A DNA stretch of 64,000 nucleotides from Carcharhinus amblyrhynchos (Eukaryota). The position numbers were made by a program, and so were the translations under genes. This document shows, one piece after another, positions 1 to 64,000 of this stretch. Under the pieces are notes generated by a model. The model worked only from the letters and a program-made list of their open reading frames with translations. It did no database searches and was not told where the DNA came from. Where the stretch lies: assembly GCA_965287045.1 (NCBI GenBank), contig OZ336878.1:105028001-105092000 (forward strand), given 5' to 3'. Each line of letters starts with the position of its first letter. Positions within the stretch are counted from its first letter, which is position 1.

Positions 1-355
1 GCTTGTTGGGCTAGTGACCGTTGCAAGACATCTTTCATCACTCCCCTTAACTGTTCTTTCTTATTATTGAGGCCCTGCATGTCAATTGAGTTAACCACGC
101 TGGATCAGGTGTTTATTCCTGTGAGGATGTGATTGACTATGCCATATTTCCTTCTGCGTGTGCGTTGTCTCTGTAGGGTGCTGCTTCCATCGCATCGATA
201 GCCCGCTTTATAGTTTCTCGGCCCAGCGTTCAGTACGTGCCTCGTGTCTGTTCTGAACAGTATCCCGGCACCTGGATCCCCGAGATATTGATCAGAACAG
301 GCACGATTTCGTGTTTCACGTTGTCATATACAAATTTTCCCTCGTTCCACAGTCC
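1..355 (-). pseudogene. env: env remnant of ERV-A (F2-like segment, basic cleavage site, fusion peptide, heptad)
   Basis: Manual translation GKFVYDNVKHEIVPVLINISGIQVPGYCSEQTRGTY*TLGRETIKRAIDAME, a frameshift, then LQRQRTRRRK/YGIVNHILTGINT*SSVVNSIDMQGLNNKKEQLRGVMKDVLQRSLAQQ; two stops. Confidence 0.7.
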
Positions 356-1142
356 TCCCCCCGCCCCCCCCCCCCCCCCCCCACCACCACCACCCCCCCC
401 CCCCCCACCCCCCGCTCAACAAGCGGCAGGGTAAGACTTCGACTGTCGTGGTCGTGGGGGCACGCGTCCATAGTGCCCACAAATATCAGTGTCCGATTTC
501 AAAAAGTCTTTTTGTGGCGGTGCTCGCGGGCCTTCGGGAAGGGCGCAAATAGTTCCGATGGTGTAGCCAGAGTCGATCAGCGAGTCTGGCCGTTGGATAC
601 ACGCTCGGATCTTACCCATTGTGCAAGTGAAGCAGATCACATCGATACCCGGGTGGACTTGTAGCCATGAATTGGAATACATTCTGTTGTTCTCGGGGAA
701 CGGTGCAGCCGGTGCGCACAACGCCTCGGACGTATTGAATATTATTCCATGGGATTGTTGATAGGTAGTATGCCCCTGGAAGGCGACCCTTGACAAGAAG
801 ATCATGGATAGGGCCTACCTCAATGTGGTTAGCATTATCCCGGAGAGGGGTAGGAAGGGTACACGAAGCCTGGTGGCCGCCAGGTATTAAAATCTTAGTA
901 TTAACTAATTTCTATTAAATAACCTACTTAGGCATGCCTCTACATCTATATACACATATACACACATTAGAGCCATGGCCCTCCTCCGTCCTAGAAATGA
1001 AGGTTGTGGATCCGCTGTGTGGATAGAGGTGGTTAGTTATGGGTCGATACTTGGCCCGTTTACGTCGACGGGCTATTCTTGTCCTAACAGTCGGTCTGTC
1101 CTGTACCCCCTCCACCCCCCACCCCGCCCCCGCCCCTGAGTG

Positions 1143-1427
1143 TTATGCCTTTAACTGTGACCAGTGTTTCCAGCGGCCTTTCCCTTTGATGTCAACGCAG
1201 GCACATGTGTCTCTGGTGAGCATAATCTCACGGGGTCCTACCCATTTCGGTGCGAACCCTGTTTGGTCAGGGGCAACTCGGATTAAAACCTTGTCCCCTA
1301 ATTGGGGAAGTGTGGTGGTGTGACAGATGTCATGTTTCTTAACCTGGTCTCTTATAGCTTGTTGATCTCTGGTTGCGTGATGTAGCTCTCTGAGTTGGTG
1401 GTCTAACTGTTGTACATTTCTTTTCAT
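1143..1427 (-). pseudogene. pol: Integrase C-terminal (GPY/F-type) fragment
   Basis: ORF LPQLGDKVLIR...FAPKWVGPREIMLTRDTCACVDIKGKGRWKHWSQLK matches the G-D-x-V...P-K-W-x-G-P...W-x-H-x-S-Q-L-K pattern. Confidence 0.85.
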
Positions 1428-1948
1428 TTTATCCTGGGGGTGGCGGGGGGGGCACCGTCGTAATTTTTAAAATCTGATACTTTGGACCAGTTTGATTACT
1501 CCAATGTCTTACCCCAGTTCCCTTATTTGCAAGATGGACAATTGGGTGATGCGTCGAGTGGACGGACAAAGCTATTTACAATCTCGACTGTGATGTCCTG
1601 ATTCTTCCTTAGTGAAGGCAAACTACGCCTACGTGGGCGGGCTTTGACTGCAGGTACATTTTTTGGTAGTGAGCGCCGGGTCAAACGGTTCTGGGAGTCC
1701 CGGTACCAGGAGCCCCATAGGGGGTAAGATTTGCGGGGTTTCCCATCTTTTTCGTCGGCGCCTCCTGACCGTGGTTTTATTCCTGAAGGTCTGTAAATTG
1801 GGCAGGAGACGTAGGTTCATGTGCTGGTTCTGGGGTAAGTGGGTGGGGGTTGTAGCTGCTTGTTTCGCCGGCCCTTCGAAAGGCATGGGTTGGGGTCCAT
1901 CGTCAGGGAATTGCTGAGATATTCGTGTAGGGTAGGAGCGTGGTACCT

Positions 1949-1990
1949 ACAGTTCCTTGCAAAATGGTTGGGTTGCCCGCAGGTATGACA
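1949..1990 (-). pseudogene. gag: Gag nucleocapsid zinc knuckle CX2CX4HX4C
   Basis: CHTCGQPNHFARNC within ORF 1817..2227. Confidence 0.9.
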
Positions 1991-2256
1991 CTGTACTTGT
2001 GGGGGTGCATATCTGAGGTTGGTTCTATCTTGTCCCCTGTACCTGGGGTTGGGGATATATCGGGGTTCTGCCCGGGGCTGCGGTTTTCTGTATCGATGAT
2101 TGGCAGAGGTATGTGGGGGTGGGTGCCCTCTGCTACATACTCCATCTTTGTCCCTGGACACCCCTGCCTCTTCCCACTGTGTCACCTCATCTGGGCTTGC
2201 ATTACCCTGCAGCTTGTAAAGATCCACTTCCTCCAGGGGTGCCGTTGTGGCAGCGG

Positions 2257-2502
2257 CTATGTGCGGGAGGGCTTCCCCAGCTGCAGCCTTGCCGTAGCGT
2301 CTGCTAGTTGATTCCCCTTCTGTTCTGCTGTCCTCACTCTCTGGTGGGCTTTTACCTTAATTACAGCTGCTTCTGAGGGAAGCTTGGCTGCAGCTACCAG
2401 GTTTGGAATTATATTTTCATGCCTTATGCGCCTCCCCCCCTCCACCCCCACGTTGGTGTTAAGCCCGCGCCCTTTCCAGACCATCATGTAGTCGTGGGTC
2501 AC
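2257..2502 (-). pseudogene. pol: RNase H C-terminal fragment
   Basis: HDYMMVWKGRGL...AAVIKVKAHQ...KGNQLADATAR (KVKAH...GN.LAD..A motif). Confidence 0.85.
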
Positions 2503-2795
2503 CCATTTAAAGTTAAGTCAAAGTGTAAAGCATTGTGTGCACAATATTCCACAAACAAGCCGGCTTTAACAACTCTGCTCTTATCTCAATGCAACAACAA
2601 TCACCTACATTCGACAAGCAGCCAGACCACACAAATACACTGAAATACAAAAACTGTCCAAATTATCAGCTCAACCTTAGATTTTCTCTAATCAATCTTC
2701 CATCTTACCAATTAATTTGTAATATTTTCCTAATATGTTGAGAGACTAGTCTCTTTCTGTCATAATTATGTACCACACCCTGCGAACTTCCTCCT

Positions 2796-4300
2796 TTAAA
2801 AAAAACAAAGGACCACTTGGGTGTGATTATATGCAGTGCTAAGATTCTTTAAAACATTCATTCCCTCCCAATCAACAACCTCTCCTGGTAGTTCCATGTC
2901 TTCCTTGCAACTAATAGTCACAGAATCCATCAAACCGGGGGCAAATTCTAAACTTACTGTGGGGTCAGGTGCCTCCGGAAAAAGAAGTGGGTGGGGGCGG
3001 GCGGGGGGGGTGGGGGAGGCGGTGGGGTCCCAGTCACTGCCACAACCCAATCCATAAACACTATCTCCCTCTGACTCAACTGTCCCAAACGCAGACAACA
3101 TCCCTATCTGCATTGACAACTGAGATTTTAATTGATTAATCTCCTGCTGGAAAATGAAGTAATCAGAACTTGGATTATTTTCACTAACTTGATATAACTT
3201 AAGCTGACTCATAGACAATATATTTACCTGATTATTTTGTTCCTGCTCATCTACTTTCCCACAGCATTACTTATTTTCTTCTCTTAACTTCTCAACTAAT
3301 TCTCTCATAATTTCGCTTTAACTTCATTTTCTCTGACTCCTCACTCAGTAACTCTTCTAAACTACTAATCACAATAAATTTACTCAGTTTCAACAAACAT
3401 TTCCTTCATCTCTGTTTCTCTCTTTAAAACATCTCTTACTCACGGACCCCAGATCCAAAAACTCACTATAGTATTCTACCCATTTCTCAAGGCAAAGTCC
3501 CAGGAGAACAAGAATTGACTAAAGGGTGCAGTGCCTGCTAATTTACCAACCAGTCCCTCTAAGTCAGTTGGTATTAAGGGTGTGATGAACACTCCTCTCT
3601 ACTCCAGAGTTAGGTTTGAGCCTTGACTCATCGTCGACAATAGAGTCCACTCTTCCCCTTGACTAGCCTCCCTTCAAAATCTGCCCTTGGGATTCCAGTC
3701 CTATCTCGGTATTAGCACAAGATTCTGCCCATAGATTCTTCGTAATATATTCTCTTTCTTCTTTCTTCATAATATATTCTCTGATTTTTTTTTATATGGG
3801 ACATTTCTCTTTCTCTGTACCTTTCCTGCTTGGTGTAATACTTTTACTGCAGCCTGCTGGTCACGGCATTTGCGTTTAAACTCCTCTACTTGTTGCAGCG
3901 CAGCCTCTCCCTCACTGGCAGCACGCTGTGTCTTTTGGTAAACTTTATCACATTGAGCCTGGAACTGGCTCATGTGTATCATATTGATTTGGTTCCTTTC
4001 CTCTCGTGTGTCTACCTCCGCTTCTAATTGTTGAATGTGTGTGGTAGCACTCATTAAGTCCTGTTTAACCCAGATAATCTCTGCTTCTCTGCCAAGGAGC
4101 TGTTCCAGACAACTGGCAATTGCAGTCACTTTCCGAAGCTTGTGAGCCTTTTTACCCACCTCCTTTTTGACACGTATCCAACAATTCTCTCCCTCGGATC
4201 CCAGGTCCGGTTTCGGGGCATAACCCCACTGTACCCATCTAGGCCACTTATGATTCAAATATAAACGGAGAACTTCCTCCCATTCGGCATGACTGGCCAT
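2796..4300 (-). pseudogene. gag: Gag N-terminal/coiled-coil remnants (two segments, broken frames)
   Basis: ORF 3767..4300 is the first long ORF after the leader and has a heptad-rich E/Q/K region; ORF 2796..3218 has a coiled coil followed by Pro-rich PTASPTPP. Confidence 0.6.
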
Positions 4301-6185
4301 AATTATTTCCTTTTAGGATTCGTTACTTGAGAATACATTAGGTTTCGGAGTGGGGGTCCGGTTTTCACTAAATTCCCTCCCACAGATTTAACCCAAATTT
4401 TCAAGACTGTCCTAGTTCCAACTACAAGTTTACCCACGTTGCGTTACAGATACCGGGTCTATGGCTCAATTTACTGGTCAAATCTGTATTAGTCCTTCAC
4501 TCACATAAGACTGGCCGTCACGTGAGGCGCCTGCCTTCTTAATTCAGGCTCAGACGGAGTGTTGGAGAATACTGGGTTGAAGGTTCAGCTTCGGAGAAAC
4601 GTATTGCTTTTTATCGAAGCACCGACTGGCTTACGAACTCGCCATATCGGGGAGTTGGACACTGGGTCTTAAGATATCCTGGGCGACCAAAGCCTGAACA
4701 ATTTCCTCAGTGGGTCGTAGTTCCTCGGGCTTTAGGGGGTATTATTTGTGGGGAGTGTGGACTGGCCCGCATATGTGTAGGGAAGAGATTCTTACGAGGC
4801 CGCACTCTTGTTTTTCCTTGGGGACCCAGTATCCCTGAGTCCCACGTACATGTATATTATTTAAATTATATACCTTTTAAGCACAATCATGGCCATTTAT
4901 TATACTCAAAAGGCTGAGGAATCTATTTCAATTCAGCCCAATTCAATTTCCAATTTTTATTTAAACTTTGTGTCAAACCCCACTGTTGTAAAATCACAAT
5001 TAGCGGAAGAACATTAAAACATTAATAAAACAACAAAACAAAAACATCGATTCCACCACTTCACCAAACACACACGCAGACACACATGGAAACTTTCAAC
5101 AGGCATTCCACATTACCTTCATCAGGTTTTTGACTAGACTCTTATTTTGTCTGCTAGGTAGCAGGTGAGGCACCCTTCTGGTCCCCATTCAAAGGTGGTA
5201 CTATTGCTATCCATGTTGGTTTCCTTTACTAGGATGAGTAGTGTACCAACCCTGGCTCTAATGCTTTCACAGACACCTGTGTGTGTATCTCTGATTGGGT
5301 TACGGTCTCGTGTTTCCACTGTTAGTGCGTTTGTACCTTCAGTGACAACCCGCAGAGCCCGACCTGCGTGTAGCGGGGAGATTGCCGCTCTCAGAGGCAG
5401 GTGAGCTCTGTACAGCCTCTCTGCAGGGGCCGCAGCACACGGAAAGACTACCGACTACAGTGACCGGGACCCCTAGCTCCTACCCAAACTCCTATCGCTA
5501 AATCGACTCTCAGAAGGCAGCCGTTTCCCTATCTCCTTGGGAGTCACCCGGACTTGGGTGCGGAGTGGCGTGTAGCCGACCGCGGGTCGGAGTCCCCCGA
5601 TGTGTAGTCGTTTTTTCACGCTACCAGAGGTCTCCTGTTTGTAGCGGTCGAGGCACCCACAGAGGCTTCAGGCTTAGTAGCGCCCGAACATGTAGCAAAT
5701 TCCTCGCGGATTTTGCACCCAGTGGCGCGATCGCTCGTGCCTGCAGATGTCCTCACCGACTTGCAGCGCCCGGACTTGTATCGAAATCCGAGAGTCAGAT
5801 CCCAGTGGCCCGAAAGCTTGGACGTCCTCCTTAACCTTAAATCACAGGGCGCTGTCGCTGAACCTTAAATCCCAGAGTAATATCCCTACTCTGTAACACC
5901 TTTTCTGTCGGGTACCTTAGTGGGCCGTCAGTCAGTGGTCGGGCTGGTCAGGGGTCAGCGGAATAACACAATGAATTACAGTTCGCGATCCCAACCGCCC
6001 GCCCAAAATAAACTTGAACCCACGTTACCGCGGTGCGGCAACTGAACGGACCCTGCTCACAAGTTCAGATCGCGGCAGCCGTGAAACACCGCTCTGACCC
6101 TGGGACACTAATATTCCGCGGGTTTGATGAAATGAGTAAAGATACTCACCCATTGCCAGGAGACGGCGTTCCAGCGCCGGTGGCG

Positions 6186-6203
6186 ATCCCGGACGAGCCC
6201 CCA
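6186..6203 (-). promoter_or_regulatory. Primer binding site, tRNA-Pro
   Basis: Minus strand TGGGGGCTCGTCCGGGAT, the 18-nt PBS-Pro known from MLV, 2 nt after the LTR-terminal CA. Confidence 0.95.
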
Positions 6204-6205
6204 GT

Positions 6206-6857
6206 TGTTAGCGCGAGTGGGCGAAACGGCCACTACAGACAGAGGGTGAAGTTCAACAACAGCACAGCTTTATTTTCTTTTACGTCGACGGAGAAGCGCA
6301 GTCAGGACATCCAATCGGACTGTCCCGAAAGCGTTCTAACGATCCCTCGCAGCGGGCAATAGTTATACCTGAACTTCGGTGTAGTATTCTAATACTAAAT
6401 TAACAGTACTCGGCCTTAGCCATCCTGTCTTGATGTTTTCAAGTGTAGGGGAAATTGTTTTAAGTGTGTGTTAATCGTTTTGTCTGATTGGTTGTTAATG
6501 GTCTAGAACCTCTGCGGTTTGAACCATAGGTGTGTCATTGATCTGAAAAGAGGTTTGAGGGACCAGGGACGTTTCTCTAGCTGTGCTAATTTGAGGTGTC
6601 TCCATGGGTTGTTTGACTGTTTTAGAAGTGCTGATTTTGATGGGGTGGAGATGTGTTTTTTTTTAATTTAGTTCCCGTAGGTGCCGTCCTGTCCAGCTTC
6701 CCTTGTGTGCTAGCCTTCATTTACATTCTGAAAGCATGCCCTTGCCTGCTAATCTGTGTCTGATACTTTGTGATTTTTAGTGGAGTCGCTCTGAGTGTAT
6801 CTTTAGTCTGCTTCCATATTGTGTACCCAGTTTCATGAAAATTGTTGTCCGATAACA
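6206..6857 (-). repeat. 5' LTR of ERV-A (~652 bp)
   Basis: Minus strand begins TGTTATCGGACAAC and ends GCGCTAACA; AATAAA near the 3' end; adjacent PBS; homologous to 12806-13452. Confidence 0.92.
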
Positions 6858-8135
6858 AAACTATGCCGACAGTGTTATAGTAAGTGTGTGCTATGAGTAT
6901 GATTCCGAAATTAATGATGGCACCGTGATATATTTAAATGCCGAGTGGTGTTGCCAAGTGTTGGCGACCTTGTACTTGAATACTGTCGAGGAATTCTGCT
7001 TCCAGATGGCAGCGTTGATGTGTTTGGAATTTGCTATTAGAGCTGCTCTGATGAATTTCAGCCGACGAGCATTGTAAAAAATGAATGCAACGTTTGAGTT
7101 TGACTTTTGCAGTTGAGGTGGTAGCTCAGGGCTTTGTGTGGTGTTGGGTGACGGAGTGTGGTTGTACATCGAGACTTTTGCTTTCCATTGGATCGCGTTG
7201 AAGCTGTTGAGTGTTCTTGGAGCTACATCTATTACGGCAGGTCACAGCTACTCATTAATTGCACGTTTTAGATGGTGACGATTTTTAGGTGAGGGCGATT
7301 TTTAGGTAAGATGATTAATTATTTACACGCTTTCTAGCCTCTAATCTGTTGTTCTGGCCCCAACAGTTACACAGCTGGAACTTTACAGTTTTGTCATCAA
7401 GATCGAACCGAATAATTTTGACAACATTACAATCAGCGATTGCATTGCCAACTTAAACTAAACTTAGTGGATAAAGGTTAGTTATTTCTCATGAAGCAAT
7501 TTATTGCCTGGGAATTCTTGGGCCCGAATGTTACTTGTCGATGCTCAGTCCAAACCGGGAAATCAACAGAACTTGAGATTCCGTTGAACAGCTTGAAAAT
7601 GCTCATAAAATAAGACTCGCACACTATTTTAGTACATTCTCTAGCCAATCGTTAAATGAATAATGAAAAATCTTATTATTAGTGATAATGATCGAGTATC
7701 ACTGCCTGTTAATTACAGTCGCCTGAACGAAATATTTTCCAATTTAACAGACCGACCAACAACACGCAACAACTGAGGACATTGGTTTGCAAGTAAATGG
7801 GAGCAAGCACCAACAGTAATTTAGGGCAATGGTTCCAACGATGAAACTTACGAGACGAGATGAGACCAGAGGATAATGTATAAGTTTTCCTGTTGTTTTA
7901 GTTAAGCAACCCATCCACAATGTTAAATCAATCTAAAAGCAAATTGCAACGAATGATAAAAATCCGAATTCAAAAGAAATGATGCTGGAAATTTGCTGTT
8001 ATAGTTTTTCTGAAGAATTTCAAGTGATGTAATTGTGATTTTCTAGCATTTCCTTTTATGTTAAGAATTACATTGAGTTAAAATGGGGTTATTGGAAGAA
8101 GAGGATATCGAAAAGTTGACGCCCTGTTAAGTTAC

Positions 8136-8161
8136 CGATTCCCTGTCCACGTTGTCTCGAT
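8136..8161 (-). pseudogene. Degenerate micro-exon copy (26 nt, frame-breaking)
   Basis: AG and GT present but 1 nt short. Confidence 0.45.
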
Positions 8162-9798
8162 CTGCTCAAGTGGAGAAGTAAAGCAAATTAGTCGTTCCAA
8201 ACCTCGAGCTGTCCCACAGAACTGCTCCGATTTCAAATAAAGTGTCATTGACCTTCATCAAGAATTCGCTTTCTTTTCAGAGAGCGACTTTCCTGTTTAA
8301 AATTCCAGTAGATCGCTCTGCATTTAAAATGCATTTGTCCGTAATATTTTGATTTCACTCTTACCAAGGCGAAATTGATGTAGTGGACTGCTAATGGGAT
8401 TTAATGATTTCTATTTGAAAGAACATAATTTATTTTCCGGAGCCCTTCCGGCTTGCCGTTCAATAGTGGTAATATCAAAATAGGAATCTCACTTTTTTTT
8501 TGGAAAACCAATCACCAACTTGTACTTTCTTTATGAGAAGTAATGGTTCTCGATAGATCTGAGATCAATCGTCATCAGAAGACGGATGGGATCTGCAGCC
8601 ATATAATCCTGCAGAGACGGGGTGAACATTTACCTCCTGTGCTGCTGGTAAGCGTGCACTATGATTTTGATACTGCAAAATTGATGGCACGGTAACATAT
8701 TTTATTGTGGGGTGGTGTAGCCTCGGGCTTGCGGGGACGGGGTTGGGGGGGGGGGGGGTAGTTGGGGAGGGGGGTAAGGGGTGGTGTACTTGAATGTGGT
8801 GGAGGAATTCCGTTCCTGCAGCCCAACAACCATATTGTGGACATTTGCTTTTGTAGTTGGTTTGATGAATTCCAGCAAATTAATCTTGTGGAAAATGGCG
8901 GAACTGTGTGTGTTTAGCTTGTGGTGTTGAGGCAGTAGGTGGGGAAGTTAAGTAATTTTGGCTGACCGCGTGTGGTTGAATATCAATGAGTTTGCTTTCC
9001 AATGGATGACGGTGAATTTATTGAATGCTTTTTGAATTATATCCATGATGATTGCTCGAGGCGTCGCAATAATACTCGTCAATTCTACATTGTAGATGTT
9101 GGACAGGATGTTAGGGAGGAGTCGGAATGTACAGAATGTGCATCCGAGCCTCTAATCTTCTGTTCCAGCAACAGTATTGATATAACTGACACTATTATGA
9201 TTATACCCAAGATGGACCATAAGAATTTTGATAAAGGTGAATTCAGTGATTCTATTGCCAATTAATCTCAATGGATGAAGTTATTTTGTTTCTTCTCATG
9301 AAGCAGCTTGTGGCCTTACAATTCTCTGGCCAAAATGATGCTTACCATTTGTCAAGCCAAAGCGGGAAAATAAGGAGGATCTTGGATCCATTCAACAGCT
9401 TTAAAAAATGTTGATAATCTAAGAAAACATCCACCACATAGTCCAGGTTCTAATGACTCACTAAATTAAGAATGCAAAAATCATATTATTAGCTATAATA
9501 AATCGACCATTACAGTGCGTTAATTGTATCCAGTTGAATCAAACATTTGCCAAATGAACAGATGAACCAATGGCATACAGTGATTGATGACATTATTGTA
9601 GATAAATGGAAGCAATGGTTAAGAGTAATTGAACTCAATACACAACACGACAATTTACGAGACGACATATGACCAACGTGCAAATGACATTATTTTTACT
9701 GTTGTCTTATTTAAGCCACTTCGAAATAATTAGTGGCATTAAGTCAGGTGGAGATTATTACAAGAAAGCTACGAAAAATTGGCTTCTTGCTATGTTAC

Positions 9799-9825
9799 CT
9801 GATCTTCTGCCTATTTTGTCTCGAT
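9799..9825 (-). CDS. Putative 27-nt micro-exon (DRDKIGRRS)
   Basis: ttgctttacttctccatttgagcag|27 nt|gtaaca, open phase-1 frame. Confidence 0.5.
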
Positions 9826-10815
9826 CTGCTCAAATGGAGAAGTAAAGCAAATTAATCGTTCCAACACTTGAACCATCCCATAGAACGTGTCAAATTTCAA
9901 ATAAAACCTCATTGATCTTCGTCAGAAATTCGCTTTATTTTCAGGTAGCGTCTTTCCTTTTCAAACTTTCATTACTATACCTCTCAATTTAAAATGGCTT
10001 TTTCCACAGTATTTTGATTTCAGTCTTGCCTAAATTAAATCTGTGCAATGCAAAGCCAATCGGAGTTAATGGTTTCCAATTGAAAGAACACTTATTTTCA
10101 GGCCCTCCTCCGTTTTGGTGGTTAATAGCCTTACCGTTAAATTCGGACTCCCTTTTATTAAACATCAAAACAACAAATAGTGCACTCTTTAGATTCATCC
10201 ATGAGAAACGTATTTGCGAGCGACAGCAGAATTAATGCTCATTAGGAGTTGGAGGTGACCTGAATCCATGAATACGTGCAGATCATGCAGTGTCCAAATA
10301 CCCAGATTGTTTTTTGTGTATGTGTTCTTTGATATTGGCACAACAACTGTGATGCGTTGGCAATATATTGTAAGGTCGTTTGTTTTTGGCATGAGTTTGG
10401 AAGGCAGACATGAAGGATACCTAAGAATTCAGTACCTACAGGTCAGCATTAACGTGTTTGTAAAATTCTATTGGAATTATTTTGATAAATTTCAGCATAC
10501 ATTTTTTGTGCACAATAATGGAACAGTGTGACTTTGGATTGTGTAGTTGACGGGGAGGTGAGGCATTTCAGGATTGTTGTCCGACAGGGTGCCGATTAAC
10601 GCCAAACCGTCTTCGATATTTCGGTTGGCGTTGTCGTTTTTCAGTGCTGTTGGATTTATGTCTATCAGTGTGGTTCGAGGCTATTCTAGCTCACTCCTGA
10701 ACTGTGCATTGCTGGTCGTCGGCAGTATTTTGGGGAATTTTCGGATGGAAAAGTAGTGATAACTTGTTCCACGTTTCCTAGATTCTAATCTATTATTGTA
10801 GCCGCCGTATGTATA

Positions 10816-12463
10816 GGGCCTGACTTGACCTATTGGAGCCTAAGGGCCGGATCCGGGCCTAATATGGATCCGAGCCCGGAATCCTTGTTCCAGCGCCCCT
10901 CTACGCTTCTTGCCGGCTCTGATACAAACTGCGCTGCGAGCGGGACGTGGCGCTGCCTGGATGTTCGTATCTCTGAACTGCGCATGCGCAGTTCGAAGAA
11001 AATCGTAGGCATCGCGCCCAGGCGCGCAGCTGCGGCCGTTTCTGCCTTCTGAAAGGTCGCTTCCTGCTGTGTATCCTGTGTCAGCGCCCCCCAGGCGGAA
11101 CAATTCCAATACAACATCAATAGTTCGCTTTGGAAGGCAGGTCTATGCCAGGCTGCATCTTGTTTTGGTGGTTCCACCTGAATGTCCCACAAGTCATATC
11201 CGATACAAGGAGCCTATAAAAAATATGATGCCAGTTGATGCTTCTCTTCTTCCGGAAGCTGAAAGGAGAACAAGATTGTGCAAACGTGTTCCCAAAAGAG
11301 CTAGAACGAAAGAGGAGCAATTTGAAGATGAATTTAAAGTTGGCAATTATAGCAAATTCTGGACAAAGAAGTAGTCTTCAAAATTTTGGATTTTAGAAAC
11401 AACCATCACTGGACTGCTTGACTGGTGTTGACGTCAGTGGAACTTTGACAAATGAACATTTTATTGTGATTCATTAATAAGTTGTGATTTTCTTTTAATG
11501 ATTCGACTCCATTTGTTTTATTAAAATGTGTTTCTACAGGAAGGATCCAGCGAATGAAAAAAATCCTTGCTTTGTTTCTATTATTACATAGCTTAAGTGC
11601 ACCAAGAAAATGATTTGAATGTTAATTAGGCAATATCCATTCACATGAATCCTGTGCCTTCTGTTCCCGACTATATCTGTGTGGATTTGACTTACGCATA
11701 TTTAGTTGTTTGTGCGATGTATCATTTAGACCAGTAGGAGGGGAAAAAAAACAAACAGTAAGCGGAGAGACTGGCAGTCTGACACAGATGATCCTCTGGG
11801 TGGGGGGAGGTGGGAGCGCAGTTGGAACTCTGATTGGGTGGGGTAAAGGAGGGGGCGCAGATGGATCTCTGGTTGTGGGGAGGAGGGAGCAAAAATGGAT
11901 CTCTGGCTGGGGGTGGCAGGGAGGTCCGCTGCCGCTTTGCGGGCAATCTTTCCTTCCCACCGGAGGAACGAATCTCTCCTCCCGGAGTGGGCGTGCGGCC
12001 ATGTCATCCCACCAAACCTTCAGGATCAAGTGATTCTTCGTTGAGTAAATGAAGCAAATCTGGCTGATTCCACAGTGGATCCGCATGAAAGCCGGCAACA
12101 AGATCAGGGACAACTCCAAGAGGAGACACTGGAGAAGGATCAAGCTGGGCCTCGAAAGGGATACACCATCACTGGTACAATGCCTGCCATAGCCATCTCT
12201 CCCGCTCTCTTGCCCCTACAGGGAAGAGCAATCTGTTGCTTACAGCGCAGTTCCGGAACGGACCCAAAGTCGGTAAAGTGCAATTTGGTGGTAGAGTTGG
12301 GCGCATGGTTCATTAAATTGACTTAAATGGATGCAAACACATGTAAATTGCCGGGCCGCCCAATTTCGCCCAAATCAGTTGTTGGTAAAGTCGCGATCTG
12401 CTCGGACTCAGGTGCAAATCGCGTTAATGGCCCAATGCCCAAATTTACCGCGATTTTTCGCCC
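10816..12463. mobile_element. GC-rich non-autonomous DNA transposon/MITE-like insertion, right end apparently lost, carrying a retrocopy
   Basis: Interrupts the monomer after TATA with GGGCCTGACTTGACC; internal palindromes; GGTAAAGT/TTTACCG subterminal motifs; the monomer resumes at 12464. Confidence 0.55.
11003..11755 (+). pseudogene. MRPL55: Processed pseudogene (retrocopy) of mitochondrial ribosomal protein mL55/bL31m; coding remnant 11069-11374
   Basis: NSNTTSIVRFGRQVYARLHLVLVVPPECPTSHIRYKEPIKNMMPVDASLLPEAERRTRLCKR...YSKFWTKK resembles recalled MRPL55 ([27 protein letters not shown]...MPIDL...EERRARLRKR...FWT); intronless; no intact ATG; ATTAAA at 11520 and A-runs downstream. Confidence 0.88.
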
Positions 12464-12805
12464 GACGTTTTCAACAGGTTTTGGAGAGGAGACGGATGGG
12501 CCAAGATTTGATAAACTCGTTCGAGGCTTCCTTGACTCTAATCAGCTGTTTCAGCCAGAGTATTCATATAGCTAGCACTGTTCAGACCGTAGCCAAGTTC
12601 GATTGGCGATGGTACGGACTATTAACCTCAATGCATGAAAATTATGTATTTCTCCTCTAGGCTCAATTAGTTGGGCCACAATTCTTTGATCCGAATGCTA
12701 CCTGTCACTTCTCAGTCAAACCTGGAGAATCAGGAGAATTTGATTTCCGTTAACTATCTTGAAAATGATGATAATCTCAGACAAATACACCACTTCAGTA
12801 GTGCG

Positions 12806-13452
12806 TGTTATCGGACAACAAATTTTCTGAAATTAGATGTACAAAATGGAAACTAACTAAAGATACGCTCAGAACCCCTCCACTAAAGATCACAAAGGAG
12901 CAGATCCAGACAGCCAGGCAAAGGTATGTTTTTAGAATGCAAATAAGGGCTAACATACAAAGGAAGCTGGACAGAATGGCACCTATAGAAACTAAATTAA
13001 AGTACACCCCCATCTAATCAGCACCACGAACCTAATCATGTAAACCTCTATGGAGACACCTAAGAATTAACATAACTAAGGAAGCTTCCCTGGCTTCACA
13101 GGCTTCCTAATGTCAGAGAAACACCCATTGTTCACACCCCGGAGATTCAAGATCATTGATAAACCCATCAGGCAGAAACGGTTAACACACACTTAAAAAC
13201 ATCGTTACAATACTTGAAAGCATCGAAACAGGGTGTTCAGAGTCAAATACTGTAAACAAATCATTAGCATGTGAATTGTACAATGTATCGAAGTTCAGGT
13301 ATAACTGTAGCCCATTGCGGTGGGCCTCTCGTGTGCTTTCGGGACAGTTCTGTGTGTCCTGACTGCACTTCCGTCGACGTTAAAAATAAAGCTGTACTGC
13401 TGTTGAACCTGACTGAGTCCGTAGTGGTCGTGTCAGCCCACTCGCGCTAACA
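12806..13452 (+). mobile_element. Solo LTR of the ERV-A family (647 bp)
   Basis: TGTTATCGGAC...GCGCTAACA; AATAAA at 13385; 4-bp TSD TGCG/TGTG; the monomer sequence is continuous across it. Confidence 0.92.
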
Positions 13453-13810
13453 TGTGTGACCAGTCGCTTATAGAATAATGCAAAACATGATTTCATTCAC
13501 GATAACTTTCGAGCATCCCTCTTTGAAACTTACAGTCATCTGAATGAAACATTGCCCTGCTGAACAAATGCGCCAGCGGCGTTGGCTGATGATATAATTC
13601 TTCAAGTAAATGGAAGCATGCATCAAGGATAACTAAAGTCAATGTCAACGAAAGCATACCTTTACAAGAAAATATATACCAAAGAGCAATTGGTATCAAG
13701 ATTGCTGTTGACTTAGTTAAGCAACCCCTCGAAAATATTAAGAATGAGATGGAGGCAGATTGAGATGGTGGGAAGAAGAGGTAGGAAATTTTGACTTCAC
13801 GATATGTTAC

Positions 13811-13837
13811 CTGATCGTATGTCCATGTCGTCCCGAT
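13811..13837 (-). CDS. Putative 27-nt micro-exon (DRDDMDIRS)
   Basis: tgtgcag|27 nt|gtaaca; two synonymous Arg codon changes versus consensus. Confidence 0.5.
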
Positions 13838-15443
13838 CTGCACAAATGGAGAAGTAAAGCAAATCAATCGTTGAAAAGCACGAAACCTCCGACAAAACTG
13901 ATCAGATTTCAAATGAACTGCGATTGACTTTCATCAGTAATTCGCTTTCGATTCAGATCGTCACTTTTCTTCTCAAGCATGATTCATTTCTCCTATCAAA
14001 TTAACGTTACTTTATCAGCAGTACTTTGAATTCATTCTGACCAAAATGAAATTTATCCGATGCAAAGCTAATGGAATTTTTTGTTTTCAAATCGAAAGAA
14101 CGTTTTTTTCTGTTCTGGCCCTTTTCCGTTTTGGTGTTTAATTGCGTCAACACTAAATTAGGAATCACTCTTTTATCATAACAATACAACAACTCCTATG
14201 TTTTTTATAGTTATCCATGAGAAGCAGTGGTTGCCAGCTGGAGCAGAAAAAATGACTCATGAGAGGATAGAGATGATCTGCGTCCGTGAAAAAGTCGCTG
14301 CCCATGCAATGACCGAAAATCCTGATTGCTGTCTCTATGAGTTTTCATTCATTTTGGCACAGTGAACGTGATGGCACGGCAACATATTTTAGGGTCGTTT
14401 GTTTAAGGCATGGTGTGGGGACAAGGAGACTTTGAGGGATGTCGAGGATTTCAGTTTCTACAGGTCAGCGTTGATGTGTTTTGCAATTGAAGTCGTTGGG
14501 GTGAATTTCAGCAGGCGAATCTTGTGCATAATGATGCAACGGTATGAGTTTGGCTTGTGTAGTTGGCGGGGAAGGTGGGACATTTCACGATTGCTGTCTG
14601 CTGCAGTGCGGATGAACTTCAAGACGTCTGCATTCTATTGGTTGACGCTGTAGTTGGTCGTTGCTCTTTGGAACTATATCTATCATGGCATGCCGCGGCT
14701 ATTCAAGCTTACTGCTGAATTCTATATTGTTGATGGTGAACAGCGTTTTGGTGAGTAACCGGATGGAATAAAATGAGGTTATTAACTCGCTACACGCTGC
14801 CTACATTCGAGTCTGCTGTTTTGGCCGAAGTACTTGTATATCAGGAACTCTTCAGTTTCTTGTCAAGGTCCACCCCGAAGATGATTATAACGGAGAATTC
14901 ACCAACTGAATTGTCAATTAATCTCAACATATGACCGTTATGTGTTTGTATTTTTGGTTCGTTTCGCTGCCGCACAATTCTGTAGTCCGTATGCTACGTG
15001 TCAATTGCCACGTTAAATGGGGAGAATCAGGAGGACATGAATTACGGTAGAAAAGCTTGAAAATCTTCTAAATCGCACCAATATACCAATTTAGAGCAGT
15101 GACCATTTGCTCACGGAATATAGCCAATTCATATTTATAGCAGGTATGGTCGAGCATAATTGTATGATAATTGCAGTCAAATCAACCAAGTGTTTGCAAA
15201 ATGAACAGATTCATGTCTGGGGAAATAATTCTCCAAGTTAATGGAAGCAAGAGCCAAAACTACTGAAGTCAATACAACTAAAGACGAAGTTTTACGAAAC
15301 GAGGTATGGTCAGAGTGCAATAGGTATTGGTTTTGCCGATGACTTATTTAAGCAAACCCTACAAAATACTAAGAGCGTCATTGAAGTATTCTTAGATTAT
15401 TCGAAAAAGAGAGGAGCGGAAAGTAAATTTGTTGAAGTGTTAC

Positions 15444-15470
15444 CTGTTCTTATGTCCGCCATGTATCGGT
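15444..15470 (-). CDS. Putative 27-nt micro-exon (DRYMADIRT)
   Basis: gagcag|27 nt|gtaaca, open. Confidence 0.45.
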
Positions 15471-15660
15471 CTGCTCAAATGGAGAGGCAAAGTGATTTAA
15501 TAGACCATTTTTTTCTTTTTTTCTCTCTTTTAAGTCCGTCCGCCTTGTTGTCCAAAGAGGGGCATACACGCGATGGGTCGTACTGGTGCTGCTCTTGAAT
15601 GTTCGAGAATGACCTAGTGCTTCATGTCGTTAGTGTGTGCTTAAACTGGACCAGATGCTG

Positions 15661-15995
15661 GGCAACACGACAGCTCAGTGACTATCACTGTTTGCTATGC
15701 AGACACATGGATTTGGGCCAGTGTCTGTGGGAGTTTGCGCATTCTCCCCGTGCTTGCGTGGGTTTTCTCCGGGTGCTCCGGTTTCCTCCCACACCCCAAA
15801 GATGTGCCATTAGGCTGACTGGAGGTAATAAATTGTCCCTAAATTAGTTCCCCTCAATGTGGAATGCCATAAACAATAGACAAGGGTCATGGGTGGAGGA
15901 GTGGGGGAGGTGGGGGGGGGGGACTGGTAATGTTAAAATGGCGGCGTGGGCTCATTGGGCCATAGGGCCTGTTTTCCGGGCTGTTTTTGTTCTTT
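15661..15995 (+). mobile_element. tRNA-derived SINE (HE1/V-SINE-like), degraded
   Basis: GTCTGTGGGAGTTTGCGCATTCTCCCCGTG...CCGGGTGCTCCGGTTTCCTCCCACA core. Confidence 0.8.
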
Positions 15996-16650
15996 GTTCA
16001 TTATTTGAAGCTACCGGAAGAGTAGATCAGATTTCAAATGACGTTTCATTGAACTTCATCAGTCGCTTGCTTTATTTTCTGCATACCAATTTCGTGCTCA
16101 AAGTTCAATCAATTCTTCTCTTCATGTAACATTCCATTATCTTCAGTGGTTTCATTTTTGTCTTACTGAAATGAATTAAGTGCGATGGGAACCTAATTGG
16201 AATTAATTATTTTCAGTTCAAAAAACGTTGTTTATCTTCTGGACCTCCTCGATTATGCCGGTTGATCGCTGTAATATTAAATTGTAAATTCCTCTTATGT
16301 AAACAAAAAAAAAGTACTTTATATTTATTTCTGAGAAGAAATTGCAGCCGGCTAGAGTTGAAACTAATGGTCATCGGACGGCGGGGGTGATCTTCACCCA
16401 CGTCCGCCTCAGTCGATATAGTGCACGTATGCCCACTCTGCTAACTGTAAGTTGTCTTATGATAAAAATGATGGCACATCAATATAATTAAAAGTTTGAT
16501 GCTGCTTTCTTGGTCGTGGGTGTCTTGTGCTTGAAGTCTGTCGAGGAGTTCCGTTTCCACGTGGCAGCTTTAATGAGATTGGAATTTGATATTGCAGTTT
16601 TATGATAAATTTCAGCATACAAGAATTGTAAAAAAAAAATGATGCAACTG

Positions 16651-16971
16651 TAGCACGGTGGTTAGCACTGCTGCCTCACAGCTCCAGGGACCTGGGTTTG
16701 ATTCCCAGCTTGGGTCACTGTCTGTGTGGAGTTTGCACATTCTCCCCGTATCTGCGTGCCTTTCCTCTGGGTGCTCCGGTTTTCTTCCACAATCCAAACA
16801 TGTGCGGGTTAGGTTGATTGGCCATGCTAAAAAATGTCCCTTAGAGTCGTGAGATGCGTAGGGTAGAGGGATTAGCGGGTAAATATATAGGGATATGAGG
16901 ACAGGACCTGGATGAGTTTATGGTCGGTGCACCGAATGACCTCCTTCTGCACTGTAGGGTTTCTATAATTC
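16651..16971 (+). mobile_element. tRNA-derived SINE (HE1/V-SINE-like)
   Basis: A-box-like GTGGTTAGC, B-box-like GGTTTGATTCC, V-SINE core and CR1-like tail. Confidence 0.9.
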
Positions 16972-17874
16972 CAACGGTGTGAGTTTGGCTTTTGCGTTTG
17001 AGGAGTTAGCTCTGGAGTGGTTGAACTGTGGGTAGCCGGAGCGTGTTTGTTTGTTTTTCATTGGATGGTGTTGAAGTTGTTGTGTGTTGTTGGAGATATA
17101 TCTATTATGTCATGAGGAGGCTAATCATATTCCTAAATGTACGTTTTAGATGGTAGAGAGATTTTGAGGACGGGTCGGATGGGGCTAAACGTGATACTTT
17201 TTACAGCTTCCTGTTATCTAATTTGATGTTTTGGCCACAACAGTTACATAGCTGGCATGCTGTGCTTTGATTCAAGATTAACTCCAATATTTTTGACAGC
17301 GGTACATTTAGCAATTGCATTGTCTACTAATCTCAATGGTTGATAGTTATTTATTTCTTCTCTTGGAACAGTTTGTTGCTTAACAATTCTTGGGCCTGAA
17401 TGCTACTAGCCACTCTCAGGCCATCATTGAAAATCAGGAGAACTTGATTTTCTGTTGAGCAGTTAAAAATGTTGATTAAGTAAGACGAATACAATATTTT
17501 AACGCAGTGTCTAACCATTCACTAAATGAATAAAAAATTACAAAATCTTATTATTAGTGATAATGGTCGAGCACTACTGTGTGATAATTACGGTCACCCG
17601 AATCAAACGTTTAGTAAGTTTACTTATGAACCATCGACAAGCAATGATTCAGGGTGTTCTTTTGTAAGTAAATGGGAGTAAACATCAACAATAATTTAAG
17701 TCAACAGTTCTAAAGACTAGATTTATGAGAAGAGATAAGACCAGAGGGCAATTGATATTTGTTTTCCTGTTGCCTTATATAAGCAACCCATCCGAAATGT
17801 TAAGGGTGGCATTTTGGCAAATTGAGATTATTGGAAGAAGAGAGTTACGAAAAGTTGTCTCCTTGTTACGTTGC

Positions 17875-17907
17875 CTGAGTTTGAGCTTCTGCCAATGTTG
17901 TTTCAAT
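17875..17907 (-). pseudogene. Degenerate micro-exon copy
   Basis: 33 nt, GC donor, acceptor AG lost. Confidence 0.4.
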
Positions 17908-19517
17908 GTGTTCAAACGGACATATACAGTAAATTGATCGGTCCAAAAGTCGAGCCGTCCCACTGAAGGCATCAGATTTCAAATGTCGTGTCACTGACCA
18001 TCATCAATAACTCGCTTTCTTCTCAGCTAGTAATTTTATTACTCAAACTTCCATCACAACTCCAGTTGATTTAAAACATCCTTTGTCCGCTGCGTTTTGA
18101 CTTCTGTCTTGCAACAACGAAATTGATGTAATGGGGAGCTAATGAGAATTCATGATTTCTAACTGAATCTACGTCATTTATTTTCTCCCCCTCTTCCATT
18201 CGTTTGGTTACTAGCGGTGACATCAGAATAGGAATCCCACTTTATTTTTGCAAAAACAAATATCAACTTGTTGTCTTCTTTATGTTCTTCATGAGAAGCA
18301 ATGATTGTTGGCAGATCTGAAAATAATGCTCTCAGAAGGCGTAGTTGATCTGCATCCATGAATCCCTGCAGACCATCGAGAGTTTGATGATAGAGTCTAC
18401 CCACATTGTGCTGCGAAGCGGGTACTTTGGCACTTCAAAATTGACGGCACGATAATATATTTTAATGCTGCGTGATGTTGTCTAGGGCTTGGGTGGGGAA
18501 GGGGCGGGGGGAAGGCTTACACTTGATGGTTGTCCAAGAATTCTATTTCTGCAAGTCAATCGTAATGCAGTTGGAATTTGCTTTTTGAATTGACTTGATG
18601 CATTCTCGCAAAATAATCTTGTGCACAATGGCGGAAGGTTTCAGTTTGGATTGTGGTGCTGAGGGAGTAAGTGGGGCTGTTTGCTCACGGAGTGTGGTTG
18701 AACATCAAGAAGTTTGCTTTCTACCTGTTGGCGTTGAACTTATTGGAGCTATACCCGTGATGGTTGGTCGAGGTTTTGCAATCATGCACGTTAAGTCTAC
18801 GTTGTAGACGTTGGACAGGCTGTTCGCGAGGAGTCGGAAAGGTCAGGAAGCAATTAACTCGGTACATCCTTCCAAACCTCTAACCTCCTGTTCTAGCCAT
18901 AATATTCTGAATCAATATAGTGGGCATTGTAAAGTTTCGACTCAAAGTCGAATCCAAGGATTTTGATTAAAGTGGATTCAACGATTGTATATCCAATACA
19001 TCTCAAAGGATGAAGATTATGCATTTCTCCTCACAGATTCGCTTGACGCTTCGCTGTTCTCTGTCCCCTACGATAATTATCCCTTAACAGGCCACAAGAA
19101 ACAGAAAATAAGGAGAATCTGAGCTTCCATTCTGCAGATTGAAAATGTTGGTAATCTAAAATAAATGCACTACTTCCGTCTCGTGTCTAACCATTCGCTA
19201 TTTTAATAATGCAAAATGCTATTATTAGCCTCAATGGTCGAACATTACAGTATAACTATTGCATCCAGTTGAATCAAACATTTGCTAACTGAACAGAAGG
19301 ACCAGTGAAGACAATCATTGCCGACATTATTCTGCAAATAAATGGAAGCAAGCTTTAAGAACAAAGACCAAATTTTACGGGGCGAGATACGACCAGAATG
19401 AAATTGTTGTTGTTTTTACTGTCGCATGTATTAAAACACTCCAAAATAATAAGAGCAGTATTAATTCAAGTTGGGATTACTGGGATACGAGAGCCACGAA
19501 AAGTTGGCTTTTGTTAC

Positions 19518-19544
19518 CGGATATTCTGCCCATTTTGTCTCGAC
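19518..19544 (-). CDS. Putative 27-nt micro-exon (GRDKMGRIS)
   Basis: gagcag|27 nt|gtaaca, open. Confidence 0.45.
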
Positions 19545-19892
19545 CTGCTCAAATGGGGAGGTAAATCAAATCAATCTTTCCAAATTTTGAGCCTTCCCTC
19601 AGAAAGTTTCAGCCGAATCAAGCATCTGCCAATTTAACAGATAGACCAGTTGCACACAATGACTGGGGACATCATTCTCCATGTTAATGGAAAGAAGGGC
19701 CGAGAAAATTTTGAATTAAATCCAACTAAAGACGAAATTTTAGGAAACGAGTTATGTTCAGAGGGTAATTTGTGTACTCGTTTTGCTGACCACTTAGTGA
19801 GAAAAAACTCCAAAATGTTAAGACTGACATCGAGATACATTTAAATTATTAGAAGAAATGAGGTACGGAAGGTTGACTACTTGAAATATGAC

Positions 19893-19919
19893 CTGGTCTT
19901 ATGTCCATCATATATCGAT
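19893..19919 (-). CDS. Putative 27-nt micro-exon (DRYMMDIRP)
   Basis: gaacag|27 nt|gtcata (weak donor), open. Confidence 0.4.
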
Positions 19920-20259
19920 CTGTTCAAATTGAAAAGTAAAGCTACTTAGCCGATCCACGGGCGACGCAACACACAACTGATGGGATTTCAAACGACGTGT
20001 CATAGGTCTTGATCATTAACTCGCTTTCTTTTCAGGAGGTCAATTTCCTGTTCAAAACTTCATCGACTCTCAACTTATTGTAACATTCCATTCTCTGCAA
20101 TGTTTTGGTTACATTCTTGCCAGAAGAAAATTGACGTAATGGGAAGCTAATCAGAATTAATGGCTTCCATTTGAAAGAACGATTTTTTTTCTGGCTTTCC
20201 TCCATTATGAATTAATAGTTCATCCTCCTGTTTTTAAAAAAATCTTCGTTGTTTATATT

Positions 20260-21090
20260 TATTAATGAACCGTAGTGGTAGCCGGCTTGGCCAGAAATTT
20301 AACGTTCAATAGAAAGAAGGTGGAGATGGTCTGCATCCACGAAGTCCTGCAGACCATATTGTGCACGTATACCCACAGAGTTGATGATATGCATGTCCTT
20401 TCACTTTTTCTGCAGCAAAATTGATGGCAGAGCAATATATTTTAATGTCGGCTGGTGTTGTGAGGGGCTTGGAAGGCTAAACCTTGACTGTTGTCGAGGA
20501 ATTGCGTTTCCACGTGTGAGCGGTCATAGGTTAATAATTCTCTATTAGCGATGTTTTGATGAAATGTAGCAAAATAATTTTGTGACCATAGAGGTAACTG
20601 TGTGTGATTGGCTTTTGGGGTTAAGGGTCTATTCGGGACCTTTATAAATTGTCGGCTGGCGGAGTGTGGCTGAACATCAAGCCATTGGATATATTTTGGA
20701 TGATGTTGAAGCTCCTGGGTGTTATAACTAATCTATCATGGCGGGTCGTGTCTATTCAATTCCACTTGTAAATTGCCGGCTTTAGACACTGGACAGAAGT
20801 TTGGGGATGTGCCGGATGGGACAAGAGTTGTTTAGCTCGTTACGCTATTCCTGGCCTCCAAACTGCTGTTCTTGCCAGATGATTCATACAACTGGTGCTG
20901 TTCAGTTTCTCGTCAAGTTCGACCCAAGCATTTTGATAATGGTGGATCTAGCAATTGCGTTGCCAATTAATCTCAATGGATGGGGATTATGTTTTCTTCT
21001 CTTGGAGCAGTTTGTTGCATTCCAATTCTCTGGCGTGAATGCTACATGCCACTTGTCAGGCCAAACCGGGAAAATCAGGAGAATTTGAGT
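20260..21090 (-). mobile_element. Example of the decayed LINE (CR1/L2-group) 3' end that forms half of every monomer
   Basis: ORF 20902..21186 WPDKWHVAFTPENWNATNCSKRRKHNPHPLRLIGNAIARSTIIKMLGSNL matches the LINE RT C-terminal W..KW...F...KC...LGV..D pattern; the 3' tail appears as TTTATATTCATTCATG on + in other copies (e.g. 30110). Confidence 0.8.
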
Positions 21091-21505
21091 TTCCGGTGAG
21101 CAGCTTGAAAATGTTGATAATCTCAGGCAAATGCACCACTTTAGTAGACTGTGTGACCATTTCCTAACTGGATAACCCAACGTCATTTTGTTCGTGGTAA
21201 TGGTCGAGCATCACTGTGTGATAATTACAGTCATCTCAATCAAATATTGTCCAAGTGAACAGATGGGTCAGCGACACTCAATGATTGAGGACATTCGTCT
21301 GCAAGTAAATTGAATCACACATCAATTATAATTGAAGTCAATGCCATTAATGACGAAATATTAGAGATGAGATCAGACCAGAGTGTAATTGCTATTTGGT
21401 CTACTGTTGCCTCAGTTAAACAAGTCTTCCTAAATTAGAGTGGCGTATAGGCATTTTTAGATTTTTGGAAGAACCGGTACGAAAATTTGACTTCTGATAT
21501 GTTGC

Positions 21506-21532
21506 CTGATCTTATGCCCATGTTGCCTCGAT
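21506..21532 (-). other. Micro-exon copy with GC donor (DRGNMGIRS)
   Basis: gagtag|27 nt|gcaaca, open. Confidence 0.35.
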
Positions 21533-23423
21533 CTACTCAAATGTAGAAACAAAGTAAATTAATCCGTCGAACACTCAAGCTGTCCCACAGAATTCATCAG
21601 ATTTATAACAAGGTGTCACTGACCTTTATCAATAATTCGCTTTCTTTTCATATAGCCGCAATCCCTCTCAAGGACCGTTAGCTTGCATTCTTAATTTAAA
21701 ATGACTTTATCTGCAGTATTTTGATTTTATTTTTTCCCAAATTAACTTGATGTGATTGGAAGCTAACGGGAGGTTTTTGTTTTGGTTTCCAATTAAAATA
21801 ACTCCATTTTTTTCGCACCGCCCCCCCTCCTCTGTTTTGGCGGTTAGTATTCTTAACATTAAATTAGAAATCCACGTTCTCAACAACAAAACGTAAAATT
21901 TTATGCGCGTTATATTCACCCATGAGAAGTAGTGGTTGCCAGCTAGTGCAGAAATCAGCTCTCATGCGAATTTGGAGATTGAAATTTTGGAGATCACCTG
22001 CATCTATGAAAGCCTACAGACCATGCACTGTCCGAAAACCAAATTGATGTTTGTATGCGTATTCTCTGATTTTGGCACAGCAAAATTGATGGTACGGCAA
22101 TATATTTTAAGGTCACTTGTATTCGGCATCGTGTGGGAAGTGGAGGTGGGGGGAGGATGTCGAATAATTCATTTTCTACGGTTCAACGTTCACGTATTTG
22201 GAAATTTCATTTATTGGATCCGTTTTGGTGAATCACCTTCATCAGTAATTCGCGTTCCTTTTGGAAAACAACTTTCCTTTTCAAACATCCACCATTTCTT
22301 CTCTTAAGTTAAAATTTCCTTTACCTGCAGTATTTTGATTTCCTTCTTGCCCAAACGAAATTGAAATTCAAGAAGGGCTAATAAACATGTGCGTTATCAA
22401 ATTGAAAGGATACTATTTATTTTCTGGTCCTCCTCCGTTTTGATGGTTAATAGTGCTAACAATAAATTAACAATCCTTTTTTCTTTAACACAACAAATAG
22501 TATCCTCATTGCATTCATCCATCGGAAGAAGTTGTTGCCAGATCCAGCAGAAATCATTGTTCATTAGAATTTGGAGTTGATCTGCATCCATGAAAGACTG
22601 TAGAACATGCGCTGTCTGGAAACACAGATTGCTGATTTATGCATGTTCCTTGATATTGGTACAGCGAAATTGATGGCAAGGCAATACATATTGAAGGAAC
22701 TTATTTTCGGCATTGTGTGGGGAGAATGGGGACTTAAAAGATATCGAGGAATTCAATTTATACGTGTCAGCGTTGATGTATTTAGAAGTTGTTTGGATGA
22801 ATTTCAGCAGTTGAGTCTTGTGCACAATGATGCAGTGGTGCGAGATTGACTTCTGTGATTGGCGTGAAAGATGGGGTATTTCACGATTTTTGGCTTACTG
22901 AGTGCGTACGGGCATCCAGCCAACTGCATTATGTAGTTTGGCGTCGTAGTTGTTCAGTGTTGTTGGAAGTATATCTATCGTGGCAGGTTGCACCTATTCC
23001 ATTGTAGTTGAATAGCATGTTGCTGAAGGCGAACACCATTTTGGGCAGTTGCTGCATAGAGCAAGAAAAGATTAACTCATTACTGAATAATCGAATTTGC
23101 TATTATTAGCACAATTGAGGAGCATAACTGTGTAATAATTACAATCAAATGAAGCAAGCTTTTGCAGATTGAACTGATAGATCAAATACACAGAGAGACC
23201 GTGGACTACATTGTGCAAGTTAACGGAAGCGAACGCGAAGAACAATTGAAGCCAATTCAAATACAGACGAAATTTTGCGGAACAAGATGTGACCACATTG
23301 CAATAGGTATTCGTTCTGCTGATGACATAGTTAAGCAAACCCCTGAAAATATTAAGAGCGGCAAGGAGATACAGTTAGATTTTTCGAAGAGAGGTATGGA
23401 CAGTTGACTTCCTGAAATGTTAC

Positions 23424-23450
23424 TCGATCTTATGTTCATCTTGTTTCGAT
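23424..23450 (-). CDS. Putative 27-nt micro-exon (DRNKMNIRS)
   Basis: gagtag|27 nt|gtaaca, open. Confidence 0.4.
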
Positions 23451-25030
23451 CTACTCAGATGGAGAAGTGAAGCTATTGAATCGATCCAAAGCAGGAAGCG
23501 CTCCACAGAACTGATGAGATTTCAACTGACGTGGCATAGACCTTTGTCAGAAAATCCCTTTCTTTCTAGAACACCAATAATCCTCTTAATTGAAAAGATC
23601 CATTATCGGCAGTATTTTGTTTTTCAGTCTTGCCAAAAGTAAGTTGAAGTGATGGGAAACATATGAGGAATAATGATTTCCAATTGAATGAAATCTATTT
23701 ATTTTCTTGTCCTTCCCCATTATATTGTCTGGGAGCACAATTCGAGATTTCACTTATTGTAAAAAAAAACTTTTCTTTGGTTCCTTATATTAATTAATAA
23801 AAAATAAATAAAAAATATTTTTTGCCGGATAGATCTAAATTAATACTTATCAGAAGGCGGAGGTAGTCTGCATCCACGAAGCCTTGCAGACCATGCAGTG
23901 TGCGGGTCGCCCAGCATTATTATTTTGATACAGCAAATTGATGCACGAGAGTATATGTTCACGCCTGCTGGCCTTGACTAAGGATTGGCGTGGCTGGAAC
24001 ATGAAGTTTCTCGAGAAATTGTGTCTCCACATGTAAGTAGTCAGTTTAAAATTTGCTGTTAGAATTGATTTGATGAATTGCTGCAAACGAATTTTTTGAA
24101 GATAAATGCAAATGTGTGAGTTCGGCTTGTGTGGATACCGGGCTATATGCGGCCTTAACGTCTTAGTGACCGAAGGAACGCCGCTTACCATATAACTGTT
24201 TACATTCTATTGCGTGTCGTTAAAGATTTTGAGTGCCTTTGGAGCGATATCTATCATGGCAGGACGCAGATATTCATTCATAATTTTTCATCGTAAGTTA
24301 TAGATGTTGAACAGTTACTTTTGGCGGGTGGGGGAGTCCAATGGGGCAACAGTTGATTAACTCGTTGGAAGCTTCCTATCCCCTAATCTGCTGTTCTAGC
24401 CAGTTTTCTTTTTTTTGGTCGGCACTGTTCAGCTTCCAGTCATGAGTGAGACCAAGAAGTTTGATAACTATGCATTTAGCGATTGTATTGCCAATGATTT
24501 TTAATGGACTAAGGTTATGCATTTCTCTTCATGGAGCACAATGTTGCCTCACAATTATTTGGCCTGAACTGTACTTGACTACTTGTTGGGCCAAACCAGC
24601 AAAATTTGCATAAATTAACATCCATTAAGCAATTTGAAAATGTTCATATTCTGACACAAATACATCACGTTACCAGAGTGTGTGACCACTCGCGAATTGA
24701 ATAATTGAAACACATTTTATTCGTGATATAGTCAAACATCACTTTATGAGAACTGCAGTCTTCTGTGTCAAACAATGTTCAACTGAACAGATGGACTAGT
24801 GCCACACAGTGACTGAGGACATTACTCATCAAGTAAATGAGCGCCAGCGCCAAGAATAATTGTTGTCAGTATTTAATATAGGCGACATTTTACGTGTCAG
24901 ATAAGGCCAGGGTGCAAGTGGTATGAGGTTTACTGTTGCCTGAGCTAAGCACCCCTTCCAAAATGTAATGAATGGCGTTGAGGCTCATTTCGCTTGCTGA
25001 AGGACAAAAGGATGGAAGTTGATTTTTTGA

Positions 25031-25050
25031 TTTGTCCATCCCGTCTCGAT
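25031..25050 (-). pseudogene. Micro-exon remnant, donor deleted
   Basis: A deletion removes the exon 3' end and GT. Confidence 0.4.
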
Positions 25051-26337
25051 CTGATGAAATTCAGCACTAAGGCCAATTCGTCCTTCCAAAGCTCGAACCG
25101 TCCGACCGAACTGATCAGATATCAAATGATGCTTCATTGATTTACGTTAGTAATTCGTTTTTTTTTTAGCTAACCGCTTTCCTTCTCAACAAACTATCGC
25201 TTGCTCAATCAGTTTAAAATTCAATTAGCTACGCAATCTTGATTCCGTTCTTGATAAAATGAAATAGATGTGATTGGAAGCAAAAGGGAACTTACGATTT
25301 CCAATTGCAGAAACGATATTTATTTTCTTTGCCTTCCTGGGTTTTGGCAGACAACAGTATTAACCATGAATTAGGAATCCCTAACAAAGAGAAACACGAA
25401 CTTTTACGGCCTTTCCATTCATTCACGAGAATAAATGGTTGCCATCTAGAGTTGAAATTAATTCTTATCAGAAGGTGGAGGTTATCTGCCTCCTTGAGTA
25501 AAGCTGAAGAGCATTCAACGCATGTGTAACCACAGTGTTGACAGCAAACTTTTTTTTTCTATGATTGTGACACTGCGAAATTGTTGCACAGCTATATGTT
25601 AATATCGAGTGACATTGAAATGGTGTGGGCCGAGGAGTCTTGTGGAGGAGTTCCATTTCTACACTCCAGCGGTCATGTGTTTGGAATATGCTTTTGGAGT
25701 TGTTTTGATGAATTCGAGCAGACGAATATTGTCCAAGATGGTGAAATGGTGAAAGTTTGGCATATGGGGCCGAGCGGGTTGTTGGGTTCTTAAAAGATTG
25801 CTGGTTAACGGAGTGCATTTGGACAACAACCGTCTGCCTTCTATCGAAAAGCGCTGACGTTGCTGAGTGTTGTTGGAGCTATGCCTTTTATAGCATGTCG
25901 AAGCTTGTCAATCATACTCATTTATTTCCGTTGAAGTTGCTAAACAGGATTTTGGGGAGGAGTCGGATATAACACGAGATGTGTGACTTGTTTCACAGTT
26001 CCTCGCTTCTAATATCCTGTTCATTCTTAGCACCACATTTATACTACAGTCCCTGATCTGTTATTAATCAAGATAGTCGCCAAAGATTGAAACACATTGT
26101 ATTCAACGATTACATTGCCTTTTTCTCTCTATGGATTATTTTTATCTGTTTATGTGCTTGGAGTAGTTTTGTGCCTCAAAATTATATTCCTGAATGTTAC
26201 TTAACACATGTTTTAACCCGGTAAAACAGAAGAACGTGAATTCCGGTTGATTAGCTTAAACGTTTTGAGCATCTCTGAATAGGAACAACATTAGTATATT
26301 CTTGGACCACTCGGTCATTGAATAGTGCAGAATCCTA

Positions 26338-26671
26338 TCAGAATCATGGAATCTCTACAGTGGAGAAAGAGGTCATCTGGCCCTTCGAGTCTGCATGGAC
26401 GACAATCTCAACAAAACCCCATATCCATATCTCAACGCATTTAACCGCTAATCCCTCTAACCTACGCAACTCAGGACACTAAGGGGCAATTTCAGCATGA
26501 TCAATCAACTTAACCATCTGTGGACTGGGAGGAAACCGTAGCATCCGAAGCGAACCCACTCAGGCATAAGGAGAATTTGCAAACTCCACACAGACAGTGA
26601 CCAATTCCGGAAATCGAACATAGGTCGCTGGAGACGTGAAGCAACAGTGCTAACCATTGTGAAACCGTGCC
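26338..26671 (-). mobile_element. HE1/V-SINE-like SINE (HOR copy 1)
   Basis: Reverse SINE core and head; CCTAT on both flanks. Confidence 0.88.
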
Positions 26672-26992
26672 TATTATTAGCGGACGTAATCTTGCATCAA
26701 TGTGTAATAATTACAGGCAACTGCATGAAACATTTGCAAACCGAAGAGATGGACCAGTGGCAGGCTATGACCAGAAAACAATTCTGTAAGAAAAAAAAAT
26801 AAGCAAACACCGAATAAAATTGATGTCAATACGACTAATGACGGAGCTTGAAGAGACAAGATCTGACGAGAGTGCAATGGATATGAGTTTAACTGGTGCC
26901 TTGCTTAAGCAAGTCTTCCAAAACATTGAAAGCGGCATTTAAGGACATTTCGATGAGGGAAGAGAGATAGTAATGAATTCTTGATATGTCAC

Positions 26993-27019
26993 CTGATCTT
27001 AAGTCCAACATGTCGTGAT
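26993..27019 (-). CDS. Putative 27-nt micro-exon (DHDMLDLRS)
   Basis: gagcag|27 nt|gtgaca, open. Confidence 0.45.
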
Positions 27020-28118
27020 CTGCTCAAGGAGAGATGTCAACGCAATTAATCATTCCAAAGATTGAACCGTCTCACATAACTGATCCAATCACTAATTTTA
27101 TCTGATTGGCCGTCATCAATATCTCGCTTTCTATTCAGGTAGCATCCCACCAGCTCAATTTTCCACCACTTCACCTCTTAATTGAAAGTTACTTTGTGAG
27201 CAGTTTTCTCATTTCAGTCTTTCAGAATGAAATTGATGTGATGGGAGGCTGATGGGAATTAACGAATTCCAAGTGAAAGAATGGTGGGGTTTTTTTGGCT
27301 GTTAGTAGCGTTAGCATTAATTTAGGACTCCCTCTTTTTTGTGTTAAAAAAACAACTACCATGTTTTTCTGTTTATTCATGAAAAGTACTTTCTACTCGC
27401 TAGGCAATAAACTAATGCTGCACGAAGGCTGAGATCATCTGCATCGATGAAACCCTGCAGGCATTTCAGCGTCGATGTATTTAGAAATTGACATTGAAGT
27501 TGTTTGGATGAATTTCAACAGTTGACTCTTGTGCACAGTGATGCCGCGGTGTGAGATTGACTTCTGTGATTGATGTGAAAGATGGGGCATTACACGACTG
27601 TTGGCTTACGAAGTGCGTATGGGCATCAAGCCAACTGCATTATATAGTTTGGCGTTGCAGTTGTTCAGTGTTGTTGGAACTAACTCTGTCATGGCACGTC
27701 GCAGCTCTTCCATTTCAGCCTGAATTGCATTTTGCTGATGGTGAACAGCATTTTGAGCAGTTGCCGGATGGAGCAAGAAGAGAGTAACTCATTACTGAGT
27801 AATCCAAATTGCTATTATTAGTGGAATCGTGTTATAATTACAACGAAATGAATCACACTTTTGAAATGGAACAGATAGGTCCTACAGTGACTGCAGACAT
27901 CATTGTACAAGATAATGGAAGCAAACACGAAGAACAATTGAAGTCAGTCCAAATACAGGCAAAATTATGTTGAATGAAATATGACCACAGCGCAATAGGT
28001 ATTAGTTTTGCTGATGACATAGTTAAGGAAACCTCTCAGAATACTAAGAGCGGCAATGAGGTACGCTTAGATTTTCCGAAGAAGGGAGGTATGGAAAGTT
28101 GAGTTCCTGACATGTGAC

Positions 28119-28145
28119 CAGATCATATGTTCATCTTCTCTCTAT
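28119..28145 (-). pseudogene. Micro-exon copy with in-frame stop
   Basis: 27 nt, AG/GT present, TGA in phase 1 and TAG in phase 2. Confidence 0.4.
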
Positions 28146-29721
28146 CTGCTCAGATGGTCAAGTAAAGCTATTTAATCGATCCAAACACGAAGCGGCCCGC
28201 AGAACTGGTGAGATTTCAAATGACGTGTCATAGGCTTTTGTCAGTAAATCACTTCTTTTTCTAGAGCGCCAATAATCCTCCTAATTGGAAACACCCATTA
28301 TCGGCAGTATTTTCTTTTTAGTCTTGTCGAAAGCAAGTTGATGTGATCGGAAGCATCTGGGAAATAATGATTTCCAATTGAATGGAATCTATTTTTTTCT
28401 TGCCCTTCCCCATGATGTCGGCTGATAGCATGATTTGAGATTACTCTTACTGTAAAAAAAACATATTTTTGGTTCCTTATATTCATTAATAAATAAATAT
28501 GTTCGTTGCCGGATAGACCTAAATGAATACTCATCAGAAGGCGAATGTGCTTTGCATCCCTGCAAGTCATCAAGCACTTCAGACCATGCAGTGCACGGGT
28601 ACCCACAGTGCTGGAGGTAAGAGTGCACTATTATTTTGATACAGCAAATTGATGCATGACAATGTTTGTTAACGTCTGCTGATCTTGTCAAAGGTTGGTA
28701 TCGCCGGAACCTGACGTTTCTTGAGGAATTGCGTTTCCATACGCAAGCAGTCAGTTTGTAATTTGCTGTTAGAGTTGATTTGGTGAATTGCCGCAAACGA
28801 ATTTGACGAAAATAAATGCAACTGTCTGAGTTTTGCTTGTGTGGATAAGAGGCTATATGCGGTTGTCATGTATTGGTGGCTGAAGGAATGCCGCTGATCG
28901 TACAGCTTTTTTCCGTTCTAATAAATGTCGTTAAAGATGTTGAGTGCCTTTGGAGCGATACCTATCATGGCAGGACGTGGCTATTCATTCATAATTTGTC
29001 ATCGTACTTTTTTGTGGAGAAGTCAAATGGGACAACAGTCAATTAACTCGTTGGACGCTTCCGACCAACTAATCTGCTGTCCTAGTCAGACGTTTTTTTT
29101 GACTGGCACAGTTCAGCTTTCAATCAAGAGCGAGACGAAGGAGATTGATAACTGTAGATTTAGCGATTGCATTGCCAATTAATTTTAATGGAATAAGTTT
29201 ATGCCTTTGTCTTCCTAGAGCACTATGTTGCCTCCCGATTCTCTGGGCCGAACCCTACTTGGCTAGTTGTCGGGCAAAACCTGGAAAATCTGCATGAGTT
29301 AACATTCCATTACTCAGCTTGAAAATGTTCGTAGTCTGACACAAATGCATCACTTTACCAGGGCGTGCGACCACTTGCTAATTAAATAATGCAAAACCAT
29401 TTTATTCGCGACAATGGTCACATATCACTGCACAATAATTTCAATCATCTGAGTCAAACAATGTTCAACTGAACCGATGAACTAGCGATACACAATGACA
29501 GATGGCATTATTCTAGTAGTAAATGAACGCCCAGGCCTAGAGAAATTGAAGTCAATATCACTAAAGACGACATTTTACGTGATCAGATCAGGCCAGAGTA
29601 CAAATTGTATGAGGTTACTGTTGCCTAAGCTAAGCAACCCTTCCAGAATGTTACAAGTGACACTGAGACTCATTTCACTTGCTGAAGAGAGGTACGGAAG
29701 TTTGAATCCTTGATACGTTAG

Positions 29722-29748
29722 CTGACCTTATGTCCATCATGTCTCGAT
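29722..29748 (-). pseudogene. Micro-exon copy with dead donor (DRDMMDIRS)
   Basis: GT changed to CT. Confidence 0.4.
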
Positions 29749-31040
29749 CTGCTACAAATCAGCAGTAAGGCCAATCAGTCATTCCAAAGTTCGAACCGTC
29801 CCACAGAACTGATCAGAAATCAAATGACGTATCATTGACTTACATCAGTATTTCTCTTTCTTTTTTCAACTAACCGTTTTCCTTCTCAACAATCTTTCAC
29901 CTCAATGAATTTAACATTCCATTAGCTGCAGCATCTTGATTCCGTTCTTGATAAAATAAAATTGATGTGATGGGAAGCAAAATGGAACTTACGATTTCCA
30001 ATTAAAGAAACGCTATTTTTTGTTTGCTCCCTAGGTTTTGGTGGTCAATAGTACTCAATTTGAATTAGGAATCCCTCGTTTTCTAAAGAAACAAGAACTT
30101 TTACTGTTTTTTATATTCATTCATGAAAATCACTCGTTGTCATCTGGAGTTGAAATTAATGCTCGTCAGAATGTGGATGTGACCTGTATTCATAAGAAAA
30201 AGCTGCAAAACATTCAAGGCATGTTTCACCACAGTGTTGACTGTAAGCTTTATCCATAATTTTGACACAGCAAAATTGTTGTACAGCAATATATACGTTA
30301 ATGTTGGGTGGCATTTGAAGGGTGTGGGCATGGAATCTTGTAGAGGGATTTCTTTTTCACACATCAGCGGTCATGTGTTTGGAATTTACTATTGGAGTTG
30401 TTTTGATGAATTCCAGCAGACGAATATTGTCCGAAATTGTGAAACGTTTAAAGTTTGACATGTGGAGCCGAGGGTGTCGTTGGGGCCTTGAAGTATTTCT
30501 AGGTGATGGAGTGCGTTCGGACAACAACCGCCTGCTTTCAGCTGGAATTCGCTGATGTTGTTAAGTCTTGTTGCAGTTATGTCTTTCATAGCATGTCGAG
30601 GTTTTTCAATCATACTCCTTAATTGTACACTGAAGATGGTAAATAGGATTTTGGGGAGGGGTCGGACATAACACGAGATGTGCGACTTGTTTCACAGTTT
30701 CTAGCTTCTAATCTTCTGTTCATTCTTACCACCATATTTTTACATCAGCTCCTGTTCTGTTACTAATCAGGATAGTCGCAATGGAATTGAAAATGTTGTA
30801 TACAAAGATTACTTGCCGTTTACTCTTCATGGAAGAGGTTTTTTTTGCTTATCTGCTTGGAGTAGCTTCCTGCCTCAAAAGTTTGTTCCCCGAATGCTAC
30901 TTACCACACGCCGGGCCTATCCCGCTAAAACAGAAGAACGTGAATTCCGGCTGATGACTTAAATTTCTTGAGATTCTCATGTAAGGAACAACCTTAGTAC
31001 ACTGTTGAACCACTTGGTCATTGAATAATGGAGAATCCTA

Positions 31041-31367
31041 TTAGAATCACTTTATGCAGAAAGAGGGCATCTGGCCCATTTTGTCTGCACGGACCACAAT
31101 CTCACCCAGGCCCTACCCCCATATCTCTACGCATTTACCCGCTAATCCCACTAACCTACGCAACTTAGGGCACTAAGGGGCAACTTCAGCATTGCCAATC
31201 AACATATCCCGCGCATCGTTCAACTGTGGGAGGAAACCGGGGCACCCGGAGGAAACTCACACAGACACGAGGAGAATTTACATACTCCACACAGTGACCC
31301 AAGCACAGAATCGAACCAGGTAACTGGCGCTGTGAAGCAGCATTGTGAACTACTCTGCTACCGTGCC
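31041..31367 (-). mobile_element. HE1/V-SINE-like SINE (HOR copy 2)
   Basis: Same site in the monomer as 26338-26671. Confidence 0.88.
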
Positions 31368-31672
31368 TATTATTAGCGGACCTGACCATGCATCAATGTG
31401 TAACAATTACAGGCAATTGCAGGAAGCATTTGCAAACTGAACAGATGCACCAGTGACAGGCAATGACCAGAAAATAATTCTGCAAACGTAAAAAACACAA
31501 GTTCCAACTAAAATTGATGTCAATACTACTTATGACGGAACATGAAGAGACGAGTGCAATGGATATTAGTTAAACTGGTGCCTTGGTTAAACAGCCGTCC
31601 AAAACACTGAAAGCGGCATTTAGGGACATTTTGATCAGGGAAGAGAGTTGTAATGAATTCTTGATATGTTAC

Positions 31673-31699
31673 CCGATCTTATGTCCGCCTCGTCCCGAT
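31673..31699 (-). CDS. Putative 27-nt micro-exon (DRDEADIRS)
   Basis: gagcag|27 nt|gtaaca; synonymous CGG and TCG. Confidence 0.45.
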
Positions 31700-32297
31700 C
31701 TGCTCAAGGAGACATGACAAGACAATTAATCGTTCCAAACGTTGAAGCTTTGCACATAACTGATGCAATCTCAAATGGCAAGTGTTTGGCCGTGATTAAT
31801 ATCTCGCTTTCTATTCAGGTTGCATCCTACCAGCTCAAATTTCCATCATTTCACTTCTTAAGTGAAAATTACTTTTTGTGCAGTTTTCTCATTTCAGTCT
31901 TGTCAAAATGAAATTGATGTGATAGGAAGCTAATGGGAAAAGATTATCTCATAACTGAATATTCAAAATTGCTATTACTGCGGAGTTGTCGAGCATAAGT
32001 GTGTAATAATTGCAATCAAATGAAGCATGGTTTTGCAGATTGAACAGATAGATCAATTACACACAGTGACTGCGGACATCATTGTACAAGTTAATAGAAG
32101 CAAACGCGAAGAACGATTGAAGCCAATTCAAATAGAGATGAAATTCTGCGGAACGAGATATGTCCAGAGTGCAATAAGTATTCATTCTGCTGATGACATA
32201 GCTTAGCAAACACCTCAAAATATGAAGAGCGGCAATGAGGTACACTTACATTTCTCGAGGAAGAGAGGTATGGACAGTTGACTTCCTGAAATGTTGC

Positions 32298-32324
32298 CAG
32301 GTCTTATGGTCATCTTGTCTCGAT
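32298..32324 (-). other. Micro-exon copy with GC donor (DRDKMTIRP)
   Basis: gagcag|27 nt|gcaaca, open. Confidence 0.35.
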
Positions 32325-33894
32325 CTGCTCAGATGGAGAAGTAAAGCTATTTAATCGATCCAAAGCTCGAAGCGCCGCGAAAAAGTGATGGGATTTCAAA
32401 CGACGTGTCACAGACGTTTGTGACTACATCGCGTTCTTTCTAGGACGCTAATTATTCTTCTAACTGAAAAGATCCATTATCGCCAGTATTTTGTTTTCAG
32501 TCTTGTCGAAAGTAGGTTGACGTGATGGGAAGCATATGGCAAATAATGAATTCCAATTGAGTGAAGTCTATTTATTCTCTTGAACTTCCCCATTATGTCG
32601 GCCGAGACCACAACTCGAGATTACTCTTACTAGGAGAAAAAACACATATTTTCCAATTCTTTATATTCATTAATAATAATAAAAAAATGCTCGCTGCCGG
32701 ACAGACCTAAATTAATACTCATCCGAAGGCGGTGGTGATCTGCATCCATGAAGCCATGCAGACCATGCAGTGCACGGCTACGCACAGCGCTGACGATAAG
32801 AATACACTATTATTTTGATACAGAAATTGATGCAAGCCAATATCGGTTAACGTCGGCTGGTGTTGTCTAAGGCTTGGTGTGGCTGAAACCTGAAGTTTCC
32901 CGAGGAATTACGTTTCCACATGTAAATCGTCAGTTTGTAATTTGCTGTTGGAGTGATTTGATGAATTGCAGCAAACGAATTTTGTGAAAGTAGATGCAAG
33001 TGCGTGAGTTTGGCTTGTGTGGGTAAGGCGTTACATGCGGCTTAAGATAGTGGTGGCTGAAGGCGTGCCGCTGATCGTACAGCTGTTTGCTTCCTTTTGG
33101 GTATCTTTTAGATGATGAGTTTCGTTGGAGCGTTTTCTATCATAGCAGAATGCGGCAATTCATTCATAATTCTTCATCGTAGGTTATAGATGTTGAACAG
33201 GTCTTTGGGGAGAAGTTGGGTGGGACAACAGTTGATTAAGTCGCTGGAAGCTTCCTATCCACTAATCTGCTGTTCTAGTCGGAGTTTTCTTTTGGCCAGC
33301 ACTGTTCAGCTTCCAGTCAAGAGCGACTCCAAGGAGTTTGATAACTGTAGATTTACCGATTGTATTGCCAGTGAATTTTAATAGACTACGTTTATGCCTT
33401 TCTCTTTCTGGGGCACTATGTTGCCTCCTGATAATTTGGCCCGGATCCCAATTGTCTACTTGTCGCACCAAACCGGGAAAGTCTCCATAACTAAAAATGT
33501 TCGTAGTCTGACACAAATGCATCACTTTACCAGAGTGTATGACCACTCGCGAAGTGAATGATGCGAAATCATTTCTTTCGCGACAATGGTCAAGCATCAC
33601 TGTATGATAACTGCAATCATCTACAACAAACAATGTTCAACTGAACAGATGGACTAGCGACGCACAATGTCTGTGGACATTATGTTTCAAGTAAATGAGC
33701 GCCCGCGCCAAGAATAGTTAAAGTCAACTATCACTAAAGACGAAATGTTACATGATCAGATAACGCCAGAGTGCAAGCGGTATGGGGTTAATGTAGCCTG
33801 AGCTAAGCAACCATTCGAAAATGTTACGAGTGACATTGAGGTTCATTTCGCTTGCTGAAGAGAGGTACGGAAGTTTGATCCCTTGATATGTTAC

Positions 33895-33921
33895 CTGATC
33901 TTATGTCCATCATGTCTCGAT
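33895..33921 (-). CDS. Putative 27-nt micro-exon (DRDMMDIRS)
   Basis: ttcagcag|27 nt|gtaaca, near-consensus. Confidence 0.5.
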
Positions 33922-34729
33922 CTGCTGAAATGCAGCAGTAAGGACAATTAGTTGTTCCAAAGGTCGAACCGTCCTACAGAACTGATCAGATATCAAATGA
34001 CATATCATTGACTTACATCAGTAATTCGTTTTTTTTTTCATCTAACCGCTTTCCTTCTCAACAATCTATCACTTCTTCAATCAAATTAACATTCCATTTC
34101 CTGCAGCATCTTCATGCCGTTCTTGATAAAATGAAGTTGATGTGATTGGAAGCAAACTGGAACTTATGATTTCCAATTGATGAAACGGTATTTATTTTCT
34201 TTGTCTTCCTATTTGTTGACGGTCAATAGTATTAACTTTGAATTAGGAATCCCTCCTTCCCTACCAAAAATGAACACGAACTTTTACGGTCTTTATATTC
34301 ATTAGTGAGAATCACTAGTTGCCATCTGGAGTTCGAAATAATTCTCATCAGAAGGTGGAGGTCATCTGCATTCATAAGAACAGCTGCAGAACATTCAACG
34401 CACGTGTAACCACAGTGTTGACGGTACGTGTCTTTTTCTATAATGTTGACACAGGGAAATTGTTGCACAAACATATATGTTAATGACGGATAATATTAGA
34501 ATAGGGTGGGGCGCGATGTCTTGTAGAGGAATTCCTTTTCTACACCGTCATGTGTTTGGAATTTGCTTTTGGAATTGTTTTGATGAATTCAATCAGACGA
34601 ATATTGTCCAAGATGGTGAAACAGTGGAAGTTTGGCATGTGGGCGAGCGCATTGTCGGTGTCTTGAAGGGTTGCTGGTTAACGGAGCGCGTTTGGACAAC
34701 AACCGTCTGGCTTCCTGCCAAGAAACTCC

Positions 34730-34948
34730 AATTCTCACTCTGTTAGCCACTATGCCACATTGCCACTCTAATAATAACAATTCTCACTCCGTTAACCACT
34801 GTGTCACCGGGCCACCCGAGTAATTTCAATTCTCACTCTGTTAGCCACTGTGCCACAGTGCCACACAAGTAATTCCAATTCCCATTGTTAACAACTGTGC
34901 CACAGCACCACCCTAGTACTTCTAATTCTCACTCTGTTAACAACTGTG
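34730..34948. repeat. Minisatellite, ~49-bp unit x 4.5
   Basis: AATTCTCACTCTGTTARCCACTGTGCCAC..GCCAC.. repeated. Confidence 0.9.
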
Positions 34949-35442
34949 TTGACGTTGTTGAGTGTTGTTGGAGCTATGCATTTTATAGCATGTCGAGGCT
35001 TTTCAATCATGCATCTTAATTGTACGGTGAAGTTGTTAAATAGGATTTTGCGGAGGGATCGGATATAACACGAGATGTGTGACTTGTCTCACAATTCCTA
35101 TCGTCTAATCTCCTTTTCATTCTTTCCACCGTTCTTATTTATACATTAGCCCCTGATCTTTTATTAATCAATATAGTCGTCCCGGATTGAAAATGTTGGA
35201 AACAACGAATCCATTGTAATTTACTCTCGATTGATGACTTTTTCTGATTATCTAGCTTGGAGTAGTTTTCTGGCTCAAAATTCAGTTCCCCGAAGGCTAT
35301 TTATCACATCTTGGGCCCAACCCGGTAAAACAGAAGAACGTGAATTCCGGTTGATAAGCTTACATGTTTTGAGACTCTCAGATAAGGAACAGCCTTAGTA
35401 CATTGTTGAACCACTCGGTCATTGAATAATGGAGAATCCTAT

Positions 35443-35782
35443 AAGAAACATAGAATCCCTACAGTGCAGAAAGAGGCCATCTGGCCCATCGAATCTGCAC
35501 CGACAACAATCTCACCAAAGCCCTACCCCCATGTCTCTACGGATTTGCCCGTTAATCCCTCTAACCTACGCATTTTAGGACATTAAGGGGCAAATTCAGC
35601 GTTGACAATCAACATAACCCGCACATCTTTGGACTGTGGGAGGAAACCGGGGCACCCGGAGGAAACCCACGCAGACACGAGGAGAATTTGCAAACTCCGC
35701 ACGGACAGTGACCCAAGCACGGAATCGAACGCAGGTCCCTGGAATTGTGAAGCAGCAGTGCTAACTACTGTGCTGCCATGCC
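35443..35782 (-). mobile_element. HE1/V-SINE-like SINE (HOR copy 3)
   Basis: Same insertion site as the other HOR copies. Confidence 0.9.
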
Positions 35783-36090
35783 TATTATTATCGCGCATCA
35801 ATGTGTAATAATTACAGGCAACTGCATGAAGCATTTGCGAACTGAACAGTTGGACCAGTGGCAGGCAATGACCAGAAAATAAATCTTCAAGGAAAAATAA
35901 GGAAGAGTCAAATAAAATTGATGTCAAAACGACTAATGACGGGACATGAAGAGACGAGATCAGGCTAGAGTGCAATGGATATGAGTTTAACTGGTGTCTT
36001 CCTTCAGCAACCCCTCCAAAACATTGAAAGCAGCTTTTAGGGAGATTTCGATTAGGGAAGAGTGATAGTAATAAATTCTTGACATGTTAC

Positions 36091-36117
36091 CTGATCTTGT
36101 GTTCAGCTTGTCCCGAT
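36091..36117 (-). CDS. Putative 27-nt micro-exon (DRDKLNTRS)
   Basis: gagcag|27 nt|gtaaca, open. Confidence 0.45.
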
Positions 36118-37256
36118 CTGCTCAAGGAGAGATGTCAAATGATCATTCCCAAGATTGAACCACCCTCATAACTGATCCAATCTCAAATAGCATGTGATTG
36201 ACCGCCATCAATATCTCGCTTAGTATTCAGGTAGCATCCTACAAGCTCAAATTTTCATCATTCACCTCTTAATTGAAAATTACTTTGTGTGCAGTTTTCT
36301 GATTTCAGTCTTGTCAAAATGAAACTGTGATGGGAAGCTAATGGGAATTAATGAATTCCCAGCGAAAGAATGGTATTTCTTGTTTTGGTCTTCCTCTGTT
36401 TTGGCTATTAATAGCGTTGGCATTAATTTAGGAATTTCGCTTTTTGTGTTAAATTAGAAAAAAAAACACCAACTCGCATGTCCTTCTGTTCAATCAAGAG
36501 AAGTGCTTGCTCCTCGCTAGGCCAGAAACTAATGCTCATCAGAGGGTCGAAATCTTCTGCATTAATGAAACCCTGCAGCCATGTCAGCGGTGCTGTATAT
36601 AGAAATTGCTACTGGAGTTGTTTGGATGAATTTCAACAGTTGAATCTTGTGCACAGTGGTGCAACGGCGTGAGATTGACTTCTGTGATTGACGTGATCGG
36701 TGGGGCATTTCACGATTGTTGGCTTCCGGAGTGCGTATGGATATCAAGCCAATTGCATTATATAGTTTGGCGTTGTAGTTGTTCAGTGCTGTTGGAACTA
36801 TATCTATCATGGCAAGCCGCAGCTATTCTATTTTAGTCTGAATTGTATATTGCTGATGGTGAACAGCATTTTGGCCAGTTGCCGCATGGAACAGAAAGAG
36901 ATAAGGTCATTACTGAACAATCCACATTGCTATTATTCGCGGAATTATCCAGCATAGCCGCTTAATAATTACAATGAAAGAAATCACCCGTTTTGCAAAT
37001 TGAACAAATATATCAATTACACACAGTGACTGCGGATATCATTGTCCAAGGTAATGGAAGCAAACGCGAAAAACAATTGGAGCCAATCAAATACAGACGA
37101 AATGTTGCCGAACGAAATATGTCCAGAGTGCAACAAGTATTCGTTTTTCTGATGACTTAGTTATGGAAACCCATCAAAATAATAAGAGCGGCAGTGAGGT
37201 ACACTTACATTTCTCGTTGAAGAGAGGTATGGAAAGTTGACTTCCTGAAATCTTAC

Positions 37257-37283
37257 CAGATTTTATGTTACTCTTTTCTCGAT
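37257..37283 (-). CDS. Putative 27-nt micro-exon (DREKSNIKS)
   Basis: gagcag|27 nt|gtaaga; open only in phase 1. Confidence 0.45.
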
Positions 37284-38880
37284 CTGCTCAGATGGAGAAT
37301 GAAGCTACTTAATCGATCCAAGCTCGAAGCGCCTCGCAGAACTGATGAGATTTCAAATGACGTGTCATAAGCCTTTGTCAGTAAATCGTTTTCTTTCTAG
37401 AACGCCAATTATTCTCCAAATTGAAAAGATCCATCACCGGCAGTATTTTGTTTTCAGTCTTATCAAAAGCAAGTTCATGTGATGGGGACCATGTGGAAAA
37501 TAATGATTTCCAATTGAAAGAAATCTATTTGTTTTCTTGTCCTTCCCCGTTATTTCGGCTGACAGCACAATTAGAGATTACTCTTATTATATAAAAGAAC
37601 TTATTTTGTTTCGTTCCTTAAATACATTAATACAAACAAATATGCGTTGCCGGATAGACCTAAATTAATACACATCAGGAGGCGGAAGTGGTTTGCATTC
37701 ATGAAACCCTGCAGACCATGCATTGGACGGGCACGCCCAGTGCTGACGGTAAGAGTGCACCATAATTTTGGTACACGAATTGATGCATGGCAATGTTTGT
37801 TAATGTCGGCTGGTGTTGTCTAAGACTTCGTGTGGCTGGAACATGAAGTTTCTCGAGGAATTAAGTTTTCATATGTAAGTCGTCAATTTGAAATTTCCTG
37901 TTGGAGTTGGTTTGATGAACTGTAGCAAACGAACTTTGTGAAAGTAGATGCAAGTGTGTGAGCTTGCCTTGCATGGATAAGGCGCTATATGCGGCCTTAA
38001 TGTATTGATGGCTGAAGGATTGCCGCTGATCTTACAGCTGCTTGCTCTCTATTGGATATCTTCAAGATGTTGAGTGTTGTTGGAGCGGTATCTATCATAG
38101 CAGGACGCGGCTATGCCTTCATACTTCTTCGTAGGTTAAAGATATTGAACAAGTTTTTGGGGAGAAGTCGCACTGGGACAAGATTTCGTTAGCTCGGTGG
38201 ACGTTTGCTATCCACTAATCTGCTTTTCTAGCCAGAGGGTTTTTTGTTTGGCTGGCACTGTTCAGCATCCAGTCAAGAGGGATGCCAAGGAATTTGATTA
38301 TTGCAGATTTCGCGATTGTATTGCCAATGATTTTTAATGTACTGTAGTTGTGCCTTTCTCTTCCAGGAACACGATTTTGCCTCACGTTTCTTTGGACCGA
38401 ACTCTACTTGGCTACTTGGCGGGCAAAACTTGCCTGGCTAAAATCTGCATAACATAAGTTTCCGTTAAGCAGTTTGACAATGTTCGTAGACTGACACAAA
38501 TGCATCAAGTTAACAGAGTGTGGGACCACTCGCTAATTGAATAATGCAGAATCATTGTATTTGCGATAATGGTCATGCATTACTGCATGATAAATGCAAT
38601 CGTCTATATCAAACAATGTTCAACTGAACAGATGAACTAGAGACATACAATGACTGAGGACATTATCCCGCAATTAAATGAGCGCCCACGGCAAGAATAA
38701 TTGAAGTCAATATCACTAAAGACCAACTTTTGCGTGACCAGATAAGGCTAGAGTGCAAGTGGTATGACGTTTGCTCTTGCCTGAGCGAAGCAAACGTTCT
38801 AAAATGTTCCGAGTGACATTGAAGCTAATTTCGCTTGGTGAAGAGGAGAGGTACGGAACTTTGATTTTTTGATATGTTAC

Positions 38881-38907
38881 CTGATTGTATGTCCATCATG
38901 TCTCGAC
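38881..38907 (-). CDS. Putative 27-nt micro-exon (GRDMMDIQS)
   Basis: ttcagcag|27 nt|gtaaca, open. Confidence 0.45.
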
Positions 38908-40189
38908 CTGCTGAAGTGAAGAAGTAAGGCCAATTTAGCCGTTCCAAAGCTCGAACCGTCCCACAGAAGTGATCAGATTCAAATGACGTATCATTGATTC
39001 ACATCAGAAATTCACTTTTTGTTTCAACAAACAGCTTTGCTTCTCAACAATCTATTGCTTCTTCAATCACTTTAACATCTCATTAACTGTAGCATCTTTA
39101 TTCCGTTCTTGATAAAATGAAAATGATGTAATTTGAAGCAAAAGGGAACTTATGATTTCCAATTGAAGAAACGGGACCATTTTCCTGGCCTTCCTAGTTA
39201 ACAGTATTAACGGTGAATTAGGAATCCCTCCTTTTCTAACTGAAAGAAACACAAATAGTTACGGTCTTCACATTCATTCATGAGAATCACTAGTTGACAT
39301 CTAGAGTTGAAATTAATTCTCACCAGAAGGTGAAGGCGATCTGCATTCATGAGTGAAGCTGCAGAACATTCAACCGATGCGTAACTACATTGTTGACAGT
39401 AAACTTTGTTTTCTAAGATTTTGACACAGCAAAAATTGTTCTACAGCAATATATATTATTGTCGGGTGATAATGGAATGGGGCGCGGGGTATTGTAGAGG
39501 AATTCCATTTCTACACATCAGCGGTTCTGTATTTGGAATTTGCTATTGGAGATATTTCGTTGAATTCCAGCAAACGAATGTTGTCCGACATTTTGAGAAG
39601 GTTAATGTCCGGCATGTAGGGCCGAACAGGTCGTTGGGCCTTGAAGGATTGTTGGTTCACAGAGTGCGTTTGGGCAACAGCTGTCTGCTTTCCATCGGAA
39701 TACTTTGACGTTGATGAGTGTTGTTGGAGCTATGTCTTTCATAGCATGTCAAGACTTTTCAATCATACTCCTTAATTGTAAGTTGGAGATGCTAAATAGG
39801 ATTTCGGGGAGGATTTGGATATAACATGAGATGTGTGACTTGTTTCACACCTCCTCGCTTCTAACCACCATTTTGTACATCCGCACCTTTCTGTTATTAA
39901 TCAGGATAGTCGCCAAGGATTTGAAAACGTTGTATACAACGATTACATAGCCATTTACTTTCAATGGATGACTTTTGCCTGCTTATCTGCTTGGATGACT
40001 TTTCTGCCTCAAAATTCTGCCCCCCCCCCCCCCCCCCCGAATGCTGTTTAACGCATGTCGGGCCTAACCCGGTAAAACGGAAGAACGTGCATTCCGGTTG
40101 ATATGCGTAAATATCTTGAGAATCTCAGATAAGGAACAGCTTTAGTACATTCTAGAACCACTCGGTCATTGAATAACGCAGGATCCTAT

Positions 40190-40526
40190 TTGAATAATAT
40201 AATCCCTACAGTGCAGAAAATGGCCATCTGGCCCATCGAGCCTGCAAAGGCCACAATCTCATCCAGACCCTACCCTCATATCTCCACGCATTTACGCGTT
40301 GATCCCTCTAATCTACGCATCTCAGAACACTGAGGGGCAGTTTCAGCATGGCCAATCAACGTAACACGAACATCTTTGCATTGTGTGAGGAAACTAGCAC
40401 ACGAAGGACACCCACACAGACACGAGGAGAATATGCAAACTCCACACGGAGAGTGACCCAAGCTCGGAATCGGACCCAGTTACCTGGAGCTTTGAAGAAG
40501 CAGTGCTAACCACGGTGTACCGTGCC
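40190..40526 (-). mobile_element. HE1/V-SINE-like SINE (HOR copy 4)
   Basis: Same insertion site as the other HOR copies. Confidence 0.88.
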
Positions 40527-40838
40527 GATTATTAGCGGACGTGATGTGGATCAATGTGTAATAATTACAGGCAATTTCAGGAAGCATTTGAAAACTGAAC
40601 AGGTGGACCAATGACAGGCAATGACCAGAAAATAATTCTACGAAAATATAGCAACACCAATTAAATTGATATCAATACCAGTAAAGACGGAAATTGAAGA
40701 GAGGAGATCTGACGAGAGCGCAATGGATGTTTGTTTAACTGATGCCTTGCTTAAGCACACCCCCCAAAATATTGAAAGTGACATTTAGGAACATTTCGAT
40801 CAGGGAAGAGAGACACTAATGAATTCTTGATATGTTAC

Positions 40839-40865
40839 CTGATCCTATGTCCATCATCTCCCGAT
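40839..40865 (-). CDS. Putative 27-nt micro-exon (DREMMDIGS)
   Basis: gagcag|27 nt|gtaaca, open. Confidence 0.45.
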
Positions 40866-42754
40866 CTGCTCAAGGAGAGATGTCAAGTCAATTAATCGTT
40901 CTAAAGATTTAACCGTCGCACATAACTGATGCTCAAATGGCATGTGATTGGACGTAATCAATATCTCGCTTTCTATTCAGATAACATCCTACCAGCTCAA
41001 ATTTCCATCATTTCATCTCTTAATTGAAAATTACTTTGCGTGCAGTTTTCTCATTTCACTCTTGTCAGAATGAAATTGATGTGATGGGAAGTTAATGGGA
41101 ATTATGAATTCCCAGTGAAAGAATGGCATTTTGTTATTTGGCAGTCCTCTGTTTTGGCTGGTAATCGCGTTAGCATTAATTTGGGAATTCCTCTTTTTGT
41201 GTAAAAAAAGGAACACCAACTTGCATGTCCTTCTGGTCATTCATGGAAAGTACCTGCTACTCGCTAGGCCATAACCTAACGCTCATCAGAAGGCCGAGAT
41301 CTTCTGCATCGATGAAACCCTGAAGACAATGCAATGTACATATGCCCACATTGCTTACATTAAGAGCGTTCTTTGTTTTTGACAACGAAATTGATGGCAC
41401 GGCATTTTTCTTTTAAATTCTGCTGGTTTTGGCATGTTTTGGGAGAGACTGGGAGGATGTCTAGGAATTCAGCTCCTACCGTCTAGGCCTCATGCCATTG
41501 GACATTGCTATTGAGATGCTTTGATAAATTTCAGCATGTGACTGTTTCGCCAAACGATGCAGCCTTGTGATTTTGTCTTCTCTACGTAGGCAGAACCTTT
41601 TACCGACTGTTGGTTGACGGAGTGCAGTTGAACCTCAAGCCACTGTTTTGTTTTGTATTGCGTTAAAGCTGTCGAGCATTGTTGGAATTTCATCGATCAT
41701 GGCATGTCGAGGGTATTCGAGCCTCTTGCCAAGTTATAAGTTGTAGATGGTGGGCAGCATTTCGGGGAGGTGCAAGATGGAACAGGAAATAATTGATATG
41801 TTAGCCGATTCTTGGACTCTTGTGGAACTGAGAGATCAGTTGGGACCTTTAAGGATTGTTAGTTGACAGAGTGTGGTTGAACATCAAACTGCCTGTTTTC
41901 CATCGGAATTCTTTGAAATTGTTGATTGTACTTGGATGGACGTCGATCATGACAGTTCCACTGAATCTTAGTCCTTAGTTGTACGTTGTAGATGCTGGAG
42001 AGGATTTTGGGGAGGAATTGCAGGATAAAAGAATTGTTTAAGTCGTTACACACTTCCCAACCTCAAATCTGCTTTTCTCGACACAGGATTTATATGCCCT
42101 ACATCGTTCATTTTCTAGTCCAGATCGACCATCCGGATTGTATTGTTATTTAATATCAATGGATAACGGTTAAGTATTTCTCTTATTGGTGCAGTTTGTT
42201 GCTTCAAAATTTCATGGCGGGAATGGTACTTCCCACCTCTCCGGCCAAACCATAAAAATCAGAAAACTTGAATTTCAGTTGATAGACTTGACAATCGTTA
42301 TAATCTCAGACAAATGTATCACTTCAGTACAATGTGTGACAACTCGCTCATTGAATAATGCAAAATCTTGATCTTCTCAGATACATTCATCACTTCAGTA
42401 GGCTGTGTGATCATTCACTCATTGAACAATGCAAAATCCTATTATTAGGGAAATTGTCAATCCTCGCTGTCTGAGAATAAGAGTCAACAGAATCAAAAAT
42501 TTTAAAATTGTAACGATGGACCAGCGGTACACAGTAACTGAGGAGATCATTCGTCAAGTGAAGGAAAGCAAGAGCTAAGGAAAATTGAAGCCAATACCAC
42601 CAACTAAGAAATATTACTGGACAATATATGACCAACGCACAACAGGTATTAGTTTCATTAATGCCATTGCTAAGGAAACCTTCCAAAATAGTGAATTTAA
42701 GGCATATTTAGATAATTGGAAGAAAAGTACAAAACTGGCTTATTGATATCTTGC

Positions 42755-42781
42755 CTGAACTGATGTCCATCTTCTCTCGAT
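42755..42781 (-). pseudogene. Degenerate micro-exon copy (DREKMDISS)
   Basis: GC donor; acceptor changed to TTG. Confidence 0.4.
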
Positions 42782-43769
42782 CAACTCAAATTGAGAATTA
42801 AATCTAATTACTCGTTCCAAAGTTCGAAGCGCCCGAGAGAGCTCATCAGCTTTCAAATGACTTTCCACTAACTTTATTAGTCACTCGCTTTCTTTCTGGA
42901 AAGCCACACTATTGTTCAATCATCCAACACTTCTCATCTCAATTTAAAATTCAATTTGCTACAGTATTTTGCTTTCAGTCTTGCCAAACGAATTTGATGT
43001 GCTGGGAAACTAATGAGAATTAATGGTTTCGAATTGAATCAAAACGCTGTTTTCTGTCCCTCCTCCGTTTTGCCGGCTGATAGTGTTAACGTTAAATAAG
43101 GAATCCTCCTTATGTCAAAAAAATTGGAACACCAGTTTCTATTTTCTTTATATTCACTTAAGCGAAGTAATGTTTGCAGGCAATAACAGAAGTTAATACA
43201 TATTGGATAGCGGAGTTGAAACCCTCCAGACCATGCAGTGTAGATATGCCCAGCCTACTGATGGTAAACTTTTTTCATAATTTAGACACAGCAAAACTGA
43301 TGGTATGGCGATATATTTCAAAGCCAGTTGATGTGGTCCACGATTTGTTGCTGAAACTCAAATCTTGTTGAGGAATTCCGTTTCCACTGGTTAGTTGGTG
43401 TGTGTTTGGAAATTACTATTGGAGATGTTTTAATGAATTGAAACTGAATAATCGGATGCACAATGATGCAACGATGTAAGTTTGGCTTGTGGCGTTTTGA
43501 GTGCAGTTAAAGGCTTTACCTAATTTAGGCTGATGGAGTGTGATCTGGTTTCAAACCATTTGCCTTCTATGACACGCTATTGAACTTGTCCAGTGTGGTG
43601 GAGCTATATCTATCATAGTAGGTCGAGGCCATACAATTATGCTCCTTACGTGTACGTTGTAGATCGTGGACAGGAATCGGGGGACGGTCACATAGAGTTG
43701 GCGCATGCTTCCTAGCCTCTAATTTGCTTTTATGCCCATAATATGTATTTCCTGGCACTAATCAACAGA

Positions 43770-46700
43770 ATTAAATAATGTTCAAACATCACTCCAGTAT
43801 GGGACACAACTTTCAACGCAAAGCATGCATTCATGTTCGCTTCCTTTCAAGCATCAGTGTTGTGTGTGTGGTGAGCAGCAATTCCGGTAGGTCCTTCCCA
43901 GTGCAGTTTGAAACAATTCCTCCGTCATTATGCCATCACTGAAATATATTTCCCTGCTGATAATCGTCCCATGTCTCGCTGTTCAGTTCCCTTTGGGTTT
44001 CGACGACCTGTGAATGAAGATTTTGTTAGTGCAGTGCAGCATCTCTTCAATAATGCTTTCCATTTCCACTGCTTTGGGTGTTATGAGGCGCTTATTGCGT
44101 GCCTCACAGATCTCCCCATAATGACTTTGTAGGATACTCGTCCGATGGTTCTGTTGGGGCTTGCTGTCATTATCATTGGTGCAATGGACAAGGCCTCTGG
44201 CAATTTTAAACCAGTCTCCCTACACAATTTATCTTTTTTTTGTCAGAATGCCCTTCAGTTTTTCTACTGCTGCAATGTATTGTGGCTGATAGATACAGGA
44301 CAGTCCTTGTATACATTCAAGTCCTTTAATGATCTACTTAACGACATCACCAATGGTAAAATGACGTCCATTGTCACTTGACATGATGTCAGGTATGCCA
44401 AACCTAGACATGGTTTCCCTTAGTAAGACCCTGACTTCCGTTATTGAATCATTTCTTCCTGTAGGAACTGTTTCTGTCCAGCTGGAAAGTAGATCTACAA
44501 TTACCAATACATCATTAAAATTCATGAACTTGAGTATTTGCATAATACCCGTCTGGAAATGTACGAAACAGCCCCAAGTCTGTGGTTGTAAAGTAGCTTG
44601 TAAGCTAGTTCTTTCCCCTTATTCAATTTAAGAAGCTGCGGAATACGAGGCATGTCATGACTGTTGCAAAATATGCCCCATTCCCCCGTTTCCTGCATGA
44701 TTGAAGTTATGACATGCATGAGCAAGCCAAGGGAGTTGTTTGTCTTATGGTGACCATGCGGCCGTCGTGGGGCAACCAAAGACCAGATGGGATTTGATAA
44801 CAACTGTTGTCAGCACAGGTCAATTTCTCTGTCACATCAACAGTGGCTTGCAGTTGTACGTCGTCAATCGGCAGATAGCGCCAGCTGAGCAGGTTGCTAT
44901 TTGTAAACACCGAGCTACCGCTTTCCCGTTGATTCAGATGGTTTCGGATCGAGCTGAATTGTGAGCTTGAGCTCTTAACAGGGACACATCATCCCGTCCG
45001 CGAGTATGAGCGACACATTTAATTAATGGAAGAAGGACGGCATTTCTATTGCTTTTGATATTTCATTCAATAAGAGATCTACGATCGATTTGTATCTTGG
45101 AAGAGGTGAGAACGACACGTAAATTGAGAGCTTGTCAAACTCATCAACGACTCCATGCAATAAGCAGACTCTATATAGATAACGACTGCAGCGTTCTCTG
45201 GTCAGATGCAGGCCCGTGTGAGAGCGAGAAGCTCAGCCGCCTGTGCAGAGCAGCCGGAGGAAAAAAATCCAATTTCTAGGGCAGAGCGTGGATCCGGATT
45301 TGAGACTTCCATCGGCTGCTGTCGTGCTGAGCCATAAGTAGAATATATGAAGCCAGGATTTGGCAGAGGATAATCTTTCAGATCGTGCCTCAGAGTTTTG
45401 ATAATTTGTACCACTTGTTCAATAGTATCTGGTCGCTATGACGGAAAATGTACTATTACACCGAAATGATTGCCCATATAATGTCCTGTACCACATAGTA
45501 TAACACGGACGGTGGTACCACTGTGGGTCTTAAAGAGGGTTTAGGCGACCGGGGATAATTCGAGTGTCATGTTTAGGTCTTTAGGAACACAGTGAAGGTA
45601 TGCTGTATGAAACAGAATATGTTAATGTGCGGTTTTGCAATATGTACTTGTTGCCACCGCAACCTTTGGGTCATAATAGGTATAGGTACAGGTGCCAACT
45701 TTTAAGTGTTGTTTCAAAATGTGGAAACCGCACCTGGACGACGTGTTTCTGCAGCAAACCTTGGGTGACTGTTATAGTCTTTGAGAAAGATGCATCATTG
45801 TAATCTGTCACCACTATACAGCAAGACTCGTAGGCAAGGTGTGTTCTGTGAGTGGAAATATATTTCCATATCTTTGTTCAAACAAAACTCGCAAACTAAT
45901 TGCTCGCGGCATACGGATGAGTGTGCAGCGCAACTTGCACAGTAAATCTCTGCCCAGAACGTGGATCGGGACATTATTAGAACTTTTATGAAAACCTTAC
46001 TCTCCTGAATGAATCTGAACGGAAAAGGGGACTCTGTCTGACAATGACACTGAGAGGGGTTAGCCTGTTCGCCTTACTGCATGAACAGAAGACGTGCGTT
46101 TCTGCAAGGTGGAGTAGTCGGCGCTTTAAACCGAGAGTAAGATGCCCCTATATCCATCTGGAATTCCCGAACGTTGACCCTGTTAGTAATGGGAACCATT
46201 GGTTCCTATGAAATTCGATATTTACCTGCTGTTACTAATTGCGAAAATGTCTGGCAGTGTCTGTCAGAAAATCTCTTGTCATGGGGTGAACATGAGCCTG
46301 AGGACTTGAGCCTAATGCTTAGACAGGATATATGGCCGGGTTGTCCTAAGGGCTGCCGAGACCCCTGATTAATATTGGGTGCATCTCGACAGTTGTAAGA
46401 GGCACCAATAGAACCCTGTTCTGTAACCTTTCTGCTCCTCGGCCTCCTCCTCTGCCTGTTGTGTTTGGACCCGGATATTGTCGCTGAGGTGCTCCCTGAA
46501 GGGCAGCGGGATCCACTACCTTTACTTCCATGCATTTTCGTTGGCCATCTTCCGCTTGTGTTCAACCTGGCGCTGGCAATGTAAAACATTTATAAATTCT
46601 TGCAATGGTTTTGTTATCTATACAATGTAAGTTGTCCTGAACATTTGTTTCATAAGAGACTGCAATCCGATTACAATGCCACTCACAGATTCCGACCCTC

Positions 46701-48600
46701 CTTGGTCTGGACTAAAGCCAGAATGTTTCACGAATGCACTGTCCACACTTTCCACGTTATATCCAACATCCTGGCAGCGTTTTTATACAAAGTGATTAAT
46801 GTTACGCTAAATAACCGGAGACGGAAATTGATTGAGTAAAGAAGCATGCTATTCAGACCACAAAACACAGAGGTAATACTCCCCGATGTCCACATCAGGC
46901 TAGTTACACTTTCCCTCAATTTGCCTCCATCTGACTGACCCCAGACAAGCATCAAGGGCCACATCAGTATTATGAGATCGTGGGGTCATGAGGCTTTCGC
47001 AGAATTTTCAATTTGCTTGTTGTCGTTTGTAAGTTTAATATTTAGGATTAGGCATGGAATCGTCAATCTCTCTTAATTCTGAGGAGACCTCGGTTCGAAG
47101 ACGCGAGCATGGACGCCATCACGTCCACGGAAAGCATTCACGGAGTATCTGGTGCGCTGACCCTTGGTGTTCCCTAATTGTCTTGCCTCTCTTTCTCACC
47201 GCATTTAGAGTAAACCTCTCAGTACTGTGGTAAAGAAGCACTGGGGTAAAAATCAGTGGAGGTCAACTTATTGGTGGCGCTGAAGGAGCCGGAATCGTTT
47301 CAGTAATGGATTCAGTAAAATTGCTGGGTCGAGGAAGGGTGGGGGAGAGCGGAATCCAGTCACTGTCTTCATTGTCCCCGCCATTTCTTAGTACTTATGT
47401 TCTAGAAATCATTATACTCCTGGATCATTACATCTATTTTGGATCGCTCCACGCGCTTTAGATTGGATCAACCTTTCTCTCCTCATCTTCCTGACTTTTC
47501 CTTTCTCTTTCCCTCTGCTTATAGTTTGGATCATATCCACTCCTAAGTCTGGACCTTTCCTTCCTTTCCTCAGCTTCCTGTCTCCAGTTCATAAAATGTG
47601 ACCGTCCCACGTTTCTCTTGCCTTGTTGCTCTTTTCCCCTAAAAGATTCTTCCATAAATTCTATTATATCTTAATTGAAAGCTGCATTTGGAGGAAAATA
47701 GCGAATTTTCCCCAATGATTATTTCATCCATTTGTTGACATGCGGAGCACTTCCGTATCTGCAATATATGCACATATAGGCGACAGGTGTCCCCTTTGGT
47801 TGGCAATTTTATCTAGACTCGGAATTTCCCATTTACTATTTGCCGACATATAGAATTTATTGATTTTAGTAGACAGTAGTAATGTTCAAAGTTTATTTAT
47901 GAGTCACAAGCAAAGGTTATGCTAAAACTGTAATGAAATCACTGTGAAATCCGTCTAGTCGCCATACTCTGGCGACTGTTCAGGTCAAAGTGAAAAAAAC
48001 AGCATGACTTTCAGACTGTGGGAAGAAACCAGAACACCTGCTGGAAACCAACACAGGCACGGGTAGAACTCACAAACTTCACACAATCTTTGACCTAAGT
48101 CGGGAATCGAAACAGGGTCCCTGGCTCTGTGAACTAGCCTTGCGAATCATTATGCCACCAAGCCACCCCAACACGCACGTCGGGCGCTTGTGGATGTTAA
48201 CACACACGCTGCCCTCCTGGACTTTAACCTGGTTGCCGAAGTCGCGGGGACATTAACCCGTAAGTCATAAACCCAGATACATAGCTCCTTAGGAATCTAA
48301 CCATAAAGGCGTGCCCTTTGGGATTTTAAACATCCATTCGCAATCTATTTGCACTCCCATTCTGCGGCACCACACCATAATTGCGTGTACGCAGTGTGTA
48401 CGCAGGAGACCACTGGCAGAGAGTCTCATGTAAGGAAATATCCTTACATTATTTGTTATGCTGGCTGAGTCATAGGCTTATCTAGTGTCGGAACAGTGGT
48501 TCAAGGCTTCGCCTAGGGGAGAGGGATTGCCATCTCTGCGGAACTTCCTGAATACTCGGTGCTTGAAGATAACAGATCACAACATTCATGAGTGATCGAA
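43770..48600 (-). mobile_element. Heavily decayed class I (epsilon/gamma-like) ERV gag-pol remnant (ERV-B); no env or clear LTRs
   Basis: Gag start MGNSES...PKGTPVAYM...KW at 47832; RNase H DLKDYPLPNP...GSA...SAQAAELLALTRAC (45202-45414); integrase core VLVIVDLLSSWTE...RFGIPDIMSSDNG (44334-44543). Confidence 0.85.
47881..48168 (-). mobile_element. tRNA-derived SINE inside the ERV-B leader
   Basis: Reverse V-SINE core GACTGTGGGAAGAAACC.. with a different (AAAGTTTATTTAT) tail. Confidence 0.8.
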
Positions 48601-48643
48601 CGTTTCTCGCCTCCTTATCTATAAGGAGAAAATTACAGAATAT

Positions 48644-48889
48644 TGTAATACTTGTCCAGCCTGCTGAGATGTTTACTGTTAACTTTGTTGCAGGTCATTT
48701 CTTACATCTTCAATTAAACATAATTTCTTCAGGCCATGAACACTGGAAATTTATTTGCATATGATGCAAAAAGGTAGATCCGATACTATGAATATTTTGT
48801 TACGTTCGATCTGTAATGTCAGAATATTAACTGCTGGACTGATGGAATATCCGTTCAGACAATGGTCACTCGACCATATCCTTATTACA
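48644..48889. repeat. ~250-bp TG...CA element (probable solo LTR); second copy at ~50962-51228
   Basis: TGTAATA...TATTACA inverted ends; shares CACTGGAAA..AAGGTAGA..GCTGGACTG..ACAATGGTCACTC with 50962-51228. Confidence 0.55.
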
Positions 48890-49549
48890 TTTTGGGGGCC
48901 ATTATCAAAAATACTTAATAATATCTTGTGTTAGGATACTGTTGCTGATGTGCTAATAATCTTGGTCCCCTGCTCAACCCTGTCGTGAGTTCAGTCTCCT
49001 TTCCCACAGAGAGATGCTAAAATAATAATACCGGTGGATTCTGGGATTGAATTGCCATTTAATATCAGTTAATGAGGTCTATGTTGTCTCTCCACTTGGA
49101 TCAACTGCTTGCCTCACAATTGTGTCGCGTGAGTGTTACTTGTCACTTGGCAGCACAGGCATGAACATCACGAAAACCAGAATTGTGCTTGATAATCTTG
49201 AAAAAAAACTTGATAATCGCTGACAACTATACCATTTTAATGCAGCCATTAACCACTAATACGTTAAACAATGCAAAATCGCATTATCCATGGAAATGGT
49301 CAAACAGCGCTGGCAGTATTTATAGTCAATCATTGTACAAGAGAAGGGAAGGAAGCACCTAGAAAAAACGCAATAAACACGAGGAAAAGAAAAATGAATG
49401 TTACGAGACTTGATGGAACTAGAGTGCCATACGTATTAGTTTCGCTGATGCCTTAGAAAATAAAGGCTTCCGAAATACTAAGGGTGGCATTGAAAGACAT
49501 TTACAATGTTGGAAACAGAGAGGTAGGAGCAAATGATACATTCTTATAT

Positions 49550-49840
49550 CAAGATCACTTACCAGCGGATTCAAGAACAGCATCTTCCCTGCTGCCATCA
49601 GACGTTTGAATGGAACTACCTCTCATTAAGTTGACCTTTCTATCCACCCTAAGCATGACTATAACACGATATTCTGCACTCTCAAGTTTCATTCTCCATG
49701 AACAAAATGCGTTGCCTGAACCGTGCACAGGGAATAATACTTTTCACTTCATAGTAATAAATGCGACAATAATCAATCAAACAAAATCAAATTAGATTCA
49801 ATAATTCTAATTCAATCTAATCCAATCAATTCAACTCAAA
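49550..49840 (+). mobile_element. LINE 3' end (Rex1/Babar-like) with (AATCA)n-type tail
   Basis: TTCAAGAACAGCATCTTCCCTGCTGCCATCAGACGTTTGAAT encodes FKNSIFPAAIRRLN; microsatellite tail. Confidence 0.7.
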
Positions 49841-49846
49841 CGTTAC

Positions 49847-49873
49847 CTGATCTTAGATCCATTCTGTCTCGGT
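49847..49873 (-). CDS. Putative 27-nt micro-exon (DRDRMDLRS)
   Basis: gataag|27 nt|gtaacg, open. Confidence 0.4.
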
Positions 49874-50320
49874 CTTATCAAATGGATAAATAAAGTGAAT
49901 ATGTAATTCCAAAGATCAAACCGCGCCACAGGACTGGTCAGATTTCAAGCGGCGTTTCCTTTACCTTCATAAGTAACTCGTAATCTTCTCAGGAAAACAT
50001 TTCCTACTCAAACATCCATCACTTGGCATTTTAGTGCATAATTGTAATATCTGCACAAAATGCTTCACGTCGTTTACAGCACAAATTGAAGCGATGGAAA
50101 GCTAATGATAATTAACCTTATCGAATTAACAGGCAGCTGTTTATGTTATGTTGTTCTTTCATTTTAGTCTGATAGCAATCGTAGCATGAAATTAGAGACG
50201 CCTTTTAAGAAAATATACAAATAATATCCTTCACTCTCTTTATGTTCAGTGGAAGAAACGGTTTCTAGCGGGACAAGAATGTGATATAAATTACAAGGCA
50301 GTGGTGATCTGCATCCATGA

Positions 50321-50419
50321 CCAACGTCATGATGTGGAGATGCCGGCGTTGGACAGGGGTAAACACAGTAAGAAGTCTGACAGAAAGAAACCTGGTGTTG
50401 TCAGACTTCTTATTGTCTT
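50321..50419. mobile_element. Tiny Penelope-like terminal fragment with inverted arms
   Basis: ATGATGTGGAGATGCCGGCGTTGGAC terminus; inverted arms 50366-50382/50399-50415; TCCATGA direct repeats on both sides. Confidence 0.6.
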
Positions 50420-50961
50420 TCCATGAACAACTGCAGGCCATACCATGTACGTACATGCACAGTGTTTTTAGCAATGGAGTTTCATGATTTTCACCTACCG
50501 AAATTTAAGGCACGACATCAAACTTCAATGTCAGCGTGATTTTGCTAGAGATGCGGCGCGGGTGTGTGGGGAAGGGCGGTTAAGACTGTAGTGGTATTCT
50601 GTTTCTGCAGGTCAACGGCCGTGTGTTTGCAATCTTCATCTGCAATTCATTTGATGAATTCCTCCAGAGCATCAATGCAAAATGATACCATTGTATGAGG
50701 TTGTGTGATCCTACAGTGTGGTTGGAAATCATGCAGTCTGCATTCATTTGTGCGCCGTTGGGGTTGTTGAGAGTTGTTATACCGACACCTATCAGGGCAG
50801 GACCAAGATATTATTTTCCTTATTTGAAAGTTGTAGATGGTGTTGATTTTTTTTTTGGAAAGGGGCGAATGGGGTAGGAGCTGATTAAAGCGTTACACGC
50901 TTCATCGACTCCCATAGACCTGTTGCTCCAGCTACGGTATTTAGATAATGACACAGTTCAC

Positions 50962-51228
50962 TGTGAATACCCTAAGACTCCTCCGGACTGGTCTGCTCAG
51001 TTGTTTTCATTAACCTATTTGAGAGGTCATTTCTTTTCCCTTCTTGTAAAGATAACTGCTTCTGTTGTGCTTCACACACACTGGAAAGTTATTTATAGAT
51101 GATAGATAAAGGTAGACCCGAGACCACCACTGTTTCGTAATGTTCCATTGGTAATATCATATTATTTATTGCTGGACTGGTAGAATGCCCTTTCAAACAA
51201 TGGTCACTCAATCATACCTTTATTACTT
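50962..51228. repeat. Second copy of the ~250-bp element, inserted in the monomer LINE half
   Basis: Homologous to 48644-48889; the monomer resumes after it. Confidence 0.55.
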
Positions 51229-51804
51229 TCTGGAATGAAGAACGACACTTGGGATATTGATAGTGGTGGAGTCAGCGATTGTCTTGCGATCTAATCTTAA
51301 AGCAGATGACTATACTTTCTCTAGTCTTTGAACAAGCCGTTCCCTTCCAATTCAGTGGCGTGAATACTACTTGAAACTTGGATGTCCAAGCCGGAATGAT
51401 CAAGAAAGAGTGATTAGTAGATCATAATATTTAAAATATTATATTCACAGACAATTGCACTGCTTTAGTATCGTGCGTGACCGCTCACTCATTGAACAAT
51501 GCAGCATGCTATAATTGATAGAAATAGAAATGTTCAATAAGTACTGTAAATTGAAGGGATGGCTCATAGACACATAGCTGTTGTGGACGTAATTTTACCA
51601 AATTAACGGAAATAATCTGCAAGGAAACTTGAAAATAACACTAAAGCCGACATTGAACAGGCGGGACAAAATAAGACTAGAGTGCAACATGCATTACTTT
51701 TACTGAAGCCACAGTTCAGCAACAGTCCAACCTATTATGAGTGCAATCGAGGCACACAGAGAAAACTGGACGAAGAAAGGGAGGACATTCGGACTTGCAT
51801 TTAC

Positions 51805-51831
51805 CTGAATCCGTGTCCAACATGTCTCCCT
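51805..51831 (-). CDS. Putative 27-nt micro-exon (EGDMLDTDS)
   Basis: gagcag|27 nt|gtaaat, open. Confidence 0.45.
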
Positions 51832-52719
51832 CTGCTCAAATAGACAAATAAAATTGATTAATCTTTCCAAAGTTGGAGGTGTGCCACAGAACGTTTCAGA
51901 TTTCTGATGATGGGACATTGTCTATCATCATTAGCCTGCTTTCTTTGCAGGAAGTCAACTTTCCTGTTCAAACTTCGATTGCTTCTTACCTCAATTTTAA
52001 ATTCCACTACCTGCAGTAATATGTGTTTAATGTCTTCAAAATTAAATTTAATTAATGGGAAGATAATAAGAATTAATAATTCCCAATTGAGGGAAAATCG
52101 TGTGTTTTCCGGTGTTCTTGCGTTTTTTTTGGATAACAGTGTGGCACTAAATTATGAATATGAACTTTTGTACAAAGAAACAAGACCTTGTCCATTGTTT
52201 GCCTTCATTCATAAGAAGGAGATGTTGTTACCTATATCAGAACGTAATGTGCATCAGATGGTGGTGGTATATGCTCCCTTGAAACCTGGCATAATATGCT
52301 GTCTACGTACAACCACAGTGCTGTTAGTAAGGGCGTTCTTTGATTTCGACACGACCATTTTGAAGGTTCAGCAACACATTTCAACGTTGTGCTGGCTTTT
52401 ACATGGTGGGTGTGGGATGTGGACGGTGTAGTGGTGAGGTGGTGCGGGGAGAGAGGTGGGAATTGAAACTTGTAGAGGCATTCCGTTTCTACATGCCCGT
52501 GGTCAGCTGTTTCGAATTTGCTATTGGGATCTTCTTCATTAATTCCAGCAGGCGTATTTGTTACATAATACTGTCATTGCGTAATGTTGGCTTGTGGGGT
52601 TGTGGGCGATGGTGGAGAGAGGGGTAGGTCTTTAATGAATTTTTGCTATCAGAATGAGTTGAGCATCAAGCCTCGTGCGTTCTATTAGATGTCGCTGAGG
52701 GTGCTGAATATTGCAATAT

Positions 52720-53061
52720 CCATCAGATGTTTCCACTAGTAGGACAGTCTATGACGAGAAGTCATAGTCTTAGGATAAGGAATAGCAAATTTAAAACAGA
52801 GTTGAGGAGAAATAACTTCTCCCAAAGCGTTATGAGCCTGTGAAATTCTATATCCAAAATTATGGTTGATGCTGGGACAGTGAGTAAAGTTGCGGATTTG
52901 TTATATAGATTTTTAAATGGCAGTGGTTTGAAGGGTTATGGGGAAAAGGCAGGAAACTGGGAAGTGGAGCGGATCAGTCTAATCGAACGTTGGAGCAGCT
53001 TCGATGGGCCGAATGGCCCAATTCCGCTCCTGTATCTTATGAACTTTTGAACGTACGAACT
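52720..53061 (+). mobile_element. CR1 LINE 3' end
   Basis: TRSHSLRIR..FKTELRRNNFSQSV..L.NS-type end; GGGCCGAATGGCC hairpin and (TTATGAAC)-like tail. Confidence 0.85.
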
Positions 53062-53804
53062 ATCAAAGCAGGACGTGACGATTCAATTGAACTCCTTAAA
53101 TGTACGTTGTAGATGGTGTAACACATCAGAGGCGTCCAAGCTTCTCATCAGCCATTCTAGCCGTTCATGCAGCTGACACTGTTCAGTTTCTGTTTAAGAT
53201 CGATACGAAATTATTGATAACGGCGAATTCAGCGAATTCCGCGATTGCATTGCCATTTTATCTCAAAGTTGACGATCAGATAGTTTTTCTCTTGGATATA
53301 TTTGTTGCTTTTCACTGAAGTAGCGCGAATTCTACTTGCCACTTGTCAGCCCAAACGGAGAAAGTCAGAAGAAATTGAACTTCGGCTGGTATAATTGAAA
53401 ATCTTGATAATCTTCGGCAAATACATCACTTCACTTCAGTGTGCCACCGCTCGCTCATTAAATAATTCAAAATCATATTATTAACGGAAATGATCAATCA
53501 TTACTTTTTAATAAATAAAATCGATTGATTCAAGCATTTGCAAATTGAACAGATGGACCAATGAAGCCCAATGACTGGAGGGATCATTCGACAAATAAAT
53601 TGAAAGAAGCGCGAAGAAAACAAAATGAAGTTAAGAGCAAGAAGGACGAAATTTTGCGAGACAAGATGTGTCTACAGTGCAACAGGTATCAGTTTTACCG
53701 ATGGCTTACTTAAGTATCCCCTCCAAAATACAGAGAGTGGCATTGAAGCACACTTATGTTATTGGAAGAGGAGATCACAAGTTATTGAATTTTTGACATG
53801 CTTT

Positions 53805-53831
53805 CTGATCTTAAGTCCAACTTGTCTCGAT
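53805..53831 (-). pseudogene. Micro-exon copy with dead donor (DRDKLDLRS)
   Basis: GT changed to AA. Confidence 0.4.
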
Positions 53832-55330
53832 CTGCTCAAATGAATAAGTAAAGCGAGGTAACCGTTTCAGAGCTCGATGTGTCCAACAGAACCCATCAGA
53901 TTTCAAATGAGGTTTCATTGACATTCATCAGCAGCTCACTTTCTTTTCAGGAAATCGCGTTCCTTCTTAAACTTCCTTCACTTCTCTGCTTCTTTTAAAA
54001 TCCCATTATCTGTAGTACTTTATTTCACCCTTGTCAAAATTAAAATGGTGTGATGGGAAGCTAATAGGAATTAATGATTTCCATTTGAAAAGAACATGTT
54101 ATTTACTTTCCGTCCATCCTACTTTTTCCTCTGTTGGTAACAGTGAATTTAAAATTGGAATCTGTTTTTTTTTGCAAAAAGAGGAAACACCAACTTCTAC
54201 GCCATTTATCTTTATTAATGGGAAGTAGTGGTTAGGCAAAAAAAAATGCAGATCAGTAAACGGAGGTGACCTGCATTCAGGGAAGCTTGCAGACCACGCA
54301 GTATACATGTAAACATAGCTCTGAAGTTAATTGATTTCTATGATTTTGACAGAGCGAAACTTACAGCATGGAACATATTTTAAGGTGGGATCATGTTGGC
54401 ATGCAGTGGGGATGCGGGAAGTTTGCCAAGAAATCTGGTTTCCACATGTTGAGGGGGTAATTGAGGCCTTTAAGAATTGTTTGCTGATGGAGTGCGGTTG
54501 AACACCAATCCATCTGCTTTTTTTTGATTGTGTTGAAGTTGTTAAGTGTTGTTGAACTATACCTATCATTGTAGGTCAAGACTAATAAATCGTGCTGCTT
54601 AATTACATTTTTCACGTGGAGGGCGGGATATGGGGAGGCGTTGGATGGAAAGCTGACTAAATTGTTTCACTCTTTCTACTCTCTAATCTGTTTTTCTACC
54701 CACAGCGTTTATATAGGTGGCACTGTTCAATTTCCAGTGAAGGACAACCCCAAGGTTTTGGCGACGTTCGAATCAGCGAACTTATTGCCACTTAACCTGA
54801 ACGGATAACGATTATGTATTTATCCTCTTGGAAAAGTATTTTGCCTCACAAGTCTTTGGCCAAAATGTTACATGCCACTTGTCAGGCCATCCCGGGAAAA
54901 TCATGAGGACTTTAATTTCGGATGATAAACTGGAAAAATATGATAATCTCAGGCAAATACACCATTTTGTAAATTGTCTAACCACACTATCATTGAATAT
55001 TGCAAAATCTTATCATTAGCGATAAAGGCTAAGTATTGCTCTGTCATAATTTCGCTTGACTGAGTGAAATGTTTGCAAATTGAAGATATGGACGAAAGAC
55101 ACAAAATGACTGAGGACATTATTCTGTATTAAAACGAAAGAAGCGCCAAGAAATAAGTCAATACTACTAAATACGAAACTCTACGAAATGGGAGAAGATC
55201 AGCGTGCAAATAATTTTAATCTTTCCTTAGTTAAGCAACCCCTCCAAAATAAAAATATACAAAAAGCGGCGCTGAAGTATATTTAGATTTTTGGAAGAAA
55301 TGAAGTAGAAAACGTTAATCGGTATGCTAC

Positions 55331-55357
55331 CTAAACTTCTTTCCAACTTGTCTCGAT
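55331..55357 (-). CDS. Putative 27-nt micro-exon (DRDKLERSL)
   Basis: gaacag|27 nt|gtagca, open. Confidence 0.4.
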   Translation of the reverse strand: METSWKEV

Positions 55358-56699
55358 CTGTTCAAATGGAGAATTAAATATAATTAATCTTGCTAAACCT
55401 CGAGGCATCCCACAAGCCTGATTAGATGTCACATGACGCGTCATTGGCATTCTTCAGTAACTGTCTATAATTTCAGGCAGTCACTAGTTTACAAATTTCA
55501 ATCAATTATCCTCTTCATTCAAAATTTCATTACTTGCAGGATTTTGTTTTCAGTCTCGCCAAAATGAAATTGATGTGATGGGAAGTTAACGGGAAATAAT
55601 TATTTCCAATTGAAAGTACGTTGTTTGCCTTCTGGCCCTCCTCCGTTTCGTCAAATAACAGCATTGAAATTTCATTCGAAATTCATCTTATTGTAAGAAA
55701 ATAAAATCAGCTTGTATGTTCGTTGTATGCATTCATCAGAAGGAGTGTTTACCGGCTGGACGAGAAGGTAATGTTCAGCAGCAAGCAGAGGTGCTCAGCA
55801 TTCATGAATATCCTGCAGACTATGCCGTGAACGCATGCACACAGTGCTGACAGTAAGCACGTTTTATGACTTCAACGCATCGAAATTGATGGAAAGTCAA
55901 TATAAACAATGTTGTGTGTGTTTTGCCGTAGGGTTTTGGGGATGGGTAAATTGAAAGTTTTTGAGAAACTACGTTTCCACTGGGCAGTGGTCAAATGTTT
56001 GGAACTTACGGTTGGAATTGTTTTGTTGAATTCCGGCAGACAGTTCTTGTGCATAACCATGGAACAGTGTGAGTATTGTTTCTGGGTTGAGGTGGTCGGT
56101 GGGGTCTTTAATGATAGTTTGCCGTTGGGCTGCGGTTGAATATCAAGCCACCGGAGGGCATTTCGTACACCTTATTGTAAAGTTATTTGTTTCTAGACAA
56201 GCACAACATTCATATGCGTATGCATTTGATACAAAGACAAAGACCCGAGACTGCAGCTGTTTTATCGTATCCCATAGGTAATATCACAATCTTTCTAGGA
56301 AGGTGAAAGAAATATCAGTTCAGATAACAGTGAATTATTCCAGTCATTATTTCACGTTCTTTGCTGTGAGCAAGGACATTCAGTTCTGTACTGTTAGTGA
56401 TGTATTAAAACATCCAATTTTACCTACGCTGTCCACTTAATGCAAATGCATACAGAGCAAGAGTATAGTGCATGATGCTGCTGCTGAGATGCTAATTTTC
56501 CTCGTTCCCTGGCAGACCCTCTAATGAGCTGAGTCTCGCCTCACACGTTTCTCCTCTTTGTCCTCCACGGGCAACATCATGAAGTGCTGACGTCTGCGAC
56601 GGCAGAGAACCTGGCTTGTAAAATAAACGACACAGGAAGGTTGATTTGGTAAGGGAAAACTGTGTACCTCTGATTGGTGTGCATGGCTCTGCATCAGCA

Positions 56700-57950
56700 C
56701 AGTGACAATTACATTTGGACGTACATTGCAATGACTATAACCAGAATGAAAAGTGCACATTTTGGAATGTTCTTGAGTAAGCCCCCTAACCATCCTCCTA
56801 CACCACAAGATTATCCACACCAGTCATTTTTTTCCACTCTGGTATTGGATGTAAGAGCTGCAATTGATTATGTGTAATTTCAACATTTTTTTCTACGTAT
56901 CCGTTCTGACTGTGATAGAAAAAAAAACAAGGCTCATTTATGACAGAGCATGCACATGCCTGGGCTGCACGGGGAAATTCCAAAGCCATACGATTCTGTA
57001 TGACCAAGATAGACAGGGAGTGGATCTCAGGTTGCAGGTATTAGAAAGCTCCCACTGCGTTATTTTCTATCATTTCCGTGCTGACTGAGATGTTGATGAT
57101 GGCTCTCTCTTAGGAGGTTATACTAAGACCACGGAAATGACTCTCAAAAATCAGTGGAAGCCAGTTTCCCTAATGACAAGCGGGTTCAGGACATCACGCT
57201 TATGGCGTCCCACAAAAGGGACATAATTTTAAGTTCAATGAGCATAGATTTGTTTTATGCCACAAGCATCAAAGGCTATGTACCTTACGGGGCCTGTGCT
57301 AACCAGTCGATCTGTGATATCTAATAGGCATTGGGGCCACAAAGCCAAAAAATCCTAGATGCAAAATTGTGGGGTAACAGTGGGTGTGGATTTAATAAAA
57401 AAAGGTAATCAAATTGGAGGCTAACAAAGAATTGAATTGAAGTCTACAATTTTGTCCGAGCCTCAATACACAGAGGGCGGTAATATAACCAGACTCGCCC
57501 TGAGACCCCCTCCATAAAAAATTGAATTGGTGCTGCGAAATCAGACACTAGATGACCACAGCCAATAAGTGCTATTATAGATGAGATTGCGAGCCCACAG
57601 AGAGTCCCACTTAGTATTACTGTTTAGGTGACTGAAGTGGCTGAGAGGCGGATTCTGCCATGCGGCATTCTAAAATGTTGGGGATGATAGCAGTTGGGCT
57701 TGAGAATCGGAATAACGTCTCAATGGTGTTGTTCTCAGCAATATACTGGCAATGACTATAGCCTGTATTTCCGACTTCAATACTTCCTTTGGTGAAATTC
57801 CTGCGGGCTCACAGATGTGCTACTCCCTTCGGGACCGTTTGGCTTTGCTGGCGCCGCGAAGTTGGCATATTTCTAATTGGGACTAGCATTTGGTCTTCAT
57901 GCGTAAATTATTAGAAACGAATGCAAAGTAATCACAGTTCTGGGGACGAG
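56700..57950 (-). pseudogene. env: Gamma-type retroviral env remnant (ERV-C)
   Basis: Furin site RHKR (57196-57207), NPL..R.TGFH fusion region, AIINIS, ISD-like VIQNRMALEF..AAQACACSVINEPC, TM GGWLGGLLKNIPKCALFILVIVIAMYV; many stops; upstream boundary uncertain. Confidence 0.8.
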
Positions 57951-58104
57951 GCGGTATTGGGAAATTGGGTATGGGACCAGAAATTTGACTGCTTCTCTTC
58001 TGAGGCTATGGGCTGCATTTCTATAACAGAAGAGCTATTTACTCATCTCCCGATGAGACCATGCAGGGACATGGAAATAATTAGTACAATTAAACGACGT
58101 TGTT

Positions 58105-58385
58105 TTTTTTTTTATTCATTCTTGGGACATGAGCATTGCTGGTTGTTCAGATTTTTGCCGTTCCCTAGTTGCCCGAGGGCTGTTGAGAGTCAACGACATT
58201 GCTGTGGTTCTGGATTCACGCATAGGCCAGATCAAGAGAGTAAATTTCCTTCCACAACGGACAGTAGTGAATCAGATGGGTTATTTCCCACAATGGACAA
58301 TGGTTTCACGTTGATAAGTGGATTTTTAATTCCAGATTTATTTAACTGAACACAAATCCCACCATCTGCTATGCTGGGATTTGGA
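58105..58385 (-). mobile_element. Short LINE-tail-derived repeat
   Basis: TTTTTATTCATTCTTGGGACATG start, the same tail type as the monomer LINE. Confidence 0.6.
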
Positions 58386-58717
58386 TTCTATCATAACACC
58401 ACGAGGTCTTCACCTCCCCAAGTTGATACGGTGCTCTATTCCTGTGTTGAAGCATGCCAGTTCGGGGAACCACTTGCGGTGTCAAACATGTATTTTTCGC
58501 CGCTTCCTTTCAAGTTTCAGTGTTGTGTATATTGTTAGAAACACCTTCTGTGATCCTTCCCAATGCAGTTCCTGACAACTCCTTTGTTATTGAACCTTCA
58601 CTATTACATAGTACATCGGCGAGTGAACGTGCAGCTCTCGCTGATGAGTTACCTGTAAGTCTTTGGCTACCTGTGAATAAAATCCTTTCAAAGATTGTGT
58701 TAGTGCATTGCAGCATA

Positions 58718-60446
58718 TAGTCAAAGGAATCTATGCTTTGAACCAGAGGAAATGGGCGAGATATTAAATCAATCCTTTGCTCCAGTATTTACCAACGAGA
58801 GGGACTTGATGAGTGAAGAGCCTCTGGTACAGTTTGTCGACATTCCAGAACATCTCGACATTAAAGAGGAGGCGTATTGGGCGTCATAAACAGCATTGAA
58901 ATAGATACGTCCCCAGCGCCTGATAGGATGAACCCCATAATACTGGGGAAAGAAAGGGCAGAAATTATTGGGGCCTTGACAGAAACCTTTGTATCGTCTT
59001 TGGCTGCAAGTGAAGTTCCATAGGATTGAGGATAGCCAATGTCGTTCCATTGTATTAGAAGCGCAGCAGGGATAATTCAGAAAATTATCAGCCGGTGAAC
59101 ATTAGGTCAAAGGTAGGGAAATTATTCGGAAATATTCCTTTAAACAGATTTTATTCTCATTTGGAAAGAAAAAAGACATATTTGTGATAAAAAAATATCG
59201 ATTTGTGTAGGAGAGATTGAGTTTTTCAGAGAAAGGAAGGAAAATGATAGACGAAGAAAGATAATAGAAGTTGCCTATATTCACTTAATTAAAGCCTTTG
59301 ACAAGTTACCTCATGGTAGATTGGTATAGAAAGTGAAGTCACACGGGATCAGAGGAGAGTTGGCAACATGGATATGGAACTGGCTTGGCTATGGACGACA
59401 GAAGTTAGCAGCAGGGTGGTGTGTTCCGAATGGAAGGATGTGACTAATGATTTTCCACAGAGATCATTTCTGGGATCTTTGTTGTTTGTAGATGTACATG
59501 ATTTGGAGGAAAATGTAGCCGCTGTGTTTCAAAAGTTTGCAAAAGGCACAAAAACGTTTCAGAGTTGTGGATAATGAAGATGATTTTTGGATGATACAGC
59601 AAGACATAGCACGTTGGAGACGTGGGCAGACAAATGGGAGAAGGAGGTTATTCTGAACAAGTGTTGCTAACGTATTTTGGAAGGTCCAATACATGTCGGA
59701 ATTATGCAGGAAATGGTAGAACCTTTAGAAGTATTAACAGACAGAGAGATCTGGGTGTACACGTCCAATGATCACTGAAAGTGGCAACACAGCTGTTATT
59801 AAGCAAGAAGCCATGAGGCATGCCTGCATTCATCAGTCGAGGTTTTGAGCATGCAAGTTCGCAGATCATGTGGGAACATAAATTGGGCCTCACTTAGAAT
59901 ATTCTGTACAGTTTTTGTCACCACACTGCTAGAAGGATGTTGGTTTTGGCAATGGTACAGACGAGGTTTACCAAGATGTTGCCTGGTCTCGTGGCTTATA
60001 GTGATAACTAGAGGTTGGAAAAATCAGTTTGTTCTGAATAGAACAACAAAGGTTGCGGGATGACCAGGTAAAGGTTAACAGGGTTTTTTTTGGTACATCA
60101 ATAGAGTGGATCGTCAGATGATCTTTCCGAAGGTAGAAAAATCAATACTTTGGGACGTAAGTTTAAGGTGAGTGGGGAAAAGTGTAGAGGAGATACGCGA
60201 GGAAAGTCTATTACATCGAGTGTGGTGAATGTCTTGAATGCACTGCGTGGGAGCAGGTGCAATAGCGGTTTTTTACGCGACAACTGGACAAATACATGAA
60301 TGTGATGGGAAAGGAACATACAGACTCCGTAAATGCAATCGTCATCATTCTCTGGTGGTATTAGTTATGAAGAGAGGTTGGAAAAATCGTGTTCTGAATG
60401 GAATGACGGAGGTTTGGGGGTGACCAGATAAAGGTTAACAAGGTTT
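58718..60446 (+). mobile_element. Decayed CR1 LINE (RT region to 3' end) with local duplication 60345-60446
   Basis: EMGEILN..F..VFT, DWRIANVVP, KAFDKLPH, PQRSFLGSLLF and KFA..TK remnants. Confidence 0.9.
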
Positions 60447-61021
60447 TGTGTCGCAGCTTGGAGATCCGAAGGGCCTCTCCTTGTACTTTACTGTTACTTG
60501 ATCTTGGATTCATCGAATGTATTGCTTTTAAATCTCAATGGATAATGGTTATGTGTTCTCTATTCTTCGAACAGATGGTCTTTCCCTATTCAGTGGCAGA
60601 ACATTATTTGCCACTTGGGGTGCCCAAGACGAGATAAGGGACAAGGGTTGGATTTCACTTGATAACCTCTAAAATGTTGACATTCGCAGGCAATCACACC
60701 CCTTGGTAGAGTACATGACCGCTGGTTCATTGGAAATGGACATGTGCGTTAACTAACAATTGGTCATTGAACGGATGATCCAATGGCATATATTGGCTGT
60801 GGACCTCATTTTCCGAAATTGATGGAAGCAATCTCCAAGCAAACCTAAAGAAAGTAACAGGGAAGCTGAAACTTACGACGAGGCAAGACCAGATTGCAAT
60901 ATCTATTATGTCTACCTGCGCCACAGTTAAGCATCACCTCCGAATTATTAGCAATGCATTCGAAACAAATGTAGACTCTTGGAAGAAAATAGGTGTTGAA
61001 AATGTCTTCCACATATGTTGC

Positions 61022-61048
61022 CTCATCCTATGTGCAACATGTCTGGCT
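61022..61048 (-). pseudogene. Degenerate micro-exon copy
   Basis: GC donor and phase-1 TGA. Confidence 0.4.
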
Positions 61049-62844
61049 CTGCTCAAGTGGACAAGTAAAACTGATTGATATTTTCAAAGTTTCATACGTG
61101 CCACAGAATGTATCCGATATTTAATGATGAAAAATTGCCCTTCATCATGAGTTCACTTTCTTTTCAGGAAGCCCCTTTCCTGCTCAAACGTTCTTTGCTT
61201 CTCCTTTTAATTTTAAATTCCAGTGCCTGTATTTTTTTTTATTTTTTCAAAATTAAATTGAGGCAATGGGAAGCAAAAGGGCACTAATAATTTCCAATTG
61301 ACGGAAAACTACTTATTTTCTGGCATTCTTGCGTTTTATTACGTAACAGCGGTAATATAAAATTATGAACACGACTTTTTTTGTAAAACAAAGAAAATAA
61401 ATTTGTGCATTGTGTGTATTCATTCATGAAACGTAGAAGTTGTTGTTTTTACCCTATTTTAATGCTTATCAGAACGCGGCGTTAATCCGCCCCCATTAAG
61501 CCCGACATAACATACCGTTTATGTGCAACCACAGTGCTGTGAGAAACTGCGTTTCTTGATTTTGGCCTAGAGAAATTGCAAGTATGGCAATATATTTCAA
61601 TGTCACGCTGGTTTTGCAATGACGGTAATGGGTGGGGGGGGGGGGTGGTCGGGGAGGTGGAGGGGCGAGTGGGTAACTTGAAATTTGCAGAGCCATTCTC
61701 TTTCTACAGGCCAGCGGTCAGGGGTATGGAATTTGCAATTGGAGCATTTTTTCTTAAATTATAGCAGATCCGTCTCTGAAACAATGTTGCCATTATGTGA
61801 AGTTGGCTTGAAGGTTTGAGGGGGATGGTGGGGAGAACATCAAGCCTTATGTCTTCGATTGGATATCGTTGAGTTTGCTGAATGTTTTCGGAACAATATC
61901 TATCCAGTTCGGTCGAGATTATACAATTGCACTCCTTAATTATGCTTTGTAGATGTTCGTCTGAGCTTTTGGAAAGGAGTCGGCTCGGGCAAGACGTAAT
62001 TAAAACATTGCACTCTTCCTAGCTTTTTGCTTTCTATTCCAGCCACAACATTTATATGGTTGGCACTGCTCAGTTTCTAAATATGTTGATAACCGCGGAT
62101 TCAGTGATTTCATTGCAATTTAATGTCAATGTTTGACATTATGTTTTTTCACTTCTTGGATCAAGAGGCACAATATGCATGTAGGATATTGTCCGTTTCC
62201 TCTGGTTCCAACCATAGATTCCCTTCACTATCCATGACAGGCCAAACCCTCCCCTTCGCTAACTTCTTTCCCTTTACATACGTGTAAAATGCCTTTGGAT
62301 GTGACTGAATCCTGTTTTCGAAGGGTGATTCATGACCTCTTTAAGCACTCCTAACTCTTCTCGACTCACAATTCTGTAGTGCCTATGCTGCTAGACAATG
62401 GGCTGCCCAAACCGAAAAAAAAAGTTTAATTTCGGTTGATAAGCTTGAAAACTTTGATAACTTCTGACAAATACACCATTTTTGTGCTATGTGTGTCCAC
62501 TCCATCATTAAATAATTCAAAATCATGTCCTTAGCAGAAATTGTTTTATACCACTAAGTAATAATTAAAGTTAGTTGAATCAAACATTTACAAATTGAAG
62601 AGATGGGCCAATGGTGCACAATTGCTGTGCAAATCATTCTGCAAGTACATGGAAACAAGAGCCAGGAAACATTGACGTCAACACCACTAAATGCGAAATG
62701 TTAATCGACGAGATTAGACAAACAATGTTTAGTTTGTTGATGCCTGAGTTAAGCAATCCATTCAAAATATTAAATGCAGCATTGTGGCACATTTAGATGA
62801 TTCGAAGAAGAGAGGTATGAAATGTTCACTTCTTGATGTGTTAC

Positions 62845-62871
62845 CTGATCTGATGTCCGTCTTTTCTAGAT
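62845..62871 (-). CDS. Putative 27-nt micro-exon (DLEKTDIRS)
   Basis: gagcag|27 nt|gtaaca, open. Confidence 0.45.
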
Positions 62872-62984
62872 CTGCTCAAATTGATCATTAATCATAATTA
62901 ATCATTCCAAATCTTGAAGCGTCTAAGAGAACTCTTCAGATTTCAAATAAAATGTCATTTGTCCCTTAGTTTCAGAACGTTAGC

Positions 62985-64000
62985 ACGGATAATCAAGGTA
63001 ATTTCAGGTCGGTGAGCCATATATCAGTGGTAGGGAAATTATTGCGGAGAATTCTTCGAGACAGGGCGTACTCCCACTTGGAAATAAGTGGACGTATTAT
63101 CGAGGGGCAGCATGGTTTTGTGAAGGGAAAGTCGTTCTCACTGTTTTTTGGAGAAAGTGACGAAAATGATTGACGAGATTAGGACAGTTGATCTTGTCTA
63201 AATGGACTTCAACAACACCATTGACAAGTCCATCAGGGTAGATTGTTATTGACGATGCAGCCACACGGGATTAGAGGTGAGCTGTCAAGATGGATGCAGA
63301 ACTAAGCCATCCATAGAGGACAGAAGGTAGCAGTGCAAAGGTGCATACCTGAATTGAGGGCTGTGACATGTGACGTACCTCAGAGGTCATTGTTGGGTCC
63401 TTTGCTGTTTGTAATACTTTTTAAATAATTTGGAGGAAAATGTAATTGATTTAATTGTTAAGCTTCCAGATAACATGAAGTTGGAGAAATTGTGGATAGT
63501 GATTTGAAAATCAGGGAACATAACAAACTTTAGATCGGTTGGAGTCTTGGGTGGAGACAACACAGGTCGTATTTGATCCCTATAAAAGTGAGGAACTGCA
63601 TTTTGGTTGGGCTATTACAGATGGTAAATACACAGTAAATGGCACATCACTCAAGAGTATAGATGGGCAGAGCGATCTGGGTGTACAGGTACACAGCTCC
63701 CTTGAAGTGGCAACGTAGGTGGACAAGTTAGTGAAGAAGGCAAATGACATACTTGTCTTCATAGGCCGGGGCACTGAGTTTAAAAATCGGCAAGTCATGC
63801 TACGGTTTTATAGAACATTTTTAGGCTGCACTTAGAATATAGTGTTCTTTACTGGACAACACACTGCCAGAAGAATGTGGGGGCTTTGCAGAGGGCACAC
63901 TAAATATTTACAGAGTGTTGCCTGACATGGAGGACGTTAGCTATGAGGTGAGGTTGGATAATCTTCGTTTGCTCTCATTGGAACTTCGGAGGTTGAGGGG
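62985..64000 (+). mobile_element. Decayed CR1 LINE RT region, runs off the window
   Basis: QHGFVKGKS, MDF..IDK, VPQRSLLGPLLF and DLGVQVHSSLKVA remnants. Confidence 0.9.

Follow-up and report, generated by a model that had tools for sequence, protein, structure and literature searches.

The stretch of DNA considered here, called the window, comprises 64,000 nucleotides of the shark Carcharhinus amblyrhynchos (contig OZ336878.1, positions 105,028,001 to 105,092,000 of the forward strand), and the whole of it lies in the interior of a far longer run of micro-exons on the minus strand. The 27-bp repeats in the window are tandem copies of one unit, a 27-nt exon with its intron, and 27 of the 52 copies are situated inside it. 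The features are the following, in window coordinates unless C9 or L139 is given:

C9:103.955-106.33 Mb (window about -1,073,000 to +1,300,000), minus: host micro-exon locus, with the whole window (1..64000) in its interior
L139:5183-5752, minus: terminal divergent B30.2/SPRY exon of the host locus
8136..62871, minus: window portion of the array, 27 of 52 exon + intron units
22767..41328, minus: higher-order repeat of younger age, four copies of a 3-unit block of about 4.7 kb with about 79% identity
62845..62871, minus: micro-exon DLEKTDIRS, AG/GT, open
61022..61048, minus: micro-exon, GC donor weak, TGA in frame, likely skipped
55331..55357, minus: micro-exon DRDKLERSL, AG/GT, open
53805..53831, minus: dead copy, no donor left
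51805..51831, minus: micro-exon EGDMLDTDS, AG/GT, open
49847..49873, minus: micro-exon DRDRMDLRS, AAG/GT, open
42755..42781, minus: dead copy without acceptor, GC donor
40839..40865, minus: micro-exon DREMMDIGS, AG/GT, open
38881..38907, minus: micro-exon GRDMMDIQS, AG/GT, open
37257..37283, minus: micro-exon DREKSNIKS, AG/GT, open
36091..36117, minus: micro-exon DRDKLNTRS, AG/GT, open
33895..33921, minus: micro-exon DRDMMDIRS, AG/GT, open
32298..32324, minus: micro-exon DRDKMTIRP, weak GC donor, open
31673..31699, minus: micro-exon DRDEADIRS, AG/GT, open
29722..29748, minus: dead copy, no donor left
28119..28145, minus: copy with weak AG/GT and in-frame TGA, likely skipped
26993..27019, minus: micro-exon DHDMLDLRS, AG/GT, open
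25024..25050, minus: dead copy with a deletion, without donor
23424..23450, minus: micro-exon DRNKMNIRS, AG/GT, weak donor, open
21506..21532, minus: micro-exon DRGNMGIRS, GC donor, open
19893..19919, minus: micro-exon DRYMMDIRP, AG/GT, open
19518..19544, minus: micro-exon GRDKMGRIS, AG/GT, open
17881..17907, minus: dead copy without acceptor, with a stop and altered length
15444..15470, minus: micro-exon DRYMADIRT, AG/GT, open
13811..13837, minus: micro-exon DRDDMDIRS, AG/GT, open
9799..9825, minus: micro-exon DRDKIGRRS, AG/GT, open
8136..8161, minus: 26-nt copy, one base short, frameshift if spliced

A preliminary description had reported 27 units on the minus strand at these positions, and all 27 were recovered there; the copies are real, but the array is not limited to the window. 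It extends from -26,343 to +96,676 relative to the window, that is, over 123 kb (C9:105.00-105.12 Mb), and holds 52 units. A profile scan of 464 kb gave 52 matches on the minus strand and none on the plus strand, and a DNA search of the whole genome gave 31 matches, every one at this single locus. A gapped 727-nt profile gave one more exon-spanning unit, a degenerate one at about 78.9 kb of the window, and some partial units, all of which are excluded from the array counts; because so little was added, the bias from selecting units by an ungapped profile only is slight. In the window portion the unit period is mostly 1-2 kb, and inserted retro-copies and retroviral debris lie between the units. 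The search for a parent exon of the array identified none, as the best candidate reached a mean identity of 49% where the median was 33%. The earlier count of AG in 25 of the 27 window copies was obtained again, and so were the 17 copies combining AG, GT, 27 nt and an open phase 1, together with their peptides. The earlier figures for the donor, GT in 19 and GC in 5, become GT in 18 and GC in 4 when it is read at exon+27, since two copies, one of 26 nt at 8161 and a lengthened one at 17907, had been scored at shifted donors.

When a unit is called intact if it has AG, GT or GC, 27 nt and an open phase 1, 37 of the 52 units are intact against a neutral mean of 9.4 and a maximum of 18 in 500 simulations, and in the window 19 of 27 against 4.9. 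The intact copies are unevenly distributed: 14/15 in the 3' group of the array and only 4/10 in the 5' group (neutral 1.5, maximum 6), and about a quarter of all copies are dead. On the tree of the units the acceptor G changed once and the donor G five times, fewer than any of the 90 flank G columns (mean 11.8), and exon length is altered in 3 of 52 units as compared with a mean of 15 and a minimum of 6 in 19 flank windows of equal length. The slower change at splice sites and exons that the preliminary description proposed to look for is present at the splice Gs, in the length and in the open frame, but conservation is not significant for the donor T or for +3 to +5. That the units are an ordinary satellite, in which AG and GT stand 27 nt apart by chance, can be dismissed for practical purposes: the tandem, one-locus arrangement and the nearly uniform rates of most monomer sites (gamma shape 11) are what a satellite has, but splice Gs, length and frame exceed neutral expectation by far, and strand, length class and phase match those of hundreds of flanking exons with catshark orthologues, which together refute it.

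With regard to the reading frame, the 39 splice-intact units, junction codons included, have 2 stops in phase 1, 6 in phase 2 and 39 in phase 0, and the two units with a phase-1 stop both have weak splice sites. The scarcity of stops is by itself no proof of phase 1, because within-exon stops are scarce in phase 2 too (3 against 13); the phase is fixed by the flanking exons of the locus, which correspond, in unchanged order, to two catshark RefSeq models. The dN/dS ratio of the array, likewise proposed in the preliminary description, is 1.11 (0.85-1.53), so that the amino acids of the array are not under constraint. Synonymous and non-synonymous changes in the array exons are both about 35% below neutral, which, with the residues free, fits selection at the RNA level (on splicing enhancers) and could make the units non-coding cassettes such as splicing decoys, NMD or regulatory exons, or repeats of the snoRNA- or miRNA-host type. 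This is nevertheless highly improbable, as the multiple-of-3 length and the stop avoidance point to translation, and the array differs from snoRNA/miRNA-host arrays in having no small RNA in each repeated intron: Rfam gave no match at E <= 1 in the 64-kb window, and the 727-nt monomer has no second conserved island or peak.

The copies, which differ by about 26% in their flanks, may also have been coding when they were amplified and now be a decaying relic, skipped as a block in an intron of a working host gene. The dN/dS of about 1, the insertions between the units and the state of the 5' group agree with such decay, and in none of 18 family proteins were array-like repeats found (best window score 13.5, self score 19.9). 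Moreover, the youngest 12 copies drift near-neutrally, with an exon divergence since their duplication of 0.104 against 0.096 in the flanks; at the splice positions the value is 0.05, a difference short of significance (p = 0.16). Against this, the 3' group and the array as a whole have stayed largely intact despite the flank divergence, and 10 of the youngest 12 copies keep both splice sites, with one AG/GT change in 40 site-observations after they were duplicated. Decay of the entire array is therefore regarded as unlikely.

The host locus extends over 2.37 Mb as a series of diverged 27/36-nt phase-1 exons with the array in the middle. An exon classifier covering 1,374 kb of it found 254 exons on the minus strand and 7 on the plus strand, a ratio which is partly circular, as the training exons all came from the minus strand and were similar to the catshark protein; the figure of about 400 exons for the full 2.37 Mb is an extrapolation from this coverage. 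An untrained splice scan of 864 kb, free of that circularity, found, array units included, 82 open 27-nt exons on the minus strand against 6 on the plus strand, and 37 against 2 of 36 nt. All 254 classified exons are 18-36 nt long and multiples of 3, the classifier scan having admitted multiples of 3 from 15 to 48 nt only and a separate scan all lengths from 12 to 60. Non-array paralogous exon pairs have a dN/dS of 0.28 (0.16-0.47, 21 pairs). In the window coordinates 172,399-108,974, 15 exons map in order onto catshark XP_038671246.1, against two weak plus-strand rows, and those at 104.199-103.96 Mb follow the order of XP_038671249.1; its SPRY and that of the locus share 63% identity. Outside the window, where the preliminary description proposed to look for large flanking exons, the array is flanked by 27/36-nt exons, its neighbours being at window 103,187-104,750 and -43,190, and the locus ends in the B30.2 exon. 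The first exon and promoter were not found in a search that included a CpG island and a shared 5' region. The array region is also covered by contigs from four of 19 listed runs, with four other organism labels (30, 30, 29 and 22 of 30 bins), which pass through introns and are genomic-type cover; the joints among those listed come from short interspersed repeats. TRIM clusters flank the locus, and the tail of a BTN-like shark gene at a distance of 1.3 Mb is encoded by 27-nt phase-1 exons. An Inv-AAD Pfam match found no support on follow-up, and synteny through an importin fragment (CAB39L, PHF11, FAM162, RFX) was dropped, the fragment being a pseudogene piece among LINEs.

Whether this run is one gene bears on the host and not on the reality of the exons. 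It could be a tandem series of several genes or part-genes that arose when large segments were duplicated, with the array in a unit lacking B30.2, and the chance of this falls somewhat short of even. The catshark region is split by RefSeq into at least two models, of which XP_038671246.1 stops 12 kb upstream of the array; blocks of 100 kb are paralogous within the locus (104.23-104.33 and 104.63-104.74 Mb); and gaps between exons reach 45 kb, all but 876 kb of the locus having been read. On the other hand, a single SPRY was found between 103.96 and 106.38 Mb, where 318 candidates were ranked and the best 150 scored, the 945-aa catshark model has its residue 7 in an internal phase-1 exon from which exons run on upstream without a gap, and about 600 ORFs, a partial set of the non-repeat ORFs, gave only mobile-element and pseudogene matches in Pfam.

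The locus ends in a B30.2 (PRY-SPRY) domain (SPRY E 1.9e-9), the PRY part being divergent and under the Pfam cut-off in paralogues. Its best PDB match is BTN3A1 (E 3.9e-14), about level with TRIM21, and in a 17-row tree the B30.2 of the host family groups by itself with support of 100/100, separate from the rows of TRIM/BTN type. From C9:103.96 to 106.4 Mb neither a BTN V-domain query nor C2-set_3 gave an Ig match, and no Ig family was found in eight relatives scanned and P0003; no RING or B-box family was found in P0003, P0161, P0158, P0163, P0010 and P0038, and 106.32-106.51 Mb contained no RING motif that was credible. In a hydropathy scan of 106.31-106.37 Mb, three hydrophobic stretches without exon support appeared in minus-strand ORFs. 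By eye, the relatives' sequences have no transmembrane segment, and their N-termini are charged, with no obvious signal peptide. The symmetric 27/36-nt phase-1 micro-exons make up a predicted coiled-coil tail, with the heptad pattern lost in the array exon. The single-sequence AlphaFold model of the catshark protein has long helices at low confidence (pLDDT 55) and an unfolded SPRY, and the ESM Atlas gave generic coiled-coil matches only (0.76).

Host orthologues or paralogues that have the exon peptides of the host in unchanged order and share the divergent B30.2 are XP_038671249.1 and XP_038671246.1 (Scyliorhinus canicula), XP_072329362.1 (S. torazame), XP_069775425.1 and XP_069775384-90 (Narcine) and XP_042191566-8 (Callorhinchus). 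These models, however, are pieces of 213-945 aa without the array, and their automatic names (zinc-binding protein A33-like, TRIM39/58-like, golgin-like) mislead. No transcript in the material examined joined array exons; isoforms from catshark, Narcine and Callorhinchus differ by blocks of 9 or 6 residues. A homologue search with 35-40 aa frames containing three array exons gave none at E <= 10 among 83 candidates, a weak result as the columns are mostly intron-derived. In the literature consulted, mostly open-access papers at abstract level, no paper on this gene or family was found.

Judged from domain content, since the relatives are without RING, B-box and Ig domain, the family appears to be neither TRIM nor butyrophilin, although its build resembles BG/BTN tails, the parallel rightly drawn in the preliminary description. 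The coiled-coil tails of chicken BG genes and butyrophilins consist of many symmetric micro-exons whose first codon is split, one base coming from the previous exon; their exon number varies, and they are alternatively spliced (PMC5938342). BTN tails end in B30.2 like the host locus, whereas BG has about 27-38 exons of 21 nt behind Ig-V and a transmembrane segment, without B30.2, and the host locus has 27/36-nt exons in hundreds and no Ig found. TRIM proteins (RBCC-B30.2) share the order of coiled coil and PRY-SPRY but have the RING and B-box not found in the host family; the TRIM coiled coil is not known to be made of 27/36-nt exons. In schistosome MEGs the exons of <=36 nt are mostly symmetric, so that skipping one leaves the frame unchanged (PMC8293314); the host locus has such exons too, and both have relaxed or high dN/dS, but MEGs encode secreted or surface proteins with signal peptides, in schistosomes only, without homology or B30.2. 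Titin (connectin) has 363 exons in human and 300 in elephant shark, and its elastic PEVK spacer grew by multi-exon duplication and is tuned in length by splicing (PMC12241362); the host would likewise be a giant gene with a spacer enlarged by exon duplication, but its locus is without Ig/Fn3, its exons are far smaller and it is about 8 times longer.

Taken together, the array is probably one 27-nt phase-1 exon copied with its introns in a micro-exon locus ending in B30.2, most intact copies likely still being spliced as a predicted D/R-rich spacer in a predicted coiled-coil rod. The alternatives of the preliminary description, an unannotated gene whose 9-aa repeat grew by exon + intron duplication or its decaying relic, both hold: for the gene speak the host gene, phase 1, and splice sites, length and open frame beyond the flanks, and for the relic the dead quarter and the near-neutral youngest copies. 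Unequal crossing-over may have produced an old burst, as the star-like tree suggests, and then the fourfold duplication of the 3-unit block. Because every exon is phase 1 and a multiple of 3, any copy number would keep the frame and dead copies could be skipped, and selection would therefore act on splicing, length and stop avoidance, not on residues. The product would be a cytosolic rod in which 36 + 27 nt encode 21 aa, or three heptads, and whose head is a ligand-binding B30.2; the array would interrupt the rod with up to about 330 less helical residues; as a guess from the B30.2 of TRIM and BTN, it might serve as a scaffold or an innate-immune sensor. It is possible, though doubtful, that a single transcription unit spans the 2.37 Mb, that its >400 coding micro-exons outnumber the 363 exons of titin, and that it encodes a coiled-coil/B30.2 rod of about 4,000 residues. 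Combinatorial splicing would then determine how long the rod is and what it is composed of, the 52 array copies would provide a hypervariable, sequence-free spacer, and the gene would be a vertebrate counterpart of schistosome MEGs in a chondrichthyan-specific B30.2 family.

The locus is dystrophin-sized, is split by annotation into small misnamed pieces and may be the vertebrate gene with the most exons. Through it a family of coiled-coil/B30.2 proteins without RING or Ig is defined in cartilaginous fishes, near TRIM and butyrophilin clusters. In addition, its 52 dated copies of one exon are a natural experiment on the growth of micro-exon proteins, in which splice sites, length and frame but not residues are selected and dead copies are tolerated through skipping.

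The array, tandem minus-strand copies of one 27-nt exon with its intron, is a genuine feature, and it lies in a larger host locus, a 2.37-Mb minus-strand run of 27- and 36-nt phase-1 exons that ends in a B30.2/SPRY exon. The preliminary description had counted 27 units in the window, 25 of them with AG and 17 with AG, GT, 27 nt and an open phase 1, and all three counts were borne out. A profile derived from 22 of the window's copies was run over 464 kb and picked out 52 minus-strand units, spread between window -26,343 and +96,676, with no plus-strand hit; in a search of the 2.9-Gb genome all DNA matches (31/31) fell in the array locus. About 700 nt of the monomer can be aligned, with 70-75% of bases matching the column majority; the exon and the adjoining splice sites are the most conserved part. 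The monomer tree is star-like, with one younger three-unit block present four times. Window 1-7,000 belongs to a 10.7-kb gap in the array, is GC-rich where it begins, carries a poly-C tract at 357-413, and gave no match in a Pfam scan. LINEs of CR1 type, which like the homologues described below point to a shark, were also seen, together with the following debris.

Insertions and debris in the array and host locus
Window 10,990-11,371, plus strand: retro-copy of MRPL55 lacking introns (Pfam Mitoc_L55, E 9e-25); it has a GC-rich 5' leader and no in-frame start codon, antisense between two array units
Window 44,337-44,618 and 56,801-57,040, minus strand: decayed retroviral-like fragments in the array's large gaps (integrase rve, E 1.5e-6, and env TLV_coat, E 1.4e-3, both under the cut-off)
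Window about 115 kb (stretch L026, 808-1260), minus strand: importin-alpha (KPNA5-like) fragment, stop-terminated, among LINEs inside the host gene, probably a pseudogene

AG and GT/GC are kept in 39 of the 52 units, and the frame is open in 37 of these. In 500 neutral simulations, each unit run at its own flank divergence, 9.4 intact copies were expected and 18 was the maximum; within the window 19 were observed and 4.9 simulated. This excess, together with neighbouring exons that match catshark models, upholds the original reading of an unannotated gene grown by exon and intron duplication or its decaying relic. The suggested conservation of splice sites and length above the flanks held for the acceptor G (one change) and donor G (five), each more conserved than all 90 flank G columns, and for exon length, changed in 3/52 units where flank windows average 15 (minimum 6), but not for the donor T. 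Synonymous and non-synonymous changes in array exons are both reduced, by only about 35%, and the dN/dS check proposed for the array peptides turned out negative, the value of 1.11 (0.85-1.53) leaving the residues without constraint. What selection has preserved in the array is splicing, length and frame rather than the residues, and this constraint may have loosened among the youngest copies: in the 12 youngest, exons diverge at the flank rate. Just 4/10 of the 5' units are intact.

Host micro-exons span about 106.33 to 103.96 Mb of contig OZ336878.1 (C9) by outward sampling. An untrained splice-site scan reaching outside the array (864 kb, array included) gave 82 open 27-nt exons on the minus strand versus 6 on the plus, and 37 versus 2 of 36 nt. 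A trained classifier gave 254 versus 7 in 1,374 of 2,250 kb, the array apart, a ratio that is partly circular because training used minus-strand exons resembling catshark protein; extrapolation from the 254 gives about 400 host exons, array not counted. In phase 1 they translate to E/K/L-rich helical peptides and often alternate 36 and 27 nt, that is, 21 residues or three heptads. Non-array paralogous exon pairs have a dN/dS of 0.28. Multi-exon blocks are segmentally duplicated inside the host (C9:104.23-104.33 versus 104.63-104.74 Mb; also window -100 to -160 kb).

The run terminates at 103.955 Mb in a divergent B30.2 exon (SPRY E 1.9e-9), which matches catshark XP_038671249.1 (945 aa, 63% identical, coiled coil and SPRY only). 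Residues 7-775 of this protein correspond, in order, to the micro-exons between 104.199 and 103.96 Mb; upstream of where residue 7 maps, further micro-exons follow unbroken. Catshark XP_038671246.1 can be placed, in order, on 15 exons (window 172,399-108,974) and stops 12 kb short of the array's first unit, and this fixes for the array neighbourhood the phase 1 that had been preferred at the outset. Family members are also present in Narcine, Hemiscyllium, Rhincodon, Cetorhinus and Callorhinchus, and the RefSeq isoforms of these members vary by blocks of 9 and 6 residues, a sign that micro-exons are skipped in those models; RefSeq isoforms of this kind rest on RNA data. Array-like repeats were absent from 18/18 family proteins examined. 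TRIM genes lie near the host locus, and the related loci are as follows.

Neighbouring genes and related B30.2 domains
C9:102.64-102.67 Mb (stretches L084-L086), minus strand: butyrophilin-like gene with Ig-V, C2, six to seven 27-nt phase-1 tail exons and B30.2
C9:106.384-106.49 Mb (L142-L151), minus strand: a second gene built like the host, with micro-exon coiled coil and B30.2, but shorter
Contig C16:63.03-63.17 and 66.44 Mb (L192-L199): three further B30.2 domains, in the host's clade in the 17-row tree

The second gene ends in the next SPRY upstream of the host, at 106.384 Mb, and is orthologous to catshark XP_038672306-10, which opens with 9-aa repeats in tandem, a further case of one exon being amplified. 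Two of the three C16 domains have 27-nt exon candidates upstream. Very large PRY-SPRY (TRIM/BTN) clusters lie on C9 (96-112 Mb) and on contigs C41, C46, C53 and C73, which hold many of the 150 that were scored out of 373 candidates. A thinly sampled, midpoint-rooted B30.2 tree of 17 rows sets the host family and the C16 domains apart from TRIM/BTN-type rows (100/100). In its way of working the host resembles the tails of chicken BG and BTN (PMC5938342), but the Ig domain of BG/BTN was not found in it or in the family proteins scanned, nor was the RING/B-box of TRIM. Its exon logic is similar to that of schistosome MEGs (PMC8293314) and its scale to that of titin with 363 exons (PMC12241362).

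Since the exons are symmetric in phase 1, an exon and intron unit could duplicate or drop out with the frame kept; probably a single 27-nt unit was amplified about 50-fold, and copies with dead sites would be skipped. Both splice-intact copies with stops have weak splice sites. The array peptide is rich in D/R/S/M, has a lower helix propensity than other 27-nt exons (p = 3e-10) and does not share their hydrophobic pattern, so that the array would place a stretch of up to about 330 charged and probably flexible residues within the rod. Contigs of four runs with four other organism labels cover the array stretch and diverge from it by a few per cent (for example, 198 differences in 3,605 nt); therefore, the array is older than their split.

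The array is very probably, at present or in the past, a spliced part of the host gene, and it probably still is one; that the host is one single gene of >400 exons is less likely than not. Expression of the array, one single transcript and a cellular role are what we infer. The accessible literature gave no description of the host gene. What is new is the 2.37-Mb extent, with two RefSeq fragments placed on one run, and a 52-copy array constrained in splicing and frame only.
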